NCBI GenBank assembly: GCA_050174575.1
Contig: JBFXJT010000007.1
Coordinates: forward strand, 6,648-70,647
From: Bacilli bacterium
Lineage (GTDB): Bacteria > Bacillota_I > Bacilli_A > ML615J-28 > CAG-698
Reading direction: 5' to 3'
DNA length: 64,000 bases
Part shown: positions 1 through 64,000 of the stretch, one piece after another
How the letters are laid out: each line of letters opens with the position of its first letter
Numbering within the stretch: the first letter of the stretch is position 1
Position numbers and translations under genes: made by a program
Notes under the pieces: generated by a model
The model's database searches: none
Seen by the model: the letters and a program-made list of their open reading frames with translations, nothing else
What the model was told of the DNA's origin: nothing

Positions 1-1048
1 TTTGAAAATCAAAAACATCAATACCAAGACTAATAGAAATGGTAAACGGTAATTGATTTGCTTTATTAAAATTATCAATGTTGGTTAATAGTCTATTTTG
101 AAAAATCGATATATCTTCCTTCAAAGATAAATCAAAAAAGACAGCAAACTCATCTCCCCCAATCCTTGCCAATAAATCATTTCTACGGAAACTTTGTCGT
201 AAAATATTCCCCATTTCCCGTAAAATAAAATCCCCCATTAAGTGACCATATTTATCATTTATTTGTTTAAAATTATCCAAATCAAACATCAATCCAGCAA
301 GTTTTCGATGACGGTAGTTATTTTTATTTATCGAAGATAAATAGTTCTCGAATTCACGTTTATTGTATAAACCTGTTAGATAATCAGTGATAACACTCTC
401 TGATTGAACAAACAAAAAGACCATTAAAATTGATAAAGCAATTGTTTGCCAAGTTAATAATACCCCATAAACAAGGATTTGGAGCACCCCTCCAATAATT
501 GGTGGAATACTAAATAAAAGCATGGGGATAAAATTTGATTTGCGAATTTGTTTTCGTTTTGCCAATGTGACAATCAAACTAATTATTAAATAAAAATACG
601 AAATAAAGGCATATATGATGAAAAATTTCCCTCGATGGTAAACATTATTGCTATCAATATAAAAAATCGAATTTCCAAACAAACTATAGAATGATAAAAT
701 CATATTGATAAATAAGGGTATAAAATAAATTAGATGTCTCTTTTTAAATTTAATTGGTTTCTTATTGATAAAAACATTAACAAAATGGAACCATAACAAT
801 CCGATTGTTGGAGCAACTGAAAAACTTATGATTTGAAAACTATAATTTAAAATAAAAAATAAGAGCCCCGGTTGTCCATCAAGCAAATAATTGCTTGCAT
901 CTAAAATCATTAAAAAGATGTCAATGAGAATAATTGATTTTAAGATTTTATTTACTGTTTGATAAGATTCTTTATGATGATTTAAGCTAATAAGGACGAT
1001 GATCATAATGATAATGCTATAAATGTTTGCTTGCAGTGAATAAATCAT
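1..1048 (-). CDS. membrane-anchored GGDEF diguanylate cyclase (3' end beyond window)
   Basis: Absent from the ORF track because it is open at position 1. My translation starts at ATG 1048, with AGGAG upstream. It gives MIYSLQANI..., several hydrophobic segments, then ...YLTGLYNKREFE...MFDLDNFKQINDKYGHLMGD...LLARIGGDEFAVFFDL...FTISLGIDVFDFQ at the window edge. Confidence 0.8.
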   Translation of the reverse strand, partial: MIYSLQANIYSIIIMIIVLISLNHHKESYQTVNKILKSIILIDIFLMILDASNYLLDGQPGLLFFILNYSFQIISFSVAPTIGLLWFHFVNVFINKKPIKFKKRHLIYFIPLFINMILSFYSLFGNSIFYIDSNNVYHRGKFFIIYAFISYFYLIISLIVTLAKRKQIRKSNFIPMLLFSIPPIIGGVLQILVYGVLLTWQTIALSILMVFLFVQSESVITDYLTGLYNKREFENYLSSINKNNYRHRKLAGLMFDLDNFKQINDKYGHLMGDFILREMGNILRQSFRRNDLLARIGGDEFAVFFDLSLKEDISIFQNRLLTNIDNFNKANQLPFTISISLGIDVFDFQ

Positions 1049-1125
1049 TTAATCACTCCTTTCTAACTAAGTTATGTTTATTATAACACAATTTTATTAA
1101 ATGTTATAAATATTTAAAAGACAAA

Positions 1126-3408
1126 TCAAAGTAAATCCGCAATTACCCATAAAAATTTTGCTGTAGTATGGCCCCATACTTCTTTATAAACAGCATTATT
1201 TACCACTGGCCAAAATGGCATATCAAAAGATCCTTTTGTTTCAATCCCCACAGGCAATGAACCAATGAGTTGTTGTGAAAAAGCGACGTACAACGGATGA
1301 TAATTATGTCCTTCCCCATATTGAGTCGATGAAGCAAACGGATTTTTCCCTAAAATCCATTCGATTTGGTTAAAGGCGACTTGTTTTAAAATGGGGTCTT
1401 TAAAAAACGATCCAATGGAACTTGCTGCTTTTGCTTTACTTAATAGCGTTGCATGAAAACCGCGTCTTTGGATAGCAATTGGAAATCTTCTTAAAAAGAC
1501 ATTTTTATCAAGACTAATTCCTTCTTTAATCTGTTCATCTAATTGGTTTTTGTAAAAATCAAGAGGCTCACGGCTTGGGATTGTAAAACGGTCCAAATTG
1601 ATTTTATCTGTTTCATAAATATGGGCGGGTAACAGCCCATAAGGAGCTATAACATCTTTTGTTTGCATGATGTATTCTTGATACAATGTCAATGCTTGTT
1701 TCCATTTTTCATAGTTTGGATGGTTTGGAGCAACTTCCATCAGCTTGACAATTCCTGTAATTGGTGATTGTTCATGTCCACGATGTTCATAAGTTAAATA
1801 TGTCTTATGGCTTGGATCTTCATAGAAAAAACCTCTAATGGGCTTTTCCCAAGTCGGATAACTGATTTGTTGACATGCCATTACTTCATCAGCATATTGG
1901 ATGGAAGTTTCCAGATATTGTTCTTCTTTGGTAATTTCATATAATTGACTGGCAGCTAAAACAAGCGCCCCGCTAACTTGCGCAATTGGTCCCTTCCCCC
2001 ATCGCTTTGTATAAAGACCTTGTTTTAAACCTTCTAGACCAAAAGTAAAATCAGCTTTCGCAATTCTTAAACAATAATGTGCAAAAATATCATCGTTGTT
2101 TTGAAAAGCTTTGGCACAAGCAGATAATGCCATTGAAGCTAGAAAATTTTCAAATGGACCGTTTTCTGCAATATTTTTGATTGATGACGCAGAATCTAAT
2201 TTCAATAAATCACTTGATTTCATTTGATTACTTGTCCAAATGGAATACAGCACGGCTAAAGCTCGGTAACCATCACCAAAATGTGTTTTAAGTAGCCACT
2301 GTGCTCCCCATTTAGCTTCATCTAAAAGTCTCTTTGCAAGTTCATCATCATAATTCACAACCTTCTCATAACAGTCAATAAGTGAATGGCATATTTCAGC
2401 TGTACAGATGGCAAATTGAGATACATCTCCTGCATCATGCCAACCTCCGTGATCACTTACAAGTCGACCATCAATTGGATGGATTGTATGATGAACTAAG
2501 TGGCAGGGGCTATGAACGCCTAATACTTCGCAACCACAACGTAAGCTATGCAAAAAATCAACACTTTTAGAAATGACGTTTCGATAAGGAAAAGAAGAAA
2601 TCTCAAAGAGAGGTGTTTTCTGTTTGCCAATTTGTAATCGAAAAAGACCTGATTGTGTCCATTTAGAAAAATCCATTTCCCAAAATTCACCGTAATCATT
2701 GGTGATTTGGTGCAGTTTATCTTGAAAAACAAACTCATTTTGTTCGTTTAATAGTGAAAAATGGTCTTGATCGGTATTGCCTATAAGCGCCTTTTTTTCC
2801 GAATCAGTAAAATAACCACTATGGCAATAGGCGATTCTATCCTTTAAATGCCAACCAAAATCATCATCAGGTTCGACTTCTTCTAAAACAAGATTACTAA
2901 AATAAAATAAAACTTCCGGAATTGCTTCAGGTGGACATCCCATCAGCAGGGGTCCCATGCTAACTCTAATGATATCTTCGCGATTAAAGTTAGGCATCTC
3001 AAAAAAAACATGATTCCAAACATTAGGAATTAAGCTTGGCGCATGAACAATATTTTGATTAGCAGCATTTGTAATTGATGCATGAAAATAAAAATTTATA
3101 AATCCTTCGGCCCTCGGAAATACCCAAACCGACAAACGGTTAAATTCCTGCCAGTTTTCATGATTAATCGCTATCGAAAAACTACAAGAAGGGCGAGGAC
3201 GAATATCTTGAATATCTGTATTTGCTTTAATTAGCAAACTTGTTGACCCTTGATTTTCTTGGACAATTTCTTTTGAATAATTAATTTCTCCACTACCATT
3301 AAAAGAGGCATGTCGCATCGTATCACAATCATAGATGACTTTTGATTTAATGACCTTTTTTTGTTCCCAGCGCCAAGTAGCACTGTTTTTGTCTACACGA
3401 TTATTCAT
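1126..3408 (-). CDS. GH9-like glycoside hydrolase, cytoplasmic, with long N-terminal beta-rich extension
   Basis: 760 aa with no signal peptide. GGWHDAGD matches the GH9 DAGD catalytic Asp pair. The C-terminal ...VYKEVWGHTTAKF offers a candidate acid Glu. The assignment rests on motif memory only. Confidence 0.5.
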   Translation of the reverse strand: MNNRVDKNSATWRWEQKKVIKSKVIYDCDTMRHASFNGSGEINYSKEIVQENQGSTSLLIKANTDIQDIRPRPSCSFSIAINHENWQEFNRLSVWVFPRAEGFINFYFHASITNAANQNIVHAPSLIPNVWNHVFFEMPNFNREDIIRVSMGPLLMGCPPEAIPEVLFYFSNLVLEEVEPDDDFGWHLKDRIAYCHSGYFTDSEKKALIGNTDQDHFSLLNEQNEFVFQDKLHQITNDYGEFWEMDFSKWTQSGLFRLQIGKQKTPLFEISSFPYRNVISKSVDFLHSLRCGCEVLGVHSPCHLVHHTIHPIDGRLVSDHGGWHDAGDVSQFAICTAEICHSLIDCYEKVVNYDDELAKRLLDEAKWGAQWLLKTHFGDGYRALAVLYSIWTSNQMKSSDLLKLDSASSIKNIAENGPFENFLASMALSACAKAFQNNDDIFAHYCLRIAKADFTFGLEGLKQGLYTKRWGKGPIAQVSGALVLAASQLYEITKEEQYLETSIQYADEVMACQQISYPTWEKPIRGFFYEDPSHKTYLTYEHRGHEQSPITGIVKLMEVAPNHPNYEKWKQALTLYQEYIMQTKDVIAPYGLLPAHIYETDKINLDRFTIPSREPLDFYKNQLDEQIKEGISLDKNVFLRRFPIAIQRRGFHATLLSKAKAASSIGSFFKDPILKQVAFNQIEWILGKNPFASSTQYGEGHNYHPLYVAFSQQLIGSLPVGIETKGSFDMPFWPVVNNAVYKEVWGHTTAKFLWVIADLL

Positions 3409-3591
3409 ATTTCTTCTTCTTTCCTTTGATAATCTAATTATACATAAACTTTTAATTTAAATAAATGATTTCTTTTATGTAATGATGAATCTTGCTTTGT
3501 TTGACTATATTTCGTCTATAATTTGGTCTGTAATCGCTTTTGGATAATCATCTAATAAGAATAAGTAAAATTAAATAAGTTATCTTAAAAG

Positions 3592-3621
3592 AAAAAACGA
3601 ATCAACAGCATTGATTCGTTT
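3592..3621 (-). terminator. intrinsic terminator after the GH13 gene
   Basis: Minus strand reads AAACGAATCAA-TGCTG-TTGATTCGTTT followed by TTTTC. The 11-bp stem touches the stop codon. Confidence 0.7.
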
Positions 3622-5477
3622 TACTTCAATTTAATTATTTTTGCCGATTTTCTAGGAACATTGATTTTTTTTACAATCCAAATGTCATCAATCAAATCAA
3701 AACCTTCATTCAATTGATATTGAATTTCATGATTATTGTTGTTAATTATCGTTAATATTTTATCATTTCCCTTGCTTCTTGAGAAAGCAAAGATGTTGTT
3801 GGCTGTCGATTCTTCACAGTAATTACCATCAACAAAAATGGGATCTTTTCTAATAGCACCTAGTTTTTGATACCAACTTAAGATCTCTTGATTAATATTA
3901 TCCCAGTTGATTGTTTTACGGCAGAAAGGATCTCTGAACCCTTCAAGACCTGTTTCATCGCCATAAAAAATGGAAGGAACACCAGGGAGAGTAAACTGGA
4001 TGGCTGTTGCCATTTTCAATTTCATGATGGCATTGGAATAATCATTTTGATTCATATAATAATAGGCTTGCTCTTCTTTTGATAAATGGTCACCGTTTAC
4101 AAAAGCAAAATTAGTTAATAAACGAACTGTATCATGGGTTCCCAAATGGTTCATTAAACAATCCACTACTTGCTTAGGATAATTATTGATAAGATGACGT
4201 ATTTGAATAACCAACCCTGTTAAATTGTCATGGTTTAAAAAGTCGATAATTGCATTTTTTAAGGGGTAATTCATGACACTATCCATTTGTCTTCCCAATA
4301 AATATTTTCTTCTTTGGTCATAAGCCAATTTTGTGGATGCATCCTCCCAAACTTCACCGATTACAATGTTTTCAGGATTGTTTTTTTTCACTGAATTATA
4401 AATTTTCTCTAAGAAAGCATTATTTAGTTCATCAACAACATCTAGTCGAACACCTTTTGCTCCTTTCGTTAACCATTTATCTAAAACACCATATTTCCCA
4501 GTAATAAATTGTTGAAAATTGGGATCTTCTTGATTAACAGCTGGAAGTGTCTTAAAGCCCCACCAACAAATATATTGGTTTGGCCAATTAGTAAATTTAT
4601 ACCAACTGTAATATTTTGATGAACGTGACTGATAAGCACCAAGTTCTTGGTAATGGTTGTATTTGTTAAAATAAAGACTATCATCACCTGTATGATTAAA
4701 AACACCATCAAAAATAACTGAGATACCTTTTTCTTGGGCTTTTTGACACAATAATTGAAAGTCTTCTTCTGTTCCAAACATGGAATCAATCTTTCGGTAA
4801 TCACTTGTATCATACTTATGATTTGAAAAAGCTTCAAAAATCGGATTAAGATAAATAATGCCAACATTTAGTGATTCTAAATAGTCTAATTTGTCAATAA
4901 TACCTTGTAAATTACCACCAAAAAAATCATTATTTAAAACTGATCCATTAACAGGTTGATAATTGGGAACATCAAGCCAATTTTCATGCAATAGGGTACC
5001 AGTTTTGGGTGTCGTTTGTCCATGTTTATAAAAGCGGTCCACCATTATTTGGTACATTATTTTCCCTTTAAACCAGTTAAGATTACCAATTAGTTCTTGA
5101 TAAACTAACAATTGCCAAGATGTTGGATAATAATCCGTTAAAACACCATCCAAATCCCGATTTGAACCAATAAAATGTGTTCCATATGTGTCACTAAATT
5201 GAAAATAATACCAGTATAAACCAACTTGTGGCAACGAAAAAGAAACCGAATAAGCTTGATAGTTATTTTCGATTTGTTTTTTGACCAATCCTAATCGTTT
5301 TATTTCTTGATTCTTATCATCTTTGATAACCAAATCTAAATGGAACAGTTGATAGGCTTCTACGATATAAATAGTGATAATTACATTATCACTGATAATT
5401 ACATTATCACTATTTTTGATTGCCCCTTGAGGTGATTTAAAATGTTCAAAGAAAGGGTTGAATAAAATATTTTTCAT
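3621..5477 (-). CDS. GH13 alpha-amylase family enzyme (neopullulanase/cyclomaltodextrinase-like)
   Basis: 618 aa. Conserved regions are DGVFNHTG (I), GVRLDVVDE (II), IGEVWED (III) and NHLGTHDTVR (IV), plus MYQIMVDRF at the barrel start. Its ATG overlaps the glgP stop (ATGA). Confidence 0.85.
   Translation of the reverse strand: MKNILFNPFFEHFKSPQGAIKNSDNVIISDNVIITIYIVEAYQLFHLDLVIKDDKNQEIKRLGLVKKQIENNYQAYSVSFSLPQVGLYWYYFQFSDTYGTHFIGSNRDLDGVLTDYYPTSWQLLVYQELIGNLNWFKGKIMYQIMVDRFYKHGQTTPKTGTLLHENWLDVPNYQPVNGSVLNNDFFGGNLQGIIDKLDYLESLNVGIIYLNPIFEAFSNHKYDTSDYRKIDSMFGTEEDFQLLCQKAQEKGISVIFDGVFNHTGDDSLYFNKYNHYQELGAYQSRSSKYYSWYKFTNWPNQYICWWGFKTLPAVNQEDPNFQQFITGKYGVLDKWLTKGAKGVRLDVVDELNNAFLEKIYNSVKKNNPENIVIGEVWEDASTKLAYDQRRKYLLGRQMDSVMNYPLKNAIIDFLNHDNLTGLVIQIRHLINNYPKQVVDCLMNHLGTHDTVRLLTNFAFVNGDHLSKEEQAYYYMNQNDYSNAIMKLKMATAIQFTLPGVPSIFYGDETGLEGFRDPFCRKTINWDNINQEILSWYQKLGAIRKDPIFVDGNYCEESTANNIFAFSRSKGNDKILTIINNNNHEIQYQLNEGFDLIDDIWIVKKINVPRKSAKIIKLK
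5375..5410 (-). repeat. perfect in-frame 18-bp tandem duplication inside the GH13 gene
   Basis: tgataattacattatcac occurs twice back to back (5375-5392 and 5393-5410). It encodes SDNVII-SDNVII near the N-terminus. Confidence 0.95.
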
Positions 5478-7885
5478 TTTTTAAAAGACCTTAAATGCCA
5501 AATATTTTTTACATATTCATCAATACTTCGATCCGCAGAAAAGATACCTGCATTTGCAATATTGACCAAAGCCATTTGTTGCCATAATCGACGGTTTTTA
5601 TAGACTTGATCTAAATAATGATATTCCTTCATGTAGGAGTCAAAATCTGCTAAACACATATAAGGATCGGAAACAGGGAAATTATTTAATAAATAACGAG
5701 TAATGTTGTCAAAAGTCTTTCCATTGAAGCCACGGTTAAGTCGATTGATGACTTTTTTTATTAATGGATTGTTTTCATAATACATTGAGGGATTATATCC
5801 TTTTTTCCAAAGATTATTAACTTCTTCGGCGCTCATCCCAAATAAGAAAATATTATCTTTACCAACTGCTTCCGTAATTTCTACATTGGCTCCATCAAAA
5901 GTACCGAATGTTAAAGCACCATTAATCATGAATTTCATATTTCCCGTTCCACTAGCTTCTTTGCCAGCTAACGATATTTGTTCACTAATATCGCTAGCAG
6001 GTATAATTTTTTCAGCCATGGTAACATTGTAATTTTCAACAAAAACAACATTTAACTTCTCACGAATCAGTTGATTTTTATTAATGTCTTGAGAAATTGC
6101 ACAGATTAACTCGATAATTTCTTTCGCAACAAAATATCCCGGTGCAGCTTTTGCACCAAAAATATAAGTTTGTGGAGTAACATCTGCGTGAGGGTTTTCT
6201 TCTAATTCGATTAATAAAGCAACAATTTTAAGTGCATTTAACAATTGTCTTTTATATTCATGGAGACGTTTTATTTGCACATCAAATCTTGTTTTCGGAT
6301 TGATATTGATGCCTGTTTGTTTAAACAAATATTTCGCAAATTCAACTTTATTGTAGTTTTTTATCAATTCAAGTTGTTTTAATGTCTCATCATCTTCTTT
6401 AAAAGTTAATAACTGACGAAGTTCACTTGCATCGGTTAAATAGCCTTTTCCGATTGTTCGGTCCAACAATTCAACAAGTTTTGGGTTTGCTTGATAAAGC
6501 CAGCGGCGGTAAGCAATTCCATTGGTCACATTGGTAAATTTTTCTGGCCAAATTTGTGCAAAACCTTTAAATAAGTCATTTTTAATAATATCACTGTGTA
6601 ATTTGGAAACACCGTTAACTTTATGAGAAGCAATGACTGATAAATTAGCCATTCTTATTTGGCCTTGATGGATAATTGCTAAGTTGGCGATTTGTTGTTC
6701 GGACAATTGCCACTTTTCGCATGTCTTCACAAAAAGATTATTTATTTGCTTTAAGATAATATAAATCCTTGGCAATAATTTTTGAATTAATTCTTCGGAC
6801 CATTTTTCTAGTGCTTCTGCCATGACGGTATGATTGGTATAGCTGATGGTTGTTTGCACGATTCCCCAACTTTCTTCAAAACTTAAATCATATTCATCAA
6901 TTAAAATACGCATTAATTCCGGAATACATAAAGCTGGATGAGTATCGTTGATGTGAATAGCCACATACTTAGGAAGACTATGGATATCGCCATAATAACG
7001 AAGATGATCGGCAATAATGTTTTGCATTGAAGCACTTACTAAAAAATACTGTTGTTTTACACGGAGAGCTTTACCTTCATAATGATCATCCGAAGGATAA
7101 AGTACTTTAGATATTAAATCAGCTTCATTGTATTCTTTCATGGCTTCCATATAATCGCCTTGGGAAAACAATTTTAAATTGAAATCTTGAATATTTCGAC
7201 TACGCCATAATCGAAGGACACTGATGGCTTCACTATTAGCACCCGAAACCATCATATCGTAAGGAACAGCTTCAATCGCTTTATAGTTTAGGTAATCATA
7301 TATGATTTTATCGCCAACATGTTTTTCGATTACTTCACCATTAAACTTAACTTGGTAAACTTTGTCTCCGCGAAGCGTTAACCAAACTTCACCACCTGGT
7401 AACCAAACATCCGGTAATTCTGTTTGCCAACCATTGACTATTTTTTGTTTAAACAAACCATATTCATAACGGATGGAAAACCCCATGGCTGGATAGGCTT
7501 GTGAAGCTAAAGCGTCTAAGTAACAAGCGCCTAATCGCCCTAATCCACCATTGCCTAAACCGGCATCCGGTTCATGCTCATATAAATCTTCCAAAGTAAA
7601 CCCAATGCTCTCAAGGATGCTAGAAAACTCGTTAACTAATCCAAGATTATATAAATTATTTTTAAAAGAACGACCCATGAGAAATTCCATGCATAGATAA
7701 TAAACACGTTTCCCTTGGTTTTCTTTTACAATATTATTATAAACCTTGCGTTTTTTGCGAAGAATATCATTGATAGTTACCGCTGAAGCTTTATATAATT
7801 GTTCAATATTGGCATCAGCAAGGGCAACTCCGTACATTTTGGATAAATTGTCTTCAATGATATCTCTTAATTCCATTTTATTCAT
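5474..7885 (-). CDS. glgP: glycogen/maltodextrin phosphorylase
   Basis: 803 aa. Carries the PLP-lysine signature EASGTGNMKFMINGA and shows full-length alpha-glucan phosphorylase similarity. Confidence 0.95.
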   Translation of the reverse strand: MNKMELRDIIEDNLSKMYGVALADANIEQLYKASAVTINDILRKKRKVYNNIVKENQGKRVYYLCMEFLMGRSFKNNLYNLGLVNEFSSILESIGFTLEDLYEHEPDAGLGNGGLGRLGACYLDALASQAYPAMGFSIRYEYGLFKQKIVNGWQTELPDVWLPGGEVWLTLRGDKVYQVKFNGEVIEKHVGDKIIYDYLNYKAIEAVPYDMMVSGANSEAISVLRLWRSRNIQDFNLKLFSQGDYMEAMKEYNEADLISKVLYPSDDHYEGKALRVKQQYFLVSASMQNIIADHLRYYGDIHSLPKYVAIHINDTHPALCIPELMRILIDEYDLSFEESWGIVQTTISYTNHTVMAEALEKWSEELIQKLLPRIYIILKQINNLFVKTCEKWQLSEQQIANLAIIHQGQIRMANLSVIASHKVNGVSKLHSDIIKNDLFKGFAQIWPEKFTNVTNGIAYRRWLYQANPKLVELLDRTIGKGYLTDASELRQLLTFKEDDETLKQLELIKNYNKVEFAKYLFKQTGININPKTRFDVQIKRLHEYKRQLLNALKIVALLIELEENPHADVTPQTYIFGAKAAPGYFVAKEIIELICAISQDINKNQLIREKLNVVFVENYNVTMAEKIIPASDISEQISLAGKEASGTGNMKFMINGALTFGTFDGANVEITEAVGKDNIFLFGMSAEEVNNLWKKGYNPSMYYENNPLIKKVINRLNRGFNGKTFDNITRYLLNNFPVSDPYMCLADFDSYMKEYHYLDQVYKNRRLWQQMALVNIANAGIFSADRSIDEYVKNIWHLRSFKK

Positions 7886-7911
7886 ACTAAACTCCTTTGG
7901 AAAAAGTATCC

Positions 7912-9375
7912 TTATCGACGGTATACTTTAACCCAATAATTAATTTTGGTGGCTAATTTTTCTGTTGTGGCCTGTTTTTGCATTCGCCATATCCAATTAC
8001 CACCTAAAAATGAAGGACGATTGATGCGGGCTTCTTCTTTTAATCCTAAATAATCTTGCATCGGAATAATCGCAATATCACATACAGATTTCAGGCATTC
8101 CAATATTGCTGCAAATCCAGCATCTTTTCGATTCTTTATATGCATATAGTCCATTAAATACTGATAATCTTCAGGTTTTAAACTATCAATCCAAGCTTCA
8201 ATCGGTAAATTATCATGTGTTCCTGTATAAACGATTGCATTTTTAGTTAAATTGTGAGGTGAGTACTCACTATCACCATGAGCATCAAAGCCAAATTGGA
8301 AGATTTTCATTCCTGGATATCCACAGTCATGTAGGAGCTGATAAACTTCTTCGGTTAGAAAACCTAAGTCTTCCGCAATGATATGAACTTCCCCTAAAGC
8401 TTCTTTGACTTTAGAAAACAACTTCATACCCGGACCTTTTATCCATTTGCCATTTTCTGCTGTTTTGTCAACAAATGGAACAGAATAATAAGCTTCAAAC
8501 CCACGGAAATGGTCGATTCTAACAACATCAAATAGTTTTAAACTTTCTTTAATCCGTTTGATCCACCATGCAAAACCTTCTTTTTCCATTAAAGCATAAT
8601 TATATAAGGGATTGCCCCATAGTTGACCAGTTGTTGCGAAATGATCTGGTGGAACTCCCGCAACGCTTACGGGATTAAGTTCAGAATCGAGTTGCCAATA
8701 TTCGGGAGTTGCCCAAACATCACTTGAATCATATGCCACATAAATCGGCATGTCACCAATAATTTGGATTCCATTTTCATTGGCATAAATTTTTAAAACT
8801 TGCCATTGTTCAAAAAATTTAAATTGAATAAATTCCCAAAAAGCAATATCATCTTTGTGCTTTGTACAAAATTCATTTAAAGCCTTTTTTTCTCTTGTTT
8901 TCAATTCAACCGGCCAAGAGCTCCAATTACCTTCTGGCGCATTATCTTTGATTGCCATAAACAAAGCATAATCATTAAGCCAATTGGCATTTTCCAAAAT
9001 AAATTGTTGATAATTCTCGTTTTGTACAAAACGTTTAAATGCTTTTTTCAATATTGGGAAGCGATGTTGATATTGAAAGGCAAAATCGACGGCATTTGTT
9101 TGCTTGGATTTTAAAGCTTGTATTTCGCTTTTTTTAAGCAATTGTTCTTTAACCAATATTTCAAGATTAATAAAATAGGGATTTCCAGCAAAAGCGGAAA
9201 AGGTTTGGTATGGAGAATCTCCATATGAAGTTGGACCTAGTGGTAAAACTTGCCAATATTTTTGCCCAGCTTTTTTTAAGAAATCAACATATTGATAAGC
9301 TTCTCTTCCAAATGTTCCAATGCCATAAGCATTGGGTAAAGAAGAGATATGCATTAAAATGCCACTACCTCGCAT
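7912..9375 (-). CDS. malQ: 4-alpha-glucanotransferase (amylomaltase, GH77)
   Basis: 487 aa. Typical N-terminus MRGSGILMHISSLPNAYGIGTFG, plus ...VRIDHFRGF... and ...YTGTHDN... Confidence 0.95.
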   Translation of the reverse strand: MRGSGILMHISSLPNAYGIGTFGREAYQYVDFLKKAGQKYWQVLPLGPTSYGDSPYQTFSAFAGNPYFINLEILVKEQLLKKSEIQALKSKQTNAVDFAFQYQHRFPILKKAFKRFVQNENYQQFILENANWLNDYALFMAIKDNAPEGNWSSWPVELKTREKKALNEFCTKHKDDIAFWEFIQFKFFEQWQVLKIYANENGIQIIGDMPIYVAYDSSDVWATPEYWQLDSELNPVSVAGVPPDHFATTGQLWGNPLYNYALMEKEGFAWWIKRIKESLKLFDVVRIDHFRGFEAYYSVPFVDKTAENGKWIKGPGMKLFSKVKEALGEVHIIAEDLGFLTEEVYQLLHDCGYPGMKIFQFGFDAHGDSEYSPHNLTKNAIVYTGTHDNLPIEAWIDSLKPEDYQYLMDYMHIKNRKDAGFAAILECLKSVCDIAIIPMQDYLGLKEEARINRPSFLGGNWIWRMQKQATTEKLATKINYWVKVYRR

Positions 9376-9495
9376 AATATTTTTCCTCCTGTACTTCTAC
9401 AACGATTGCCTCATATGGTTAAAATGATATATTTTTTTGAAATGGTGAATTTTATCTTTGTTCTATTTTTTTAATTATACTAAATTTTAAAGATT

Positions 9496-9519
9496 AAAAA
9501 AGACGATTACTCGCCTTTT
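9496..9519 (-). terminator. intrinsic terminator after the small membrane protein gene
   Basis: Minus strand reads AAAAGGCGA-GTAA-TCGTCTTTT followed by TTAATC. The 9-bp stem includes one G-U pair. Confidence 0.55.
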
Positions 9520-9524
9520 ATTAA

Positions 9525-9776
9525 TTATTGTTTTTTTGTAAGACTTCGAGTGATTCGTAATGCAAATAAAATGATGATGCCAAAGAAACCAATAGCTCCT
9601 GGGATAAGAATAACTTCGAGTCCATCTAAAACAGCCTGTAATCCGAGCAATAAAGATATAAAAGCAAAAATTGCTAGAAAAATACAAAACGCTCCACCAA
9701 TTAAAGCTAGCATATCTATAATAATATTAAACTTACTTTCAAACCAATCCAAAAAACGATTAAATTTATTTTTCAT
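9525..9776 (-). CDS. small two-TM membrane protein, unknown function
   Basis: The ORF track gives 88 aa. I prefer the second ATG (9776, MKNKFNRFLDWF) because AAAGGA lies 6 nt upstream. Two hydrophobic helices. Several overlapping frames in the track are shadow ORFs. Confidence 0.4.
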   Translation of the reverse strand: MKNKFNRFLDWFESKFNIIIDMLALIGGAFCIFLAIFAFISLLLGLQAVLDGLEVILIPGAIGFFGIIILFALRITRSLTKKQ

Positions 9777-9837
9777 CTTATGTCCTTTCATGAACTTGAT
9801 TGATTATATCTTTTTTAAAACCTTTTTACAAGTTATT

Positions 9838-10734
9838 TTATAAACTATTTTTCTTGAAAACAATGACGATATTTCCAGTCGATGTTTTAGCGGTAATATT
9901 TTTTGTTCCTTGTGGATTTAAAACTTGGCTGGCAATTTTTAATCCTTGATAAGTAATATCACCGGTGGAAACAGATACGTCAACACGATAATCATCTTCT
10001 TCTCCCAATAAGTCAATATAGACTGATCCGGTTGAAGTACTACTCGTAACGTCATCACTAGTTATATCATTTAAATCAATTGTTCCTGTTGATGATGTCC
10101 CAGATATTGTCGGAGCACTTACGACATTCATTTTGATTTTACCTGTTGAAGTGCTGGCTTTGATCTCTTGTGCTTGAATAGTGTCGAGATTAACCGATCC
10201 TGTTGCCGTTTGCGCCGTCAATTTGTTAATAATGGAACAATTGCTCACTGTTACATCACCGGTGGATGTTGTTAATTTTAAAGACGGAAGTTGCGTAAAA
10301 CCATCAATTTCTAACGAACCAGTATCTGTCTCGCCTACAATTAACCCATTATAGTTGACTGGAAGAACAACCTTAATTAGCGAAACCGCTTGACTTTTAT
10401 AACCCCAAATAAAGAATAATTGGCGACTTGTATTATCTAATGTTAATACTCCATCTACTAAAGAATAGCTAAAATAATCATATTCTGATTCATAATAGGT
10501 TAAGGTATATGTACTATCAAGTGATTCTTCAAAGATTATATTATGAGTTGATCCTTCAATATACACTTCAGTGATGGCTTCATTGCCTGTTTTTTGAACT
10601 AAAGTAAAATCGTCATCCCGTGAAAACGCTTCGTAAATGACTGTAATATCACCTTTTGTACCAATAAAACCCCAGGTTGCTAAACCAAATCCAACAACAA
10701 GGATGAGTATTAAGATTGTTTTGATTGTTTTCAT
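9838..10734 (-). CDS. DUF4097-type beta-helical repeat protein with N-terminal TM anchor
   Basis: About 8 repeats of (S/T)(S/T)TG(D/S/K/T/N)(V/I), e.g. TSTGDVTV, TATGSVNL, TSTGKIKM, SSTGTIDL, TSTGSVYI. Start moved to ATG 10734 (MKTIKTI, AGAGGAAAA upstream), directly after the DUF1700 stop. Confidence 0.7.
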   Translation of the reverse strand: MKTIKTILILILVVGFGLATWGFIGTKGDITVIYEAFSRDDDFTLVQKTGNEAITEVYIEGSTHNIIFEESLDSTYTLTYYESEYDYFSYSLVDGVLTLDNTSRQLFFIWGYKSQAVSLIKVVLPVNYNGLIVGETDTGSLEIDGFTQLPSLKLTTSTGDVTVSNCSIINKLTAQTATGSVNLDTIQAQEIKASTSTGKIKMNVVSAPTISGTSSTGTIDLNDITSDDVTSSTSTGSVYIDLLGEEDDYRVDVSVSTGDITYQGLKIASQVLNPQGTKNITAKTSTGNIVIVFKKNSL

Positions 10735-10735
10735 T

Positions 10736-11317
10736 TTATTTTTCCTCTGTTTTTCTTTTAATTCGTTTTGAAAAGTATGTATTAATGGCAGCAAGTGCTT
10801 TTTTCCCTAACTGGAATGTGACTAAAGACAAGTATCCAATCATAGCAAGAGCTATCATTGCAAGACCAATTGTTAATAATATGATTGGCAGTTGAACACC
10901 TGAAATAACCATGGATATCGCCATCGGAATTAAACTAACTAAAATAGCGACTGCCGATGCCACAAATGAAATCAGTAATGATAAAACAACTACAACTAAA
11001 GCAAAGGCAACTGCGCCAAGAGCGATGCCGATAGGAATTAAAATTGGCGAAGCACAAATACCCAAAATAATCCAAAAATTTTTGAGAGGGCTTGATGTTT
11101 GGTTGTTACTTCGGTTGATAACCAAATCAGCTGTTGTCTTACTTATAATGTTTTCGATAGTCCCGAATGATTCAATTGCTGCTTTTTCATCCAAGCCGTT
11201 TTCTTTTTTTTCTTCGATTAATTCGTCATAAAAGGCTATTATTCCGTCAACCTCTTCTTTTTTAAAAGCCTTTAACCGGCTTTTTAAAACCAATAAAAAT
11301 TCATTTTTGTTCATCAT
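10736..11317 (-). CDS. DUF1700-type membrane protein (PadR-associated)
   Basis: 193 aa. The soluble N-terminus MMNKNEFLLVLKSRLKAFKKEEVDGIIAFYDELIEE is typical of DUF1700. The C-terminal part is polytopic hydrophobic. The start overlaps the padR stop. Confidence 0.7.
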   Translation of the reverse strand: MMNKNEFLLVLKSRLKAFKKEEVDGIIAFYDELIEEKKENGLDEKAAIESFGTIENIISKTTADLVINRSNNQTSSPLKNFWIILGICASPILIPIGIALGAVAFALVVVVLSLLISFVASAVAILVSLIPMAISMVISGVQLPIILLTIGLAMIALAMIGYLSLVTFQLGKKALAAINTYFSKRIKRKTEEK

Positions 11318-11624
11318 TAAATCTCCCTTTTATAAATTGATAAACCTTATCGATATCCTGCCATTCATCCAAAAAATCTTTAATTTGTTTTTGACCTTGA
11401 GGCGTGATTTGGTAATATTTTCGCAATCTCCCCTGATGTTCTAAAGAATAAGACCGCAAATATTCAGCTTTCTCTAATCGACGTAAAATGGGGTACAATG
11501 TTGATTCAGAAACTTGAACCAAGGCTTGTGTATCTTGTAAAAGCTTATACCCATAACTATCATCTTCGATTAAAGACGCTAAGACGCAAATGTCTAATAA
11601 TCCCTTTTTTATTTGAGTTTTCAT
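11301..11624 (-). CDS. PadR family transcriptional regulator
   Basis: 107 aa winged-helix protein: LDICVLASLIEDDSYGYKLLQ...SESTLYPILRRLEKAEYLRS. Confidence 0.85.
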   Translation of the reverse strand: MKTQIKKGLLDICVLASLIEDDSYGYKLLQDTQALVQVSESTLYPILRRLEKAEYLRSYSLEHQGRLRKYYQITPQGQKQIKDFLDEWQDIDKVYQFIKGRFNDEQK

Positions 11625-11635
11625 TATATCACCTT

Positions 11636-11653
11636 ATGTATGGTATTATACAT
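11636..11653 (-). promoter_or_regulatory. inverted repeat ATGTAT-N6-ATACAT overlapping the padR -10 (candidate PadR operator)
   Basis: Perfect 6-bp arms at 11636-11641 and 11648-11653. PadR proteins typically bind ATGT/ACAT inverted repeats. Confidence 0.45.
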
Positions 11654-11673
11654 TACATAGTATTGATTGTCAA
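11645..11673 (-). promoter_or_regulatory. sigma-A type promoter of the padR operon
   Basis: On the minus strand: TTGACA (11668-11673), 17-nt spacer, TATAAT (11645-11650). Confidence 0.7.
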
Positions 11674-11704
11674 GCATATATGCAAAATATTTTTGTTTTA
11701 CATA

Positions 11705-11739
11705 TAAAAAACCTCCTATAAACAATAAAAGGAGGTTTT
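11705..11739 (-). terminator. intrinsic terminator after the LRR lipoprotein gene
   Basis: AAAACCTCCT ... AGGAGGTTTT forms a 10-bp stem, followed by TTATATG on the minus strand. Confidence 0.7.
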
Positions 11740-11752
11740 AATTAATAAATTG

Positions 11753-13435
11753 TCACTTTCTAATTTTTATATGGTCTACTAAATTGTCATGAAAAACATA
11801 CTTATTGTCAATTGGCATATCACCCCATCGACTTATACACTGATCATAAATTTCTTCATAAACGTAAATCGACAAATCTTCATTTAATTTTACATCAATT
11901 TTTTGTTGTTCATTCAAAATATTGGAAATATAAATAATAAAATTTCCGGAAAAAAGTCTTACTATTTCGCCTTGTCTTAAATCATAATAAACATGAACTA
12001 AGTTGTGGCACTGGATAAAAGCTCCTGTTTCAACGGATTTAATCGTTGAAGAAAGGTATATTGTCTCTAAATCAAAACAATTTGCGAAAGCGGAAGCTTT
12101 TATTGTTTCACAACCTTCACCAAAAACAATTTCCAATAGACAATCTACATTGTCAAAAGCTCCAGTACTGATCTCCTTTGATGAAATGGTTAACTTATTA
12201 ATTGATGCATAATTAAAAGTTTTTGTTAGAACGACTTTTGCAGCAATATTTGCTTGATTTATTTTTGCATTAAAAAAGGCAAATTCAGAAATAGTATCAA
12301 CATGATTCCCGATAATCAAATTATCAAACGTTCGGCCAGCACATGAATATTCGCCAATTTTGTAAAAAACTTGAAAATCAGTTATGTCTGCATTACTTAG
12401 AATTAAATGATTTTGATTGTTTTCATTTACTACCAAAGAACCTTCTATTACATTATAAATGCTTTCATTACTAACTGTCATATTTTTTAGAGGGCAGCCA
12501 ATAAAGGCTTCTGCATTAACAAGAAGATTAGTTCCAAAAAAAACATTATTTAAATTAGAACAATTGAAAAAGGCATTTCTACCAAAAACGATATTTTGGT
12601 TGGGGAAGTTAATTTCTAAAAGATTAATACAGTTACTAAAGGCATTATCACCTATTTCTTTCATATTTGAAGTAAAATCAATTTTCGTTAATCCTGAATT
12701 TTCAAAAGCTTGGCTATTGATTATTTCAAGTGTTTCAGGAAAATTGATACTCGTTAATGAAGTACATCCAAAAAAGCAATTCCTACCAATTTCAGTTAAT
12801 TGTAAGGGAAGAGTAACGTTTGTTAACTGTAAACAATCATAGAATAAGTAGTCAGGAATAGTTGTGAAATTGTTTAAAAAAGTTACAGATGATATATCCG
12901 TGCTAGCGAAAGAAGAATCGGAAACTTCTACATCTTCTAGAACAATATTGCCTGATAATTTTGTACTCTGATATGCTCCAATCCCAATAAACTTAATATT
13001 TTCTGGGAGATTAATGACCGCTTCATTGTCATAAAACGCTTCTTGGCCTATATATTCAACACTATCAGCAATATTTACATTAAGCAGACCACTTTCAAAA
13101 AAAGCTTGATCTTCAATGATTTTTAGTCCCTCTTCGATAGTAAGGGATTCAATCGGTAAATTAACATCAGCCCCCCAGATACCATGATTCATCTTAAAAG
13201 CTTCACTTTTGATGGTAGAGACTTGTTTATTATTATGATAGGCAGGGATAAGGATATCTTTTACATAAAGCCCCGAAAATCCAGTCACTGCATAAGTATC
13301 ATCATCTAGGAGTTCAAACTCTAAATAATCATGGGGATTGGTACTTTTACTATAGCGCCCACCACATGCTGTCAACATTGTCAACAAAAAAAATATACTA
13401 ATAAAAAATGTAAAAAATAAAGTGACTTTCTTCAT
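11753..13435 (-). CDS. BspA-type leucine-rich-repeat surface lipoprotein
   Basis: 560 aa. Signal peptide with lipobox LLTMLTAC-GG. Many approx 23-aa repeats of the form I(G/P)xxAFxxCxxLxxIxhPxxL, e.g. IGRNCFFGCTSLTSINFPETLEIINSQAFENSGLTKIDF. Confidence 0.75.
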   Translation of the reverse strand: MKKVTLFFTFFISIFFLLTMLTACGGRYSKSTNPHDYLEFELLDDDTYAVTGFSGLYVKDILIPAYHNNKQVSTIKSEAFKMNHGIWGADVNLPIESLTIEEGLKIIEDQAFFESGLLNVNIADSVEYIGQEAFYDNEAVINLPENIKFIGIGAYQSTKLSGNIVLEDVEVSDSSFASTDISSVTFLNNFTTIPDYLFYDCLQLTNVTLPLQLTEIGRNCFFGCTSLTSINFPETLEIINSQAFENSGLTKIDFTSNMKEIGDNAFSNCINLLEINFPNQNIVFGRNAFFNCSNLNNVFFGTNLLVNAEAFIGCPLKNMTVSNESIYNVIEGSLVVNENNQNHLILSNADITDFQVFYKIGEYSCAGRTFDNLIIGNHVDTISEFAFFNAKINQANIAAKVVLTKTFNYASINKLTISSKEISTGAFDNVDCLLEIVFGEGCETIKASAFANCFDLETIYLSSTIKSVETGAFIQCHNLVHVYYDLRQGEIVRLFSGNFIIYISNILNEQQKIDVKLNEDLSIYVYEEIYDQCISRWGDMPIDNKYVFHDNLVDHIKIRK

Positions 13436-13518
13436 TAAAAATAAACTCCAATACTTTGAGAAATTTTTATACTTTCGATTTTTATATCATAATTGTTTTT
13501 AATCCATTTTATTTTTTG

Positions 13519-13556
13519 AAAAAAAGCTTTAATACAAATTAATTTTGCATTAAAGC
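13519..13556 (-). terminator. hairpin plus T-run after tRNA-Val
   Basis: Minus strand reads GCTTTAAT-(15 nt loop)-ATTAAAGC followed by TTTTTTTC. Confidence 0.5.
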
Positions 13557-13569
13557 GTTTGTCTCTAAA

Positions 13570-13644
13570 TGGTGGAATCAGAGGGGTTTGAACCCACGAC
13601 CCCTTGCACGTCAAGCAAGTGCTCTCCCGCTGAGCTATGATTCC
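13570..13644 (-). tRNA. tRNA-Val (anticodon GAC)
   Basis: Minus strand reads GGAATCATAGCTCAGCGGGAGAGCACTTGCTTGACGTGCAAGGGGTCGTGGGTTCAAACCCCTCTGATTCCACCA. Acceptor GGAATCA/TGATTCC, anticodon loop TTGACGT, T-loop GGTTCAAAC, encoded CCA. Confidence 0.9.
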
Positions 13645-13654
13645 AAGCAAAGTA

Positions 13655-13683
13655 ATTATACTAAAATGAAAAGCAAATTGCAA
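13655..13683 (-). promoter_or_regulatory. promoter for tRNA-Val
   Basis: On the minus strand: TTGCAA (13678-13683), 17 nt, TATAAT (13655-13660). It ends about 10 nt upstream of the tRNA 5' end. Confidence 0.6.
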
Positions 13684-13703
13684 TCCTAATTTAATTACTC
13701 ATC

Positions 13704-13727
13704 AAAAAATGGCACCTTTTGGTGCCA
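13704..13727 (-). terminator. intrinsic terminator ending the lysine operon
   Basis: Minus strand reads TGGCACC-AAAA-GGTGCCA followed by TTTTTTGATG, 5 nt after the kamE stop. Confidence 0.75.
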
Positions 13728-13731
13728 CTTT

Positions 13732-14469
13732 CTATTCATTCAATTGCTTTCTTCTAATTAATTCTAAAACAGCAAAAGATGCTACATCTTCGGCATATTT
13801 CTTTTGACCGAATCCAGCATCATACCCCAATTCTTTTGCAAGTTCATGAGTTATTCTGGCTCCTCCGGCAATCAAAAGGACTTGATCTCTAATCCCTTCC
13901 GCTTCTAACATTTCCACAAGTTCTAATAAATTTTTCAAATGAACGTCTTTTTGTGTTACTGTTTGGCTAACAAGCAAAACATCCGCTTTAACTTCTTTAG
14001 CTTTTTTCACAAAAGCTTCATTGGAAACTTGACTACCTAAATTGTAAGTTTTGATGTTTTTATAGCGTTCTAAACCATAATGACCAGCAAAACCCTTCAT
14101 GTTCATAATGGCATCGATCCCAACAGTATGGGCATCAGTTCCTGTAGAAGCACCAATAAAAACAATTTCTCTTTTCAATTCGTTTTCAATCATTATTTCT
14201 ATTTCTTCTTTTGTATAAGTCGGAGTTGTGACATCACTAACATGAATAAGATTAGGATCAACAGAAAAAGGAATGGATCCATAAATAACATAAAAGCTAA
14301 AATTATCGCCCAAGGTCTCAGCTGCAACAACTTGAGGATCAATCAAACCCATTTGTTTTGCAAGAGACTTAGCGCATTCAATTCCTAGCGTGTTATTAAC
14401 AAGCGGTAAAGAAAAACTTATTTGGACTTTACCATCATTTGATGTATCGCCATAAGGTTTAATCAACAT
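13732..14469 (-). CDS. kamE: lysine 5,6-aminomutase beta (B12-binding) subunit
   Basis: 245 aa. Cobalamin-binding Rossmann domain with the base-off His motif STGTDAHTVGIDAIM and ...LLIAGGA. Overlaps kamD by 11 nt. Confidence 0.85.
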   Translation of the reverse strand: MLIKPYGDTSNDGKVQISFSLPLVNNTLGIECAKSLAKQMGLIDPQVVAAETLGDNFSFYVIYGSIPFSVDPNLIHVSDVTTPTYTKEEIEIMIENELKREIVFIGASTGTDAHTVGIDAIMNMKGFAGHYGLERYKNIKTYNLGSQVSNEAFVKKAKEVKADVLLVSQTVTQKDVHLKNLLELVEMLEAEGIRDQVLLIAGGARITHELAKELGYDAGFGQKKYAEDVASFAVLELIRRKQLNE

Positions 14470-16015
14470 GTTCTTCCTCCTCTAAAGCATCCATAACAAC
14501 ATTAACATAATTGTGGTGCTTTAAAAAAACGCCTTCTAATCCTTTTCCTCCAGTAAAACTGCGTTTGATGTCCGCAAATACGCCGTTTTCTAAAGCTTTG
14601 AATAGCGACATTTGTTCGATTTCTTGCAATAATTGATGAGCTTCGTTCAAAACATTTTTAGCTCTTTTTGCCATGATTCCATTTTGTTTATATTCAATTT
14701 CATCACCGAATGACTTCATCGAATTAGCAATCAATTTTGCATTTTCAATTGCTAAGTAGCGATCAGACATAAATGGTGTATGAATGGCTTCCGTCATCAT
14801 CCCCAACAGATGAATTGATTGATTAGAGATGATTGTTGCCATATTGAACATTGTGTTTTGCATATAAGCTCGGAAAATATTCCCAGTTATATGTTTTGTT
14901 GGTGGCATATATTTTAAAGGAGCCTCAGGGAAAATTTCTCTAGCCATTTGAGCTTGGGCTAATTCATACAAAAAACTATTTTCAATTGTCGGATCAATTT
15001 CAAAAGCATGGCCTAAACCCATTAAATTTTTTGGGAGGTGAGCTTTTATGGCGAATTGTTCATTAATAAATTGTGAAGCTAAAACGGTATGAGCTTGCGA
15101 ATAGGCATCAGCTGTTGTTAAGTAATTATCTTCACCGGTATTAATGATGATTCCCGCTAAAGCATTAATCCTTCTTGAAAAATTTTGATCAATTAGCGTT
15201 CTTTGCATATTAATATCACGGAAAATTATGCCATAAAGACTATCATTGAGTAAAACGTCGAGCCTTTCCAAAGCAGCCATTGCGGCGATTTCCGGCATAC
15301 ATAAACCCGATGCATAATTGACTAATTTTATATACCTTTTTTCCTGATGAGAAACCTGATCAAGTGCTTCACGCATAATGCGAAAGTTTTCTTGGGTGGC
15401 ATAAGTTCCGCCAAATCCCTCAGTTGTCGCCCCAAAAGGAACAAAATCTAATAAAGACTGCCCTGTTGACCTAATAACGGCAATAATATCAGCACCAGCC
15501 TTGGCAGCAGCTTTAGCTTGGATGACATCTTCATAGATGTTACCCGTTGCTACAATAACATAAATTTCAGTTGCTTTAGGTGGATATAGAGTAAACAAAG
15601 CTGCTCTTTTTTGTTTGTTTTGTTTAATTTTTTCTATTTGTTTTTGAACATATGGCTGTAAACTTAATTTAATATTTTTAGGAGATGCTAACGGAAAATC
15701 CGTTAATTTCATATCACCATTTAGGACGCTAGCCACCAAATCATTTAATGTTTTTTTAGTAGCAATCAAGGCACTCCCTAGATAACTGGAAACACCCAAA
15801 GTCAAATCGCCACTTTCTTTAACTTGGTTGACTAGTACATTAGGGATTGGCACGTCGAAGTCATCGACGCCATCAATTCCTAATAATCGAACAACAGTCC
15901 GCTCAATGGCAACGGTCGTGCGTTCGTTGATAAAGTTCTGAACATCATCAGCAATATGCAAGGCACATTGGCGACATTCATTGATAATATTTTGATCTAA
16001 ATGGAATTTATTCAT
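14459..16015 (-). CDS. kamD: lysine 5,6-aminomutase alpha (large) subunit
   Basis: 518 aa. Size, position immediately upstream of kamE and the operon context with kamA/kdd/kce support the call. Sequence-level recognition by eye is weaker. Confidence 0.8.
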   Translation of the reverse strand: MNKFHLDQNIINECRQCALHIADDVQNFINERTTVAIERTVVRLLGIDGVDDFDVPIPNVLVNQVKESGDLTLGVSSYLGSALIATKKTLNDLVASVLNGDMKLTDFPLASPKNIKLSLQPYVQKQIEKIKQNKQKRAALFTLYPPKATEIYVIVATGNIYEDVIQAKAAAKAGADIIAVIRSTGQSLLDFVPFGATTEGFGGTYATQENFRIMREALDQVSHQEKRYIKLVNYASGLCMPEIAAMAALERLDVLLNDSLYGIIFRDINMQRTLIDQNFSRRINALAGIIINTGEDNYLTTADAYSQAHTVLASQFINEQFAIKAHLPKNLMGLGHAFEIDPTIENSFLYELAQAQMAREIFPEAPLKYMPPTKHITGNIFRAYMQNTMFNMATIISNQSIHLLGMMTEAIHTPFMSDRYLAIENAKLIANSMKSFGDEIEYKQNGIMAKRAKNVLNEAHQLLQEIEQMSLFKALENGVFADIKRSFTGGKGLEGVFLKHHNYVNVVMDALEEEEHVD

Positions 16016-16016
16016 A

Positions 16017-17015
16017 TTAATTACTCTTTTCTAAAACATCGTATATCGGTAAAGTTATTCTATCTTCTATTTTATTACGAAAATTTGCTAAAGAAATGAC
16101 ATTTCCAGTAGGAGAGAATGGATTAAAAGTTAAGGCAACAAGATTTATTGGTTGAAGTACAAAAATTTTTTGTTTTAAAAGCAACAAATGTTTTAACAAA
16201 ATATCATCAGCTAATAAATGTGTAGGACTATTAACGATTAAATCACAATTTAAGTTTTGACGATTGTCAATTAAGGCTTTTAAAAATGATGGACTAACCG
16301 CTTTAGGAACATATACATAACGAATATTTTGCTTAATTTGGGAAATTATGTCTGCTCCACAATCTAGTGTTGTCGTTCTTTTTAAGAATGACATTTTATT
16401 TTGATCATCAATTAAAACAATGTCATCCCATTCTTTTAAGTCAAGTGTCCCATTATATTTTGGCAAATTGAATAATTTGATGGTGTTTAAAGTATGTAGA
16501 ACAATTTTGTCAAGTTGATAGGAAAAACTAGAACCAACACAAAAAATCGTGGCATCACAAATTTGTGCAAGGGTTGTTCGGGAAAAAGCTCCATCAATCA
16601 ATATTTTTTGACATTCATATTCTTTTAATTTATCAATAATCATCCGCATTGATTGAATTGTCGATGGTCCCCCAACAAGACAGTTGCCGGCTTTGGTAAT
16701 TTTGATTAACACAATGGGACCTAATGCGGTCACAATCTTTGTTTCTTCGATAATGTCATATTGGGCTTCACATTCATCCAAACAATTTTTAGCGGTTGCA
16801 ACAATGGTGTTTGTGGAAGTAAAAATCCTTGGTTTCGGCAAGAAAGTGATTTGATCAATTTTTTCGCCATCAAGGCCAATAGAAGAAATACCCGTTGTAA
16901 TCGATTGATATTGTGTTAACAAAAAATTTAAAACTGTTGTTTTCCCTGCATTTTTTGCATTGCCAACTGTACAAATTACTTGATAATCTTCAAGTAATGA
17001 AGTTAATGCTTTAAT
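16017..17015 (-). CDS. P-loop NTPase between kamA and kamDE (putative aminomutase-associated/reactivase-like ATPase); start codon unresolved
   Basis: The track ORF starts at TTG 16922. The same frame stays open up to 17078 and encodes a Walker A motif (YQVICTVGNAKNAGKTTVLNF) upstream of that TTG. There is no ATG, GTG, TTG or CTG in that stretch. ATT at 17015 is the best candidate start. Confidence 0.55.
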   Translation of the reverse strand: MKALTSLLEDYQVICTVGNAKNAGKTTVLNFLLTQYQSITTGISSIGLDGEKIDQITFLPKPRIFTSTNTIVATAKNCLDECEAQYDIIEETKIVTALGPIVLIKITKAGNCLVGGPSTIQSMRMIIDKLKEYECQKILIDGAFSRTTLAQICDATIFCVGSSFSYQLDKIVLHTLNTIKLFNLPKYNGTLDLKEWDDIVLIDDQNKMSFLKRTTTLDCGADIISQIKQNIRYVYVPKAVSPSFLKALIDNRQNLNCDLIVNSPTHLLADDILLKHLLLLKQKIFVLQPINLVALTFNPFSPTGNVISLANFRNKIEDRITLPIYDVLEKSN

Positions 17016-18259
17016 GCTCGTTCTCGTCTTTCTAAATGTTTGGGTTCGATTGCTCTTTGTTTGCCGGCAAGTAATCCACTAACACCTTCAGCTTCTTTAC
17101 TAGTACTGCAATTTGGATTTTCATGATAATCAGTTGGTTCATTGTAAGTGGTAATAACACCTTCATAATTTCTCAAAACAACTTTTCCCGGTGCTTGTGA
17201 AATTACATAGTTAGGCATAACGGGGATTTTACCTCCACCACCAGGAGCATCAACGACAAATGTCGGAACGCATAACCCACTAATGTGACCACGTAAACCT
17301 TCGATAATTTCAATACCTTTACTAATTGGTGTTCGGAAATGCTCAATACCAAGAGAAAGATCACATTGGTATAAATAGTATGGGCGAACACGCATTTGCA
17401 CTAAGCACGTGCATAATTTTCGCATTGTATCGACACAGTCATTAACGCCTCTTAAAAGAACACTTTGATTTCCCAAAGGAATTCCGGCATCAGCCATTTT
17501 CGCAATAGCCTTGGCACTTTCTTCAGTTATTTCATCATAATGGTTAAAATGAGTATTTACCCAAATAGGATGATATTTTTTTAACATTGAAACAAGTTCG
17601 TCCGTAATTCTTTGAGGCATAACAACGGGTGTCCTTGTGCCAATGCGGATAATTTCTACATGGTCAATTGCTCTTAAACGAGAAATGATTGATTCCAATT
17701 TCGCATCACTCATTAATAAAGCATCACCACCGGATAACAAGACATCTCGAACAGCAGGTGTTTTGCGAATATACTCAATTGCTTGTTCAATGCGATCACT
17801 TGGTAAATCATGGTCTGTTTGTCCTGCAAAACGTCTTCTTGTACAATGACGGCAATACATACTACACATATCCGTAATCAAAAACAAAACACGGTCAGGA
17901 TAACGATGTGTTAATCCAGGTACAGGTGAATCCTTATCTTCATCAAGCGGATCAACAAGATCGTTCTTGCCAATGATCATTTCATTAATGCTCGGGATAG
18001 CCTGTTTTCTAATTGGGCAATCAACGTTGTCTGGATCGATTAAACACAAAAAATAAGGTGTAATGGCCATCCGAAAACGTGATAGTACTTCAGTAATCTG
18101 TTGTTCTTCTTCGCTCGTTAAATTGATATATTTTTTAAGTTGCAAGACATCGGTAATCCGGTTTCGAACCTGCCAATGCCAGTCTTGCCAATCTGTTGAA
18201 GAGACATTAGGAAAATACTTTTGTTTTCTTTCTAAATATCTTTCATTTACTATTAACAT
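17003..18259 (-). CDS. kamA: L-lysine 2,3-aminomutase (radical SAM)
   Basis: 418 aa. Radical-SAM cluster motif CSMYCRHCTRR and a KamA-type N-terminal region (WQDWHWQVRNRI). AAGGAG RBS. Confidence 0.95.
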   Translation of the reverse strand: MLIVNERYLERKQKYFPNVSSTDWQDWHWQVRNRITDVLQLKKYINLTSEEEQQITEVLSRFRMAITPYFLCLIDPDNVDCPIRKQAIPSINEMIIGKNDLVDPLDEDKDSPVPGLTHRYPDRVLFLITDMCSMYCRHCTRRRFAGQTDHDLPSDRIEQAIEYIRKTPAVRDVLLSGGDALLMSDAKLESIISRLRAIDHVEIIRIGTRTPVVMPQRITDELVSMLKKYHPIWVNTHFNHYDEITEESAKAIAKMADAGIPLGNQSVLLRGVNDCVDTMRKLCTCLVQMRVRPYYLYQCDLSLGIEHFRTPISKGIEIIEGLRGHISGLCVPTFVVDAPGGGGKIPVMPNYVISQAPGKVVLRNYEGVITTYNEPTDYHENPNCSTSKEAEGVSGLLAGKQRAIEPKHLERRERALKH

Positions 18260-18262
18260 AAT

Positions 18263-19303
18263 TTACTCCTTCGGTTGATATCTTTTTACAAATAGATCAT
18301 AAAGCGGTTTTGATTCCCTTAAAAGGCTCAAGGTTAAATCGGCGTGTCCCGGAGTATAACCGTTACCGATAATCATGGTAGCTTCACTGGCAATGCCTTC
18401 AGCACCTAAAGCAGCTTTTGTGAAAGAAGTTGCCATACTGAAGAAATAAACAATACCGCTTGGTTTGGTTGCTAAAATCGATGTCATTTCTGTATTTGGA
18501 ACATTAACGACATTAATTGTGACATCAACTTGTTGATTATTATTGACTCGCATGATTTCTTGATAGACTGCCATCGGATCTCTAGCATCTGCTACAATGA
18601 TTTCGTCACAGACTCCGAGTGATTGCAAATCTTCAAGTTTATTGGTATTACTTATTAGCGCTATGATTTTGCCATTTGGACCGGCGTTCTTGTGAGCTTG
18701 ATAGCAGCATAATACACCACTTTTACCAGCTGCCCCTAGCACCAAAACAGTATTGTTAGGTTTAACCAATTTTTCAACTTGTGCAGGTGCACCAGCAACA
18801 TCTAAAGCAGATAATACTAAATGTTCACTTAAGTCATTGGGGATTTTCGCATAAATGCCCGTAGCAAATAAGATTGCTTCTGCTTCAACATCAACTTGAT
18901 CTTTATGCAAATGAATTTGTTTGATCGCTTTTATTTTTAATGGTGTTAGTGATAAAGAAACTAAAGTCACAATTTTATCACCAATTTTTAAATCGCATTT
19001 TAAGTCTTTTCCTATTTGTTTAATAACACCTAAAAGCATTCCCCCACTACCTGTTACAGGGTTTTGCATTTTTCCGCGTTTATTGACAATATCCATAATC
19101 ATCGTTTTCATGGCTTCCACATCACTATTAGTTGCTTGTTTAATTTGGGTAAAAGATGCGGAATCGATATTTAATGTTTTTACATCAATTAAAATTTCAT
19201 TGTCTTGGCAAATCATCGTATTATCTAATTGATCTGCAGCTTGAGGGAGAACACCTACCGGACTAATGACACGGTGAGTTCCATAAGGGCATGGCTTTTT
19301 CAT
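18263..19303 (-). CDS. kdd: L-erythro-3,5-diaminohexanoate dehydrogenase
   Basis: 346 aa. Rossmann motif VLVLGAAGKSG. Sits between kce and kamA as in known lysine fermentation clusters. Confidence 0.8.
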   Translation of the reverse strand: MKKPCPYGTHRVISPVGVLPQAADQLDNTMICQDNEILIDVKTLNIDSASFTQIKQATNSDVEAMKTMIMDIVNKRGKMQNPVTGSGGMLLGVIKQIGKDLKCDLKIGDKIVTLVSLSLTPLKIKAIKQIHLHKDQVDVEAEAILFATGIYAKIPNDLSEHLVLSALDVAGAPAQVEKLVKPNNTVLVLGAAGKSGVLCCYQAHKNAGPNGKIIALISNTNKLEDLQSLGVCDEIIVADARDPMAVYQEIMRVNNNQQVDVTINVVNVPNTEMTSILATKPSGIVYFFSMATSFTKAALGAEGIASEATMIIGNGYTPGHADLTLSLLRESKPLYDLFVKRYQPKE

Positions 19304-20127
19304 ATTTTCTTCTCCATTCTTAATATTTTTCTAGTTTCTTCGGGATTGGCAATTTCCCGATTGTATTTTTTTGCAATTTGAACGACTTTCGCTACTAAAG
19401 CGGCATTCGATGGAGCTAATACTCCTTTGTCAATGTAAATATTGTCTTCTAAACCAACGCGAACATGACCACCATGCATAATGGAAAGTTCTGCAAGGGA
19501 AAATTCAAAACGACCGATTCCGGCAACACTATATGTCGCATCATTTGGAATGCTGTCCTTTAAAAACAGAAAATCCCGTTCTTCTCCAGTCATTCCACCG
19601 TTAACTCCTAAAACAAAACTAAAATGGTAGGGTGGATTAATAAAGCCTTTTTTCGCAAGTCTTTGTATCATATCAATATGACCTTTTTCAAAGCATTCAA
19701 GTTCTTTATAAATATGACGACTTTCCAAAACATTGGCAAAATACTTAATATCGTTTTCTGTATTAACAAAAATATCATCACCACCAAAGTTTAATGTTCC
19801 ACAATCAAGCGTCGCCATTTCAGGATTTAGAGTAACCGGACCTAAACGCTCATCACGGCTCATGCCAACGGCTCCTCCAGTTGATACTTGAACGATGACA
19901 TCGGGACATTTAGCTTTGATTGCTGTAATGATTTCTTTAAAACGTTTGGCATCTTGCGTCGGCGTTCCATCATCAAAACGGGCATGCAAGTGAATGATTG
20001 ATGCTTTCGCCAAATAAGCCTGATAAGCACTTTCAGCCATCTCTGAAACAGTATAGGGAACATTGGGATTATGGTCTTTAGTAACTTCCGCACCAGAAAT
20101 AGCACAAGTAATGATTAATTTTTCCAT
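19300..20127 (-). CDS. kce: 3-keto-5-aminohexanoate cleavage enzyme (BKACE/DUF849 family)
   Basis: Start moved to ATG 20127 ([25 protein letters not shown] upstream). The track start at 20160 would be an 11-aa extension inside kal. TIM-barrel BKACE features ...[11 protein letters not shown]... Confidence 0.85.
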
Positions 20128-20507
20128 GTTTTCCTCTGAAGAGCTTTTGGTACAACACAAGTACCCTTTGCAGAAGCAACCAAAATTGGTTCATCTAAAA
20201 AATCAGCTGCTGAAGGAACAATATTTGGTTTAGCTTCGATTACTTTGTAACATGCAAAAGTCATTTTTCTTGAAGTGTTTCCCACTTCAACAATTTCACC
20301 ATGCACTTCCAAAAAGTCACCAGCATAAACCGGAGCCAAAAAATCTACTTGCTCGTAAGCCCGAAATAATCCTTCATCTCCATCATGGCGAATGAGCAAT
20401 TCTGTCGCAACATCGCCAAATAAAGCTAAGATTCGAGCTCCATCCACAAGATTTCCTCCATAATGGGCATCGCTTAAGGACATTCGTAAACGGATTATTG
20501 TTTTCAT
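20115..20507 (-). CDS. kal: 3-aminobutyryl-CoA ammonia-lyase (hot-dog fold)
   Basis: 130 aa small hot-dog protein between the CoA-transferase genes and kce, matching the size and position of Kal. Confidence 0.7.
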
Positions 20508-21151
20508 ATTGAAACTCCTTTCATTGGCAATACTTGATCAATAATTAAAGTTGCTTCAGTTACAGCGACAACTTCATCAATCGAATAATTAGGATGAACT
20601 TCTAATAGATGTAACCCATCGTCACGAACCTCCATAACGGCCATTTCTGTAACGATTAAGTTAGCTTGTTTATAAGCAGTAAGTGGTAAAACACAACGTT
20701 TTAATATTTTTGATTTTCCATTATTTGTATGTTGCATCGCAATAATAACCTTTTTAGCACCAACAACCAAATCCATGGCACCACCCATTCCCGGAACTTT
20801 CTTTCCTGGAATAATCCATGAAGCAAGGCTACCTTCTTCATCAACTTCAAGAGCACCTAGGACAGTGACATCAACATGACCACCACGAATAAACATAAAG
20901 GAAGTTGCAGAATCAATAAACGATCCTCCCGGCATAATCGTTGCTTTCATTCCTCCGGCATTAACGATATCACTTTGTTCTTCTGTTAATGGGCCAATAC
21001 CAATTATTCCATTTTCTGATTGTAAAATGACATGTTTGGTCGGAGGAATAAAATTTGCCACTAAAGTAGGAGTACCAATACCCAAATTGACAATATCGCC
21101 ATCTTTAAGTTCTAAAGCTATTCGACTAGCAATAATAAACTTTTCGTCCAT
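20504..21151 (-). CDS. atoA: 3-oxoacid/acetoacetate CoA-transferase subunit B
   Basis: 215 aa. Catalytic-Glu motif [12 protein letters not shown]. Confidence 0.9.
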
Positions 21152-21798
21152 TATTCCACCTCCATAACGATGTAATCAACTAACGGAAAAGGTGTAATGA
21201 CTGCTTCAGGATCTATTTCTTCAAGTTTTTGCTGGCATACAGCAATCACTAATGATGCAGCTGTAGCCATGATTGGATTAAAATTACGCATTGTTTTGCG
21301 ATATGCAAGATTTCCATATCGATCGCAAATCGCTCCACCAATTAAAGCTAAGTCAGCAAATAACGGTTCTTCTAGCAAATAATCAATCCCTTGAACCTGG
21401 ATTACTCTTTTCCCTTCTTGAACAATTGTTTTTAGTCCAGTTGGGGTCAAAACACCACCTAGTCCCGCACCTGCAGCACGGATTTGTTCGACCAATGTCC
21501 CTTGAGGAACTAAAACAACTTCTAGTTTACCTTCTTGCATCAACTTCCCGACAGTTGGATTTGTTCCAATATGGGATGCAATCAATTTTTTAACCCGATT
21601 AGCAACAATCAATTTTCCAACTCCTCGGTCTTCAAATCCTCCGTCATTACAAATGATTGTAAAATCGGTAAAACTTGTTTCTAAAATTAAATCAATTAAG
21701 TAATCAGGACTTCCGTTTGCTAAAAAACCACCAACCATAATCGTCATGCCGGATTTAAGGTGACTTTTAAAATTTTCCTTACAAATAAAACCTCGCAT
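21151..21798 (-). CDS. atoD: 3-oxoacid/acetoacetate CoA-transferase subunit A
   Basis: 215 aa. [16 protein letters not shown] and ...IGTNP... typical of the A subunit. TAATG junction with atoA. Confidence 0.9.
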
Positions 21799-21807
21799 AT
21801 TTCCTCC

Positions 21808-22224
21808 TTACTTAGGGGGCATAATAGTCGCTTCACCGACTATCACCACTTCGTTTTTGTCGTTTTTTGCAACGCAATCAAAAACAACACGATTTTTTTC
21901 CATAATGATTTCTTTTACAGTCACAAAAGCCGTTATTGTATCATTCAAATAAACTGGCTTAATAAACTTTAAACTTTGGAAAGTATAGATACTTCCTAAA
22001 CCAGGTAATTCAGTACCTAAGATGGCACTAAAAAGAGAGCCAACAAGCATACCATGAACTATCCTCGTTTTAAAAATCGTTGTTTTTGCATAATCTTCAT
22101 TTACATGAGCGGGGTTAAAGTCACCAGAAACTGAGGCAAAATTGTTAACATCAGTTTCTGTAAAACTCTTTGTTATTGAACTTGTTTGTCCAATAAACAA
22201 TTCGTTAATTGTCAATTTTTTCAA
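21808..22224 (-). CDS. MaoC-like (R)-specific enoyl-CoA hydratase/dehydratase
   Basis: Hydratase-2 motif FASVSGDFNPAHV. Start reassigned to in-frame TTG 22224 (MKKLTINELFIGQ), 7 nt after AAAGGAG. The track's 39-aa N-terminal extension runs through the riboswitch terminator. Confidence 0.8.
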   Translation of the reverse strand: MKKLTINELFIGQTSSITKSFTETDVNNFASVSGDFNPAHVNEDYAKTTIFKTRIVHGMLVGSLFSAILGTELPGLGSIYTFQSLKFIKPVYLNDTITAFVTVKEIIMEKNRVVFDCVAKNDKNEVVIVGEATIMPPK

Positions 22225-22241
22225 GAAATAACTCCTTTCAT

Positions 22242-22273
22242 AAAAAAAGCTGTTGTCTTTTAAAGACAACAGC
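22242..22273 (-). terminator. riboswitch-controlled intrinsic terminator
   Basis: Minus strand reads GCTGTTGTCT-TTAAA-AGACAACAGC, a perfect 10-bp stem, followed by TTTTTTT. Confidence 0.85.
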
Positions 22274-22435
22274 GCTCCATTTCCCAAATGGCAGTGGATA
22301 AGGCATTCCTTGTCCACCAAGACTTTAATGAATGAACTCATTAAATCTTTCGGCGATATTTCCCTTTATTTGTCACATTGGGAGTTCATTCCCTTAGCAT
22401 TGACAAATTACCCTAAATAACGCACCTCTGTGTAT
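22266..22435 (-). promoter_or_regulatory. lysine riboswitch (L-box) aptamer
   Basis: Minus-strand RNA: ATACACAG AGGTGCG...AGGGTA ATTTGTCA...TGACAAAT AAAGGGAAATATCGCCGAAAG ATTTAATGA...TCATTAAAGTCT TGGTGGACAAGGAATGCCTTATCCAC TGCCATTTGGGAAATGG AGCG CTGTTGT. Conserved L-box blocks and five-helix layout recognised by eye. Confidence 0.85.
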
Positions 22436-22446
22436 TAACTAATACT

Positions 22447-22475
22447 ATTATACCGAAACAAAAATGGCTTGTCAA
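22447..22475 (-). promoter_or_regulatory. consensus sigma-A promoter of the lysine operon
   Basis: On the minus strand: TTGACA (22470-22475), 17 nt, TATAAT (22447-22452). Confidence 0.75.
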
Positions 22476-22492
22476 GAGCCACAAAGTTAAAC

Positions 22493-22515
22493 AAAAAAAC
22501 ACTCCAATTGGAGTG
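22493..22515 (-). terminator. intrinsic terminator after the PAS-GGDEF-hemerythrin gene
   Basis: Minus strand reads CACTCC-AATT-GGAGTG followed by TTTTTTTG, directly after the stop codon. Confidence 0.7.
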
Positions 22516-22516
22516 C

Positions 22517-24157
22517 TTAATCGTTTTGTTTGGTAAGATAGAAATATTTAGTATCCGCTTCAGCCATATGACCAACAATAAAATTATCTACTAAAAACGA
22601 TGCTAAAACGATACTTTTTATTTCACCATTTTGATATTTCTTTTTCATATCATTTGCTTTTAAAATAATGTCGCGATGCAGAGCACAATGTTCATCATAA
22701 TTAGGATAATCTAAATTATACATTACTTTTTCTTCAAAATAAAAATGTTGAGAAATGTGTTTGATGATTTTTTCAATTTGATTGATAATTTTTTCATAGG
22801 GAACATTTGTTTGAAACATAAAAATTAAGTTGTTTCCCAATTCAATAATCTCTCGATGTTGATTATCTATATCAACATTGCCACTACTCCATTCATTATG
22901 CCATTCAAAATACGGTGAAGTTGATAAAGATTCCATGGAGAGGCTCTCTGAAGAGCTTGCCACACGGTTACGTCCCTGTTCTTTTGCACAGTACATTGCA
23001 TCATCCGTACGTTTATACCAACTTCTTAATGACTCGTTAGGAATCATTTGGGCAACACCAAAACTTGCCGTTAATTTGGAAATAATGGGAAACCTGAAAC
23101 CTGCAACAGCAATTCGAATTTTATCAGCAACTTTTACAGCATCTTCCACTTTTGTATCTGGCAATACGATAACAAATTCTTCGCCTCCAAGACGAGACAA
23201 ATAGTCTGTTTTTCTAATTGATGATTTTAACAGTTGGGAAAAACTTACTAAAATATCATCACCAACAGGATGGCCCCAAGTATCATTTACAAATTTAAAA
23301 TGATCAATATCAGCAATAATCATTGATAAAGGCAAAGCTGTATTGTTGGCTTTTTCCATTGTTTCATTAGTAATTTTATGAAAGAAGTGACGATTGTAAA
23401 GTCCGGTAAGGTTATCAATTGTCATTTCAAATTCAAGACGGTTAGCTAATTCTACTGTTTTAGTGATATCGCGTGCAGACGCATAAATAAATCTTCCAAA
23501 TTGTTTTGCCCGCCACTCTAAAAAATGATATTGTCCATTTTTATCTTTATAACGATTAACAAAATTATTAATTTCTTCACCCTTAAGTAAATTTTTCATC
23601 ACTTCTCTTGTAGAAGAAATATCTTCCTCATGCATAAATTCAAAAAAAGTACGGGTTGTTAAATCAGCAAAGTTGGCTCCAACTAGGTTTTCAAAATAAT
23701 CATTTGTTTTAATAAAATGACCATCCATATCTGAGACCACTAAAAGGTCAAGGTTAACATCGATTAATCCTTTTAATAATTCCTCTTCTTTCATGGTTTT
23801 AGTGATATCTTCATAAAAGCAACCAAAGTGATGACAATCAATGGGAAAGATGGTTGCTTTAACCCATGAATGATTAATAGGTAAAAAGCAATTGCATGTT
23901 TTAACCTCTTTTTGATTTACTGCTTTCCTAAAGTTTTGATACCATTCATTGTTAAAATGATTATTAACATTTGCTGTTGATAAATAACTTTTTCCTATTA
24001 ATGCTTCTTTTGGAAGTGGAATAAACCGTTCAAACGCTTCGTTTACTCCGGAAAAATAGTAGTCAACAGGTTCTTGTTTTTCGTTAAAGATAATTTCATG
24101 AAAAGAACAAGGAATAGGAGATTCTTTAAAAAAGTCTAAAAAATTACAGTTATTCAT
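22517..24157 (-). CDS. PAS-PAS-GGDEF diguanylate cyclase with C-terminal hemerythrin-like domain
   Basis: 546 aa. GGDEF domain: LTGLYNRHFF, DIDHFKFVNDTWGHPVGD, RLGGEEFVIV. C-terminal approx 130 aa carry bacteriohemerythrin ligand motifs: IDNQHREII, HFYFEEKVM, DEHCALHRDI, VGHMAEADTKY. Confidence 0.85.
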   Translation of the reverse strand: MNNCNFLDFFKESPIPCSFHEIIFNEKQEPVDYYFSGVNEAFERFIPLPKEALIGKSYLSTANVNNHFNNEWYQNFRKAVNQKEVKTCNCFLPINHSWVKATIFPIDCHHFGCFYEDITKTMKEEELLKGLIDVNLDLLVVSDMDGHFIKTNDYFENLVGANFADLTTRTFFEFMHEEDISSTREVMKNLLKGEEINNFVNRYKDKNGQYHFLEWRAKQFGRFIYASARDITKTVELANRLEFEMTIDNLTGLYNRHFFHKITNETMEKANNTALPLSMIIADIDHFKFVNDTWGHPVGDDILVSFSQLLKSSIRKTDYLSRLGGEEFVIVLPDTKVEDAVKVADKIRIAVAGFRFPIISKLTASFGVAQMIPNESLRSWYKRTDDAMYCAKEQGRNRVASSSESLSMESLSTSPYFEWHNEWSSGNVDIDNQHREIIELGNNLIFMFQTNVPYEKIINQIEKIIKHISQHFYFEEKVMYNLDYPNYDEHCALHRDIILKANDMKKKYQNGEIKSIVLASFLVDNFIVGHMAEADTKYFYLTKQND

Positions 24158-24168
24158 ACTTTGCCCCT

Positions 24169-25011
24169 CTATTTACTTAGTATTTGTTTGACATAATTAG
24201 GCAATACCAAGGAAGCTTGGTGAATAGAAAAATTATAATACTTTAAATTTAATGAGTCAATAAAGGATTGACTTCCCTTAATAATCTGAGGATTTTCTGT
24301 ATTAGAAGCAAATCCAAACAACCAATGGCCGCTTGGATAAGTGGGGATGAATGCTTGGTATACTGTTGCTGTGTGAAAAATCTCTCTAAGTTTTTCATGT
24401 GCTCGTAACATTTCTTGGCGCGTTTTTTCAAAGTAGGGACTTTCGTGCTGATTAACAAGAATTCCATTCGGCTTTAAAATGTTAGCACAATTTTTGTAAA
24501 ATTCACGGCTGAACAATCCTTCGCCTGGTCCTATGGGATCAGTCGAATCGATTACAATTAAATCATAAGTCTCGTGTGTTTGCTTAACAAATGCACTTCC
24601 ATCTGTAAATATTAATTTTACTCGAGGATCCGTTAATTTTGCTGCTGTTTGTGGCAGCAGCTCTTGGCATTTACGAACAACTATTTCATCAATTTCCACC
24701 ATAGTAATGGACTTGATAGTTGGGTATTTGCATAATTCTCGGACTGAACCACCATCACCACCACCAATCACCAATACATTGGAAATGGATGGGTTAACTG
24801 ACAAAGGAAAATGAATCATCATTTCATGATAAATAAATTCGTCTTTTTCGTTGGCCATCATGATGTCATCAAGAGTAAAAAAACGCCCCAATTCATAAGA
24901 ATCATAAAAATCTATTTTTTGGAAGGGGGTCTTTTGAGAAAATAAATGCTCTTTTATTTTTATCGAAAACTGAATATTATCCGTCCAGTATTCACTAAAC
25001 CATTTATCCAT
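24169..25011 (-). CDS. speE: spermidine synthase (polyamine aminopropyltransferase)
   Basis: 280 aa. VLVIGGGDGGSVRE and ...DSTDPIGPGEGLF. Confidence 0.9.
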   Translation of the reverse strand: MDKWFSEYWTDNIQFSIKIKEHLFSQKTPFQKIDFYDSYELGRFFTLDDIMMANEKDEFIYHEMMIHFPLSVNPSISNVLVIGGGDGGSVRELCKYPTIKSITMVEIDEIVVRKCQELLPQTAAKLTDPRVKLIFTDGSAFVKQTHETYDLIVIDSTDPIGPGEGLFSREFYKNCANILKPNGILVNQHESPYFEKTRQEMLRAHEKLREIFHTATVYQAFIPTYPSGHWLFGFASNTENPQIIKGSQSFIDSLNLKYYNFSIHQASLVLPNYVKQILSK

Positions 25012-25814
25012 TATTTCTCCAACTTCATTCGCGGAATATTCATTCCATAAAATATTTCTGCCATTTCAGCGTTAATTTCTTGTCTGATTTTCGCAACTTC
25101 TTCTTCTGTCAAATCCGTACTTTTGATATTGAATAAATAATTATCTAATATAAGGGTATTTAGCATCATTTTTGTGTGAAAAATATTGGTATAAGCCAAA
25201 TTCACATCGTAAGTTGTATACTTTGATAAAACCTCATCGGGGATAAAGTCTTGAATAGAATCAATGTCATGATCAAGGAAATGCTTTTCACCGTTTAAAT
25301 CTCTAGTAAACCCACGAATGCGATAATCAATTGTAATTATATCCGAGTCAAATTGATTAATTAAGTAATTTAATGTTTTTAATGGAGAAATTTCTCCACA
25401 TGTGGAAACATCAATATCAACTCGAAAAGTACTGATGGGACTGCCGGGATAACTTTCAGGATATGTATGAACAGTCAAATGACTTTTATCTAAATGGCCA
25501 ACAACGGATTCTTTTGCGGGAATTTCGACTTGTTCGTTTTTCCCATGATACTCGGAAATTAAAACAGTAACGCTTGCCCCTTGGGGTTCATAATCTTGGG
25601 TCGCTACGTTTAAAATCTTCGCATCAATCATTTTAGTAACTTCGGTTAAAATCTTTTTTAAGCGGGTACTATTGTACTGCTCATTGATATATTCAATATA
25701 AGCTTTTCTTTCAAGGTCATCTCTAGTATAGCAAATATCATATATATTAAAACTCAATGTTTTTGTAAGATTGTTAAAACCATAAAGTTTTATTGGATGA
25801 CGTTTTCTTACCAT
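25011..25814 (-). CDS. speD: S-adenosylmethionine decarboxylase proenzyme, long E. coli-type form
   Basis: 267 aa. LYGFNNLTKTLSFNIYDICY, DYEPQGASVTVLISE and the processing site HLDKSHLTVHTYPE closely parallel enterobacterial SpeD. Confidence 0.9.
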   Translation of the reverse strand: MVRKRHPIKLYGFNNLTKTLSFNIYDICYTRDDLERKAYIEYINEQYNSTRLKKILTEVTKMIDAKILNVATQDYEPQGASVTVLISEYHGKNEQVEIPAKESVVGHLDKSHLTVHTYPESYPGSPISTFRVDIDVSTCGEISPLKTLNYLINQFDSDIITIDYRIRGFTRDLNGEKHFLDHDIDSIQDFIPDEVLSKYTTYDVNLAYTNIFHTKMMLNTLILDNYLFNIKSTDLTEEEVAKIRQEINAEMAEIFYGMNIPRMKLEK

Positions 25815-25864
25815 TTTTGGGCCTCCTAAAAAAGAAAAGTAATTTTCTACAATTTACTTATCAT

Positions 25865-25893
25865 ATTATAATATAGTTGTCTCCTTTTTTCAA
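25865..25893 (-). promoter_or_regulatory. promoter of the speD-speE-DGC operon
   Basis: On the minus strand: TTGAAA (25888-25893), 17 nt, TATAAT (25865-25870). Confidence 0.55.
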
Positions 25894-26072
25894 CATTAAT
25901 AATCAGGAATCTATTTATTAATTTTTATGATCAAAATTTAATTTCTCAAATCATTTATAAAAGAACGTTTTTTCTTTCTTTAATTTTATATGTTTTTTTG
26001 CTATAATAAATTAAGAAAAACTGGCAAAAGCTATTTTAAAATTGTTATATAAATATAGAAAGGAGAAGAAAC

Positions 26073-28757
26073 ATGAGGCAATCAATAAAACTTATTTTTA
26101 TCCTTAATTTGTTTTTTATCCTTGCTTTGGGAGCAATCTATCCAAACCCTTCTTCGAAAAATTACGAAATCAATTCATCTAATAATCTCCACCTTTTAAT
26201 GGAAATTGATGAAAATGAGGCAAATGAAATTGCAAAAACATATAATCTAGATTTTCTTGATTATTCAAATTATGGTTATGCTACTTTCGTTGCCCAAGAT
26301 GATGAACAATATAAATCATTACTAAATGATACCGATCTATCCTTTATTCCTAATAACCTGTCTATTACTGATGCTAGACCACCAATAAATCAGGAAGACT
26401 TAACAAAATTATATGCTTTATCCTTAATTGATACCTATGATGCTTGGCAATTGACAATGGGAAGCAGTAGTGTTTTAGTGGCTATCATCGATACTGGAAT
26501 AGATATTTATCATAGTGAATTTACAGGGAAGATTTCTTCACTATCTTACAATTCGAAAACAAAGACAGTCGGTTTAACACAAGTCATTGATGATCAAGGT
26601 CATGGAACAATGGTAGCTGGTGTAATCGCCGCAACAAAAGGCAATAACATTGGGATTGCTGGTGTTGCACCTTCCTCTTCATTATTGGTTATCAAAGCAA
26701 ATGAGCCAAACGAAGGATCTTTTCTTGATAGTTCCGTCATTGAAGGTATTTATTATGCTGCTGACCATGGTGCTGATGTCATTAACATGAGTTTAGGAAG
26801 TCCTTATGCCAACCCATTAACAAAGACAGCATTAGAATATGCACGAAGTAAAGGCGCACTCATTGTTGCTGCTGCTGGTAATGATAGTGTTAGTACCCCT
26901 TACTATCCTGCAAGTTTTGACACAACAATTTCTGTATCTGCTGTTGATCAAACACAATTATTAGCCACGTATTCAAATTTCGGTTCAAATATTAGTGTTG
27001 CCGCTCCTGGAACAAACATTTATACAACAGTTAAAGGAAATACCTACGGCTATGGGTCCGGTACTTCTTTGGCTGCCCCACAAGTATCGGGTGTTTTAGC
27101 TTTAATGCTTGCATATTTAAATATGTCCGATGAGGAAATTTTGTCAAGAATTTTACTAACAGCAACTGATTTGGGAAATTTAGGCAAAGATGATTCATAT
27201 GGTTATGGACTTGTTAATAGTTATGATGCCTTAGTTCATCCTTTAGTTACCGTTTCGTTTGAAACTTTCGGTGGAACAGTTCTAGAGCCAATTCAAGTAG
27301 CGGCTAATCGTCCATTTATATGCACTCAAATTCCTGAAAAAGAATTATCCATTTTCGAAGGATGGTACAAGGATAGTTTATTGATGACACCTTGGGTTAT
27401 GGGAACAAGTGTAACCAGCACAAATATTACTTTGTATGCGAAATATACTAAAAGTTCATATTTAGTGTCTTTTGTAACATCTGGTTCTTATGTAGAAGAT
27501 ATGATTGTCGCAGCAAATGGTTCTTTTACCCTTCCAACTACATCCCTTGATCAATATCAATTTATTGGATGGTTTTTAGACAGTCAATATTTAGAACCAT
27601 ATGTTTCTGGACCAGTTACCGCAGATTTGACGCTGTATGCAAAATTTGAAAAACTTGATACTTATTATAATATTTTCTTTGTAACACAGGGATCGGCGAT
27701 TGATCCGATTCAAGTAAAAGAAGGCGAATCTGTTTCACCACCACCTTCCTTGTTAACTGGTTATACTTTTCATGGATGGTATTTAGACAGTAATTATTCC
27801 ATTCCCTATCAAAATGAACCTGTTACTTCATCGATGACACTGTATGCTTTGTTTGATATCAATGATTATGATATTTCCTATTTTATTGATAACGAACTTT
27901 ATGATACCATCACTTTGCCGTATAATAGTGAAATTCCTAATCTTGAACCTGCCAAAGAAGGATATACTTTTAGTGGTTGGTATTTAGATGATAGTTTCAC
28001 AACCCCACTTGATGATGGTGGTTTAGAAAACAATCTGTCCTTATTTGGTTTTTTCACAATCCAAACATTTGAAGTAATTTACTTAGTAGATGATACAATC
28101 ATCAGTCAACAAACCGTCAATTATGGGGAAAATGCTACTCCGCCTTCATCTTATACAAAACCAGATTCAATAAGCTTTTTCTATGAATTTATCGGTTGGA
28201 GTGAAGAAGCATTAAACGTTACCTCTAATTTAACAATAATAGCAATATTTAATAAAACATTCAAACCAACAAGCATTGCTTTACAACCGGGAATTGATAC
28301 AATCTATCAAAATGAAGAATGGATTGATGCCGGGTTAATCATTTCTAATTCAAATATTACTTATACAACTCAAAGTCAAGTCGATACTCATTTTATTGGT
28401 CGTTACCTTGTTTTATACTTTATATATGAAGAAGCAAATTTGGTGTACGAAAAAACAAGAGTGGTATCTGTTATAGAAAAACCACCTGTTGTCCAAATAA
28501 CTCTTAATGATGATGTAACAACAATTTTTGAAGGAAATGAATACCTAGATGCCGGAGCAAATACAAATGTTGGAACAATTACAACAAAAGGAACCGTAGA
28601 TTACAATCAGGAAGGCACTTATGTAATTGTTTATGAAGTTGTTGTCCAAAATATTACCTATCAAAAACATAAATATGTCTATGTTGTGAAAGAAGTTGAA
28701 CCAACTTCAACCGTAGCTTTTATTGTAAACGATAAAAAAAGGTGGTATGAAGTATGA
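26073..28757 (+). CDS. secreted subtilisin-like (S8) serine protease with C-terminal repeat and Ig-like domains
   Basis: 894 aa with a signal peptide. Catalytic triad motifs VAIIDTGID, HGTMVAGVIAA and GTSLAAPQVSG. Five approx 70-aa repeats with (F/Y)xGW(Y/F)xD, of the Listeria-Bacteroides/InlB-B type. Two DUF5011-like Ig modules (GIDTIYQNEEWIDAG, TIFEGNEYLDAG). Confidence 0.85.
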   Translation: MRQSIKLIFILNLFFILALGAIYPNPSSKNYEINSSNNLHLLMEIDENEANEIAKTYNLDFLDYSNYGYATFVAQDDEQYKSLLNDTDLSFIPNNLSITDARPPINQEDLTKLYALSLIDTYDAWQLTMGSSSVLVAIIDTGIDIYHSEFTGKISSLSYNSKTKTVGLTQVIDDQGHGTMVAGVIAATKGNNIGIAGVAPSSSLLVIKANEPNEGSFLDSSVIEGIYYAADHGADVINMSLGSPYANPLTKTALEYARSKGALIVAAAGNDSVSTPYYPASFDTTISVSAVDQTQLLATYSNFGSNISVAAPGTNIYTTVKGNTYGYGSGTSLAAPQVSGVLALMLAYLNMSDEEILSRILLTATDLGNLGKDDSYGYGLVNSYDALVHPLVTVSFETFGGTVLEPIQVAANRPFICTQIPEKELSIFEGWYKDSLLMTPWVMGTSVTSTNITLYAKYTKSSYLVSFVTSGSYVEDMIVAANGSFTLPTTSLDQYQFIGWFLDSQYLEPYVSGPVTADLTLYAKFEKLDTYYNIFFVTQGSAIDPIQVKEGESVSPPPSLLTGYTFHGWYLDSNYSIPYQNEPVTSSMTLYALFDINDYDISYFIDNELYDTITLPYNSEIPNLEPAKEGYTFSGWYLDDSFTTPLDDGGLENNLSLFGFFTIQTFEVIYLVDDTIISQQTVNYGENATPPSSYTKPDSISFFYEFIGWSEEALNVTSNLTIIAIFNKTFKPTSIALQPGIDTIYQNEEWIDAGLIISNSNITYTTQSQVDTHFIGRYLVLYFIYEEANLVYEKTRVVSVIEKPPVVQITLNDDVTTIFEGNEYLDAGANTNVGTITTKGTVDYNQEGTYVIVYEVVVQNITYQKHKYVYVVKEVEPTSTVAFIVNDKKRWYEV

Positions 28758-29284
28758 AAAAAATAATATTATTCCTCCTTTTTGTTAGTTTACTTGCTAT
28801 CGTTGGTTGTACAATTGGTGAAAACACAACTGTTAAAATGTCTTTAAAGTCTGGTATCGATACAGTTGAAATTAATAGCGAATATGTTGATCCAGGTGTC
28901 AAAGCAACTTTTGGTTTATTGAGCCTTGATGTCAAGGTCGTTTCTTCAACCGTCAACACCCAAATGCTCGGGGCTTATGAAATTGTTTATGAAGCTAGTT
29001 ATAACGGTATTTTTAAAACAATTACACGAATAGTGACTGTAATTGATGATACTGCCCCTATTATTTACTTAAATCCTGGTGTTGACACTATTTTAATCGG
29101 TGAAAATTGGGTTGACGCTGGTGTTACGATAACCGACAATAGCAATGTTGTGATTGACCCCATCATAACTGGAGAAATTAACAATCAAGTTGTTGGTGAT
29201 TATGAAATTGTTTATCAAGCAAAAGACTCAAGCAACAATATTAATCAAATTATCCGTATAGTTCATGTTATTGATAACGAATAA
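28754..29284 (+). CDS. lipoprotein with two DUF5011-like Ig domains
   Basis: 176 aa. Lipobox LLAIVGC. Modules SGIDTVEINSEYVDPGV and PGVDTILIGENWVDAGV. The ATG overlaps the protease stop (ATGA). Confidence 0.6.
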   Translation: MKKIILFLLFVSLLAIVGCTIGENTTVKMSLKSGIDTVEINSEYVDPGVKATFGLLSLDVKVVSSTVNTQMLGAYEIVYEASYNGIFKTITRIVTVIDDTAPIIYLNPGVDTILIGENWVDAGVTITDNSNVVIDPIITGEINNQVVGDYEIVYQAKDSSNNINQIIRIVHVIDNE

Positions 29285-29308
29285 AAAAAGGTCCGATTTT
29301 CGGACCTT
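29283..29308. terminator. bidirectional terminator between convergent genes
   Basis: AAGGTCCG-ATTTT-CGGACCTT forms an 8-bp stem. It is flanked by an A-run on the left and a T-rich stretch on the right. Confidence 0.7.
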
Positions 29309-29309
29309 C

Positions 29310-30230
29310 TCACATTAAATTATTTATTTCATCTAAGGTAGGAAGGGCATCAATTGCCCCTTTTTTTGTTGTCACTAACGCGCCTGAAATATTACCAAAC
29401 CGTAAAATTTGTACAATTTGCTCATCAGTTAAATCATCAATATCTAATTTGTCTAAATTGACTAAAACACCAGCATAGAAAGCGTCTCCTGCACCCGTTG
29501 TATCAATTGGTTTTACAATAATTGATGGTACTTTGAGCAAGCGCCCATGGTGAAAAAAAACAGAGCCATCTTTTCCCAAAGTCAAAAAGACTATTTGGTT
29601 TTTTGTTGTGAGTTTCATCAATCCTTTTTCTAAATCTGTTTCACCAGTAAATAAAATTAATTCGTCTTGAGATATTTTTAAATAATCTGCCTTTTTTGCG
29701 TAATATGTATAAATGTTAATTGCTGTTTGCGCATCAACGAATAAATCATCGCGATAGTTAACATCAAAACTTAATGATTTATGGCTTTTTTTCACAAGTT
29801 TAATAATGTGATTTGCAAGTTCTCTTCCTTTTGGTTCGCTTAACAGTAATGAACCAAGATGAACAATATCAGCTTGTTTGATGGCTTCTAAGCTGGTTTT
29901 GGGGATATGAAAATCCGCTTGGTTTTTGTGATAAAAACTAAAGTGGCGTTCGCCATCATCGTCATTCGCAACAAATGCTAAAGTAGTATTGTGAAATGGA
30001 TCTTCCGTAATTAATGTTTTAGAAAAAGGAATTTTAGATGCAAAATCAATTAAAAATTGACCCATCAAATCAACTCCGACATTTCCAACGAACTGAACAT
30101 TTCCTCCATACTTAGCAATGCCACAAGCAACATTAAAAGGAGCTCCACCCGCAAATGTTTGATAAGACATCGTGTTATTAACTTTTTGACCTATTAAATC
30201 AACAAGGATTTCGCCAATACAGACTATCAT
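29310..30230 (-). CDS. fructokinase (PfkB/ribokinase family)
   Basis: Start moved to ATG 30230 (MIVCIGEILVDLIG), 6 nt after AAGGAG. The track start is a GTG overlapping lacI. Motifs GGAPFNVA and DTTGAGDAF. Confidence 0.8.
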   Translation of the reverse strand: MIVCIGEILVDLIGQKVNNTMSYQTFAGGAPFNVACGIAKYGGNVQFVGNVGVDLMGQFLIDFASKIPFSKTLITEDPFHNTTLAFVANDDDGERHFSFYHKNQADFHIPKTSLEAIKQADIVHLGSLLLSEPKGRELANHIIKLVKKSHKSLSFDVNYRDDLFVDAQTAINIYTYYAKKADYLKISQDELILFTGETDLEKGLMKLTTKNQIVFLTLGKDGSVFFHHGRLLKVPSIIVKPIDTTGAGDAFYAGVLVNLDKLDIDDLTDEQIVQILRFGNISGALVTTKKGAIDALPTLDEINNLM

Positions 30231-30240
30231 TTGTTTCTCC

Positions 30241-31203
30241 TTAAGTTGTTTCACCTAAAATTAAATTAGTTGGAACAAAAATGAATTCTTCCGATGTTTC
30301 ATGATTAATTCGTAATATCAGTTGATTAACAATGGCAACGGCAAGAGCTTCAATATCTTGTTTGACAACAGTAAATTTAGGATGTTGTAAAATCTCATCC
30401 ATGACTCCATCAAATGCAATGATTTTGATTTCTTCAGGAACTTTTTTTCCAAGTTGAGTAGCTATCTGAAAGCAAGTATTGGCAAAGGTATCACTTTGGG
30501 CAAAAATTCCGTCCAATGTTGGGTTCTCTTGCATAAATTGTTTTGCAACAACAAATTCTTCACCATGATATACATTCTTATAACAAGAAGTCGGAACCAT
30601 ATTATATTTTTGCATTACATCCAAATAAGCAAAGTAACGTTTTTGTGTTTCTGAAGGAGCAGTGGACATACCACCAATATAGCCAATGTGATGACACCCT
30701 TTTTGGACAAGATGCTCAATGGCTTTAAAAGTACTTTCATAATTATCACTTGTAACACAAGGAACGTTGTCGAGATGACGATCCAAAGTCACTATGTTTA
30801 GCCCTTTGAAATCAACATCCTGATATAAGTGATTGGTGATGAAAATAATCCCGTCGACTTGTCCTGTCTTAATCATATTCAATAAATGAACTTCTTTATC
30901 TCTTTTTCCTTGAGAACTGACAATAATCATTTTGAAACCTTTTTTATACAAGTAATCCTCAATGTAAAAAGCAATTTTACTAAAGAAAACGTGACTAATG
31001 GTTGGAACAAATAGGGCAACTAATCCAGATCTTTGTGCCTGTAGATTTCGCCCTAATTGATTAGGAATGTAATTGAGTGCTTTAATTGCATCTTCTATTT
31101 TTTTTCGCGATTCTTCAGATACATAACCGTTTTTATTAATGTATCGCGAAACAGTTCCCATGCCAACCCCAGCTCGTTTTGCAACTTCTTTCATTTGGGC
31201 CAA
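30241..31203 (-). CDS. LacI family transcriptional regulator
   Basis: 320 aa. N-terminal HTH MKEVAKRAGVGMGTVSRYIN followed by a periplasmic-binding-protein-like sugar domain. TTG start lies 8 nt after AGGAGG. Confidence 0.9.
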   Translation of the reverse strand: MAQMKEVAKRAGVGMGTVSRYINKNGYVSEESRKKIEDAIKALNYIPNQLGRNLQAQRSGLVALFVPTISHVFFSKIAFYIEDYLYKKGFKMIIVSSQGKRDKEVHLLNMIKTGQVDGIIFITNHLYQDVDFKGLNIVTLDRHLDNVPCVTSDNYESTFKAIEHLVQKGCHHIGYIGGMSTAPSETQKRYFAYLDVMQKYNMVPTSCYKNVYHGEEFVVAKQFMQENPTLDGIFAQSDTFANTCFQIATQLGKKVPEEIKIIAFDGVMDEILQHPKFTVVKQDIEALAVAIVNQLILRINHETSEEFIFVPTNLILGETT

Positions 31204-31237
31204 GGTAGTCGCCTCCTAACATGTTTTCATAAACTAT

Positions 31238-31246
31238 ATTATATCA
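31238..31246 (-). promoter_or_regulatory. extended -10 element upstream of the lacI-family gene
   Basis: The minus strand reads TGATATAAT. No good -35 is seen. Confidence 0.4.
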
Positions 31247-31290
31247 CTACGTACTACTATTTTTTAACCGTTTTTCGAAATATTGTAATG

Positions 31291-31339
31291 AAAGTAGTTC
31301 TTTCATGGATGATTAACATCATTTTGAAAGAACTACTTT
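31291..31339 (-). terminator. long hairpin after the 4-module lipoprotein gene (possible attenuating terminator)
   Basis: Perfect 15-bp stem AAAGTAGTTCTTTCA/TGAAAGAACTACTTT with a 19-nt loop. There is no clear T-run downstream, so efficiency is uncertain. Confidence 0.4.
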
Positions 31340-31353
31340 ATTATTAAACAACC

Positions 31354-34098
31354 TTATCCCATTTGATTAGTAATTGTTTGCCATGGAATATTGTGTGTTC
31401 GTTCGACAGTCCATTGATCGCTCGTATCTTTACTGTAAAGAGTTACGGTATCAAAGCCATTAGCAATATCTGGAGTAACTGCATAGTATGTTACAACTTC
31501 ATCAAAGAAGGCAACAGCCCAACCAGCTACTTCAATATCACAAAGTTCCAAATACAATTCCTGGCCTAAGTAAGCACTTAAATCAATAAAATATGTCCCC
31601 ATATCTGCCCATGATCCACCTAAATCTACACTTGGGAAATTGGTATCGCTAAAACGATTTTGTTTATATAAACCAATTTGTGTCCCGTCAGCTAAATAAA
31701 CTTTTACAGCTGCAGCATTAGCACCCATTTTTAAAGAAATAAAGCCTGTTCCGTGAAGAGTAAAATTGGTTGAGCGTAATGAATATTGCTCGCTTTCCGC
31801 AACACCTGAAGTCCATCCGTCAAAGTGATAATCACCGCTTTGGTTATATGGTAATTTTTCATTCCAATAATGTGTTTGACTTATAACAGCATTAACTGTA
31901 ACTTTTTCAGAAGTCCAACCAGTCATATCACCAGTTTCAAAACCTCCATTGATAATTAAACCATTATTGCCCATTTCCCATTCGATATTAACATCTGGTT
32001 CTTGGACACTGTCTTTTGTAGAACCAGCAACAGTATCAAAGCCATTTGCAACATCAGGAACAGTTGTATGATAGAAATTAATATCATCAAAGAAAGAAAC
32101 TGCCCAACCAGCTGTAGCTGGATCATCAATCAATTCAACATAAACTTTTTCGCCTAAATAAGCCGATAAGTCCGCAAAGTAACGTGTCATGGTCGCTAAA
32201 CGTCCACCATTAGCAAGGTATGGGAAATCAAAATCTTTGAAACGATAATTTGTGAAATAACCGATGACTGTTCCATCTTCTTTTACAACACGAACAGCGG
32301 CAGCTTTTCCACCCATCATGAAGGAAACCCAACCAGTACCAGATAATGTAAATAATCCAGAGCGTAAAGTATAACCAGCTGATTCCACGCTTGTTGCTGT
32401 CCAACCATCAAAATGGTAATTTCCTTGTTGGTTATAAGCAATCATTTCGCCCCAGAAAGTTTCTGCGCTTAAGGCACCATTAATTATATCGCCAAAAACA
32501 ACACTCCAACCAGTCATATCACCTGTTTCAAATCCACCGTTTGCGACATTGGTATCGGCAGAAACGACAACATTGAATGTGCTCGTAACTGTTTCGCTTT
32601 CATAAGTTGTCCCATAATGAACAACATATGTTCCTTCTTGATCAAAATCAAAAGCATCAAATCCTGTTGTAAACTCTGTTTCGCCTAAAACAACTTTTGT
32701 AATGACAGCTGGTACAGCCGTTTCGCCATAAGTTATCACGACATCAGCCATTAATGCTGTCAAGTTGTAATCATTTACCATCGCCGTTACAAAACCTTCT
32801 GCTTCAGTTTCAATCATTAAGGCAGGTAATTCAAATGGATAATCATAATTTGTATAGTATTCTTGTAAATGAGCTAGCGAATTATATGAATCGGTGTATG
32901 TTTCTGCCATAATTGCTTGGAAAGTAGATTTCATTAAAGCTTTTACTTCAACTTCCGTCATACTAACACGGAAATCATCAGCATTGATGAAAGCAAATCC
33001 GCTACTTGGATTGTTGTCCACAATCGAGATGTACAACACATCGCCAAGGTATTCGGATGCATCAACATAAACGCGACGTAATGTCAATGGTAATCCTGGA
33101 TCGTTAAATGTTGTATTAGTGACTTGGATTAATTCTGCATCTGTTGTTCCGTCATTAATAGAAATATAACAATTTGTTGGCCCAGAACCAATCATAAAGG
33201 AAATCCAACCATCACCGGCTAATGTGAATTTTGTAGAACGGATTGCTCCAACTGCTGATTCGGCAGTAGCTGCATTGTTATTTCCGTCTAAATAATAATC
33301 ACCTTCACCATAAACCATACGATCAGTCCAATAAAATTGTGATGTTGGAACGACAACTGTTCCACCAAATGCTGTACCGCTTAATTGTTTCCAACCAGTT
33401 AAATCACCTGTTTCAAACCCACCATTTGTAATCGTTGTTGATGTTGGGTCTTCTTCAAATTCTGGTTCTCCATAAGCTTCAATTTGGGCATCACGTTCTG
33501 CTTGCATAGCTGTAACTTCTGCTTCAGTCAAACAAACTACAAAATCATCTAAATTGACATAGCCATAATCATCGGTGTTATCACTGTCAGTTACTCTGAT
33601 ATAAATGATTTTATTCAAATGTGCTGATAAATCAACAACTCTTCTGATCATTTGATCAGTAATAAATGGTTCATCATAATCAGTATTCGTTATTTTTAAC
33701 AAAGCCGTGGCATTGTCTTTTTCAAAGAACTCAACAAAAATCTTATCTTGATTTTTTGCAGCTCCCATTTTAAAAGCAATTTTACCAGTTCCAGTTAATT
33801 TAAAGAAAGAAGATGTTAGTGTACCAACCATTTGTTGAGTACCACCATCCGTTCCACTGAACCAAAATTCTCCTGTTTTATCTACAGTAATTCCATTTAC
33901 TTTTAGATCATTAACGATACCGCGAGGACTAAAAGCCGTTTCTGTTTTTGTCCATCCCGTCCAAACTTCTGCTGTTCCAACTTCAAATCCACCGTTTGTA
34001 ATTTGGGTTGGATACTCTTCTTCTTTACCACATGCTGCTAACAATAATAAAGAGAGTGCTAGCATAAATACAAAGGTAAAACGCCATGTTTTTTTCAT
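31354..34098 (-). CDS. non-catalytic surface lipoprotein with four beta-sandwich carbohydrate-binding-like modules
   Basis: 914 aa. Lipobox LLLAAC-GK. Modules start with NGGFE(V/T)G at aa 33-190, 223-380, 518-690 and 715-886. Modules 1-2 resemble the N-terminal module of the adjacent GH32 (...IRVTDSDNTDDYGYVNLDDF vs IKIIDNDNNTDNYNYINVDDF). Modules 3-4 form a second subtype. An Ig-like spacer lies at aa 425-513. Confidence 0.6.
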   Translation of the reverse strand: MKKTWRFTFVFMLALSLLLLAACGKEEEYPTQITNGGFEVGTAEVWTGWTKTETAFSPRGIVNDLKVNGITVDKTGEFWFSGTDGGTQQMVGTLTSSFFKLTGTGKIAFKMGAAKNQDKIFVEFFEKDNATALLKITNTDYDEPFITDQMIRRVVDLSAHLNKIIYIRVTDSDNTDDYGYVNLDDFVVCLTEAEVTAMQAERDAQIEAYGEPEFEEDPTSTTITNGGFETGDLTGWKQLSGTAFGGTVVVPTSQFYWTDRMVYGEGDYYLDGNNNAATAESAVGAIRSTKFTLAGDGWISFMIGSGPTNCYISINDGTTDAELIQVTNTTFNDPGLPLTLRRVYVDASEYLGDVLYISIVDNNPSSGFAFINADDFRVSMTEVEVKALMKSTFQAIMAETYTDSYNSLAHLQEYYTNYDYPFELPALMIETEAEGFVTAMVNDYNLTALMADVVITYGETAVPAVITKVVLGETEFTTGFDAFDFDQEGTYVVHYGTTYESETVTSTFNVVVSADTNVANGGFETGDMTGWSVVFGDIINGALSAETFWGEMIAYNQQGNYHFDGWTATSVESAGYTLRSGLFTLSGTGWVSFMMGGKAAAVRVVKEDGTVIGYFTNYRFKDFDFPYLANGGRLATMTRYFADLSAYLGEKVYVELIDDPATAGWAVSFFDDINFYHTTVPDVANGFDTVAGSTKDSVQEPDVNIEWEMGNNGLIINGGFETGDMTGWTSEKVTVNAVISQTHYWNEKLPYNQSGDYHFDGWTSGVAESEQYSLRSTNFTLHGTGFISLKMGANAAAVKVYLADGTQIGLYKQNRFSDTNFPSVDLGGSWADMGTYFIDLSAYLGQELYLELCDIEVAGWAVAFFDEVVTYYAVTPDIANGFDTVTLYSKDTSDQWTVERTHNIPWQTITNQMG

Positions 34099-34115
34099 TT
34101 TTTTCTCCTTTTCCT

Positions 34116-36164
34116 CTATTTTACAATAATGTCATATTTGCTTATTTGCTTTAATATAGAACTTCCCCCAACAGTGAAAAATTCAATACCAGTGTCATTT
34201 AAGCCTGGGTAAACATTTCCAGTCATCGTAATATAACCATCATTAATAAAGACTTCAACACTGGAAACGTCTAAAAAGATTCGTAATTTTAAAATCCCAT
34301 TATTTAAGGAAACGTCAGCACTCCTAGTTTGACGGTTGATTTCCGCACCACTGATTGTTTCACCTGAATTTCCTCGATCAAAGATAACTGTTTGTGAAAG
34401 AGCATCATAATAAACTAATGTTTCGTTTTCTGTTCCTTTAAACAGTTTCACCCCAACTTTAGATGCAGATCCAACTTCAATTTCAAGTTCCAGTTCAACC
34501 GTCTTACCAGAAATTTGTGGGAGGACTAAGTTTCCATTAATCGTTTTATTTTGATAACTGACTTCATTTTGACGATAATTTTCGATTTCTCTAACTGGGG
34601 CTTGATAAATATGGCCATCTTTATAGGTCAATTCTCTTGGCAAGGTATAAGCACCAACCCAGTTATGCGCTTGTGTGACTAAAGTACGATCCCACATTTG
34701 CATCCATGCTAGCATAATTGTTCGTCCATCAGGCGTTATCATCGTTTGAGCAGCATAGAAATCAAATCCACCGTCAAATTCTTGAAATTCATCATAATTG
34801 AATTTCCCCGTTTGATAATCAATTCCACCAACCATATAAACTACCGAGTGAATATTTTCAAATTTCGTCTTGTCTCTTGGTAAATTTTGTGGACTAACAA
34901 TTAAAATCTCTTGATTATTTAACTCAATAAAATCTGGGCATTCATAAACACCATTTAACTGTAAGAAATTTGGTGCTTGAGGATTGTTATTGTTCATGAC
35001 TTTGCCAACATAATCCCAACTAGTTAAATTGCTCGAACGATAAAGGACAACCATGCCATAGCCATTTGCTTTCGTACCGATCAAACAATAATAATATCCA
35101 TCATGATAAAACACTTTTGGATCACGAAAATCAGCTGTTGATACACCGATTGGTACCTCAATTGTAGAAATAACTGGATTACGGGTTAATTTTTCAAAAT
35201 TAATCCCATCTTCGGACACTGCTAGATTTTGTGTTTGTTGATTATTGGCTACGCCAGTATACATGAGGTATAATTTCCCATCTTTTTCAATAGCCGTCCC
35301 ACTAAAGCACCCAAAATCTTGATCATATTTTTGATCGGGAGCTAAAGCTACAGGCTGTAATTCCCACTTAACAAAATCCTTCGTTGTTTGATGCCCCCAA
35401 TGCATTGGGCCCCAACTGCTGGCATAAGGGTTAAATTGGTGAAACAAATGACCTTCACCATTAAACCAAATTAATCCGTTGGGATCATTACTCCATCCTA
35501 TTGGAGATGCAGCATGATAAGTATGACGGTAAGTTGGGTTTACAGTATTAAGATTTTCAAGAACATATTGATATGCATCGTGTACTTTTCCCACTTGATC
35601 TTCAACTCCTTGATAATTAACGATAAAATCGTCAACATTGATGTAATTATAGTTATCGGTATTATTATCATTATCAATAATTTTTATTTGAACTGTTTTT
35701 CCAATATGACTACTTCCATCCAATATGACCCGATGGAGAGTATTTGGACTGCTTTCATCAAAATTTAAATTAGCGCGTGTTGCTAATTCATTCCCTCTTG
35801 AGTCAATTAAAGAAACATAACATAAGTCGACATTTGCTCCACCGCTAATCAAAAATCCGATTTTTCCATTCCCTTTTAATTGAAATTTTTCACTTAACAT
35901 AAAACCGGTTTTACTTAAGCCTGCTTTTTTACCATAAAAGAGAAATTCTCCCGTTTGGTTAAAGCGATTGCCATTTTCATCTTTGTCATTAAGAACAACA
36001 CCAGCATCAGTAAAAGCATCACCGTCTTCTTCCCAGTTTTTTAAGGTACCACTTTCAAAACTAGCGTTTAAAAAGGAATATTCGCCATCCACAGTTTGAT
36101 TACATCCTCCTAATATCATGATGAAAGAAAGAAGGATAGCAATCAAAAGCCATTTATTCTTCAT
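34116..36164 (-). CDS. GH32 beta-fructofuranosidase/exo-fructanase lipoprotein with N-terminal binding module
   Basis: 682 aa. Lipobox MILGGC-NQ. Canonical GH32 motifs WSNDPNG (35475-35495), FRDPKVF and YECPDF. Confidence 0.9.
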   Translation of the reverse strand: MKNKWLLIAILLSFIMILGGCNQTVDGEYSFLNASFESGTLKNWEEDGDAFTDAGVVLNDKDENGNRFNQTGEFLFYGKKAGLSKTGFMLSEKFQLKGNGKIGFLISGGANVDLCYVSLIDSRGNELATRANLNFDESSPNTLHRVILDGSSHIGKTVQIKIIDNDNNTDNYNYINVDDFIVNYQGVEDQVGKVHDAYQYVLENLNTVNPTYRHTYHAASPIGWSNDPNGLIWFNGEGHLFHQFNPYASSWGPMHWGHQTTKDFVKWELQPVALAPDQKYDQDFGCFSGTAIEKDGKLYLMYTGVANNQQTQNLAVSEDGINFEKLTRNPVISTIEVPIGVSTADFRDPKVFYHDGYYYCLIGTKANGYGMVVLYRSSNLTSWDYVGKVMNNNNPQAPNFLQLNGVYECPDFIELNNQEILIVSPQNLPRDKTKFENIHSVVYMVGGIDYQTGKFNYDEFQEFDGGFDFYAAQTMITPDGRTIMLAWMQMWDRTLVTQAHNWVGAYTLPRELTYKDGHIYQAPVREIENYRQNEVSYQNKTINGNLVLPQISGKTVELELEIEVGSASKVGVKLFKGTENETLVYYDALSQTVIFDRGNSGETISGAEINRQTRSADVSLNNGILKLRIFLDVSSVEVFINDGYITMTGNVYPGLNDTGIEFFTVGGSSILKQISKYDIIVK

Positions 36165-38544
36165 CCAGTGTTACCTCTTCATAAATTGATTTCATTGTTT
36201 TGACAGTCATTTGGTTTATGTTGACTTCACCATTTTCTGAAAACAAGAGTAACCCTAAAGATGAAGGATCGGGATAAATACGGGCAGAAATAGCTTTTTC
36301 ATTGTTGAAAAAAGCTTCAATTAAAGAACGGTCGAGGTAAATATCCATGACTAAAATATTATTATCTAAAACAAATGAGCCATAGAAATTTCCTGAAATG
36401 TTTTGGTTATCGCTTAATGCACCACTTAAACCTGTTTTTACTCCTAAGGTTTTTAATGTCTCATTAAAATAAAGCGTTGTTTCTTCTAACGTAGTGGCGT
36501 TCTTGCGAACTTTTATTCCAAACAAAGTAGCATTAATGTTTTCAAATTCTACGTGAATATAAAGCATGTCACCCTTTACATCAGTTAATAGGGTGTTGGC
36601 TTCACTGATGGACTTATTGCTCATTGTGACTAATGTCTCTTGGTAATAGTCTTCTAGTGCGGATACTGGGCGAATCATTAAATCCGTTCCGTCACTGTTT
36701 AAATAAACTTCTCTAGCCAGTCCAACACAGTTTGCCCACCCAGATAAATAGACATCCGATGGTTTCCTTTGATCCTGCATGATACTGAAAAGATAAGTTT
36801 TTTGGGAAACTGGATCAATAAAACCTGAAGGGCCAGTAAAAACATTATTACCATAATCAAGTAGTCTTGGAGTCGTCCCAAAAGCAGGATCGGGAATAAA
36901 ACGACCAGCAGTTTTATCGAAAGTACCAAGCCAATAATAAATATCATTATCGGCACTGTCAGCAGGAGCAGGACTAATAATCAACATATATTTTGTAATT
37001 GTTTTACTTTCGTTTGTTACGGGAAGCATAATCGGAAGTTCCCAAACAGGCCCTAAATCGGCAGGTTGATTGACTTGTTCGTACAATTGCCCTTTGTAGG
37101 TCCAATTATTAAACGAGTCATCCTTTGTTGTATAAAGTAAAGCTGTCCCACCAGTATTGATTTTGGTACTTGATGATCCAATTAGTAAAAACCAAGTATC
37201 TTCTTCTTGCCAAACATGGGCATCACGAAATTGTCCCGATGCTCCTTGACCAGCTACTTGTTTAATAGCTAATTCATCATCGATTACCCATTCTGTTAAG
37301 TAGGGATCGGTTGGATCTTTGGGCCTAGCAATACCAATGTTTTGATTGCTTATCAAACCATCTTTTTGATAAGAGTCATTTCCAGCAGTAAATAGTAAGA
37401 CGGGAATGCCTTCATTATCATAAGTTACACCACCGCTCCATACACCATCCGGACAAACGGAATCAGCTGTTGGGGTGATAACTTCTTTTAATGGACGCCA
37501 ATTAACCATATCATCACTGATTAAATGCCCCCATCCAATATTGCGAAAATAAGGGCCAAACATATTGAATTGGAAAAATAAGTGATAATACCCATTGTAA
37601 TACATTGGAGCATGAGGTTCATTCATCCAGTGTTGATAAGGACCACCATGATATTGTGTTTTATAAAAATCATCTGTCAGAATATTTTGTAACCAAATAT
37701 CCTCAAAAGCAATTTCCGGAACTGTCTTACTTTCGTAAACTTGCTTTACATCATTTGCTTGTAAACTGGCTTCATAGACTTTTAACTCATCAATCAATCC
37801 ACTTACCATATTTAAAGTTGCCGTAGCATTCGAACCTGGATAACTATTACGAGCAATGAGGAAGGGTTCGCCCGACGCTCCCATAATGGTTGCCCCTTCG
37901 AAAAAATAATCAATGTTGACTAATTCGCCATTTAAATATATGGCCATTTCGCCTTGATCACCATCGAAGGTTGCCACAATATGATTCCATTCATATTTTT
38001 TAAGGGGATTACCTTCATCCCATAAAGTTAACCATCGGTCACCAAGACCTACTTGAAAGCTCCAAGAACCATGGCGTTGATAGCCAAGAATAAATCCTTG
38101 GTTTTCACTTTTATTGTGTTGAGAAACAATCGCTGTTAATTTATCAGTTCCATTGTCTTTGGCATTGGGATCGTCCCACTCAAAGGCCCTTGGAGCAATC
38201 CAAACACTAATTGATAATTTTGAACCGCGAATTTTTAAATCTTCTTCTTGATAACGGATAAAATTAGAATATCCATCAAACAATAAGGAGCCATTATTGA
38301 TCCCTGTTGCGCGCCACTGTGGATCCTCAGGATTTTCCATAAAGCTAGGGTTTGTGAAAACATAAGCAACAGTCGCTGGAGCTTCGTTTTTCGAAGCATC
38401 ATTCACTTTGTTGCCCTGACCTTCATCAAAAGTTAAATGTAACAATAAATCTTTTGTATAAGGGTCGCTCTTTCCACATGCATATAAACTTGAAACAATG
38501 AATAATAGGAAAAAAATAGTCAATAGTTTTTTTGTTATCATCAT
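36154..38544 (-). CDS. LamG-domain + divergent GH32-like lipoprotein (WMNEPH variant)
   Basis: 796 aa. Lipobox SSLYAC-GK. N-terminal concanavalin/LamG-like domain (LFDGYSNFIRY...LSISVWIAPRAFEW...IYLNGELV). GH32 propeller with HWMNEPH (37612-37629), FRDAHVW and VWELP. Confidence 0.8.
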   Translation of the reverse strand: MMITKKLLTIFFLLFIVSSLYACGKSDPYTKDLLLHLTFDEGQGNKVNDASKNEAPATVAYVFTNPSFMENPEDPQWRATGINNGSLLFDGYSNFIRYQEEDLKIRGSKLSISVWIAPRAFEWDDPNAKDNGTDKLTAIVSQHNKSENQGFILGYQRHGSWSFQVGLGDRWLTLWDEGNPLKKYEWNHIVATFDGDQGEMAIYLNGELVNIDYFFEGATIMGASGEPFLIARNSYPGSNATATLNMVSGLIDELKVYEASLQANDVKQVYESKTVPEIAFEDIWLQNILTDDFYKTQYHGGPYQHWMNEPHAPMYYNGYYHLFFQFNMFGPYFRNIGWGHLISDDMVNWRPLKEVITPTADSVCPDGVWSGGVTYDNEGIPVLLFTAGNDSYQKDGLISNQNIGIARPKDPTDPYLTEWVIDDELAIKQVAGQGASGQFRDAHVWQEEDTWFLLIGSSSTKINTGGTALLYTTKDDSFNNWTYKGQLYEQVNQPADLGPVWELPIMLPVTNESKTITKYMLIISPAPADSADNDIYYWLGTFDKTAGRFIPDPAFGTTPRLLDYGNNVFTGPSGFIDPVSQKTYLFSIMQDQRKPSDVYLSGWANCVGLAREVYLNSDGTDLMIRPVSALEDYYQETLVTMSNKSISEANTLLTDVKGDMLYIHVEFENINATLFGIKVRKNATTLEETTLYFNETLKTLGVKTGLSGALSDNQNISGNFYGSFVLDNNILVMDIYLDRSLIEAFFNNEKAISARIYPDPSSLGLLLFSENGEVNINQMTVKTMKSIYEEVTLDEE

Positions 38545-38555
38545 CTTTTTCCCTC

Positions 38556-40904
38556 CTAGATTGTTTTCATTTTAATTACTTGCAAAACATCAACCATAAT
38601 TTGACCATCAGCAAATAACGACATTTCCGATGCATTGTTATAAACCATCGCCGTCAATGTTTGATACCCATTGATGTATATTTCAATCATTGCTCCATCA
38701 ATAAATATTTCTAAATCTAATACTTCCCCAGGAAGAAGAGAAATTCCTCCCCCAAAGATTCCTTTCACAACACTATTTCCAGAATTAGTTGTATCAATTG
38801 AAATAAATTGATCGATTGCGTTATAATTTAGGACTGTCTTTCTCCCTAGTTGATCTTCTTTTAAAGTAAGTCCAAAATTTTGAGAATTTTCATTAGTTAA
38901 TTGAACATGCAAGTATAACTGATTGCCGACCACTGATGCTAAAGCTTGGTTTGCAAATTCAATATTAGTATCTTTTTTATCAACAATGACATCAGTTTTT
39001 AAATTATTTAATTCGTTTAAAGGGGTAATTTTTAAACTGCCGGCATCATCAAGTGACAATTGACGAGGAATACCAGCAGTATGGGCCCATCCTGCATCAT
39101 AATCTTGATGACCATTTCGTTGGCCTTGAATAATGCTACAAATTAAAACACGTCCTGTTAGGGGATCCGTCGAAACCGTTGGCCCCGTAAACACATTGTT
39201 CCCAAAATCCATTAATTTTGGATCTTCATGTTCAGGAATAAAAGTCATCGTTGTTTTATCGAAGTCCCCCAAATAATAGTAAATATCATTATCCGCACCA
39301 GAACCCGCGGGAGAAAACGCAAATATATACTTAGAAACTGTTTTATTAGCGTTCGTTATTTTCGCAAGATTTACTAATTCCCATGTCGTACCCATATAAT
39401 TATGATAAACAGAAGGCATGAACAGTTCGCCTTGATAATCCCAATTCAAAAAAGAATCGTCTTGAGTTGTAAATACTTGGGCAGTTCCTTTATTATCATA
39501 ACGAGCAGATCCGACAAACATGTAGTAAGTTCCATCTTCAAAATAAATATTTGGATCACGAAATTCGTTTGTTTTGGCCATTGATGGTGTTGAGACGGCT
39601 ACTAATTGATCGCTTACATCCCACTCCGTTAAATCAGGATCGCTTAAATCTTTCGGTATTGCAATGGCGATATTTTGATTGCTCCATTGCCCAAAGCTTT
39701 TGGCATCATCACCGGCTGTAAAAAATAATACGGGTGTTCCATCAGCTTTGTATGACGCTCCTCCCGACCAAATACCATCAGGACAAACAGAATTTTTCAT
39801 AAGAATAATGGCTTCTTTCACATTGCGCCAATTGACCATATCAGGACTTACCCAATGACCCCATGCAATTTGCCGCCAGTATGGCCCAGTAAGATTAAAT
39901 TGATAAAACAAATGGTAATTTCCATTGAAATAAAACAAAGCATGTGGTTCATTCATCCAATGTTGAGGTGGTGAAGCATGATATTGAGGTTTGTATATAT
40001 CATCATCTAGCAATTCGTCATTAAGCCAAGCATCTTTAAAATCAATGGCTTTCATGCGGTTTTTTTGTACAAAACTGTTGTGATAGGCTATTATATCCTC
40101 TTCTTTAATTGATGCTTGGTAAATTTTAAGTTCGTCCATTAAACCATTGAACATATTAATTTCATAAAGGCCTGTTTTTTGGGGAACCTGGCTTTTTCCG
40201 ATATACAAAGATGTATTCGCAGCAATAATCTCGCCAAATACATCATTGTGAAAATTAATTATTTCCCCGTTTTTGTATATCCCCATAAATCCGTTTGTTC
40301 CATCAAAAACAAAGGTAAGATGATTCCAAGTATAACGGTCAAGATCATTCCACTCATTCCAAAGTTTAACCCAGCGATCGCCAAGTCCTATTTGAAAGGA
40401 ATATTCACCATATTTATGCATGCCGATAACAAAACCTTGATTTTCTGACATGATGTATTGCCCTAAAACAACTTGCAAATGCTCCGTTCCGTTAACAACT
40501 GCTCCTGGAACATCCCATTCAAACATCCTTGGGCTAATGAATAAATCAATAGTTAAGTTAGGACCGCTAATTTGAATATCCTGATAATCATATTTTATAT
40601 AATTCGAATAACCATCAAAGGCTAAACATGCACCACTAATTGCTGAATTTGTAATCCAAGTTGGATCAATCGATTGCTTGTATTCAGCATCCGTGAAGAC
40701 ATATTCAATCGTGGCTTTTGTCATTGTTGTTTGTTCAGTAAGTTCGTTACCTTCATTTTCATCAAAAGAAGTTGCAAATATTAATTTATCTTGATAAGGG
40801 TCATGATAATCGTGATAATAAATTGCATCCTCCTCTGTTTTTGCACAACCAATAAAGGCCATCATTAAACAAAAAACTGTGATAATTAATAAACCTTTTT
40901 TCAA
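38556..40904 (-). CDS. LamG-domain + divergent GH32-like lipoprotein (WMNEPH variant), paralog of the downstream gene
   Basis: 782 aa with a TTG start after GGAAGTGG. Lipobox AFIGC-AK. Same architecture as the paralog, with HWMNEPH (39942-39959), FRDPNIY and TWELV. Confidence 0.8.
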   Translation of the reverse strand: MKKGLLIITVFCLMMAFIGCAKTEEDAIYYHDYHDPYQDKLIFATSFDENEGNELTEQTTMTKATIEYVFTDAEYKQSIDPTWITNSAISGACLAFDGYSNYIKYDYQDIQISGPNLTIDLFISPRMFEWDVPGAVVNGTEHLQVVLGQYIMSENQGFVIGMHKYGEYSFQIGLGDRWVKLWNEWNDLDRYTWNHLTFVFDGTNGFMGIYKNGEIINFHNDVFGEIIAANTSLYIGKSQVPQKTGLYEINMFNGLMDELKIYQASIKEEDIIAYHNSFVQKNRMKAIDFKDAWLNDELLDDDIYKPQYHASPPQHWMNEPHALFYFNGNYHLFYQFNLTGPYWRQIAWGHWVSPDMVNWRNVKEAIILMKNSVCPDGIWSGGASYKADGTPVLFFTAGDDAKSFGQWSNQNIAIAIPKDLSDPDLTEWDVSDQLVAVSTPSMAKTNEFRDPNIYFEDGTYYMFVGSARYDNKGTAQVFTTQDDSFLNWDYQGELFMPSVYHNYMGTTWELVNLAKITNANKTVSKYIFAFSPAGSGADNDIYYYLGDFDKTTMTFIPEHEDPKLMDFGNNVFTGPTVSTDPLTGRVLICSIIQGQRNGHQDYDAGWAHTAGIPRQLSLDDAGSLKITPLNELNNLKTDVIVDKKDTNIEFANQALASVVGNQLYLHVQLTNENSQNFGLTLKEDQLGRKTVLNYNAIDQFISIDTTNSGNSVVKGIFGGGISLLPGEVLDLEIFIDGAMIEIYINGYQTLTAMVYNNASEMSLFADGQIMVDVLQVIKMKTI

Positions 40905-40916
40905 ATTACCACTTCC

Positions 40917-41843
40917 TTACTTCAATCCAGTAAAAGCGACACCTTCAATAATATATCTTTGAGCAAAAATATAAACTAAGGCGATCGGAATCGTACTAAA
41001 TGTTAAGGATGCCATAACTAAAGAAATATCTTTCGGATTAAAATTATTAATCAACTGTAAAAATACTTGCAAAGGTTGTTGCACTGGATTAGAGAACATT
41101 AATTGTGCAAACACATATTCGTTCCAACTTCCCATAAATGTAAAAATAGCGACTGTTGCAAATACTGGCAATGATAGAGGAACAATAACCTTAAAGAAGG
41201 TTGTTAATTTACTAGCACCATCAACATAAGCTGCTTCTTCTAATTCTTTAGGAATTCCCAAGAAAAAAGCCCGAAACATGAAGATATAAAAGGGACTAAC
41301 AATACCTGGTAATAAATAACCAATGACTCTCAATTCTGCTGTCAATAATCCCAAATTTTTTAAAATAACATACAAAGGAACAATAGAAGTCTCAACAGGA
41401 ACAATTAATATTAAAATAATGATACTAACGATGGTTTTATGACCAGGAAAAACAAAACGAGACAACGCATAACCGGCAAGTGAGTTAACTAATAAAACAC
41501 CTGTAATCGAAATTGTTGCATAAATGACACTGTTAAGAATGGATCTTCCAAAATTATCAAAAGTTGCAAATAAATTTTGATAAGATAAAAACCATTTGCT
41601 GATATTCCAAGTAGCTGGTAAAAAGGTTTTTATGGAATTGATGGAGGCATACACTTCTGCTTGAGTTTTAAAACTATTCGAAAGCATCCATACTACAGGA
41701 AATAAAAAGATAATGCATAGCACGATTAAAAAAATTCTAAATAATGTTTTCGCAATTATTTCACGAACTGAGTAATGTCTTTTTTGTTTTTTAGGCAATT
41801 GTAGTATTGATAATGGAATGTTTTTTCGCTTCTTTTTCATCAT
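40917..41843 (-). CDS. carbohydrate ABC transporter permease (MalG-like)
   Basis: Six TM helices and an EAA-type loop (ELEEAAYVDGASKLTTFFKVIVP). Start placed at MMKKKRKN (41843 or 41840) after GAGGTG, rather than the track start that overlaps the upstream gene. Confidence 0.9.
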   Translation of the reverse strand: MMKKKRKNIPLSILQLPKKQKRHYSVREIIAKTLFRIFLIVLCIIFLFPVVWMLSNSFKTQAEVYASINSIKTFLPATWNISKWFLSYQNLFATFDNFGRSILNSVIYATISITGVLLVNSLAGYALSRFVFPGHKTIVSIIILILIVPVETSIVPLYVILKNLGLLTAELRVIGYLLPGIVSPFYIFMFRAFFLGIPKELEEAAYVDGASKLTTFFKVIVPLSLPVFATVAIFTFMGSWNEYVFAQLMFSNPVQQPLQVFLQLINNFNPKDISLVMASLTFSTIPIALVYIFAQRYIIEGVAFTGLK

Positions 41844-41850
41844 TATCACC

Positions 41851-42783
41851 TCAAATTGTGTTATCTTTCTCAAAGACTTTTCTTAAGGTTAAAGCAATCG
41901 TAGCCATAAAGATGGTATAAATTAAAGCGATGGCACTTGAATAACCAACATCCCGGAAATTAATACCTTGCAAATAAATATAATAAGACATCGTTAAGGT
42001 CCGGTCAATCGGACCTCCTCTTGTCATAATCATTGGTTGGGTAATCAACCTAAATGCCCCAATCATCATTGTAATCAGCACAAATGAGAATGTAGGCTTG
42101 ATGCTAGGAAGGGTAATCCGCCAGAATTGTTGGAATTTATTCGCTCCATCGATGCTTGATGCTTCATACAGCTCTTTTGGAATATTTTTTAGTGCTGACA
42201 AGAAAATTAACATTTGGTAACCTGCTCCCTGCCAAGCAGAAATCATGACAATTAAATCCATGGCTTGTTCGGGATCGCTTAAGAAAAGTTGTCTCGATAA
42301 ACCAATAGTTTCAAGGAGGGCATTTATCAATCCATCTTGCTCATTCAATAAGTTAATCCATAACATCGATGTGACCGCCAATGACAACATTGTTGGCACA
42401 AAGAATGCCCATCTAAAAAAGGTATTTCCCTTCATTGGCTTATTTAAAATCAAGGCTAACAAAAGAGCTGCACCAAGTTGTAACGGAATAACTTTTAAAA
42501 CAAATTCCATTGTGTTTTTAAATGCTTGAAGAAGAATTTTATCTTGAAAGGCATTTTTAAAGTTTGCAAAACCAATAAAAGTTGTATTATTTAACTCTAA
42601 TAAATTGGCATCTGTAAACGAATAGGCTAGAGAAATAACAATGGGCATAATGACAAATATAATTCCTAAAATAACAGCAGGAAGCAAAAAACTCCAACCT
42701 ATAATCGTATCAGAAGTTCGGTATGTTTTCCCAAATAATTTAAAATACATTCGGGTATTTGGTTTTTTTACAGATCCTACCAT
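41851..42783 (-). CDS. carbohydrate ABC transporter permease (MalF-like)
   Basis: 310 aa. EAA loop ELYEASSIDGANKFQQFWRITLP. Confidence 0.9.
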   Translation of the reverse strand: MVGSVKKPNTRMYFKLFGKTYRTSDTIIGWSFLLPAVILGIIFVIMPIVISLAYSFTDANLLELNNTTFIGFANFKNAFQDKILLQAFKNTMEFVLKVIPLQLGAALLLALILNKPMKGNTFFRWAFFVPTMLSLAVTSMLWINLLNEQDGLINALLETIGLSRQLFLSDPEQAMDLIVMISAWQGAGYQMLIFLSALKNIPKELYEASSIDGANKFQQFWRITLPSIKPTFSFVLITMMIGAFRLITQPMIMTRGGPIDRTLTMSYYIYLQGINFRDVGYSSAIALIYTIFMATIALTLRKVFEKDNTI

Positions 42784-42793
42784 TTTTCACCTC

Positions 42794-44134
42794 TTAATTG
42801 TCAATTTGAACGACTTGAGTGTCAATGTAATCTTCTAAATTGTATTCTGTTGTTCCATTCATTGTTTCGATGTATTCAATAATTTTACTGTAGCTACTAC
42901 TTACTTTAGGATAGTTGATCATTTTTGGTCGGGGAGTAGCAATTTCTTGTAAAATAGTTGCTAATGAACCTAAAGCTCCCGTTTGGAATCCTGTTAAATC
43001 ATTCAAAAGTGATTTATGGGTTGGAAATGTTCCAATTGATTCATACATTAATTGGCTTCCAGTAACTCCTGTTATATAAGCAACAGCAATCGCTGCTGAA
43101 GCAGGATCGGATGAATTAACCGTTACTCCAAATCCCCATGAACCACAACCAGCAACCGGCGTTCCTTTTGTAGTTTCGTCTTCATAAACAGGCATCGGCA
43201 TAATTCCATAACTTGGAATAAAAGTATTATAATTTTTCTTAATCGTCGAAATATTCCATGGTCCGTGAATTTCAAAAGCGCATTCTCCACCTGCTAAAGC
43301 ATCTGTATTGCTGCCATTGTAAACCCAAGGTTCGCCATCATCATCGGGGTTGAAGAACATTTCTAACATTTTAATTCCTTTAATAGAATTAGAAGAGTTA
43401 AGGGCACCATCAACGACTTCATTGGCGCCAAAGAAACTCCCACCTGAAGAATATATTAATGATGAATATAAATACATGACACCTTCATCGCCACCAAATC
43501 CTAAGTTCAATTTAATTCGATATTCAAGGTTGGCAGCTTTTAGGGCAACCATTGCTTCCATAACATCAAGCCAAGACCAAGGATTAGTAACTGTCCCAAA
43601 ATCTTCTTCATCATAACCAACTTGCTTTAATAAATCCTTATTAAAATACATTCCAGTTGGCGCATCCATACCGGATAAAGCATATAATTTTCCATCAATC
43701 GTACTTTGTTCGATGACGCTGTCAACATAACTCGAAGTAATATCAGTTGTTAAATATTGATCAATCGGTGCTAAAATGCCCGCATCAGCATAAGCAGCTA
43801 TATTAGGGGCATCAACAGCAACAATGTCAGGAAGTCCTCCTGATAGAATTTCCGCGTTGATTGCTGTTTGTAAAGTATCAGAACTGTTTTTAAATTCTAA
43901 TTTCATTTTTAAAATTCTTGTTCCATCAGCAGTTTTTAATTGTTGTTCATTAAACAATTCAGCAATTGTGGAATAAACAATCCCTTCATCTTCTGCTTCG
44001 GATTTATGAACCCAAACCTTAATTACTTTTACCTCGTCCGTATCTTCATCTTCTGCTGGACCACAACCAACAAACACCAAGAAACTAAGCAAAAGTACCA
44101 TAACACTTAAAAAAAGTTTTCCAAAATTTTTCAT
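42794..44134 (-). CDS. extracellular sugar-binding lipoprotein of the ABC transporter
   Basis: 446 aa. Lipobox LVFVGC-GP. Family-1 solute-binding protein features. First gene after the promoter. Confidence 0.85.
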   Translation of the reverse strand: MKNFGKLFLSVMVLLLSFLVFVGCGPAEDEDTDEVKVIKVWVHKSEAEDEGIVYSTIAELFNEQQLKTADGTRILKMKLEFKNSSDTLQTAINAEILSGGLPDIVAVDAPNIAAYADAGILAPIDQYLTTDITSSYVDSVIEQSTIDGKLYALSGMDAPTGMYFNKDLLKQVGYDEEDFGTVTNPWSWLDVMEAMVALKAANLEYRIKLNLGFGGDEGVMYLYSSLIYSSGGSFFGANEVVDGALNSSNSIKGIKMLEMFFNPDDDGEPWVYNGSNTDALAGGECAFEIHGPWNISTIKKNYNTFIPSYGIMPMPVYEDETTKGTPVAGCGSWGFGVTVNSSDPASAAIAVAYITGVTGSQLMYESIGTFPTHKSLLNDLTGFQTGALGSLATILQEIATPRPKMINYPKVSSSYSKIIEYIETMNGTTEYNLEDYIDTQVVQIDN

Positions 44135-44223
44135 TTTCGTTCATCCTTTCTTATTATTGTTGAAAATGTGAAAATAGTTTGTTTTATAAAGTGAAAAAGA
44201 GATCTAGAAAATACAAATTTAAG

Positions 44224-44237
44224 TGGAATCGTTTCCA
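44224..44237 (-). promoter_or_regulatory. LacI-type palindromic operator, site 1
   Basis: TGGAATCGTTTCCA is a near-perfect palindrome around the central CG. It lies in the 5' UTR, about 90 nt upstream of the SBP start codon. Confidence 0.55.
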
Positions 44238-44279
44238 TGTTTTGCTAAAAAAAAGAAAAAATCTTATTTTTTTAAAATG

Positions 44280-44293
44280 TGGAAACGATTCCT
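44280..44293 (-). promoter_or_regulatory. LacI-type palindromic operator, site 2
   Basis: TGGAAACGATTCCT is the inverted copy of site 1 (both share GGAATCGTTTCCA). It sits immediately downstream of the predicted -10 and transcription start. Confidence 0.55.
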
Positions 44294-44305
44294 CTAGTTG
44301 CTTTT

Positions 44306-44334
44306 ATTTTAAACCACCCCGTTTTTTTTGTCAA
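44306..44334 (-). promoter_or_regulatory. near-consensus sigma-A promoter of the fructan locus
   Basis: On the minus strand: TTGACA (44329-44334), 17 nt, TAAAAT (44306-44311). Confidence 0.7.
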
Positions 44335-44360
44335 GCGTTTTCTTTTATTATTTTTTAAAA

Positions 44361-44391
44361 ATAAAAAATACTATGGCGTTTCCCATAGTAT
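44361..44391 (-). terminator. intrinsic terminator after tRNA-Ser(CGA)
   Basis: Minus strand reads ATACTATGG-GAAACG-CCATAGTAT followed by TTTTTTATTTTT. Confidence 0.75.
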
Positions 44392-44436
44392 CTAAAAACT
44401 GATTGTTATTCTCTTCTTATTTTCTTAATAATTTAA

Positions 44437-44527
44437 TGGCGGAGGAGAAGGGATTTGAACCCTTGCACCGTTTTACCGATCTGCTCGCTTTCGAGACGAG
44501 TCCCTTCAGCCGCTTGGGTACTCCTCC
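44437..44527 (-). tRNA. tRNA-Ser (anticodon CGA)
   Basis: 91 nt. GGAGGAG acceptor, anticodon stem-loop CTCGT-CTCGAAA-GCGAG, long variable arm, T-arm AAGGGTTCAAATCCCTT, encoded CCA. Confidence 0.9.
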
Positions 44528-44533
44528 AAATTT

Positions 44534-45331
44534 CTAGTCATTTTTTGTTTTTAAAAATTCATAAAAGTCGTTAACAACCTGTACTAATTCCCAATCTAAA
44601 TACTCTAAAGCCTGAATTTTTAAATCGTCTGGAATACCATAGTATGCTTCCGCAAGATTACCTGTAATTGCTCCTAGTGTATCACTATCACCACCAATGG
44701 AAATGGCATTTCGAATGGCATCTTCAAAAGAATATGATTCAAAAAAAGCAACAATTGCTTGAGGAACAGTTCCTTGGCAAGTCTCATCAAAAGTGTAATT
44801 GTCCCTTATTTGATCCAAAGTAAAATTAAGAGCATAATAATGAGCTTTAATGAATGCTCGCATTACTTCAATGGATGTTTTCTTTTTCGCAAGCACCATC
44901 AACCTTGCGATTGCTTCTGCACCCTTCATTCCTTCAGGATGGTTATGAGTGATAGCAGTTACTTTCTCGGATAAACTGATGGCCTCTTCTTCCGTTCTCG
45001 CAATCAATCCTACCGGACCAATGCGCATTGCTGCACCATTACCATAACTACCGTATGGTTCAGGTTTCGAAGTAAAAAGCCAACGAAAAAAATTACCCCC
45101 ATAACCCACATCAGGGTATAAGTTTCCAAAATAACGCATTTGTTCAATAGCCCTTGCTGATAATTTTTGATAATCACCTTGACAATCCATCAAGGCTTTT
45201 CCGATAGCTATTGACATTACTGAGTCATCAGTAAAAAAACAATTGGGTGTGAATAATGAAAATTCTTTACTTTTATTATTATCCCACTCAAATCTAGAAC
45301 CAACAATATCACCAATTATGGCTCCTAGCAT
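44534..45331 (-). CDS. ADP-ribosylglycohydrolase family protein
   Basis: 265 aa. N-terminus MLGAIIGDIVGSRFEW, ...FTDDSVMS... and ...GGDSDTLGAITG... are typical of the DraG/ARH fold. Confidence 0.85.
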   Translation of the reverse strand: MLGAIIGDIVGSRFEWDNNKSKEFSLFTPNCFFTDDSVMSIAIGKALMDCQGDYQKLSARAIEQMRYFGNLYPDVGYGGNFFRWLFTSKPEPYGSYGNGAAMRIGPVGLIARTEEEAISLSEKVTAITHNHPEGMKGAEAIARLMVLAKKKTSIEVMRAFIKAHYYALNFTLDQIRDNYTFDETCQGTVPQAIVAFFESYSFEDAIRNAISIGGDSDTLGAITGNLAEAYYGIPDDLKIQALEYLDWELVQVVNDFYEFLKTKND

Positions 45332-45357
45332 GTTTTTTCTCCTTACTAATTATTTTA

Positions 45358-46074
45358 TCATATTTCCGAGCTTTTTTCAAGATTTTGTCCGTTTTTCCCT
45401 AGTTTTCCATCGGCCCAACTAAGGACCCAAACAATGCCCAAAAGAATAATTAAAAGTCCGATGGCATTGATAATTACCGAATTCCATCCCAATACATCAA
45501 CATCTAAGAATGGATAAGGATAATAAGTTGTCACTTCTTGGCCCATGTTTTGCAAAGGTTCTCCGACCTTTGCCCGAATCATTATAAAGATAAAGTAGGC
45601 AAACGGATAAGAAAGCCACAAAATGGCTTTCTTAAAAGAAACCTTTCCTTTTGCACAAAACAACATATAATCAGCAACAGTCAGTAACGGAACGATATAA
45701 TGAAGTAAAATATTACCAAAAGCAAATTTAATTCCTTCCCATTCATACCCTTCGGAAAAAGTATAATCATTTAATAAAGTTGCATAAACTAAAAAAGTAA
45801 CTAAAATGATAAAAACATTTCCTAGTTGAATGATAGGGGAAATTGTCGCGGGTTTACCTTTTTCACCATGGAAAGTAAATAATCTTATGTCTTTCAAAAG
45901 TAAAACGAAACTAATTAAAATCGTAATAATATTACTTTGAATAGTATAAAAAACAAACATTTCCATCGGAAAAGAAACCTTTTCGCTCATAATAACTAAA
46001 TTGATACCTAACAATCCAAAAGCAATAATTGCTAAACGCATAAATAATGAATACATTCTGTTTTCGATAAGCAT
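45358..46074 (-). CDS. polytopic membrane protein (Pr6Pr/FAR-17a-like?)
   Basis: 238 aa with about 6 TM helices. The YTIQSN motif is reminiscent of the Pr6Pr family. Low certainty. Confidence 0.45.
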   Translation of the reverse strand: MLIENRMYSLFMRLAIIAFGLLGINLVIMSEKVSFPMEMFVFYTIQSNIITILISFVLLLKDIRLFTFHGEKGKPATISPIIQLGNVFIILVTFLVYATLLNDYTFSEGYEWEGIKFAFGNILLHYIVPLLTVADYMLFCAKGKVSFKKAILWLSYPFAYFIFIMIRAKVGEPLQNMGQEVTTYYPYPFLDVDVLGWNSVIINAIGLLIILLGIVWVLSWADGKLGKNGQNLEKSSEI

Positions 46075-46129
46075 ATAGGGTTCCTCTTAACCATTATTAT
46101 ATCAAAAGCCCCAACATAACTCAACAATG

Positions 46130-46151
46130 AAAAAAGCCCCCAAACGGGGGC
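46130..46151 (-). terminator. strong intrinsic terminator after the dehydrogenase gene
   Basis: Minus strand reads GCCCCC-GTTT-GGGGGC followed by TTTTTT. Confidence 0.85.
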
Positions 46152-46188
46152 AATATTAATTGTTATTTCCTTAATGACAAACCATTAA

Positions 46189-47268
46189 TTATAAATGTTT
46201 TTCTTTAGGGATAAAATTGCTTCGAATCTTACCAATCAAGGCGATTCTTTCTTCAGCAAATTTATTAGCAGCCAGTTGCGTATTAATCTTATGCTTCTTC
46301 GAATAATCAAAAATGATTAATAAGCGATCATATATTTGTTTAATTACTTTCAAAGTACGTTCACGATTATAAGGAGGTGTAAATTCTTGGTAAACATTGA
46401 CTACGCCACCAGCATTGATCACGTAATCAGGAGCATACAAAATACCTCGATCCATTAACATATCACCGTGTTTCTTTTCATCTAGTAAAACATTATTAGC
46501 AGCACCAGCAATTATTTCACAATTCAATGTTGGGATTGTATCATCATTTAAAATTGCTCCAACAGAATTTGGTGAGAAAATATCACATTTTACGGCATAA
46601 ATATCTTCACATTTTACAGCTGTAGCCCCAAAATCTTTAACTGCTCGTTCAACACGGTCTTTCTTGATATCGGTAACAATCAGTTTTGCACCTTCTTGGT
46701 ACAAGTATTCACAAAGAGTATAGCCAACGGCTCCTAATCCTTGGACTGCTACAACTTTTTCTAGTAAACTATCATTTCCCCATTTTTCTTTTGCACAAGC
46801 TTTAATTCCCCAATAAACTCCATAGGCTGTTACAGGTGATGGATTACCCGACATGTCAGCACGTCCGTTGACATAGTTTGTTTCCATCATTAGATAATCA
46901 ACATCATATTCGTTAATATTCATATCTTCGCCGGTGAAAAAGCGTCCGCCTAAAGATTGAACATAACGACCGTAAGCTCGCAAATAAGCCTCCGTCTTTA
47001 CTTTTTGTGGATCACCAATCAAGACTGTTTTTCCACCACCGCAATTTACACCGGATGCAGAGCACTTATAAGTCATTCCTCTTGAAAGACGAACAACATC
47101 AAATAATGCATCATCTTCGCTCTCGTATTTAAAAAGACGAGTTCCCCCAATGGCTGGGCCTAAAACGGTGTCGTGGATAGCAGTGATTCCTTTTAATCCT
47201 GTTGCTTTGTCATAAAAATAGATAATTTGTTCGTGTCCATACTTTTCCATGTAATCAAAAACTTTCAT
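46189..47268 (-). CDS. leucine (Glu/Leu/Phe/Val family) dehydrogenase
   Basis: 359 aa. Active-site Lys motif NCGGGKTVLIGDP and Rossmann motif VQGLGAVG. Confidence 0.85.
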   Translation of the reverse strand: MKVFDYMEKYGHEQIIYFYDKATGLKGITAIHDTVLGPAIGGTRLFKYESEDDALFDVVRLSRGMTYKCSASGVNCGGGKTVLIGDPQKVKTEAYLRAYGRYVQSLGGRFFTGEDMNINEYDVDYLMMETNYVNGRADMSGNPSPVTAYGVYWGIKACAKEKWGNDSLLEKVVAVQGLGAVGYTLCEYLYQEGAKLIVTDIKKDRVERAVKDFGATAVKCEDIYAVKCDIFSPNSVGAILNDDTIPTLNCEIIAGAANNVLLDEKKHGDMLMDRGILYAPDYVINAGGVVNVYQEFTPPYNRERTLKVIKQIYDRLLIIFDYSKKHKINTQLAANKFAEERIALIGKIRSNFIPKEKHL

Positions 47269-47284
47269 GCAAATCCTCCTTTTG

Positions 47285-48358
47285 TTAATAAGTTTTCGGT
47301 TGTTCTTCTTTGTTTAAGACTCGTAAGGCTCCTAATGCAAGTGATAACATTTCGTTTTCACCGGGATATACGAGTACTTCTCCAAGAAACTTAATTCTTT
47401 CGATTAAGTGCGTGACTAGATATGGTTCATATGCTAGTCCTCCAGTTAATACAATAAAGTCAAAATTGCCTTTGAAAACAGTCGCACATGCTCCTATTTC
47501 TTTCGCAATTTGATAAATCATGGCATCATAAATAAGCTTTGCATACTCATCATGCTGCTCAATCCGTTTTACAACCTCTTTTGCATCATTCGTTCCTAAA
47601 TAAGCTACTAACCCTCCTTTTCCATAATTCATTCGTTTGATGTCTTCAAGAGAATATTTACCAGAAAAACATAAATTATATAAAGGGCCTAAAGGAACAG
47701 TTCCGCTTCGCTCAGGAGACATTGGACCATCCCCATCTAAGGCGTCATTCACATCAATGACTCGACCTTTTTGGTGAGCAGCAACACTAATTCCTCCACC
47801 CAAATGGACAATAATCATATTCAAGTCTTCATATGATCTTCCCTTATCTTTAGCTACTTGCCGACCAATTGCTTTATGATTTAAAGCGTGAAAAATGCAT
47901 TGGCGTTCAATTATTGGCATCCCAGATATCCGAGCAATGGGAGCCATTTCATCGACAGCAACAGGATCAACGATAAAAGCCGGGATCTTGTACTGTTCGC
48001 CAATTTCAAAAGCAATTAAAGCTCCTAAGTTGGAGGCGTGTTCACCACGTCTTGCTTCTTTTAAAAAAGTTATCATTGCTTCGTTGACCAAATATGTTCC
48101 GCTTTCAAGCGGTGCAAGCATCCCTCCACGGCCACAAACGGCCGTTAATGTTTTTAAATCAAATCCATGAACTTCTAAGTTATCAAGAATTACTTTTTTC
48201 CGAAATTGGAATTGGGAAGCAACATTTGGAAAAGACTGGATGACATCGGTCGGATGACTTATCTTTACTTCAAGAATACTTTGGTCGTTTTTAAATACAG
48301 CGATTTTTGTTGATGTTGAACCAGGATTAATTATGAGAATAAAATTCTCCAAGGACAT
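47285..48358 (-). CDS. buk: butyrate (branched-chain fatty acid) kinase
   Basis: 357 aa. ILIINPGSTSTKIAVF, ...VHLGGGISVAA..., ...LTGGLAY... Confidence 0.9.
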   Translation of the reverse strand: MSLENFILIINPGSTSTKIAVFKNDQSILEVKISHPTDVIQSFPNVASQFQFRKKVILDNLEVHGFDLKTLTAVCGRGGMLAPLESGTYLVNEAMITFLKEARRGEHASNLGALIAFEIGEQYKIPAFIVDPVAVDEMAPIARISGMPIIERQCIFHALNHKAIGRQVAKDKGRSYEDLNMIIVHLGGGISVAAHQKGRVIDVNDALDGDGPMSPERSGTVPLGPLYNLCFSGKYSLEDIKRMNYGKGGLVAYLGTNDAKEVVKRIEQHDEYAKLIYDAMIYQIAKEIGACATVFKGNFDFIVLTGGLAYEPYLVTHLIERIKFLGEVLVYPGENEMLSLALGALRVLNKEEQPKTY

Positions 48359-48401
48359 CCCTCCTTTTTAGATTATAATAAAAGAAACCGCTTCCATAGA
48401 T

Positions 48402-48430
48402 ATTATACTTGAAGAATGCGAAATTCTCAA
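48402..48430 (-). promoter_or_regulatory. promoter of buk-dehydrogenase operon
   Basis: On the minus strand: TTGAGA (48425-48430), 17 nt, TATAAT (48402-48407). Confidence 0.5.
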
Positions 48431-48449
48431 TGAATATTTGCAGATAATT

Positions 48450-48483
48450 AAAAAAGGATTTGTTTCCTAAATCCTTTTTTTAA
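48450..48483 (-). terminator. intrinsic terminator after the amidohydrolase gene
   Basis: Minus strand reads AAAGGATTT-AGGAAAC-AAATCCTTT, flanked by T/A runs. Confidence 0.6.
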
Positions 48484-48491
48484 TTAATCTA

Positions 48492-49664
48492 TTAAGCTTG
48501 AAAAACAATCGCACCATTGACAAAAACATGGGTTGGTGTTGATAGATAATGAAGCGGGTGGCCCGACCAAACAACGATATCGGCATCTTTTCCAACCTCA
48601 ATACTGCCAACGCGATTGGAGATGCCAATAATCTTGGCAGCATCAATTGTGACAGCTTTGAAAGCATCTAACTCACTTAATCCATTTCGGACAAACAACC
48701 CAACCTGAGTCAAAGTGTTGGAACAATGGATAACGGGATGATCCGTCATAATCGCAAATTCGATTCCATGTTCTTTTAAAACTTGCGCCGATTTAAACGA
48801 TTTATTACGCAATTCATATTTAGACTTGGAACCTAAAGTTGGGCCAATAATAACTCTTTGATGATGTTTTTTTAAATAATCAACAATAAGATAACCTTCA
48901 GTGGCATGTTCAATGGTTGCGTTTAAACCAAATTCTTCAATAATGCGAATGGCAGTTACGATATCATCTTGTTGGTGAGCGTGGATTTTAACCATGAAGC
49001 CATCAAAAACGCGGGATAAACTTTCCCATTTTAGATTGATTTCCGGTTTTGGAACATCTTTTCCTTCCGAAATATCTTTTAAATATTTGTCTTTTTTAGC
49101 TTTATATTCTTTGGCTTTCATTAAAGCTTCACGCATAATGGCTGCTGAAGCCATTCTTGTAGTCGGACTTTGATTTTTGGAATTAAAAGCTCTTTTCGGA
49201 TTTTCTCCTAAAGCCATTTTAATAGCCGATTCAGGAACAACTACCATATCGTCAATTGTTTTCCCAAATGTTTTGATAATGCAAAAAACACCGCCAATAA
49301 CATCGGCACTACCCGGCCCCGTCGCAACAGTTGTGACGCCTGCTTCTAGAGCATCTTTAAAAGCAACATCTTGCGGCTTAATTGAATCGATTGCTCGAAG
49401 TTCGGGAAAAACAGGAGCTGTCGCTTCATTAAAATCTGCACCTTCAAATCCAATCGCTTCTTCATACAAACCTATATGGCAATGGGGATCAACAAGACCC
49501 GGAGTGACATAAGCACCCTTCACATCAATGACTTCCGCATTCGGATAATCCTTTTTTGCAATTTTCCCAACAGCTCTAATCGTGCCATTGTCTAATAATA
49601 AATCGCAAACTTCATAATTGATGTCTGCCATACTGATTAAATTAGCATTTTTTAATAAATACAT
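48492..49664 (-). CDS. metal-dependent amidohydrolase family protein
   Basis: 390 aa. HxH metal motif GLVDPHCHIG, ...IHAH..., and C-terminal GKDADIVVW typical of the amidohydrolase superfamily. Confidence 0.75.
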   Translation of the reverse strand: MYLLKNANLISMADINYEVCDLLLDNGTIRAVGKIAKKDYPNAEVIDVKGAYVTPGLVDPHCHIGLYEEAIGFEGADFNEATAPVFPELRAIDSIKPQDVAFKDALEAGVTTVATGPGSADVIGGVFCIIKTFGKTIDDMVVVPESAIKMALGENPKRAFNSKNQSPTTRMASAAIMREALMKAKEYKAKKDKYLKDISEGKDVPKPEINLKWESLSRVFDGFMVKIHAHQQDDIVTAIRIIEEFGLNATIEHATEGYLIVDYLKKHHQRVIIGPTLGSKSKYELRNKSFKSAQVLKEHGIEFAIMTDHPVIHCSNTLTQVGLFVRNGLSELDAFKAVTIDAAKIIGISNRVGSIEVGKDADIVVWSGHPLHYLSTPTHVFVNGAIVFQA

Positions 49665-49691
49665 AAATCCTCCTCTAAATTAAGTTAATTA

Positions 49692-49720
49692 AGTATACTA
49701 AAGATTGATTATAATTGCAA
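49692..49720 (-). promoter_or_regulatory. promoter of the amidohydrolase gene
   Basis: On the minus strand: TTGCAA (49715-49720), 17 nt, TATACT (49692-49697). Confidence 0.5.
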
Positions 49721-49728
49721 ACTTATAA

Positions 49729-49753
49729 GAAAAAATGCCTATTTAAAGGCATT
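49729..49753 (-). terminator. intrinsic terminator ending the uvdE-B12-ABC operon
   Basis: Minus strand reads AATGCCT-TTAAAT-AGGCATT followed by TTTTCTT. Confidence 0.7.
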
Positions 49754-49756
49754 TAA

Positions 49757-50452
49757 TTAAATCGGACGATTTGTTAGGTCTAAGTTAATTCGTCCATCTT
49801 TTATTTCAATAATACGGTCGGCTTTTTCAGCAATCTTTCGGTCATGAGTAATAATGATAAAAGTAGTTCGGTATTTTTGGTTGATTTGGCGAAGTAGATC
49901 ATACACCTGCTCCGTCGTATCACTGTCAAGATTCCCTGTAGGCTCATCCGCTAAAATAATTTTGGGATTGTTAATTAAGCTTCTAGCAATGGCAACACGT
50001 TGTTGTTGACCACCACTAATGTTGGTTGCTAAGCTGTTTTTAACTTTATTTAACCCAACAAAATCAAGAAGTTCATTTGCACGATCAATAATTTCATCAC
50101 TAATCGGTTTTTTGGAAATGCGGAAAGGCATTAAAACATTTTCTAGCACAGTAAATTCCGGAAGCAAATAATGAAACTGAAAAATAAAACCAATGTCTTC
50201 ATTCCGTAATGTTGATAATTCCGGATTTTTCATTGTTTTTGTATTCTTCCCATTAATAATAATATCGCCATCGGTCGGACGGTCTAAAGTCCCTAAAATA
50301 TTTAATAAGGTCGACTTACCACTACCTGACTGCCCGATGATGGAATTAAATGACCCTTCTTCAAAAGCTAAATCAATTCCAAAAAGCACTTGTGTTTTTA
50401 TCTTTGAGCCATAAAATTTAGTTATGTTTTTTAGTTCCATAATCTTAGCCAT
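49757..50452 (-). CDS. ABC transporter ATP-binding protein (MacB/LolD/FtsE-like)
   Basis: 231 aa. Walker A GQSGSGKST, signature ISGGQQQRVAIAR, Walker B ILADEPTGNLD. Overlaps the permease gene by 8 nt. Confidence 0.9.
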   Translation of the reverse strand: MAKIMELKNITKFYGSKIKTQVLFGIDLAFEEGSFNSIIGQSGSGKSTLLNILGTLDRPTDGDIIINGKNTKTMKNPELSTLRNEDIGFIFQFHYLLPEFTVLENVLMPFRISKKPISDEIIDRANELLDFVGLNKVKNSLATNISGGQQQRVAIARSLINNPKIILADEPTGNLDSDTTEQVYDLLRQINQKYRTTFIIITHDRKIAEKADRIIEIKDGRINLDLTNRPI

Positions 50453-51614
50453 TGCGAATCACCTCAATAACACTTAATTTTGACGATTTTCGAGCAGGAA
50501 TGATGGATGCTCCAAGAGCTGCTAAAACAGCGATTGCGGCGGAAACAGCGATAAACTGTCCATCAATATATAGCGGAACAACTGGCGTACCATCTGGTTT
50601 TAAAGCAAAAGTTACAAAAGAATACGATAAACCAAGTCCTAGCATAACCCCAAATATCGCTCCAAGAAGTCCTAAAATTAGCCCTTCAAACAAGAAAATG
50701 AAACTAGCATCACCATTTTGGATACCCATAGCTTTTAAAATGCCAATTTGTTTCGACTTTTGTAAAACGATGATTGCTAAAACACTGGCAATTCCTAGGA
50801 CGACGGAAATCATAACAAATACTTGAATCATCGTGCTAGAAATACTTTGTCCTTGCAATCCGCTCAATAACTCCTGATTGTTATCAATCCAATTAGTTAA
50901 TTTTAAATTGTCGGGAACACTTGGGGCAATTGCTTCTGCAATACTAACGGCATCAAAAATTCTGTCATCATCTATTTGCATTTCAATGGCATTGACTTGA
51001 TTGGGAACATTAAGCAATGTTTGCACCATGGTTAATGAAGTCATTCCCCAACCGGCATTAACTGCCGCAACTCCAAAATCAAAGAAGCCCACTACTTTAA
51101 CGTTTTGGCTGTCCACCTGAGGAATATCAACCATAATTTGCTCTTCTAAAGAGATGTTTAATAACCCTTTAAGGTCTTTCCCTAAAATAATTTCATCATC
51201 GCTTGATGGCATTCTTCCTTCAATCAGCTTTTCATTAAAACGATATATCGTATTAGGAAGAAGATAATTATTACTACTGTCAAAACCTCTTAATAATAAA
51301 GGAGCTGTATTTGTTCCGTTGATGGCAAATCCATTAATGCTAAGAGCTGGAGACACGGCTTTAATGCCATCAGCATTTTCAATATCAGCAATAATTTGAT
51401 CATATTGAGTAATATATTCCGTTACTGGTGCCGAAATGGTGATTTGGGATGAATTACCAATGGTCTTATCAACTAAACTTTTTTGTAATCCTGAAATCAA
51501 AGATCCAATAAAGACTTGAACGGAAACACCAACGGCAATACCCAGAATAATAAACAAGGTTTGTAGCTTACCGGATTTCAAAAAGCGAACTGCGATACTA
51601 AATGCTAACTTCAT
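50445..51614 (-). CDS. FtsX/MacB-type ABC permease with large extracytoplasmic domain
   Basis: 389 aa. TM1, an approx 230-aa external domain, then three C-terminal TM helices (FtsX fold), with ...LKAMGIQNGD.... Confidence 0.85.
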   Translation of the reverse strand: MKLAFSIAVRFLKSGKLQTLFIILGIAVGVSVQVFIGSLISGLQKSLVDKTIGNSSQITISAPVTEYITQYDQIIADIENADGIKAVSPALSINGFAINGTNTAPLLLRGFDSSNNYLLPNTIYRFNEKLIEGRMPSSDDEIILGKDLKGLLNISLEEQIMVDIPQVDSQNVKVVGFFDFGVAAVNAGWGMTSLTMVQTLLNVPNQVNAIEMQIDDDRIFDAVSIAEAIAPSVPDNLKLTNWIDNNQELLSGLQGQSISSTMIQVFVMISVVLGIASVLAIIVLQKSKQIGILKAMGIQNGDASFIFLFEGLILGLLGAIFGVMLGLGLSYSFVTFALKPDGTPVVPLYIDGQFIAVSAAIAVLAALGASIIPARKSSKLSVIEVIRNG

Positions 51615-52255
51615 TTGACATCTCCTTTCGCAAGTTCAAAAACACTGCTCGGAGATGATAAATAAAAATCGTGATCAACTTGCTCTAAAGCATCCTTTTG
51701 GGAAAAAGCTTGGCCCCCAACAATGATTTTCACATTAGGAAATTGTTCCCTTATGGTCTTGGTGATTTGTTTTGTGACAACTAAATTGTAATAATTGGTA
51801 ACACTTATAGCTACATAATCAGGTTGAAAAACACTTACCGCCGAAATAACGTCATGTTTTGGGGTGTTCGCACCAATATATTGGCTTTGATAACCCGCTA
51901 ATGCAAAGTAATTGGCTGCCATAATGGCTCCGATTTCATGAAATTCTTCCGATGGTGTGAAAACAACAATTTTCTTGTTGATTGCTGGTCGCTCTTGTTT
52001 TCTTTGAATAATTTGAGAATAAGTGGCTTCTAAAATAGTGCGAATAATCGATGTTCTTGTGTGCTCTTTCCAAATACACACTTTTTGGTCCGGTTCTTGG
52101 CAATGGAAGTTCCATAGCGTTGGTCCTAGAATGTTTTCATAAAGTTGCTCAATAGTAACTTTTTGATCATTCAGTAAACTAAGAACAAACATTAATGCTT
52201 GATCTTTGTCTTCTTTGTCTAAGAATGCGAGTAGTTGTTCGTAATACTGATTCAT
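51611..52255 (-). CDS. stand-alone cobalamin (B12)-binding domain protein (helical cap + Rossmann, CarH/LitR-sensor-like, no DNA-binding domain)
   Basis: 214 aa. N-terminal helical bundle with ...IWKEH.... Base-off His motif SEEFHEIGAIMAANYFALAGY, VAISVT and KIIVGGQAF. The stop overlaps the permease ATG (ATGA at 51611-51614). Confidence 0.8.
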   Translation of the reverse strand: MNQYYEQLLAFLDKEDKDQALMFVLSLLNDQKVTIEQLYENILGPTLWNFHCQEPDQKVCIWKEHTRTSIIRTILEATYSQIIQRKQERPAINKKIVVFTPSEEFHEIGAIMAANYFALAGYQSQYIGANTPKHDVISAVSVFQPDYVAISVTNYYNLVVTKQITKTIREQFPNVKIIVGGQAFSQKDALEQVDHDFYLSSPSSVFELAKGDVK

Positions 52256-52270
52256 TTTTCCTCCTCTAAA

Positions 52271-53521
52271 TTAAAATGCGAAAAAGTATGATTGTAATAA
52301 ATAGTCAATATTTTCTTCAAGTGCCAAATTAAATAAATAGTTTTTGAAGGCATTTAATGATAAAGAGCCTTCTCTAAACCTTTCTAGACGCTTTTGAAAA
52401 ACAATTTTTTCATGTTCTCGGTGTTTGAAGTATCCCCAAATATGCATAATGGCATTTTCTTCATGACCTCTTTTTGGTTCTTGATTGATTGCAAAATCAA
52501 CTAAGCGATAAAAATTAAGAGGCAGGGGGTTTTGTTTATCTTTTAATAATTGACGAATTTGCAGGTAAAGTTTAGGAGACATTTCAAGCACTTTATATTT
52601 GTATTTTTCCCAAGATTTTTCTAAATCTCTCATTTTGAGATGATCGTTTAAACAATGAGTAATTTTTATTGCGGAAATATTTTTGTCTTTCACTTCTAAC
52701 ATTACATCTAAATCGTCCCGTTTGAGTTCTTTAAACCAAGCTATAAAAGTATCTGGGTTGATAATAAATGAGTGCGACCCTGCTTTTTTAATAGGATCTT
52801 GTTCAGAATAATGGATTTTTTGATTGCCATCTTGTGATTTCCATGTATATTTGCATAAGTTAATCCATTCTTGATCAGTTAAGTATTTTTTGGGTGGATT
52901 TAAAAAGTGATGAAGATTATCAAAAACAACGGGGATATTAATTTGTTCACTTATTTCTAAAACATCTTCGATATTATAACTTTTGTCATCATTTTCAATA
53001 ATCAGTCTTTGTTTTACAGACTGTGGAAGTAATAGAAAATTTTGTACAAATCGTTTTTTTGCTTCTTCTTTATTTCCGTATATTCCTCCAATGTGCAAAA
53101 CAATTTTTGAAGAACTGGCGGTTCCCAAACTGCTCAAAATTCTTTCATGATAGATTAAATCATCAAAAGCGCGATTAACCACTTCTTGACTTGGCGAATT
53201 TATCACCGTATATTGCCCTGGATGACAGGAAACGCGGATGTTGTGATTACGGATCTTTTCGCCGATTCGATTAAAATCATCTTTAAAAAGATCCCACCAT
53301 AAGAGAGAGTTGACACTGTTCGACCCAAAAGGGATTAAATCTGAACTAATCCGAAACAAATGAAGGTCATTTTTAATGTTATAGTCAATGATATTTTCGA
53401 ATGATGTCAAATTGTATTTAATTAATGTTATTAAGTTTTCTTTATTGGCATTGTTGATTCTACAAGTATGATAATCTGTATGTAAAACACCCAATGCTAA
53501 GCAAGCATATCCAATATTCAT
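52271..53521 (-). CDS. uvdE: UV damage endonuclease (UvdE/UvsE) fused to a C-terminal DUF1722-like domain
   Basis: Start moved to ATG 53521 (MNIGYACLALGV). The track start is a TTG inside the promoter -10. UvdE TIM-barrel motifs LFRISSDLIPFGS, RVSCHPGQYTV, VLHIGG, IENDDKSY and VFDNLHH. The C-terminal approx 110 aa (..SPKLYLQIRQLL..AIMHIWGYFKH..FREGSLSLNAF..) resemble DUF1722/YbgA. Confidence 0.8.
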   Translation of the reverse strand: MNIGYACLALGVLHTDYHTCRINNANKENLITLIKYNLTSFENIIDYNIKNDLHLFRISSDLIPFGSNSVNSLLWWDLFKDDFNRIGEKIRNHNIRVSCHPGQYTVINSPSQEVVNRAFDDLIYHERILSSLGTASSSKIVLHIGGIYGNKEEAKKRFVQNFLLLPQSVKQRLIIENDDKSYNIEDVLEISEQINIPVVFDNLHHFLNPPKKYLTDQEWINLCKYTWKSQDGNQKIHYSEQDPIKKAGSHSFIINPDTFIAWFKELKRDDLDVMLEVKDKNISAIKITHCLNDHLKMRDLEKSWEKYKYKVLEMSPKLYLQIRQLLKDKQNPLPLNFYRLVDFAINQEPKRGHEENAIMHIWGYFKHREHEKIVFQKRLERFREGSLSLNAFKNYLFNLALEENIDYLLQSYFFAF

Positions 53522-53577
53522 ATTTTTAAAAATAAAACACCCATTTTTCAATAGATGTTTATTCCTTCCATTATTCA

Positions 53578-53586
53578 ATTATAACA
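53578..53586 (-). promoter_or_regulatory. extended -10 promoter element upstream of uvdE
   Basis: The minus strand reads TGTTATAAT (TGn + TATAAT). The -35 (CTTGTG) is weak. Confidence 0.45.
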
Positions 53587-53625
53587 TTTTTATAAAAAAG
53601 CACAAGTTTAATGCAAAATGTTCTT

Positions 53626-55254
53626 TTAAATCGTCAATTGTCGGCGGAACATTGGGATCGTGATAGTTAGATTGATTCCTAAAATGACAAGGAGTGCCAA
53701 TAATCCACCAACAGTTAAAGCTAAAAATAAGGAATAGAGAATCGGTACTAATAATAGCACATTCCAGATGATGTTCTGACTTAAAATCAGGCACCTAATA
53801 ATTTTATTTTTCATAAAGGTTTCACTTAACAAAGAAATTGTTCCCCAAAAAGCTGGAATAAAAAAGAGAAATGATGCTCCACTTAAAACAAAACCAGTCA
53901 AAAGTGCTAATAATAAATTTAAGAAAACACCTGCTAGCCCAAATGACCACTTTGTTTCTTCTTTTTTTATGGTTGAATAATAAATAAAGCCAAGACCAAC
54001 AACGATAACTAAGATGATAATTAACGTCGGTAACTCTGTATTATCCATTCGAACATAGGTTAATGACCAAGGAACTTTCCCGAAAAACGCCATTATTTTG
54101 CTGATTACAAAACCAATGAAGCCTAATACAGCAAGCAAACCAACATCAATCCCTAAATATTTGATAAAGGACAAAATCGTTATTTTCTTTTTTAAGATAA
54201 GGTATATAAATAATCCAATAAAGATAACTAATAAAATGATGTGTAGAACAACAGCAAAATTCTCTTTATATGTTACTAAAACATTAGGAAGTAATGTGAA
54301 AAAGATTTGATCTTGCTCACCAACAAAGTAATTGAGATCTTGATATTTATCATTACTTGTAAATTCATCAATCAATGGGACAATTTGTGATCCATAGTGT
54401 TGAATACTACTCAAATTAATGTTTGTATAGTTATCAAGTGGTGTGTGGTAATAGTATAAATTATCTAAGACAGCAAAATTGATACCTGTTTTGCCAATTT
54501 TCAAAAATTCCGTAAAATCCGTATAATTGGGCATGACGGAATAAACGGCAGTTGCTAAACTATATGATACGGGCAAATCGGCATGCTTATAAAAATCGAT
54601 AACTTTTTCGTTATTAGGACTAGTCTCAAACATATAGCTTGGGCCTTTGATTCCCCTTGCTTCCACATTAATCACAAAACTTATTTTATCCATGAGATTT
54701 GCATCTAATACAGCTTGTTTTGCGCCAAGTAAACCAACTTCTTCCGCATCAGTAAGCAAAAAATATAAACTTGTTTTTAAATTTTTGCCAGCATAAAGTC
54801 TTGCTATTTCTAACATTGTTCCAATGGCATAGCCATCATCTGCTGCTCCATATGAACGACCTAATTCTCCATAACGGCCAATATGGCCACGTGAATCATA
54901 ATGACCAACCAATAATAACCCTGTTTCACTTTCTCCAGGAATGGATCCAATAAGATTTTTAACAGGGTAATCTTCATTAACCGCTTCAGCAGTATAATTC
55001 ATTTCATAGACATTTGCTAATCCTAAGAGAGCTTCTAGTTCTTGTTTAAGGTATTTTCTGACTTCTTCATGTGCTTCTTCGTCAAAGACGGAATGGGGTT
55101 CCCGAGAAATCACTTCAATTGTTTGTGCAACATTGACGGCACTGAATTCTTGAACATCTCCACCGGCAATTGGTTGGGGAGTATACAAAACAAAGAAACT
55201 CAAGATTAAGCTAAATAGTAAAACTAATAAAACAACAATAAAACGATGACGCAT
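53626..55254 (-). CDS. M28 family metallopeptidase fused to a polytopic C-terminal membrane domain
   Basis: 542 aa. N-terminal anchor. M28 motifs LLVGHYDSRGH, GAADDGYAIGTMLE, LLTDAEEVGLLGA and INVEARG, followed by about 7-8 hydrophobic helices. Confidence 0.8.
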   Translation of the reverse strand: MRHRFIVVLLVLLFSLILSFFVLYTPQPIAGGDVQEFSAVNVAQTIEVISREPHSVFDEEAHEEVRKYLKQELEALLGLANVYEMNYTAEAVNEDYPVKNLIGSIPGESETGLLLVGHYDSRGHIGRYGELGRSYGAADDGYAIGTMLEIARLYAGKNLKTSLYFLLTDAEEVGLLGAKQAVLDANLMDKISFVINVEARGIKGPSYMFETSPNNEKVIDFYKHADLPVSYSLATAVYSVMPNYTDFTEFLKIGKTGINFAVLDNLYYYHTPLDNYTNINLSSIQHYGSQIVPLIDEFTSNDKYQDLNYFVGEQDQIFFTLLPNVLVTYKENFAVVLHIILLVIFIGLFIYLILKKKITILSFIKYLGIDVGLLAVLGFIGFVISKIMAFFGKVPWSLTYVRMDNTELPTLIIILVIVVGLGFIYYSTIKKEETKWSFGLAGVFLNLLLALLTGFVLSGASFLFFIPAFWGTISLLSETFMKNKIIRCLILSQNIIWNVLLLVPILYSLFLALTVGGLLALLVILGINLTITIPMFRRQLTI

Positions 55255-55331
55255 TTAATAACTCCTTAATTTACTTTGATAATCAAAGTATTCTGCTCAT
55301 AATAATAACATAATTAAAAATCAAAAGCAAC

Positions 55332-55360
55332 AAAAAAGTAGGGAAGCTAGTTTCCCTACT
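55332..55360 (-). terminator. intrinsic terminator after the DUF1801 gene
   Basis: Minus strand reads AGTAGGGAA-ACTAGC-TTCCCTACT followed by TTTTTTG. It overlaps the stop codon. Confidence 0.7.
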
Positions 55361-55730
55361 TATTGTAATGGTTATTTTCTTCATCAACCCGGTACTTAAC
55401 AATGGATTTGATTAATTCATGAGGAAGAGGTTCATTTAAAGGAAATTGAATGGAACCTTTCCCAAAATGGTATCTTTTTAACTCTTCTTTAAAATGCTCA
55501 ATCCCACTACTTCCAGGATAAAACCCAATATGATGAGGAAAAGCTGCAAAATGAACGAGGTTGTGATGCAAAAATAGTGTTGGCATCTGATAGCTGATTT
55601 TTTCATAAGCTTCTTGAGCATTTTCATGGATGATTCTTCTTAATTCTTGTAACTTTGTTTGAACTTCTTGAGGAAATTTTTCAATGTATTGATCGACTAA
55701 AAAACTATATTTTGGATGATTGGAAATCAT
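55356..55730 (-). CDS. DUF1801 (YdhG-like) domain protein
   Basis: 124 aa. ...ISYQMPTLFLHHNLVHFAAFPHHIGFYP..GKGSIQFPL... is typical of DUF1801. ATGA overlap with the peroxidase gene. Confidence 0.6.
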   Translation of the reverse strand: MISNHPKYSFLVDQYIEKFPQEVQTKLQELRRIIHENAQEAYEKISYQMPTLFLHHNLVHFAAFPHHIGFYPGSSGIEHFKEELKRYHFGKGSIQFPLNEPLPHELIKSIVKYRVDEENNHYNK

Positions 55731-56200
55731 AATAATTTTATTATATGGCTTTCCATTTTTTCAGGAGTATCTGTCGGTGCAAATCTTTTCACAACTTCAC
55801 CTTGGCGGTTAATAAGGAATTTTGTGAAATTCCATTTGATGCTTTCGCCAAAAAAGCCTTTTTTCTCTTTCTTTAAGAAACTATATAGCGGTGCTTCATT
55901 GGGACCGTTGACCTCAATTTTCGCAAACAATGGAAAAGTTGTGTGATATTTCAAAGTACAAAACTCATGGATTTCTTCGATTGTCCCTGGTGCTTGATTT
56001 CCAAATTGGTTACAAGGAAAATCTAAAATTTCCAACCCTTGAATTTGATATTTCTGATATAATTTTTCCAATCCTTCATATTGTGGAGTAAATCCACATC
56101 CAGTTGCTGTATTAACGATTAATAATACGTGATTTTGATACTTCGATAAACTAATTTCATTTCCCGAAGAATCTTTAACTTTTAAATCATATATTGTCAT
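55727..56200 (-). CDS. glutathione peroxidase family protein
   Basis: 157 aa. Active-site motif VNTATGCGFTPQY, ...FPCNQFGNQAPG... and ...KWNFTKFLI.... Confidence 0.9.
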   Translation of the reverse strand: MTIYDLKVKDSSGNEISLSKYQNHVLLIVNTATGCGFTPQYEGLEKLYQKYQIQGLEILDFPCNQFGNQAPGTIEEIHEFCTLKYHTTFPLFAKIEVNGPNEAPLYSFLKKEKKGFFGESIKWNFTKFLINRQGEVVKRFAPTDTPEKMESHIIKLL

Positions 56201-56322
56201 AATGTTCTCCTATCTTTTTTATTATATCTTATTTTAAAAATTTAAATAACAATTTGATAAATTATTTTTTTGCCATTGCTTTCTTTGTTTTAATTAGTAT
56301 AATTAACTTTGAGGAAATTGCT

Positions 56323-57015
56323 ATGATAATAAATTTTATGACTTTTAATATCCAACATTGTAAAAACTACATGACGAAAGAAATCGATATTGACATCATG
56401 GTGAAAACCATTAAAGACTGCCATGGTGACATAATTGGACTAAACGAAGTTTTTGGAGCATCAGAAACAGAACCATCACAAGCCGAAATGATTGCAAAAG
56501 CCCTTGGTTATCATTATTATTTTGGGCAAGCTATCTTATACCATGGCAGGCCGTATGGCAACGCCATTATTTCAAAATATCCCATCACCAAAGTCGAAAC
56601 AATCATGATTCCCGATCCAATTAAAAATGATATTGAATTTTTTGAATCACGTTGTTTTATAAAAGCTCTTTTCCATAGTTTAAATTTTACTCTATTTACA
56701 AGTCATTTCGGACTTGCAAAGGGTGAAAAAATTAATGCCGTGAATACATTATTATTACTAATGAAAAATGAAACTAATCCTCTTGTTTTTATGGGAGATT
56801 TAAATATGGAACCAAATGATGCCATATTACAACCTCTATTTTCACATTTAGTAAATACTTTACCGAGCAATGAACCAACTTTTCCTTCTATAAATCCAAA
56901 TAAAAAGATTGATTATATTTTTGTTTCCAAAGAAATAGATGTATTAAAGGCCACGATCCCCAACATTGTTGCTTCCGATCATTTTCCTCTTTTAGCAATG
57001 TTAAAGATAAAATAA
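56323..57015 (+). CDS. endonuclease/exonuclease/phosphatase (EEP) family protein
   Basis: Start moved to ATG 56323 (MIINFMTFNIQHC), 6 nt after GAGGAA. EEP motifs LNEV, GDLNMEP and SDHFPL. Confidence 0.75.
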   Translation: MIINFMTFNIQHCKNYMTKEIDIDIMVKTIKDCHGDIIGLNEVFGASETEPSQAEMIAKALGYHYYFGQAILYHGRPYGNAIISKYPITKVETIMIPDPIKNDIEFFESRCFIKALFHSLNFTLFTSHFGLAKGEKINAVNTLLLLMKNETNPLVFMGDLNMEPNDAILQPLFSHLVNTLPSNEPTFPSINPNKKIDYIFVSKEIDVLKATIPNIVASDHFPLLAMLKIK

Positions 57016-57030
57016 TCCCTATAAGGGATT
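57014..57030. terminator. short hairpin shared by convergent gene ends
   Basis: AATCCCT-ATA-AGGGATT overlaps both stop codons. The 3-nt loop makes it marginal. Confidence 0.4.
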
Positions 57031-58156
57031 ATTTATTTTCTAGGGTGCTTGCTAAATCGAAAGTTGCCTTCTGTAAATAAACTTGAGCATTAGTGATTGC
57101 ATCTTCAATCGACTGGCTATAATCTGTTAATGCAATAATTTTTGTTAATCCTTTAGGAATGAGGGCTTTTTGTAGGTTTTCTGTTTGGCCAACAATAGCA
57201 TATAAAGGAATTTGAGCCGATTGAGCGTATTGTGAAATGCCATCAATGACTTTCCCCGTCATACTTTGGGAATCGAATCTTCCTTCCCCAGTTATAATCA
57301 TATCAGCATTTTGAATGATATTTTGAAATTTGATTAATTCTAAAAAAGTATTGATGCCTGATTTGATTTCTGAATTAAGGAATAATTTTGCACTAACAGT
57401 CATTCCTCCAGCTGCTCCAGCTCCAACAAAATTGGCATTAAACTGGAATTTTTTATATAACAAATCAGCCAGTTTCTTCATGCTTTCATCAAGTTTTATG
57501 ATATCTATTTCACTAGCACCTTTTTGTTTGGCATAGACAAAAGCTGCTCCGTTTGGTCCGTAAAGAGGATTCCTTACATCACATAATGTAGTGAATTTTG
57601 TTTTTAAAATTTGGGGATCAACTTTATCAATAAAAATATCGGTAATATCACCCAATGTTTCTCCGACAGGAAGAAAGGTGGTGTTATTTTGATCAACAAA
57701 CAAAACACCCAGACTATTGGCCATTCCCACGCCCATATCATTTGTAGCACTTCCGCCTAAACCCAGGATTATTTTTTTTGCTCCCCTTGCCACTGCATCT
57801 TTGATAATTTCCCCAACCCCATAAGTCGTTGTTAGGCAGGGGTTCTTTTTGTTCTTGACAAGCAACAACCCAGCACTAGCTGCCATTTCTACAATGGCTG
57901 TTTGCTCATCAATCATTCCATAAAAACCATCGATTTCTTCCATGTAAGGGCCTTTTGTTTTTAGAGTGATCTTTTCACCACCAACAGCAGCCAAATAACT
58001 GTCCACAAAACCATCTCCACCATCGGAAACAGGTATTTGAACAATCTTGGCATCAGGAAAAATTTCGTTTAGCGTTTTTCCAATAATAGTGGCGACCTCT
58101 TTACTTGTTAAGCATCCTTTATAAGAATCAGGTATTACAACAATTTTTTTAACCAT
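57029..58156 (-). CDS. glycerate kinase
   Basis: 375 aa. IVVIPDSYKGCLTS, ...GGSATNDMGVGM... and ...IITGEGRFDSQS... are typical of the GlxK/GarK family. Confidence 0.9.
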   Translation of the reverse strand: MVKKIVVIPDSYKGCLTSKEVATIIGKTLNEIFPDAKIVQIPVSDGGDGFVDSYLAAVGGEKITLKTKGPYMEEIDGFYGMIDEQTAIVEMAASAGLLLVKNKKNPCLTTTYGVGEIIKDAVARGAKKIILGLGGSATNDMGVGMANSLGVLFVDQNNTTFLPVGETLGDITDIFIDKVDPQILKTKFTTLCDVRNPLYGPNGAAFVYAKQKGASEIDIIKLDESMKKLADLLYKKFQFNANFVGAGAAGGMTVSAKLFLNSEIKSGINTFLELIKFQNIIQNADMIITGEGRFDSQSMTGKVIDGISQYAQSAQIPLYAIVGQTENLQKALIPKGLTKIIALTDYSQSIEDAITNAQVYLQKATFDLASTLENK

Positions 58157-59411
58157 TGTTCCGTTCCTTAAAATCGGTCATAAAAACATTGTTACCAAGG
58201 CTTGGCATCTTTTTTTGCCATAATTTAGGTAAATAACGATAGTCTTGTTTAATAATATCGATTTCCTTTTTAAAACTATCAACAAAAGCTTGCTCGATAT
58301 TTGAGCACTTGCTTGCAAAGGCCACCAATTGATCTTTTGTCGGCTCTTTCGCAAATAAAGCTTCTTCTTCTTTAATAAATTGTTCTTGAATGTCATGCGC
58401 TTTTTGGAGGTATTGATCCTTTGCAATCAGTCTTCCAAAAATAGCTCTTGCTAATAATTCTCTTTCTAACCAATATTGATAACTGCTTTCTTTATCAACA
58501 AAAACAGGTGGAACATTGATTCCTAAAAAACAAGGTTTATAAATTGATAGGCAAGGAGAACTAGCTCCCGTTAGCCAAATGGTTGGAAGATGCTTGTGAA
58601 AATGAACAATCATGCTTGATGTTGTATGATCACCTAATAAACTTTGGTGCATGCAGACACTTCGAATGCTTCCTTTAGTAAATAAACGTTTTTCATCTTT
58701 TGGATGATGCGATGTTAAAATACCCATAATGTCTCTCAGGTCATTCGCTTGTTTCAGGCTTTCATAAACCGTTTTTTGACGGGTTTTTGCTTGAGAAAAA
58801 TAAGTTACAACTGGTTCCGTGTTTTGCTTTCTAAAATTTGAATATGTTTTGGACCCTTTTATATAATCCTTTTCAATTGTTAAGCGGTTACTAATATTCC
58901 CACTATCGGTTATTTCTTTTAAAACCCAATTTTTTACTACTGTTTCTAAAATATAGGAGTTTTCTCCATCTGTAATTAAATAAGAATTATCGTAATAAAA
59001 ATGTTTATCAAAACCACAGTTTCCGCCTTGACCATACTCATCAAGATAGTGAATAATAGTATCGACGGCCTCTTTCGCATTACTACTTTGCTCTAACCCT
59101 AGCCGTAGCAAATCCATTCCAAGCAGATGTTCGTCCTTTTTATTAGATGATTTTGTGAAGGTGGCTTCGTTCCCGATAACAACACCACAATCATTGATTC
59201 CCATTTCCCCGCCCCATATCCAACTCGGTTGGATTAAAAGTAGACTATGGATGCTGTTGGCATTCCCAATGGAAATGTATGTGCCTTTTTCGTTTATTTT
59301 CCTTTCATATTGTGGATAATATAAACACAAATTTGGTTCATTGGCACTTCGATCGCTATTTTTCCCAAAAAAAGCAGTTGTTTTAGTTTTTTTAAATAAT
59401 GTATCACACAT
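58149..59411 (-). CDS. Ntn-hydrolase, C69/secernin-like peptidase family
   Basis: Start moved to ATG 59411 after AAGGAG, giving N-terminal MCDTLF...FGKNSDRSANEPN (Cys2 nucleophile pattern). 420 aa. Overlaps the glycerate kinase start by 8 nt. Confidence 0.6.
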   Translation of the reverse strand: MCDTLFKKTKTTAFFGKNSDRSANEPNLCLYYPQYERKINEKGTYISIGNANSIHSLLLIQPSWIWGGEMGINDCGVVIGNEATFTKSSNKKDEHLLGMDLLRLGLEQSSNAKEAVDTIIHYLDEYGQGGNCGFDKHFYYDNSYLITDGENSYILETVVKNWVLKEITDSGNISNRLTIEKDYIKGSKTYSNFRKQNTEPVVTYFSQAKTRQKTVYESLKQANDLRDIMGILTSHHPKDEKRLFTKGSIRSVCMHQSLLGDHTTSSMIVHFHKHLPTIWLTGASSPCLSIYKPCFLGINVPPVFVDKESSYQYWLERELLARAIFGRLIAKDQYLQKAHDIQEQFIKEEEALFAKEPTKDQLVAFASKCSNIEQAFVDSFKKEIDIIKQDYRYLPKLWQKKMPSLGNNVFMTDFKERNNG

Positions 59412-59467
59412 GTTTTTCTCCTTACTTAATAATAAAATTAAGTGAAAACACAATCGATATAATTTTA

Positions 59468-59938
59468 TTAGTTATTAATATATAATTTTAAAATCTCTTC
59501 ATCATCGTCTTTTTCGTTTGTATCAATAAATCCATATTTTATGTAAAATTGATAAGGTTGTTCTCCGATCATCTCACAAGATGCATAAAGTGTTTTGATG
59601 TGTTCTTCTTTACATTTTTGGACAATTAAATCTAGGACTTGCTTGCCATAGCCTTTTTGCTGATATTGGCCCCCAATCATAAAACGCCAAAGATAATAGG
59701 CTGGCTGATCCTGTTTAATGGCATCTGGTTCATCAAGGGAAATCATGACAAATCCAATGGGTTGATCATCTAAATAAATGGCTCTAGGCCACGCTTTTAA
59801 AGGATTAACATATGCTTCCGCAATCGAAAAAACATTGGGAGCAACACAGCGCTTTTGGTAATCACTTAGTGTATTTGATAGGGATACTACTTCTCTTAAG
59901 TTGTCTTCGTTAATTATTTCTAAGGATATTTTGCCCAT
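59468..59938 (-). CDS. GNAT family N-acetyltransferase
   Basis: 156 aa. Acetyl-CoA motif QQKGYGKQVLDLI. Confidence 0.8.
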   Translation of the reverse strand: MGKISLEIINEDNLREVVSLSNTLSDYQKRCVAPNVFSIAEAYVNPLKAWPRAIYLDDQPIGFVMISLDEPDAIKQDQPAYYLWRFMIGGQYQQKGYGKQVLDLIVQKCKEEHIKTLYASCEMIGEQPYQFYIKYGFIDTNEKDDDEEILKLYINN

Positions 59939-60057
59939 ATTATTCTCCGTTTTAAAATCATTACACGGATTTCATCCGATGTTATTTTAGCAAAATTACA
60001 AGAATTTGTAAATTGATATTTTATAACTGGTTAATAATGCTAATAATTTTTATGGAA

Positions 60058-60088
60058 CAAAAAAACCAATCAAAATCTATTGATTGGT
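60058..60088 (-). terminator. intrinsic terminator after the AraC-family gene
   Basis: Minus strand reads ACCAATCAA-TAGATT-TTGATTGGT followed by TTTTTTTG. Confidence 0.7.
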
Positions 60089-60096
60089 AGTAAATA

Positions 60097-60987
60097 CTAT
60101 TTTTTTCTTACGGGAATCCAAATACCGCTTTCGTAATTGGCTTCTTGGGTTTTGTCACTGCTATACCATTCGATATTAGCACCTAAAGCTATTTCATAAT
60201 CGGGATTATTCGGTAACCATTCTTGGAATATTTTTGCATTAACCGCTTGAATTGCCCCTGGCATTGGTCCAACTACTTTAAACTTAGCCCACTCAACATC
60301 TTCAAAAGTGAATACCGTAAGTTCTTTCGGAGTTTCTTTGCCACGATAGAGGCCTGCAATGAGATATCGAAATGATGTAGGATCATCCTTAATCTCAATA
60401 CAAACACCAAATTCACCAATACAATTATCAATTACCACTTTTTGAAGAGTCGCAAACGAAGCTTCTTTTTTAAAAGGTTTTGCACAATACATTTGACGAA
60501 AGGTATCCCAAAACTTGGGAATTTCCTGATGGGCAGTATCAAATTTAAATATTTTTTCAAACCCAACAACAGTAAAACTTTCCATTTTTTCAACAATAAA
60601 ATCCATTTCTTCTCCTCCTTGAATTTCAATTCTTATTTTTAAAGGTAAGAAAACTTTTATTTTGTTAGCATCCGTCTTTACTTGATGCGGAGTGTAATTA
60701 TGGAACCTAGAAAAAGCTTTTGTGAAACTCTCCGGTGTTTCATAACCATACTTATAAGCAATATCAATTATCTTATCATTTCCATTGCAAATATCAAGTG
60801 CTGCTAAATAAAGTCGTCGATTTCTAATGTAATCTGATATTGAATACCCTGTCATTATCCTAAATCCTTTTTGTAAATAAAAAGAAGATACACAAACATT
60901 GTTTGCTACATCCTCGGCGCCAATAAAGTTGTGCAAGTTTGTTTCAATGTATTCTAAACTCTTCTTAATACAAGTCATCCACTCCAA
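60097..60987 (-). CDS. AraC family transcriptional regulator with GyrI-like effector-binding domain
   Basis: 296 aa. N-terminal AraC HTH (..VCVSSFYLQKGFRIMTGYSISDYIRNRRL.., YGYETPESFTKAFSRFH). C-terminal GyrI-like half. TTG start lies 8 nt after AAGGAGG. Confidence 0.85.
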   Translation of the reverse strand: MEWMTCIKKSLEYIETNLHNFIGAEDVANNVCVSSFYLQKGFRIMTGYSISDYIRNRRLYLAALDICNGNDKIIDIAYKYGYETPESFTKAFSRFHNYTPHQVKTDANKIKVFLPLKIRIEIQGGEEMDFIVEKMESFTVVGFEKIFKFDTAHQEIPKFWDTFRQMYCAKPFKKEASFATLQKVVIDNCIGEFGVCIEIKDDPTSFRYLIAGLYRGKETPKELTVFTFEDVEWAKFKVVGPMPGAIQAVNAKIFQEWLPNNPDYEIALGANIEWYSSDKTQEANYESGIWIPVRKK

Positions 60988-61201
60988 GTCATTGTCCTCC
61001 TTACCTTTGTATTCATTATATTCTTCTTTGGCAATTTTATCTTGTCATAATTTGCTTTGTTTTGTCCGACATAATGTTATTTATAACTAATACTATAGAT
61101 TAAATAAAACATTAAAAAAGTGTAACATAATTTTAAAAAAAGTAGTCGCTATCAAAAACAATATTGTCTACTTTTTCTATCAATTTTTACATTTTAAAAT
61201 A

Positions 61202-61292
61202 TGGCGGAGGAAAGGGGATTTGAACCCCTGCGCCAGGTTAATGGCCTACTAGCTTTCCAAGCCAGCCCCTTCAGCCACTTGGGTACTCCTCC
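61202..61292 (-). tRNA. tRNA-Ser (anticodon GGA)
   Basis: 91 nt. GGAGGAG acceptor, anticodon stem-loop CTGGC-TTGGAAA-GCTAG, long variable arm, T-arm AGGGGTTCAAATCCCCT, encoded CCA. Confidence 0.9.
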
Positions 61293-61296
61293 AAAT

Positions 61297-61319
61297 AAAG
61301 TATCACAAAGTGATACTTT
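61297..61319 (-). terminator. hairpin between the ZIP gene and tRNA-Ser(GGA)
   Basis: AAAGTATCAC-TTT-GTGATACTTT forms a 10-bp stem followed only by ATTT. It may be a weak terminator or a processing structure. Confidence 0.35.
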
Positions 61320-62113
61320 TATAAAGCTCCATCAATAATCATCATTAATAAAAAACCAGCAATAAAGGACAAAGTTCCCAAATGCGAATGAGCATCAAGT
61401 TGTGCTTCAGGAATTAATTCTTCCACAACTACATAAATCATTGCACCAGCAGCAAATCCCAAAAACCATGGCATTATGGAAACCATTTGACTTGCCATCA
61501 ATAACCCCAGCGCTGCAAAAACTGGTTCTACAAAACCACTTAATGAACCAAAAAAGAATGATTTCTTTTTAGAAAGTTTATAATCCCTTAATGGAAGCGA
61601 TATTGCTGCTCCTTCAGGGAAGTTTTGAATACCAATACCAATAGCTATACCCAAGGCAGAACCTAATAAAACAGGATCATTTAGTTTTAAAGCATAACCA
61701 AAAGCTAAACCAACTGCCAAGCCTTCAGGAGCGTTGTGTAAAGCAACTGCTAAGATGAGCATTGTTGTTCGTTTGAATTTTGATCTTAAGCCTTCAGGTT
61801 GATCTTCATGAAGATGTAAATGCGGTAACAAATGGTCAACTAACAATAAGAAAATAACTCCAGCTAAAAACCCTATTGTTGGTGGAATCCAACTGGCTAG
61901 TCCACCATTAGATGAATCTTCCATTGCAGGAATCAATAATGACCAAACGGCTGCTGCAATCATAACTCCAGCTGCAAAACCTAAAAAAATTTGATTGAAG
62001 GAAACAGATAATTGTTTTTTTACAAAAAATACTAATCCTGCTCCTAAAGTTGTCATTATAAAAATAAAGGCAATACCAAAAATTGCGATTACTTCAGGTG
62101 AAAATCCGAACAT
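61319..62113 (-). CDS. ZIP family divalent metal transporter
   Basis: 264 aa with about 8 TM helices. Motifs HNAPEGLAVG and QNFPEGAAIS. Confidence 0.85.
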   Translation of the reverse strand: MFGFSPEVIAIFGIAFIFIMTTLGAGLVFFVKKQLSVSFNQIFLGFAAGVMIAAAVWSLLIPAMEDSSNGGLASWIPPTIGFLAGVIFLLLVDHLLPHLHLHEDQPEGLRSKFKRTTMLILAVALHNAPEGLAVGLAFGYALKLNDPVLLGSALGIAIGIGIQNFPEGAAISLPLRDYKLSKKKSFFFGSLSGFVEPVFAALGLLMASQMVSIMPWFLGFAAGAMIYVVVEELIPEAQLDAHSHLGTLSFIAGFLLMMIIDGAL

Positions 62114-62114
62114 A

Positions 62115-62651
62115 TTATCTTCCTTTCAGAAATTTCTTCTTATAAACAGTCATTGATTTTTTAATTATATCAGTGGCCTTTTCTTTTCCATATACTTCAA
62201 ATCCCGTTGTCTCACGATGCTCCAGGTTTTTATAAACCATGAAGAAATGTTTAATTTCATCGGTAATATGTGGTGGTAATTCCTCTAAATTATGATAGTA
62301 ATTCCAAGTAGGGTCTTTAAAAGGAATTGCAATTATTTTATCATCAGTTTCTTCGTTATCAAGCATTCTAACAACACCGATTGGATAACACCTTACCATA
62401 CTCATTGGTTCTAATTCTTCACTGCAAAGAACTAAAACATCAAGTGGATCGTGGTCTTCCGCATATGTTCTTGGAATAAATCCATAATTGGCTGGATAGT
62501 GGGTTGAAGTGTAAAGAATACGATCAAGAATAATCAAACCGGTTTCTTTATCCATTTCATATTTCTTTTTGCTTCCTTTTGATATTTCAATCACCGCAAT
62601 AAAGTCTTCGATTTGAATTCGATCTGCACTAATATCATGCCAAATATTCAT
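62115..62651 (-). CDS. ppa: inorganic pyrophosphatase (family I)
   Basis: 178 aa. ...YPANYGFIPRTYAEDHDPLDVLVL.... Confidence 0.9.
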   Translation of the reverse strand: MNIWHDISADRIQIEDFIAVIEISKGSKKKYEMDKETGLIILDRILYTSTHYPANYGFIPRTYAEDHDPLDVLVLCSEELEPMSMVRCYPIGVVRMLDNEETDDKIIAIPFKDPTWNYYHNLEELPPHITDEIKHFFMVYKNLEHRETTGFEVYGKEKATDIIKKSMTVYKKKFLKGR

Positions 62652-62728
62652 TTTATTCCCCCTTATAATGATTAATTTCCATATAATATTCTACTATAAA
62701 ATGATTCATTTTCCAAGTAATTTCGGTA

Positions 62729-62766
62729 AAAAGAAAAAGATACTTTTACAAGTATTAAAAGTATCT
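62729..62766 (-). terminator. intrinsic terminator after the MFS gene
   Basis: Minus strand reads AGATACTTTT-AATACTTGT-AAAAGTATCT followed by TTTTCTTTTT. Confidence 0.7.
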
Positions 62767-62806
62767 TCTGAAGATTATAATTTATTATTAAAAGCATTCA
62801 TTAAAT

Positions 62807-64000
62807 TTAGATGGTATTGTTAATTAATGGTTCTTTAAAACGGTAAGTCATAACTATAAAGGCTAACAAAGCTGCAGTGAAGCCCATAATACCACCAAAA
62901 ATAAATGGTGCTGAACCACCGAACCAACTCCACAAACCGCCCGCCAACAACGAAGCAAATAATAAACCAATGCCCTGACATGTTCCATATAACCCAATAA
63001 TGGTTCCTTTTGCTTCTTTTGGTGCATACTCCGTAATAAAGGCTTTCTCAGCTCCCGTTATGATGGCTTGATACAGCCCATAAATCCCAAACAAAATCAT
63101 CAATGATGTTTTTGATGTGAAAAAAGCAAAACCTAAGTAAACTATGCCATATAATAAATATCCTGGAACGACAAGTTTCCGACGTCCAATTTTATCGGAC
63201 AGTTTACCCATTGGTAAAGAAAAGATTGTTGAAACTAAATGATATACCAAATAAAGAAGTAAAACTGAACTAGCACTGTAACCAGCATCAGTTGCTTTAA
63301 GTAATAAAAAAGCATTGCTCGAATTGCCTAGACTAAATAACAACACGACAACCAAATACCAAGTGATCCTTGGGTTTAATTTAAGACCTTTTAAAGAAAG
63401 CCGATTTCCCCATTTCTTGTGGTCCTTCTTCTCTTTTACAAGTAATAAAAAGATTAACCCAATGACTGCAGGAATGATTGACAAAAGAAAGATTGTTTTA
63501 AAAGCGTCTATATCAATAATCGAATTGTCGTTGACTAATTGTTGATATAATAAATAAGCAACCAAAAGACCCAAACCAGCTCCGAACATGTCGAGCATCT
63601 TGTGGAGCCCAAAAGATTTACCTAATGTTGTTGTATCGCCTGATTCAGCAACCAAAGCATCACGCGGTGCCGTCCTAATACCTTTACCAATGCGATCGAT
63701 TAATCGTGCAATCATAATGCCAATCCAACTTCCGGAGAAAAAGAGAATTATTTTATAAAAAATGGCACTTGAATAACCTAAAAAAGCTAATCGTTTTTTG
63801 TTTTGATATTTATCACCAATATAGCCCGAATAAACCTTAAGTAAAGCTGCTGTGCTTTCAGCAAACCCTTCAATAACCCCAACGATGGGAACGGATGCAA
63901 AGGTCTGCAAATAAATTGTTACAAGGGGATAAACCATTTCTGTCGATAAATCAATAAAAAAACTGACAAACCCCAAAAAAAGAATATTGATAACTCCTCG
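62807..64000 (-). CDS. MFS transporter (5' end beyond window)
   Basis: The track start at 63976 is an internal TTG. The frame stays open to position 64000 (..RGVINILFLGFVSFFIDLSTEMVYPLV..). About 12 TM helices and MFS loop motifs (GKLSDKIGRRK). Confidence 0.75.
   Translation of the reverse strand, partial: RGVINILFLGFVSFFIDLSTEMVYPLVTIYLQTFASVPIVGVIEGFAESTAALLKVYSGYIGDKYQNKKRLAFLGYSSAIFYKIILFFSGSWIGIMIARLIDRIGKGIRTAPRDALVAESGDTTTLGKSFGLHKMLDMFGAGLGLLVAYLLYQQLVNDNSIIDIDAFKTIFLLSIIPAVIGLIFLLLVKEKKDHKKWGNRLSLKGLKLNPRITWYLVVVLLFSLGNSSNAFLLLKATDAGYSASSVLLLYLVYHLVSTIFSLPMGKLSDKIGRRKLVVPGYLLYGIVYLGFAFFTSKTSLMILFGIYGLYQAIITGAEKAFITEYAPKEAKGTIIGLYGTCQGIGLLFASLLAGGLWSWFGGSAPFIFGGIMGFTAALLAFIVMTYRFKEPLINNTI

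Follow-up and report, generated by a model that had tools for sequence, protein, structure and literature searches.

Gene calls and profile searches across the window, the whole 64,000-nucleotide stretch of DNA analysed here, delimit a fructan cluster of ~15 kb with all its genes on the minus strand (29310-44334; Table 1). We predict it to be a Gram-positive-type polysaccharide utilisation locus (gpPUL) for plant fructan, with inulin as the most likely substrate, and consider it probable that this inulin-type system works wholly on the outer side of the cytoplasmic membrane. The polymer would be captured by a lipid-anchored 914-aa protein with four CBM38-like modules and cut internally by two lipid-anchored LamG-GH32 enzymes, which have a Glu nucleophile as in endo-inulinases (EC 3.2.1.7) and cycloinulo-oligosaccharide fructanotransferases (CFTases, EC 2.4.1.248), while the fragment ends would be trimmed by GH32_3, a lipid-anchored Asp-type enzyme with one CBM38-like module. 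The products, short fructo-oligosaccharides or fructose, would then be passed by the solute-binding protein (SBP) to a two-permease CUT1 importer whose ATPase is encoded elsewhere, and fructose would be phosphorylated by the PfkB kinase. A LacI-family repressor, sharing a promoter of its own with the kinase, would repress the seven-gene operon through two operators that lie shortly after the structural promoter.

Layout of the locus

From the promoter, the gene order is SBP, two permeases, three GH32 genes and the gene of the 914-aa protein, followed by a hairpin, the LacI gene and the PfkB kinase gene. The gene calls thereby reproduce the content and order given earlier by a reading of the DNA sequence without database searches (the sequence-only reading). 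The first seven genes form the structural operon, in which spacing is tight and some genes overlap; the LacI and kinase genes have a separate promoter. With three GH32 genes, an SBP, two permeases and a LacI regulator within 15 kb of one strand, the locus conforms to the gpPUL definition of Sheridan et al. 2016 (PMC5320581). Its earlier identification as a fructan utilisation locus is supported by the gene families, by module homology and by linkage to GH32. Clusters of this kind are ordinary for Gram-positive sugar loci; the layout is conserved, yet so far undescribed. Beyond what had been noticed before are the CBM38-like binder, the Glu nucleophile of the LamG-GH32 enzymes, the conserved operator pair and the absence of a cytoplasmic GH32 at the locus.

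Three start codons deserve comment. The TTG start of GH32_1 is backed by an AAGGAAG ribosome-binding site. In permease 2, ATG 41843 has a GAGGTG ribosome-binding site ahead of it whereas TTG 41873 has none, and in the kinase a ribosome-binding site precedes ATG 30230, the database gene call likewise being 306 aa.

Table 1. Features of the fructan locus in window coordinates.
Feature	Position	Strand	Details
Structural-operon promoter	44306..44334	-	TTGACA-17-TAAAAT; 11/12 sigma-70 match, top in region
Operator O1 (candidate)	44280..44293	.	LacI-type pseudo-palindrome, TGGAAACGATTCCT on + strand; begins 13 nt past -10
Operator O2 (candidate)	44224..44237	.	TGGAATCGTTTCCA; 0 mismatches; 56 bp centre-to-centre from O1
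SBP, lipoprotein, CUT1-type importer	42794..44134	-	446 aa; lipobox FVGC, Cys24; SBP_bac_1 5.5e-28
ABC permease 1, MalF/UgpA-like	41851..42783	-	310 aa; BPD_transp_1; UgpA-like 1.6e-41
ABC permease 2, MalG/UgpE-like	40917..41843	-	308 aa; BPD_transp_1; likely start ATG 41843
GH32_1, lipoprotein LamG-GH32	38556..40904	-	782 aa; TTG start; lipobox FIGC; WMNEPHA E319, FRDP D450, WELV E509
GH32_2, lipoprotein LamG-GH32	36154..38544	-	796 aa; lipobox LYAC; WMNEPHA E309, FRDA D441, WELP E502
GH32_3, lipoprotein, CBM38-like module + Asp-type GH32	34116..36164	-	Module at residues 29-185; WSNDPNG D227, FRDP, YECP
914-aa lipoprotein	31354..34098	-	Lipobox LAAC; four CBM38-like jelly-roll modules, 28-192, 218-383, 516-706, 710-912
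Hairpin between binder gene and lacI	31291..31339	-	15-bp stem; arms 31339-31325 and 31305-31291
Second promoter, for lacI and kinase	31238..31267	-	TTAAAA-18-TG-TATAAT, extended -10; TGATATAAT kept in L086
LacI-family regulator	30241..31203	-	320 aa; TTG start; LacI HTH 1.6e-19, Peripla_BP_3
PfkB-family sugar kinase	29310..30230	-	306 aa; PfkB 1.3e-52, 179.5 bits; likely start ATG 30230, call began 30254
Terminator at locus end	29285..29311	-	Common to convergent + strand genes; 12-bp stem, 5 GC pairs, T-run

The GH32 enzymes

All three GH32 proteins exceed the Pfam gathering scores (GH32N 185-305 bits, GH32C 64-121 bits). The sequence-only reading counted three different GH32 architectures; there are three genes but only two architectures, LamG-GH32 twice and CBM-GH32 once. 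Its description of this complement as unusually rich is to be tempered: the same layout of three GH32 genes and a binder recurs in six of the 12 related species-representative loci and also in Pumilibacter muris. The catalytic triad, sought as a nucleophile in WMN(D/E)P, an Asp in RDP and a Glu in EC, is found at D227/D348/E408 in GH32_3, E319/D450/E509 in GH32_1 and E309/D441/E502 in GH32_2 (with RDA and WELP variants).

GH32_3 matches GH32N at 9e-91 and scrB_fam at 428 bits, above the cut-off, and among solved structures it is nearest to exo-acting fructofuranosidases and an exo-inulinase. It is predicted to be an ordinary Asp-type exo-beta-fructosidase.

In GH32_1 and GH32_2, Glu replaces Asp as the nucleophile within WMNEPHA, the residue that marks endo-inulinases. 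The Glu-type motif WMNEPH[ASV] is present in all 120 LamG-GH32 homologues, in 116 of them exactly as WMNEPHA. Glu is the nucleophile in the endo-inulinases Aspergillus ficuum INU2 (E43) and Arthrobacter sp. S37 EnIA (E323), which share the WMNEP motif with both proteins (PMC3829992, PMC5984348). The Arthrobacter triad E323/D460/E519 (PMC5984348) lies close to those of GH32_1 and GH32_2 in position and spacing, which suggests a similar N-terminal extension of ~300 aa. Fungal INU2 (3rwk) is a mid-rank match among solved structures (E 1e-25 to 1e-27) rather than the top one, and GH32_2 is 38% identical to P0353, which NCBI names an endo-inulinase, a name without known experimental basis. With the LamG+GH32 core of the CFTases (O52973 and P. 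polymyxa) the two proteins share 35-39% identity over ~770 aa (E 1e-148 to 1e-170): GH32_1 is 35% identical over ~760 aa, and GH32_2 39% to the B. circulans core and 40% to GH32_1. Sequence comparison places GH32_1 and GH32_2 in the endo-inulinase/CFTase clade. From one residue and this clade membership we infer that they are probably endo-inulinases, their nearest characterised relatives being transferases.

Could one or both LamG-GH32 enzymes instead be CFTase-like intramolecular transferases, with cyclic inulo-oligosaccharides imported as a private intermediate, a fructan counterpart of the cyclodextrin pathway? We regard this as very improbable, even though, among experimentally named proteins, CFTases are nearest to the LamG+GH32 core, the binder is built of CFTase-type repeats and no cytoplasmic exo-GH32 is present at the locus. 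WMNEAHA occurs in 59 of the 110 closest relatives of characterised CFTases, whereas WMNEPHA is found here and in the protein named endo-inulinase. Furthermore, the surface exo-fructosidase encoded alongside could do nothing with cyclic products, and the locus has no candidate for an intracellular ring-opening enzyme. Nor do GH32_1 and GH32_2 qualify as typical CFTases, which combine N- and C-terminal repeats and WMNEAHA in one polypeptide; both are without repeats and carry WMNEPHA. The proposed partnership of endo- and exo-acting enzymes is supported by some relatives, in which Glu-type and Asp-type GH32 domains are combined in one polypeptide.

The four-module protein

The four modules of the 914-aa protein, which also has a central Ig-like domain (about 425-512), and the N-terminus of GH32_3 are mutually homologous (hhalign 99.9%). 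The binder modules match the N- and C-terminal repeats of named CFTases, B. circulans O52973 and that of P. polymyxa (domain E 1e-37 to 1e-53), with 37% identity over 411 aa for M3-M4. Profiles A2 and A3 match residues 76-241 and 261-392 of the 1333-aa P. polymyxa CFTase as well as the four repeats of O52973 (domain E 1e-17 to 1e-53), and A2 also matches the N-terminal module of GH32_3 (1.3e-56). CBM38, which binds inulin and levan, was defined on the P. macerans enzyme, also of 1333 aa, as its residues 32-389 (PMC10076258), and the N-terminal pair of the P. polymyxa CFTase (residues 76-392) falls essentially within that stretch. The homology to CBM38 is thereby supported by proxy, the P. polymyxa CFTase standing for the P. 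macerans enzyme. The modules were also compared with CBM66, the levan-binding family of B. subtilis SacC, and this assignment was rejected, as they resemble solved CBM66 neither in sequence nor in fold.

A GH32 gene lies within 10 kb at 81 of 82 binder-homologue loci, and 28 of the 145 top module-family representatives are fused to GH32; among 31 long non-GH32 members of the family, none has another catalytic Pfam domain. The 914-aa protein is predicted to be a surface fructan binder. As CBM38 reportedly binds levan as well as inulin, the binder may accept either linkage.

It is conceivable, if unlikely, that levan (beta-2,6), or a mixed or branched fructan, is the target of this same architecture, the two LamG-GH32 paralogues dividing the linkage types between them. 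To our knowledge, characterised endo-levanases use an Asp nucleophile, which counts against such a target. In the literature considered here, a Glu-type nucleophile is documented only for inulin-acting enzymes, the endo-inulinases (PMC3829992, PMC5984348), and the CFTase sequences compared here share the Glu. On the other hand, CBM38 is reported to bind both polymers (PMC10076258), grass levans and graminans occur in gut, rumen and digester sources, and GH32_1 and GH32_2 are as distant from each other as from the CFTases (only 40% identical), so that different specificities are plausible.

Lipid anchoring and import

Lipoboxes were scored with a PROSITE PS51257-type rule, which asks for a Cys between positions 15 and 35, a K or R among the first 7 residues and an h-region without charge. 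All five extracytoplasmic products pass (VGC, IGC, YAC, GGC, AAC) and none of the four cytoplasmic or integral-membrane products does, in agreement with the earlier view that these five have lipoboxes and that the depolymerisation machinery is tethered to the membrane. Lipid anchoring is typical of these families as a whole: lipoboxes are also present in 112 of 120 binder homologues and 108 of 120 LamG-GH32 homologues.

The SBP_bac_1 binding protein and the two BPD_transp_1 permeases identify a CUT1 importer. The SBP has no close solved or characterised relative and no FusA-type match; in 12 loci its orthologues, 50-92% identical, are conserved together with LamG-GH32. As the sequence-only reading had noted, no nucleotide-binding subunit accompanies the importer: there is no ABC ATPase at the locus and no MsmK-type ATPase in the window, where the sole Walker-A/ABC_tran gene encodes the 231-aa partner of an FtsX/MacB permease (49757-50452), and the subunit is absent from the 12 orthologous loci too. 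CUT1 sugar importers without their own ATPase are common and are served by a shared MsmK/MsmX-type ATPase; those of S. suis, S. pneumoniae and B. subtilis likewise consist of an SBP and two permeases with no ATPase in the operon (PMC7658222, PMC4519317). By analogy, the present importer may be powered by a shared ATPase encoded elsewhere. In contrast, a related mobile cassette (L083) encodes its own 632-aa MalK-type ATPase, together with a cytoplasmic, signal-less GH32. The proximity of the L083 SBP, which is orthologous (58% identity), to this GH32 argues for import of oligosaccharides and leaves a gap at the present locus: no cytoplasmic GH32 is encoded here, and a hydrolase must be encoded elsewhere if oligosaccharides are imported. 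The PfkB kinase is probably a fructokinase, its best NCBIfam match being to that family at 212.6 bits, below the equivalog cut-off of 450.

Transcriptional control

The single promoter proposed earlier in front of the SBP operon is the best match in the region, and its -35 and -10 elements are kept in the closest relative, L086; the sigma-70 scan as a whole was not above chance (69 sites found vs 67.6 expected). It sits just downstream of a tRNA-Ser and the tRNA terminator (44366-44393). O1 lies within a 26-nt block that is identical in L086, and its 14-mer recurs in front of the SBP gene at 10 other related loci; in the L086 copy of O2 the arms are retained and the two central bases are swapped symmetrically. 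Ahead of the SBP gene, 11 related loci keep the TGGAAnCGnTTCCA pair, and paired sites are the rule among related loci. An HTH_LacI domain with a periplasmic-binding-protein fold, combined with two palindromic TGGAAnCGnTTCCA sites downstream of the -10 element, points to a LacI-family repressor acting on these operators. O1 and O2 also match the cre consensus and might therefore be shared with CcpA. The LacI regulator itself was rejected as a CcpA candidate (144 bits vs a cut-off of 442).

The 15-bp-stem hairpin described earlier in front of lacI is confirmed by its folding energy (dG -23.7 kcal/mol, z -6.1) and by conservation of the stem in L086, where TTTTAT follows; the source genome has no good U-tract there.

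Comparison with known systems

The fructan PUL of Bacteroides thetaiotaomicron (BT1757-1765) comprises SusC/D, the SGBP BT1761, the surface endo-levanase BT1760, periplasmic exo-GH32s and a fructokinase. The logic is the same, with a surface lipoprotein binder and a lipoprotein endo-fructanase followed by exo-GH32, fructokinase and a dedicated regulator. Here, however, the outer membrane and SusC/D are absent, an ABC importer stands where Bacteroides has a TonB-dependent one, the predicted binder is a CBM38 array unrelated to BT1761, and the regulator is of the LacI family instead of a hybrid two-component sensor. The Bacteroides endo-enzyme is Asp-type and acts on levan; the present LamG-GH32s are Glu-type.

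Closer in kind are the fructan gpPULs of Eubacterium rectale (Eub-3/Eub-4) and the inulin-induced cluster of Roseburia inulinivorans, which share GH32, an ABC importer, LacI and fructokinase, have no SusC/D and, as here, often have an ABC system without its own ATPase (PMC5320581). Those loci have one GH32, some with CBM66; the present one has three lipid-anchored GH32s, two of them Glu-type LamG-GH32, adds a stand-alone CBM38-array lipoprotein and has no cytoplasmic GH32. The CFTases of Bacillus (Niallia) circulans (O52973, 1503 aa) and Paenibacillus polymyxa/macerans (1333 aa) combine the same blocks, a LamG-like domain, a Glu-type GH32 and CBM38-type repeats, in one secreted polypeptide that carries WMNEAHA and no lipobox (1 of 110 has one). 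The present locus, known here from sequence alone, splits these blocks into separate lipoproteins and carries WMNEPHA.

Related loci and flanking regions

The layout recurs in ~12 species genomes, including that of the cultured Pumilibacter muris. Is the locus a recently acquired island at the tRNA-Ser, perhaps not integrated into host metabolism? This would explain the missing ATPase and cytoplasmic GH32, and a tRNA-Ser(CGA) does lie ~100 bp upstream of the structural promoter. Mobility is also suggested by L086, whose cassette (79% nucleotide identity, 44098 to 29347) sits between entirely different flanking genes, and by L083, whose cassette lies inside an integrase/transposase-flanked element. 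Nevertheless we judge the proposal distinctly unlikely. A tRNA-linked genomic island would be expected to come with an integrase and, at its distal boundary, with a direct repeat of the 3' end of the tRNA. Neither is present: the flanks contain no integrase, and no tRNA-region repeat of at least 11 nt is found at the distal end. In addition, the GC content of the locus (35.2%) is close to that of its flanks (33.5 and 34.2%), and the L086 junction has no tRNA.

Organization of the locus

The locus at 29310-44334 consists of nine closely packed genes, all on the minus strand, of which the first seven are spaced by 10-17 nt or slightly overlap. The sequence-only reading had proposed this gene order, with a promoter in front and a hairpin ahead of the LacI and kinase genes, and gene calls, Pfam/NCBIfam matches and scans for promoters and hairpins bear it out. 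Its count of three GH32 architectures has to be corrected, as there are three GH32 genes of two architectures. In L086, the closest relative locus (also L004; GCA_964646985.1), the hairpin stem between the genes of the 914-aa protein (the binder) and LacI is kept and is followed by a T-run.

Features of the fructan locus
Feature	Coordinates	Strand	Basis or remark
Promoter TTGACA-17-TAAAAT	44334-44306	minus	upstream of SBP gene; best sigma-70 match of the region
Family-1 solute-binding protein (SBP)		minus	Pfam, NCBIfam
Two binding-protein-dependent permeases	permease 2, longest ORF: 40917-41873	minus	Pfam, NCBIfam
Two Laminin_G_3 + GH32N + GH32C proteins, 782 and 796 aa (GH32_1, GH32_2)		minus	Pfam, NCBIfam
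GH32 protein, 682 aa (GH32_3)		minus	Pfam, NCBIfam; 200-residue N-terminus without annotation
914-aa protein		minus	no Pfam domain
15-bp-stem hairpin	31339-31291	minus	after 914-aa gene; dG -23.7 kcal/mol, z -6.1
Extended -10 promoter	31267-31238	minus	precedes lacI and kinase genes
LacI-family regulator		minus	Pfam, NCBIfam
PfkB kinase	longest ORF: 29310-30254	minus	top NCBIfam match: fructokinase
Strong terminator	29311-29285	minus	end of locus

All five exported products, each of which had been read as carrying a lipobox, pass a PROSITE-PS51257-type rule, while none of the four cytoplasmic or integral-membrane products does. A ribosome-binding site backs the TTG start of GH32_1, with which the protein gains its signal peptide. 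For permease 2 and the kinase the shorter forms are supported, because good ribosome-binding sites precede ATG 41843 and ATG 30230, respectively, and none precedes the longest-ORF starts at TTG 41873 and GTG 30254.

Directly upstream of the locus promoter lie tRNA-Ser(CGA) (44437-44527) and its own terminator-like hairpin (44366-44393). An island inserted at this tRNA gene was considered and found no support, since an integrase, an att-like repeat and a GC shift are all absent here.

GH32 enzymes

GH32_3 has the canonical motifs WSNDPNG, RDP and ECP and passes the scrB-family cut-off; its nearest solved structures are exo-acting fructofuranosidases and one exo-inulinase. In GH32_1 and GH32_2 the motif around the nucleophile reads WMNEPHA, Glu taking the nucleophile position, and WEL(V/P) is present as well. 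All 120 of 120 homologues share this Glu-type signature without change, and 108 of them have a lipobox. In endo-inulinases the nucleophile is a glutamate, Glu-43 in INU2 and Glu-323 in the Arthrobacter S37 enzyme, where it acts with Asp-460 and Glu-519 (PMC3829992, PMC5984348). The spacing of the latter three residues is matched by Glu-319/Asp-450/Glu-509 in GH32_1 and Glu-309/Asp-441/Glu-502 in GH32_2. We infer that GH32_1 and GH32_2 are predicted endo-acting inulinases of Glu type, partnering GH32_3 as a predicted Asp-type exo-fructosidase. In some relatives Glu-type and Asp-type GH32 domains are fused in one chain, which mirrors the pairing of genes in the window locus. Some large Paenibacillus/Halalkalibacter-type GH32 proteins (within P0422-P0531) combine an Asp-type (WMNDPNG) and a Glu-type (WMNEPHA/WQNEPGG) domain in this way; the proteins of this set are mostly SLH-anchored and not lipoproteins (lipobox in 1 of 110).

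Could the Glu-type pair be, or include, cyclising fructanotransferases? Over about 770 residues the LamG and GH32 unit is 35-39% identical to the core of cycloinulo-oligosaccharide fructanotransferases (CFTases) and also to an actinobacterial protein to which NCBI gives the name endo-inulinase. CFTases and their closest relatives, however, have WMNEAHA where GH32_1 and GH32_2 have WMNEPHA. We slightly favor predicted endo-hydrolase over transferase activity for the Glu-type enzymes, and we consider it very improbable that the pair cyclises and that the locus runs a “private intermediate” pathway. If it did, the lipoprotein array would capture inulin, the enzymes would turn it at the cell surface into inulo-oligosaccharides that are cyclic or resist exo-attack in another way, and the ABC transporter would take these up. 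Such a route would parallel, for fructan, the cyclodextrin pathway, and would occur in a widespread set of uncultured gut and digester Firmicutes.

The 914-aa protein

An entry identical to the 914-aa protein exists in an NCBI MAG labelled “Bacilli bacterium”, where it is annotated as hypothetical, and its family comprises more than 440 cluster representatives, all unnamed and without Pfam domains. In the AlphaFold model, which is confident (pLDDT 86), an Ig-like domain sits in the middle of the chain, accompanied by four β-sandwich modules. Homology links the N-terminal pair of modules, the C-terminal pair and the N-terminus of GH32_3 to one another (hhalign 99.9%). In the PDB, no sequence relatives of the modules were detectable, CBM66 included. 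When 1.84 billion representatives were searched by profile, the module turned up in 2187 proteins, mostly in 2-10 copies each. A GH32 domain is also present in 28 of the best 145 of these proteins, and 31 long family members that lack GH32 contain no other catalytic Pfam domain.

Several fusions of the module to GH32 match CFTases exactly in layout and length, and the module profiles match the named CFTases of B. circulans and P. polymyxa with domain E-values of 1e-17 to 1e-53. In the Bacillus (Niallia) circulans enzyme (O52973, 1503 aa) the matches are three N-terminal modules and one C-terminal module, and in the Paenibacillus polymyxa enzyme (1333 aa) two N-terminal modules (76-241 and 261-392) and one at the C-terminus. 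The inulin-binding module CBM38 corresponds by definition to residues 32-389 of the P. macerans enzyme (1333 aa) and consists of two β-sandwiches (PMC10076258, citing Lee et al. 2004). Given these CFTase matches and this definition, the 914-aa protein is best described, by proxy, as a putative stand-alone, lipid-anchored array of four CBM38-like modules. Public data hold more than 1,300 cluster representatives of the LamG-GH32 family, and for nearly all members of both this family and that of the 914-aa protein the annotation is hypothetical or generic. The assignment thus offers an immediate functional annotation for hundreds of hypothetical proteins, and a CBM38 array could serve as a marker for polymer-level inulin degraders.

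Transport and the imported sugar

As had been read from the sequence, the locus has no ABC ATPase of its own. A hidden MsmK-type ATPase in the window was rejected as well: the only ABC ATPase in the 64 kb belongs with an FtsX/MacB permease, and the upstream ORFs of 357 and 359 aa encode an acetate/butyrate-kinase-like protein and an amino-acid dehydrogenase. None of 12 orthologous loci contains an ATPase gene. The sharing of MsmK/MsmX ATPases among such importers is well established (PMC7658222, PMC4519317).

No informative characterized relative of the SBP was found, and a FusA-type, fructo-oligosaccharide-binding identity gained no support in the search for relatives. In a mobile variant of the locus the SBP orthologue works beside an intracellular GH32, which suggests import of oligosaccharides. 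The window locus lacks a cytoplasmic GH32; either a hydrolase is encoded elsewhere, or fructan is broken down outside the cell to fructose, which the CUT1-type transporter of the locus would import.

Regulation

The 14-mer TGGAAnCGnTTCCA occurs twice downstream of the -10 element, at 13 nt (O1, 44293-44280) and at about 69 nt (O2, 44237-44224). It is found upstream of the SBP gene in all related loci for which this region is available (10 loci and L086), mostly in two copies. L086 keeps the -35 and -10 elements and a 26-nt block holding O1; in its O2 the arms are retained and two central bases are swapped symmetrically. The conserved 14-mers are a phylogenetic footprint of a putative LacI-type operator pair. 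Because both sites match the cre consensus too, CcpA may compete for them. O1 and O2 are inverted in the window genome and could pair in the leader RNA, a hairpin that we judged secondary to the DNA operator role; L086 has them as direct copies, which makes a role in DNA the more parsimonious reading. No such operator lies ahead of lacI within 2 mismatches.

Distribution and mobility

A scan of species-representative genomes for the 914-aa family gave 80 loci, all from MAGs (Clostridia, Lachnospiraceae, Oscillospiraceae, Christensenellaceae). Of 82 loci with a binder homologue, 81 have a GH32 gene no more than 10 kb away. Orthologues of the SBP and permeases occur in 12 loci, six of them with three GH32 genes. 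The cultured Pumilibacter muris shares the layout of the window locus (SBP, two permeases, LamG-GH32, module-GH32, LamG-GH32, 1041-aa binder, LacI, PfkB), with a lipobox on every exported product, and makes the model testable.

L086 is 79% identical to the window locus in nucleotide sequence over 44098-29347, and the binders share 91% of their amino acids. Its cassette is flanked by genes unrelated to those around the window locus, so the cassette has moved. L086 was deposited as “uncultured Bacteroidales bacterium”, which is difficult to square with the genes it carries and with the window MAG being labelled “Bacilli”; one of the two labels is probably wrong.

Phage-type integrases, TnpV and an rve transposase surround the variant cassette L083/L084, which encodes an SBP, two permeases, PfkB, a LamG-GH32 protein, a 499-aa GH32 without signal peptide, a 719-aa binder, LacI and a MalK-type ATPase of 632 aa. 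Across the assembly collection, its LamG-GH32 gene (reference P0187, at 10001-12394) has entries in 1499 blocks, mostly on contigs of 10-20 kb. The cassette has the look of a mobile element for fructan utilization with a very wide distribution.

Comparison with known systems

Inulin is the most widely used prebiotic. For Firmicutes of the gut, knowledge of which members harvest the polymer and by what means lags far behind that for Bacteroides. That fructan is the substrate class of the locus is solid; inulin is moderately favored over levan. The Bacteroides fructan PUL follows the same logic of surface binder, surface endo-enzyme, exo-enzyme, kinase and dedicated regulator, although its parts are unrelated. 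We suggest that the locus is the Gram-positive equivalent of the pairing of surface binder and endo-enzyme in Bacteroides, made from split CFTase/endo-inulinase parts. It falls within the published definition of a Gram-positive PUL (PMC5320581). In the open-access literature, of which coverage was incomplete, we found no description of separate lipoproteins that divide the CFTase/endo-inulinase domain set among them, of a stand-alone CBM38 array or LamG-GH32 proteins in Firmicutes fructan loci, or of a fructan locus without a cytoplasmic GH32. All components come from known families, and because none is of a new kind we regard the importance as moderate.

Other features of the window

Convergent with the fructan locus, on the plus strand (26073-29284), lies a gene for an 894-aa S8 subtilase with four Listeria-Bacteroides repeats, an Ig-like domain and a non-lipobox signal, so the exported proteins of this organism are not all lipoproteins; it overlaps the gene of a 176-aa Ig-like lipoprotein (IVGC). 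A lysine riboswitch (22262-22438, minus strand, 81 bits) precedes a lysine-fermentation-like operon (13732-22438) encoding lysine 2,3-aminomutase, D-lysine 5,6-aminomutase alpha/beta, a MaoC-like dehydratase, CoA-transferase A/B, a β-keto acid cleavage enzyme and a dehydrogenase. A riboswitch placed ahead of a catabolic operon, and not of one for biosynthesis or transport, would have to work with the opposite regulatory logic. An alpha-glucan cluster (1126-9375, minus strand) encodes a GH77 4-alpha-glucanotransferase, a glycogen/maltodextrin phosphorylase and a GH13 alpha-amylase-family protein, and is adjoined by a 760-aa GH9 and CelD_N protein. The PAS-GGDEF-hemerythrin protein at 22517-24157 (minus strand) is a possible O2/redox-sensing diguanylate cyclase. 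A BspA-type leucine-rich-repeat lipoprotein (11753-13435, minus strand, lipobox LTAC) adjoins tRNA-Val (13570-13644).

Follow-up and report, generated by a model that had tools for sequence, protein, structure and literature searches.

A predicted surface lipoprotein with four CBM38-type modules in a GH32 operon of an uncultured Bacilli bacterium

No prebiotics are in wider use than fructans of the inulin type. To our knowledge, the capture of fructan before hydrolysis is poorly described for Gram-positive gut bacteria; the levan system of Bacteroides is well studied. Within the levan utilisome of B. thetaiotaomicron, BT1761 is reportedly the surface glycan-binding protein (SGBP) for levan. 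Fructan-directed carbohydrate-binding modules (CBMs) are also found appended to GH32 enzymes: CBM66 of SacC from Bacillus subtilis has a Laminin_G_3/concanavalin-like fold and binds the terminal fructose of levan. Likewise, residues 32–389 of the cycloinulo-oligosaccharide fructanotransferase (CFTase, CFC1) of P. macerans, which form two β-sandwiches, constitute the defined inulin-binding module CBM38, for which low micromolar affinity for inulin/levan has been reported (PMC10076258). In the literature library that we searched for fructan-, levan- and inulin-binding proteins and for CBM38, no lipoprotein consisting of CBM38 modules without an enzyme was described.

The window analyzed here, a stretch of 64,000 nucleotides from a Bacilli MAG, contains such a candidate: an open reading frame on the reverse strand (31354–34098; the coordinates of its parts and of the surrounding operon also refer to this strand) whose 914-aa product is identical to MGD9605032.1, named "hypothetical protein AB7V00_02605 [Bacilli bacterium]" by NCBI. 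The database names of its relatives are likewise all "hypothetical protein". A ribosome-binding site, AAGGAG, is located 7 nt upstream of the ATG. The N-terminus reads MKKTWRFTFVFMLALSLLLLAAC, followed by GKEEE, and contains the lipobox LLAAC with Cys23: the segment LLLLAAC23 preceding GKEEE agrees with the bacterial lipoprotein (Lgt/Lsp substrate) pattern [LVI][ASTVI][GAS]C. The signal peptide comprises aa 1–23 (34030–34098) and has the lipobox L-A-A-C, in which lipidation is predicted at Cys23; its residues 4–21 are helical in the AlphaFold2 model of the protein. The designation as a lipoprotein, made in the initial annotation, is thus borne out by the signal sequence and lipobox.

The same annotation had described four putative fructan-binding modules at aa 33–190, 223–380, 518–690 and 715–886, and four homologous β-sandwich modules of ~170 aa are indeed recovered by both repeat alignments and the AlphaFold2 model. 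NGGFE motifs occur at aa 35, 225, 520 and 717, and the profile envelopes of modules 1–4 (M1–M4) cover aa 29–201, 219–392, 514–697 and 711–892. M1 (33496–34014) and M2 (32923–33444) are delimited by these envelopes; M3, which is of the type of the N-terminal CFTase repeat, extends with extra C-terminal strands over aa 514–709 (31972–32559), and M4 (aa 710–914; 31357–31971) is a duplicate of the M3 type according to repeat comparison, profile, CFTase match and tree. The sequence similarity between the repeats is far above chance expectation, with 29% identity for M1 and M2 (E 2e-23), 35% for M2 and M3 (E 5e-28), and 52% for M3 and M4 (E 3e-63). M1 is moreover 34% identical (E 1e-17) to the module at the N-terminus of the adjacent GH32 enzyme and represents the same type. 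The aligned modules have an ending in common (YIRVTDSDNTDDYGYVNLDDF, YISIVDNNPSSGFAFINADDF, QIKIIDNDNNTDNYNYINVDDF); its proposed sharing by modules 1 and 2 and the N-terminal module of the neighboring GH32 is seen in the alignments, as are the signatures YHFDGW and AGWAV(S/A)FFD of M3 and M4. A neighbor-joining tree of the modules contains two deep clades, with M1 grouping with the adjacent GH32 module, which agrees with an earlier division into two subtypes. M1 and M2 are, however, themselves distinct types, each conserved by position, with M2 closest to the second, degenerate CFTase repeat; for this reason, three module types (M1, M2 and M3/M4) describe the protein better than two.

To place the modules within a known family, we used the CFTases of P. 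polymyxa and Niallia circulans as proxies for the P. macerans enzyme, the source of the experimentally defined module, whose entry AAG47946.1 did not appear among the listed members of the clusters. The P. polymyxa entry (AAL82574.1/Q8RLU3) is contained in a 90%-identity cluster represented by P0369, itself named cycloinulo-oligosaccharide fructanotransferase; the second proxy (P0330) is BAA24360.1, named (Bacillus) Niallia circulans CFTase. In BLASTP comparisons with P0369, M1 matched repeat 1 with 31% identity (E 4e-17), M2 matched residues 78–239 with 38% (E 7e-25), and M3 and M4 gave 46% (E 3.6e-41) and 37% (E 1.5e-33), respectively; P0330 was matched by all four modules as well. All four thus share homology with the repeats at both termini of these biochemically characterized CFTases, and the module profile matches the 1333-aa P. 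polymyxa enzyme at 76–244 and 261–387. Furthermore, dbCAN assignments of CBM38 in a Defluviitalea GH32 have been published for 44–189, 221–367, 409–527 and 1313–1448 (PMC7355431), and our profile matches on P0140, a protein of the same architecture, nearly coincide with them (39–209, 222–398, 405–556, 1331–1492). The resemblance to the CFTase module includes the NGxFE start, the YH(F/L)(D/N)GW motif and the (G/D)W..F.D ending in the M3 type, the tandem arrangement of β-sandwiches of ~150–170 residues, and GH32 as exclusive company. By contrast, the CFTase CBM38 is part of an enzyme, whereas here four modules and an Ig-like spacer make up a lipoprotein of their own, and M1 and M2 are divergent positional types. 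Judged by homology, we infer that the four modules are CBM38-type and belong to this CAZy family, which had been among the candidates named initially, and the homology to the CFTase CBM38 region likewise supports their designation as putative fructan binders. The identity of 31–46% to the characterized module is only moderate and counts against a transfer of fructan specificity: the specificity of CBMs can shift inside one family.

Other families, including those that had been suggested, fared less well. Pfam CBM_4_9 (PF02018) reached 16.8 bits, below its gathering threshold of 25.9, and covered only the NGGFE start of M4; weak matches to it occur in 16 of 58 homologues (best E 2.9e-5). An identity as CBM66 was rejected, as the 914-aa protein has no match to Laminin_G_3 (PF13385). 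The NCBIfam NTTRR-F1 domain (NF033675) scored 51.7 bits as a sum over three short stretches at module starts, short of its curated cut-off (70 bits), and the Pfam and NCBIfam matches of the protein are sub-threshold or spurious (including Flexi_CP_N and EF-hand_8). Sequence searches of the PDB, run with the protein itself and with profiles built from 58 family members and from five modules, gave nothing significant, returning the NGGFE motif of 8xmz and weak matches to CBM22 and to 2kpn, an NMR structure with an Ig-like fold; no literature was found on 8XMZ. The fold is nevertheless related to that of the chain-binding β-jelly-roll modules CBM4, CBM16, CBM22, CBM61 and the porphyran-binding CBM of 8xmz, at a sequence identity of 13–21% and with ligands that differ from fructan.

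The AlphaFold2 model (mean pLDDT 91.8) shows four β-sandwiches and no further large domain. The two module pairs are separated by a linker (aa 393–513; 32560–32922) that contains, according to the predicted secondary structure, a helix at 407–416 and an all-β domain at 427–512; a first linker helix (382–398) already starts within the M2 envelope. The all-β domain confirms a spacer between the pairs, as had been claimed. Its assignment as Ig-like is drawn from the model together with weak sequence signals: a profile match to 2kpn (E 0.13), an hhalign P of 3e-4 against the PF16403 domain of ORF 28754–29284, and weak Big_3, PF16403 and InlK_D3 matches in a few homologues, so that we use the label tentatively. 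Neither Pfam nor NCBIfam yielded a match to a catalytic family, in agreement with the non-catalytic character assigned to the protein at the outset. We also rejected a hidden catalytic domain: with the four sandwiches and the Ig-like domain in place, the model has no space left for one.

The surrounding genes constitute a putative fructan operon. Directly upstream, three GH32 genes were identified by Pfam (34116–36164, 36154–38544 and 38556–40904), all of whose products have an N-terminal hydrophobic segment ending in Cys and have exo-acting β-fructosidases, invertases and inulinases as PDB homologues. Additional modules are present in each: the adjacent lipoprotein GH32 (34116–36164) has an N-terminal CBM38-like module (aa 26–195; 35580–36089) with 37% identity to the C-terminal CFTase repeat (E 9e-21), and the other two have Laminin_G_3 modules of the CBM66-type fold (E 6e-18 and 3e-13). 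They are preceded by an ABC importer (Pfam), consisting of two permeases (40917–41873, 41851–42783) and a lipoprotein solute-binding protein (SBP; 42794–44134) in whose N-terminus FLVFVGC is followed by GP. The best promoter-like site, by consensus match (11 of 12), is positioned upstream of the SBP gene (44306–44334), where the operon likely starts. On the other side, a strong RNA hairpin (31291–31339; −22.9 kcal/mol, z −7.05) without a clear U-tract begins 15 nt past the stop codon of the 914-aa gene, between this gene and a LacI-family regulator (30241–31203), next to which lies a PfkB-family sugar kinase (29310–30254), a putative fructokinase (Pfam). Among the Pfam matches of the window genes, neither a cytoplasmic GH32 nor an ABC ATPase was found in the operon; the downstream pathway is therefore incomplete as read.

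We then examined how widely this composition is distributed. The module profile matches 1,697 clusters (50% identity) at E ≤ 1e-3, and the stand-alone form is carried by Lachnospiraceae, Oscillospiraceae, Christensenellaceae and Bacilli of animal guts as well as human-associated ones. Nearly all members of this large family, which is uniformly annotated as hypothetical and lacks a Pfam model, are lipoproteins: of the 120 homologues listed, 104 contain a simple lipobox pattern, and the remainder mostly have a signal ending in Cys or are truncated N-terminally. The core form has ~720 aa and three modules, to which lineages have added duplications of the M3 type, and some relatives are expanded to 5–10 modules. 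In 71 of 79 species-level loci, a GH32 gene lies at most 8 kb away, and genes for a permease, LacI and PfkB are frequent neighbors; the LacI/PfkB pair also accompanies homologues of the 914-aa gene, and the gene set is unchanged in the three homologue loci inspected in detail. A GH32 domain is present in 22 of the best 150 cluster representatives, and no other catalytic family was detected among these 150, including 21 with long unexplained regions. These figures bear on whether the modules might have diverged toward another glycan of plant cell walls or of the host, so that the protein would be a general adhesin merely residing in a fructan locus. The closest solved folds, which bind porphyran, galactan, glucans and xyloglucan instead of fructan, and the moderate identity to the CFTase repeats are compatible with this idea; we nonetheless hold it to be highly improbable, as GH32 is the sole catalytic partner among those representatives and the association with GH32 loci extends across Lachnospiraceae, Oscillospiraceae, Christensenellaceae, Bacilli and Paenibacillus.

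In Paenibacillus, a Laminin_G_3–GH32 enzyme carries the modules as an N-terminal fusion. The GH32s of Paenibacillus, Cohnella and Defluviitalea have the architecture (CBM38)3-4, Laminin_G_3, GH32, CBM38, to which SLH is added in some cases; P. jilunlii (locus L050, 7779–13166) provides an example. They resemble the window operon in that the same module family occurs in tandem at the N-terminus, followed by a Laminin_G_3–GH32 unit that separate genes of the one operon encode here. However, they are single polypeptides, wall-anchored by SLH where it is present, without an Ig-like spacer and with N-terminal repeats that are all of the M3 type, whereas in the window binding and catalysis are split into separate lipoproteins. 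A strict gene fission from the Paenibacillus enzyme was rejected, for that enzyme lacks the spacer as well as the M1 and M2 types. The comparison also speaks to the question of whether the modules make protein–protein contacts and assemble the three GH32 lipoproteins and the SBP into a complex at the surface, while binding little if any glycan themselves. Such a scaffold would fit the shared type of M1 and the adjacent GH32 N-terminal module, the conserved adjacency to a Laminin_G_3–GH32 gene, and the occurrence of similar β-sandwich folds outside glycan recognition, as in MAM domains and reelin. Yet CFTases and Paenibacillus enzymes, single polypeptides that need no scaffold, have retained the modules, and these are directly homologous to a module with demonstrated inulin binding, which makes this role very unlikely.

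We consider it probable that the protein is a non-catalytic surface lipoprotein whose four CBM38-type modules capture fructan for the GH32s of the operon. Lipidation of Cys23 would tether it to the cytoplasmic membrane on its outer side and display four modules, two on either side of the Ig-like spacer; whether they are exposed at the surface depends on how the envelope of this uncultured organism is built. Because the CFTase homologue binds β-fructan chains, each module would be expected to do the same, and four sites on a single chain could provide avidity for inulin or levan polymers and keep these at the surface, where the three lipoprotein GH32s would cut them. In M3, the binding site might lie on the concave face and involve the conserved residues W549, H562, W566 and W665. 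The products may then enter through the ABC importer and be phosphorylated by the PfkB kinase, under LacI control. Alternatively, the protein could be an accessory receptor that binds short fructo-oligosaccharides (FOS) instead of polymer and hands enzyme products to the SBP, limiting their loss to competitors: the gene order and the promoter-like site suggest co-transcription with the SBP and the permeases, all three GH32s resemble exo-acting PDB enzymes, so that small products should be abundant at the surface, and CBMs of the pocket and cleft types are among the closest folds. We regard this as unlikely, given that the characterized homologue binds polymeric inulin/levan (PMC10076258), that multivalent arrays, with 5–10 modules in relatives, are better suited to polymer avidity than to the hand-over of small sugars, and that the modules serve polymer-acting enzymes in CFTases and Paenibacillus.

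Capture of polymer in the manner of an SGBP is plausible in view of the lipobox, the non-catalytic composition and the operon context. Like Bacteroidota SGBPs such as BT1761, the protein is a non-catalytic, multi-domain, beads-on-a-string lipoprotein, predicted to be at the surface, in a fructan utilization locus, with presumed polymer capture beside surface GH32s. The two are unrelated in sequence and differ in the anchor, which is the cytoplasmic membrane of a monoderm here and the outer membrane in Bacteroidota, and in the transport partner: an ABC system is found in this Bacilli MAG, as opposed to the SusC/SusD pair that, with an outer-membrane anchor, accompanies SGBPs of the SusE/F or BT1761 type. 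By analogy, the protein would thus work like an SGBP, and it is not a member of the SGBP family. A more far-reaching picture, which we put forward as tentative and less likely than not, is that of a monoderm SGBP counterpart in which three module types differ in specificity, M3 duplication tunes avidity or reach, and a GH32–SBP "utilisome" operates without an outer membrane. The types might, for example, distinguish inulin from levan, chain ends from internal positions, or short chains from long ones; a split of inulin and levan between the module subtypes is pure speculation. Duplication of the M3 type might adjust avidity or the reach through the cell wall, and the 914-aa protein might serve as the nucleus around which the GH32 lipoproteins and the SBP assemble at the surface.

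The stand-alone four-module lipoprotein is a new architecture of the known module family CBM38 and introduces no new principle, non-catalytic CBM proteins and CBM38 both being known already. As the PDB searches returned no sequence-matching solved CBM38 structure, its well-predicted modules are good targets for structure determination. Recognition of the CBM38 array provides a candidate surface fructan receptor for these bacteria, and the family may serve as a marker for predicting which Firmicutes are able to use polymeric fructans.

The 914-residue protein is encoded on the minus strand by ORF 31354–34098, which carries AAGGAG at the position of a ribosome-binding site 7 nt before its ATG and follows the stop of the preceding GH32 gene at a distance of only 17 nt. 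Its N-terminus, MKKTWRFTFVFMLALSLLLLAAC followed by GKEEE, constitutes a lipoprotein signal with Cys23, and the whole sequence is that of GenBank MGD9605032.1 ('MAG: hypothetical protein AB7V00_02605 [Bacilli bacterium]'). The motif NGGFE recurs at residues 35, 225, 520, and 717, and profile envelopes delimit four modules, M1–M4, at residues 29–201, 219–392, 514–697, and 711–892. The four ranges of the initial annotation, corresponding to residues 33–190, 223–380, 518–690, and 715–886, agree with these envelopes, and the motif details quoted there are present in the module alignments. Identity amounts to 29% between M1 and M2 (E 2e-23), 35% between M2 and M3 (E 5e-28), and 52% between M3 and M4 (E 3e-63), while the N-terminal module of the adjacent GH32 matches both M1 and M2 at 34% (E 1e-17 and 2e-15, respectively). 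Similarity of this extent among the four segments far exceeds chance and marks them as homologous.

An AlphaFold2 model built with a 58-sequence family alignment (mean pLDDT 91.8, pTM 0.72) predicts an N-terminal signal helix, a first pair of β-sandwiches (about residues 49–189 and 236–380), linker helices (382–398 and 407–416), an all-β domain (427–512), and a second sandwich pair with extra C-terminal strands (531–706 and 727–905). No further part of the model could house a catalytic domain and neither Pfam nor NCBIfam revealed a catalytic family, which bears out the earlier view of the protein as non-catalytic. The model likewise supports the proposal that the spacer at 427–512 is Ig-like; the corresponding sequence signals are weak and comprise a match to 2kpn (E 0.13), a signal to the PF16403 domains of the neighboring ORF 28754–29284 (hhalign P 3e-4), and scattered Big_3, PF16403, and InlK_D3 matches in homologues. 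A Pfam match to Flexi_CP_N (Carlavirus coat; 20.9 bits) at residues 20–41 (window region 34098–33976) was also obtained with 7 of 58 homologues and with the Paenibacillus enzyme described below, and lies over or adjoins a module start in both proteins for which coordinates were available. We rejected it as a viral domain and regard it as spurious, caused by a short motif at the module start.

Standard libraries gave no name for the modules: Pfam CBM_4_9 scored 16.8 bits against a threshold of 25.9, NTTRR-F1 also remained below its cut-off (51.7 vs 70), and sequence searches, profile searches included, matched no PDB chain. When run against 1.84 billion cluster representatives, a profile built from the five modules in the window found 1,697 clusters at E ≤ 1e-3, 702 of them at E ≤ 1e-10. 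Among the 150 best matches, 107 consist of modules and short linkers alone, 22 contain a GH32 catalytic domain, usually plus Laminin_G_3, and 21 have long unexplained regions, in which Ig-like, Flg_new, and FIVAR repeats only and no other glycoside hydrolases were found. The giant relatives P0125 (3900 aa), P0150 (3220 aa), and P0156 (2319 aa) carry long N-terminal regions and 5–10 CBM38-like modules about 260 residues apart; searches for catalytic Pfam families found none in this group, which shows Ig-like, Flg_new, and FIVAR repeats only.

The homologue P0140, with profile matches at 39–209, 222–398, 405–556, and 1331–1492 and a GH32 domain at 814–1301, has the architecture of a Defluviitalea raffinosedens protein whose published dbCAN annotation reads CBM38(44–189)+CBM38(221–367)+CBM38(409–527)+GH32(808–1121)+CBM38(1313–1448) (PMC7355431). 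Its homologues at ~61% identity include two proteins named as cycloinulo-oligosaccharide fructanotransferases (CFTases): P0330 from (Bacillus) Niallia circulans (BAA24360.1/O52973, 1503 aa) and P0369 from P. polymyxa (1333 aa), the representative of the cluster containing AAL82574.1/Q8RLU3. According to PMC10076258, CBM38 was defined on residues 32–389 of the P. macerans CFTase (AAG47946.1), a region of two β-sandwiches that binds inulin and levan at low micromolar levels (Lee et al. 2004, via PMC10076258). In the P. polymyxa CFTase, which equals the P. macerans enzyme in length, the profile matches 76–244 and 261–387, exactly the CBM38 region. M3 aligns with residues 77–245 of P0369 at 46% identity (E 3.6e-41), followed by M4 (37%, E 1.5e-33), M2 (38%, E 7e-25), and M1 (31%, E 4e-17), and the N-terminal module of the adjacent GH32 aligns with the C-terminal P0369 repeat (1169–1327; 37%, E 9e-21). 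Because M1–M4 align with CFTase repeats and CBM38 was defined on that CFTase region, we identify them, by homology to the P. polymyxa and N. circulans repeats, as CBM38-family modules.

In a neighbor-joining tree of 66 modules, computed without bootstrap, the midpoint root separates two clades: one unites M3, M4, the extra modules of longer homologues, and the N-terminal repeats of CFTase and Paenibacillus proteins, the other M1 with the GH32 N-terminal module, M2, which adjoins the degenerate second CFTase repeat, and the C-terminal CFTase repeat group. The M3/M4 signature YHFDGW ... AGWAV.FFD corresponds in the alignment to YHLNGW ... SDWG.IFAD of CFTase. Since the tree splits in this way and the signature is shared, the two proposed subtypes are real, with the amendment that M1 and M2, formerly grouped together, are separate, positionally conserved types. 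The extra modules of four- to five-module homologues are lineage-specific M3-type duplicates, e.g., m4/m5 of P0005 and m3/m4 of P0013.

The gene belongs to a minus-strand fructan operon encoding, in this order, a solute-binding protein (42794–44134), two permeases (41851–42783 and 40917–41873), two GH32 enzymes with Laminin_G_3 (38556–40904 and 36154–38544), a GH32 with a CBM38-like module (34116–36164), the 914-residue protein, LacI (30241–31203), and PfkB (29310–30254). The closest solved relatives of the adjacent GH32 lipoproteins are exo-acting fructosidases, invertases, and inulinases. Overlaps of 11 nt between two GH32 genes (36154–36164) and of 23 nt between the permease genes (41851–41873) suggest translational coupling. 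The best promoter-like site lies at 44334–44306 (-) and a terminator-like hairpin 3' of pfkB at 29311–29285. A second, strong hairpin (31291–31339, minus strand; -22.9 kcal/mol, z -7.05), 15 nt past the stop of the 914-residue gene, is formed by a perfect 15-bp inverted repeat, inside which lies a 5-bp stem, and has no clear U-tract; it could be a terminator, an RNA-stabilizing hairpin, or a regulatory element splitting the structural genes from lacI-pfkB. As it is followed, before lacI, by a promoter-like site with an extended -10 (31267–31238, minus strand), lacI and pfkB may form a second transcription unit.

All secreted operon products, i.e., the solute-binding protein, the three GH32s, and the CBM38 array, begin with a hydrophobic segment ending in Cys, as does the small Ig-like ORF 28754–29284 (+); neither sortase nor SLH nor any other wall-anchor motif was noticed at 34116–44134 (-) or in this ORF. 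Anchoring in this organism may depend on lipids, and its wall may be reduced; some close homologues are labeled Acholeplasmatales. Neither a cytoplasmic GH32 nor an ABC ATPase is present in the operon (29310–44134, minus strand). Either uptake energization and any intracellular hydrolysis of fructo-oligosaccharides or sucrose must depend on genes located outside it, or mainly fructose is released by the surface enzymes.

Directly adjoining the operon is a divergent pair (26073–29284, plus strand) of an 894-aa S8 subtilase with four Flg_new (Listeria-Bacteroides) repeats and an Ig-like tail, and the 176-aa lipoprotein of ORF 28754–29284 with two PF16403 Ig-like domains. The window also holds a second carbohydrate cluster (1126–9375, minus strand) with a GH9 carrying a CelD_N Ig-like domain, a GH13 α-amylase, a glycogen/maltodextrin phosphorylase, and a GH77 4-α-glucanotransferase, as well as lysine fermentation genes (13732–18259, minus strand) for the α and B12-binding subunits of D-lysine 5,6-aminomutase and a radical SAM lysine 2,3-aminomutase.

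The full-length protein has at least 444 matches (counted as 90%-identity clusters), almost all with a signal peptide ending in Cys and every database entry being 'hypothetical' with no Pfam domain. The commonest form (~720 aa) is M1-M2-spacer-M3, to which the protein in the window adds M4; others reach five modules. Scanning one genome per species yielded 79 loci, mostly from uncultured Oscillospiraceae, Lachnospiraceae, Christensenellaceae, Clostridia, and Bacilli of rabbit, ruminant, chicken, mouse, and other guts, and also from cultured Paenibacillus. Of these, 71 have a GH32 domain within 8 kb, the remaining eight being mostly short or truncated contigs, and Laminin_G_3 modules (72), related permeases (61), LacI (48), and PfkB (40) recur. 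Three homologue loci (an ENA metagenome, a Lachnospiraceae MAG, and another MAG) have one gene set in common: Laminin_G_3-GH32, a second GH32, ABC permeases with binding protein, LacI, and PfkB. Proximity of the family to surface GH32 genes and a sugar importer is conserved.

In Paenibacillus jilunlii, the match falls in the N-terminus of a 1795-aa enzyme with four tandem modules (73–762), Laminin_G_3 (820–988), GH32 (1028–1509), and a fifth module (1537–1693); related enzymes end in SLH domains. The same fructan locus (L050) encodes at 2738–5311 an 857-aa kinase-hydrolase fusion of a PfkB sugar kinase domain (35–342) and a complete GH32 (367–836). Unlike the protein in the window, the 1795-aa enzyme has neither an Ig-like spacer nor modules of the M1 and M2 types. 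As modules and enzyme are fused in one polypeptide in Paenibacillus, whereas they are separate lipoproteins of a single operon in the window, a shared function is supported. Three alternatives, namely that the protein hands over oligosaccharides instead of capturing polymer, that it is a protein scaffold, or that its modules have diverged to another ligand, are each weakened by the direct homology of the modules to a polymer-binding module, by their exclusive GH32 partnership, and by their retention in single-polypeptide enzymes.

Polymer capture is the most likely role of this lipobox protein, which is composed entirely of CBM38-homologous sandwiches plus an Ig-like spacer. Lipidation would place it on the outer face of the membrane, where each module would bind β-fructan chains and the four sites together would provide avidity for polymeric fructan; the adjacent GH32 lipoproteins would hydrolyze the captured polymer, and the products would be imported by the ABC system, with PfkB phosphorylating fructose. 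The proposed role is like that of the surface glycan-binding proteins of Bacteroidota, which however bear no sequence relationship to the protein and differ in envelope and transporter. The CBM38 module family is already known, as are non-catalytic CBM proteins as a kind; no description of a stand-alone, spacer-containing CBM38 array lipoprotein was found in the searchable literature, and we rate the protein as a new architecture built from a known module family. It represents a concrete, testable candidate for a fructan receptor of gut Firmicutes.

Follow-up and report, generated by a model that had tools for sequence, protein, structure and literature searches.

Two tandem LamG-GH32 lipoproteins with a glutamate at the nucleophile position, probable surface fructanases of a fructan utilization operon

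Inulin, grass levans and other dietary fructans rank among the major prebiotic substrates, and the first cut of the long-chain polymer is far less defined in Gram-positive gut bacteria than in Bacteroides. In the 64,000-nucleotide stretch of a Bacilli genome analyzed here (the window), two adjacent genes encode GH32 proteins that read HWMNEPHA where the family usually reads WMNDPNG, which raises the question of whether these proteins are functional fructanases and what the glutamate says about their mode of action. The two genes, for paralogues A and B, lie among the following features.

44437-44527: tRNA-Ser, upstream of the operon promoter match
44366-44393: terminator-like hairpin that precedes the promoter match
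44306..44334, minus strand: best sigma-70-like promoter match upstream of the operon (TTGACA-17-TAAAAT, 11/12)
42794..44134, minus strand: solute-binding lipoprotein of a sugar ABC importer (SBP_bac_1)
41851..42783, minus strand: ABC permease 1 (BPD_transp_1)
40917..41873, minus strand: ABC permease 2 (BPD_transp_1)
38556-40904, minus strand: ORF A (paralogue A), 782 aa, TTG start; lipoprotein signal, LamG, GH32 catalytic and GH32 C-terminal domains
36154-38544, minus strand: ORF B (paralogue B), 796 aa; lipoprotein signal, LamG, GH32 catalytic and GH32 C-terminal domains
34116-36164, minus strand: ORF C, canonical GH32 lipoprotein, 682 aa
31354..34098, minus strand: 914-aa lipoprotein with four module copies, putative surface fructan-binding protein
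30241..31203, minus strand: LacI-family regulator
29310..30254, minus strand: PfkB-family fructokinase
29285..29311, minus strand: intrinsic-terminator-like hairpin closing the gene cluster (12-bp stem and T run)

The promoter assignment is a consensus match only, and promoter-like sites are as frequent in the region as shuffling predicts. The TTG start of A has a ribosome-binding site, GGAAGTGG, ahead of it. A lipobox cysteine stands at residues 20-24 in A (...MMAFIGC, Cys20), B (...VSSLYAC, Cys23), C, the 914-aa protein and the solute-binding protein; lipidation of A and B is predicted from this pattern, which is also present in 87 of 134 full-length homologues.

Full-length comparison gives 40% identity between A and B, and Pfam models recognize Laminin_G_3, Glyco_hydro_32N and Glyco_hydro_32C in both, in agreement with the N-terminal LamG-like domain that the original prediction had assigned to each. 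PF00251 scores 195.8 bits in A and 184.8 bits in B (cut-off 22.1), and PF08244 scores 64.4 and 79.7 bits, respectively (cut-off 21.9). AF2 predicts a GH32 fold with confidence, a five-bladed beta-propeller followed by a beta-sandwich. The motif changes described in the original prediction, namely HWMNEPH in both paralogues, a retained RDP block (FRDPNIY and FRDAHVW) and the replacement of EC(P) by WELV or WELP, were recovered from the ORFs and motifs as follows.

40080..40787, minus strand: LamG (concanavalin-like jelly-roll) domain of A, residues ~40-275
39939..39959, minus strand: WMNEPHA of A, with Glu319 the predicted catalytic nucleophile (WMNEPH at 39942-39959)
39543..39563, minus strand: FRDPNIY of A, with Asp450 the predicted transition-state stabilizer
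39369..39383, minus strand: WELVN of A, with Glu509 the predicted acid/base, without Cys after the Glu
37609..37629, minus strand: WMNEPHA of B, with Glu309 the predicted catalytic nucleophile (WMNEPH at 37612-37629)
37210..37230, minus strand: FRDAHVW of B, with Asp441 the predicted transition-state stabilizer, RDA in place of RDP
37030..37044, minus strand: WELPI of B, with Glu502 the predicted acid/base

The third GH32 protein, C, keeps WSNDPNG (35475-35495), as had been noted before, together with FRDPKVF and YECPD. It passes the cut-off of the ScrB subfamily model TIGR01322 (scrB_fam; 427.7 bits against 356.4), while A and B, at 184.4 and 155.4 bits, both lie below it. Because it carries WSNDPNG, FRDP and YECP, C is predicted to be an exo-type beta-fructofuranosidase. 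Its N-terminal beta-sandwich module (residues ~22-190) is the one seen in four copies in the 914-aa lipoprotein.

Alignment with a panel of seven solved GH32 enzymes places the glutamate at the nucleophile position, as originally proposed: it pairs, in gap-free alignment, with the Asp nucleophile of 7VCO, 3PIG, 2QQU, 1Y4W, 1UYP and 8I12 and, in the Aspergillus ficuum endo-inulinase INU2 (3RWK), with Glu43. The residue is retained in all of the close homologues (135/135) and in 132 of ~140 alignable distant cluster representatives, nearly all of which have LamG. Across the family the catalytic triad (E319/D450/E509 in A, E309/D441/E502 in B) and 79 further positions of the catalytic domain are at least 97% conserved; W316, N318, E319, Q335, W379-S380-G381, R449-D450 and E509 (A numbering) are invariant or at least 97% conserved, and the acid/base block reads WE[LM]P or WEL[VT]. 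By these sequence comparisons the glutamate is a clade-wide trait, conserved by descent and not by chance. Together with the alignments and the AF2 fold, this conservation supports the earlier view of a functional, distinct GH32 subgroup rather than decay.

Two further explanations were rejected. A chance motif is ruled out by a homologous block that aligns without gaps, and a decaying gene or pseudogene by intact ORFs, ribosome-binding sites and family-wide conservation.

We use "LamG-GH32 clade" as an operational name for proteins that, like A and B, have Laminin_G_3 immediately before a GH32 catalytic domain that bears W[MT]NE..[AG] and WE[LM]P-type motifs. The clade has no solved structures and almost no literature: in the literature searched, we found no mention of GH32 and LamG together, a wider search by domain names turned up nothing pertinent, and we retrieved no WMNEPH(A/G) clade member with published biochemistry. 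Very long multidomain LamG-GH32 relatives of 1200-2275 aa also occur.

The novelty that the original prediction had implied for the glutamate does not hold, since the residue is already established at this place. Reviews give the GH32 motif as WMN(D/E)PN, and a Glu nucleophile, which is nothing new by itself, is a known hallmark of endo-inulinases, the type whose first products from inulin are inulotriose, inulotetraose or longer oligosaccharides. It is not new chemistry, and A and B are uncharacterized members of a large known enzyme group. In INU2 (PDB 3RWK/3SC7; GH32, EC 3.2.1.7) Glu43 is the nucleophile proven by structure, the acid/base motif is EVP instead of ECP, and loops 1 and 4 shape an enlarged catalytic cavity. 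The Glu-to-Asp exchange suggested earlier already exists for this enzyme as E43D, which keeps ~5% activity with products unchanged. In EnIA of Arthrobacter sp. S37, mutagenesis identified E323 as the nucleophile, with D460 and E519 (acid/base) completing the triad. A and B share with the endo-inulinases the exchange of Asp for Glu (WMNEP) and an acid/base Glu without a following Cys (WELV in A, WELP in B); the latter feature is not universal among them, because EnIA is reported with ECMP, alongside WMNEPNG and RD(F?).

The relationship of the clade to these enzymes is a separate matter. INU2 is fungal and lacks both the LamG domain and the lipid anchor of A and B, is only 20-22% identical to the present proteins, and has NG after the motif Pro where A and B have HA. 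With the clade profile, INU2 (3RWK) scores 148.6 bits, under the exo-acting GH32s at 167-213 bits, so that, judged from profile scores alone, no specific sequence relationship to a characterized endo-inulinase was found. Because INU2 is not specifically related to the clade, the shared glutamate may have arisen by convergence and is not necessarily a sign of endo action. A search for full-length fungal endo-inulinases with the INU2 fragment from the PDB alignment gave five exon fragments of less than 100 aa. EnIA resembles A (319/450/509) and B (309/441/502) in its ~300-residue N-terminal extension, residue spacing and gene length (2439 bp, implying ~812 aa), but it is actinobacterial, secreted and not lipid-anchored, and has WMNEPNG/ECMP where A and B have WMNEPHA/WELP. 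EnIA may belong to the clade, as judged from residue numbering only, and may also carry a LamG domain; none of the proteins that we fetched had its residues at 323/460/519 or its WMNEPNG motif. The representative most similar to WxNEPNG (P0247), used as a query for homologues, led into a Bacteroidota/Acidobacteria branch whose members bear generic names only.

A further homologue is the GH32 protein of the thermophile Thermoanaerobacter italicus Ab9 (WP_012996024), which has the LamG, GH32N and GH32C domains of A and B, reads WMNEPHA and WELPV (B-type), and shares 43% identity with B along its whole length and 40% with A. It differs in having an N-terminal membrane or signal segment with no evident lipobox. 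It has been deposited as a synthetic expression construct, "InuG" (WGF13389.1), for which the literature searched held no publication or activity data.

A is of an "A-type" with the acid/base motif WELVN, and B of a widespread "B-type" with WELPI; the two types form separate, old clades, set apart by six fixed, clade-specific differences within the catalytic domain. At 74 genomic loci the LamG-GH32 protein nearly always adjoins an Asp-type GH32, ABC permeases, a LacI regulator and a fructokinase, and the present locus is part of this very widespread, conserved Firmicute gene set. The recurrence of a canonical GH32 neighbor argues that the role of the LamG-GH32 protein is not redundant with that of the exo-type enzyme.

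Endo and exo action are not readable from sequence, and even enzymes classically called "endo-inulinases" may be of an exo type that releases oligosaccharides (PMC11760859). On balance, we think it probable that A and B are surface-anchored, endo-acting or oligosaccharide-releasing fructanases of the inulinase type within a fructan utilization operon. As lipid-anchored extracellular enzymes they would be catalytically active by retaining double displacement, with Glu319 (A) or Glu309 (B) as nucleophile, the Asp of RD(P/A) as stabilizer and the Glu of WEL(V/P) as acid/base, the same triad as in INU2 and EnIA. At the cell surface they would most likely either make internal cuts in plant fructan of the inulin type (possibly also of the mixed or levan type) or liberate short oligosaccharides from it. 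LamG would probably be a substrate-binding module; its closest known counterpart is domain 4 of the Geobacillus stearothermophilus GH43 arabinanase AbnA (PDB 5HON), which belongs to a different enzyme family, with a different substrate and position in the polypeptide. The products could be trimmed by the Asp-type lipoprotein C, imported through the adjacent ABC transporter, or both, and freed fructose would be phosphorylated by the fructokinase, with the cluster under the LacI regulator. The two paralogues, as old and separately conserved lineages, would probably differ in linkage or chain-length preference. Surface or secreted endo-acting GH32 enzymes that feed a fructan utilization system are known in the endo-levanases BT1760 (Bacteroides thetaiotaomicron) and LevB1 (Bacillus licheniformis). 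Of the altered properties raised in the original prediction, endo-fructanase action is the literature-supported one among the functions listed, while altered chemistry is not needed.

An ordinary exo mode, with A and B being beta-fructofuranosidases or levanases whose nucleophile happens to be Glu and whose LamG does no more than tether them to the polymer, seems unlikely to us, even though the solved structures most similar in sequence and fold (7VCO, 3PIG, 1UYP, 1Y4W) are exo-acting and homologues are annotated as "beta-fructofuranosidase" or "SacC". Nearly all loci already encode a canonical Asp-type exo GH32, beside which two more enzymes of that mode would be superfluous; of the characterized GH32s found, Glu nucleophiles occur in endo-inulinases only, and both paralogues score far under the scrB_fam cut-off. 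Canonical bacterial exo-type GH32 enzymes, such as the Frischella perrara beta-fructofuranosidase 7VCO and protein C, have an Asp nucleophile (motif W[MI]NDPNG), ECP and no LamG, unlike A and B. A shift in substrate seems less probable still: A, B or both would be endo-levanases or endo-fructanases of mixed-linkage graminan or agavin instead of inulinases, with beta-2,1 and beta-2,6 specificity split between them. The age and fixed differences of the two types fit such a split, as does the origin of many homologues in rumen, rabbit, goat, sheep and yak gut MAGs, since grass levan-type fructans dominate in herbivore guts of those kinds.

GH32 takes in cycloinulo-oligosaccharide fructanotransferases, as well as levan fructotransferases (4FFF-4FFI), and the very long multidomain relatives would suit enzymes of this sort. 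That A and B form cycloinulo-oligosaccharides or difructose anhydrides instead of hydrolyzing fructan is nonetheless very improbable: levan fructotransferase uses Asp54 and matches the clade profile weakly (E 2e-10), and the locus is a plain catabolic one, with an exo-GH32 and a fructokinase, in whose operon domain and family models recognized no difructose-anhydride hydrolase. It is hardly credible that A and B are GH32-derived surface proteins with a lectin-like role and no catalytic activity. The canonical Asp is absent, and in one distant representative (P0224) none of the three catalytic residues survives, but the Glu/Asp/Glu triad and the sugar-binding blocks are invariant over hundreds of sequences, and INU2 and EnIA prove that Glu can function as the nucleophile.

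If A and B are the endo-acting or oligosaccharide-releasing fructanases that we favor, WMNEPH/WELP with LamG would be of value as a sequence marker for probable endo-type fructanases in metagenomes, and the paired paralogues would amount to a natural specificity experiment. A bolder proposal, which we hold tentatively and think doubtful, is that the Glu-bearing LamG-GH32 clade is an undescribed GH32 subfamily, distinct in structure and function, in which LamG forms part of an extended substrate cleft and the A-type (WEL[VT]N) and B-type (WELP) differ in linkage or branch specificity, one being for example an endo-inulinase and the other an endo-levanase or graminanase; if true, gut Firmicutes would have in this clade their main system of endo-fructanases.

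Translation of the minus strand confirmed the two ORFs with WMNEPH described in the original prediction, here termed A and B, as well as the WSNDPNG of C, the third GH32 of the same operon:

38556-40904, minus strand: A, 782 aa, TTG start
39942-39959, minus strand: WMNEPH of A, from translation
36154-38544, minus strand: B, 796 aa, ATG start
37612-37629, minus strand: WMNEPH of B, from translation
34116-36164, minus strand: C, third GH32, with WSNDPNG at 35475-35495

A and B each comprise the Pfam domains Laminin_G_3 (LamG), Glyco_hydro_32N and Glyco_hydro_32C, and are 40% identical end to end. Their predicted catalytic residues are Glu319, Asp450 and Glu509 in A (WMNEPHA, FRDPNIY and WELVN) and Glu309, Asp441 and Glu502 in B (WMNEPHA, FRDAHVW and WELPI), while C displays the canonical set of WSNDPNG, FRDPKVF and YECPD. 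Signal peptides closed by a lipobox cysteine are found in A (Cys20) and B (Cys23), and lipobox signal peptides are also present in C, in the 914-aa repeat lipoprotein encoded beside it and in the solute-binding protein of the operon. The TTG start of A is preceded by GGAAGTGG, and the ATG of B by AGGAGG. In the public annotation A is called as P0001 (769 aa), which begins later, at an internal Met, and lacks the signal peptide; starting instead from the TTG at 40904, which has a ribosome-binding site, gives back the full lipoprotein signal (40865-40904). The 1092-aa protein P0006, which contains an ABC permease domain, looks like permease 2 and an A-type enzyme fused by the gene call.

In phmmer alignments WMNEPH falls without gaps, and with maximal posterior confidence, on the nucleophile block of solved GH32 structures. 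The W(I/M)NDPN blocks matched in this way are those of the Frischella (7VCO) and Bifidobacterium (3PIG) enzymes, Arabidopsis invertase (2QQU), the A. awamori exo-inulinase (1Y4W), the Thermotoga enzyme (1UYP) and 8I12, and the same alignment sets WMNEPH on the YWMNEPNG of INU2, the endo-inulinase of Aspergillus ficuum (3RWK). By alignment, the Glu of A and B thus occupies the GH32 nucleophile position. A search for the combination of LamG and GH32 among solved structures found none.

Glutamate at this position has precedent. The GH32 motif is given in the literature as WMN(D/E)PN, with Glu in endo-inulinases where Asp stands in other GH32 enzymes, and INU2 has Val234 in place of the Cys of ECP (PMC13416181; PMC5245892). 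The nucleophile of INU2 is Glu43, and its E43D mutant retains about 5% activity with the same product pattern (PMC3829992). In EnIA, a bacterial endo-inulinase of Arthrobacter sp. S37 encoded by a 2439 bp gene, mutagenesis identified Glu323 as the nucleophile, Asp460 as the essential Asp and Glu519 as the acid/base (PMC5984348). For both INU2 and EnIA the triad was confirmed by mutants in which kcat fell sharply and Km stayed the same. The EnIA positions match those of A and B, which implies, from the numbering only, that EnIA also has an N-terminal extension of around 300 residues. INU2 itself shows no special relationship to the LamG-GH32 proteins with a Glu nucleophile, scoring 148.6 bits against the profile of this clade, whereas exo-type enzymes score higher, at 167-213 bits; the Glu common to both may be convergent. 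The change from Asp to Glu is a textbook variant rather than new chemistry. The remaining interest lies in the LamG-GH32 clade, which is large and uncharacterised, in the conserved A/B paralogue pair and in the repeat module of C and the 914-aa lipoprotein.

Homologues at E <= 1e-10 numbered 1385, and in all 135 of the sequences retrieved the Glu is kept. The usual form is WMNEPH[AGS]; a few read WMNEQH and one reads WMTEPH. For the distant homologues, clustering at 50% identity gave 386 representatives at E <= 1e-30, the best 150 of which were examined; among these, Glu occupies the nucleophile position as well as that of the acid/base in 132 of about 140 alignable representatives. The motifs of the 132 are W[MT]NEPH[AG], FRDP and WE[LM]P, and a LamG domain is present in nearly all of them; four other representatives have Asp at the nucleophile position. 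A more distant branch from Bacteroidota and Acidobacteria, in which a T9SS sorting domain is frequent, retains Glu in 113/114 proteins. The proposal in the original prediction of a functional and distinct GH32 subgroup, possibly of endo-fructanases, is supported.

In a neighbour-joining tree built from the catalytic and C-terminal domains, A-type (WEL[VT]N) and B-type (WELP) proteins fall into separate clades. Of the four Asp-bearing proteins, three group in a small clade of their own; the fourth, P0232 (WMNDPNG, without LamG), lies outside, as does C. Among the LamG-GH32 representatives P0198, P0212, P0223 and P0224, a small sub-clade bears Asp at the nucleophile position (W[SMV]SD...). P0224 has lost all three catalytic residues (GWTGRPMA, FQDPF and MWVAPT), and may be a non-catalytic derivative. 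Giant multidomain relatives of 1200-2275 aa also occur (P0137, P0152, P0165, P0173 and others); in Priestia megaterium S2 (L059, 7427-12793) a 1788-aa ORF is followed by a 798-aa paralogue. Source annotations are mostly generic ('GH32 C-terminal domain-containing protein', 'LamG-like jellyroll fold domain-containing protein', 'SacC'), with the exception of 'InuG', a B-type Thermoanaerobacter italicus protein that was deposited as an expression construct and shares 43% identity with B; a literature search for a paper describing it found none.

On the minus strand the genes run in the order solute-binding protein, two ABC permeases, A, B, C, 914-aa repeat lipoprotein, LacI regulator and fructokinase, and those of the operon overlap or stand 11-13 nt apart. 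The flanking features are:

44437-44527: tRNA-Ser(CGA) gene, immediately upstream of the promoter-like site
44366-44393: terminator-like hairpin of the tRNA-Ser(CGA) gene
44334-44306, minus strand: promoter-like site, upstream end of the operon
29311-29285, minus strand: terminator-like hairpin, downstream end of the gene cluster

The gene order is identical in six other loci (L001-L004, L042 and L056), with protein identities of 49-94%. A B-type LamG-GH32 almost always adjoins a canonical GH32, ABC permeases, LacI and fructokinase in the 74 loci compared, which come from Clostridia, Lachnospiraceae, Christensenellaceae, Oscillospiraceae, Bacillaceae, Paenibacillus and Acholeplasmatales. The 914-aa protein is often present too, and the A-type enzyme is an extra paralogue confined to a subset of the loci. 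Pumilibacter muris and Agathobacter ruminis are among the cultured carriers. B is identical to a protein of a 'Bacilli bacterium' MAG. The operon's closest genomic relative, L001 (CAZYFI010000002.1), has its genes in the same order at 76-94% protein identity and carries the label 'uncultured Bacteroidales bacterium'. Its lipoprotein/ABC operon is of the Firmicute type, and the ORFs seen there include no SusC/D-like genes, so the taxonomic label or the binning is doubtful.

We infer that the operon is a Gram-positive locus for fructan utilisation. The lipid-anchored A and B would be the first to cut polymeric fructan, via their Glu/Asp/Glu triad. Sequence does not tell endo from exo activity (PMC11760859); we favour endo-inulinase activity for both proteins, because the only enzymes so far seen to have a Glu nucleophile without ECP are endo-inulinases, and an exo-type GH32 is almost always co-encoded. 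The LamG domain, whose best structural match is accessory domain 4 of the GH43 arabinanase AbnA, with lectin-like domains also similar, would probably aid polymer binding. The Asp-type lipoprotein C would then trim the oligosaccharides, and the products would be imported by the ABC system, with fructokinase and the LacI regulator rounding off the pathway. The 914-aa lipoprotein, in which the beta-sandwich module from the N-terminus of C is present in four copies, probably captures fructan.
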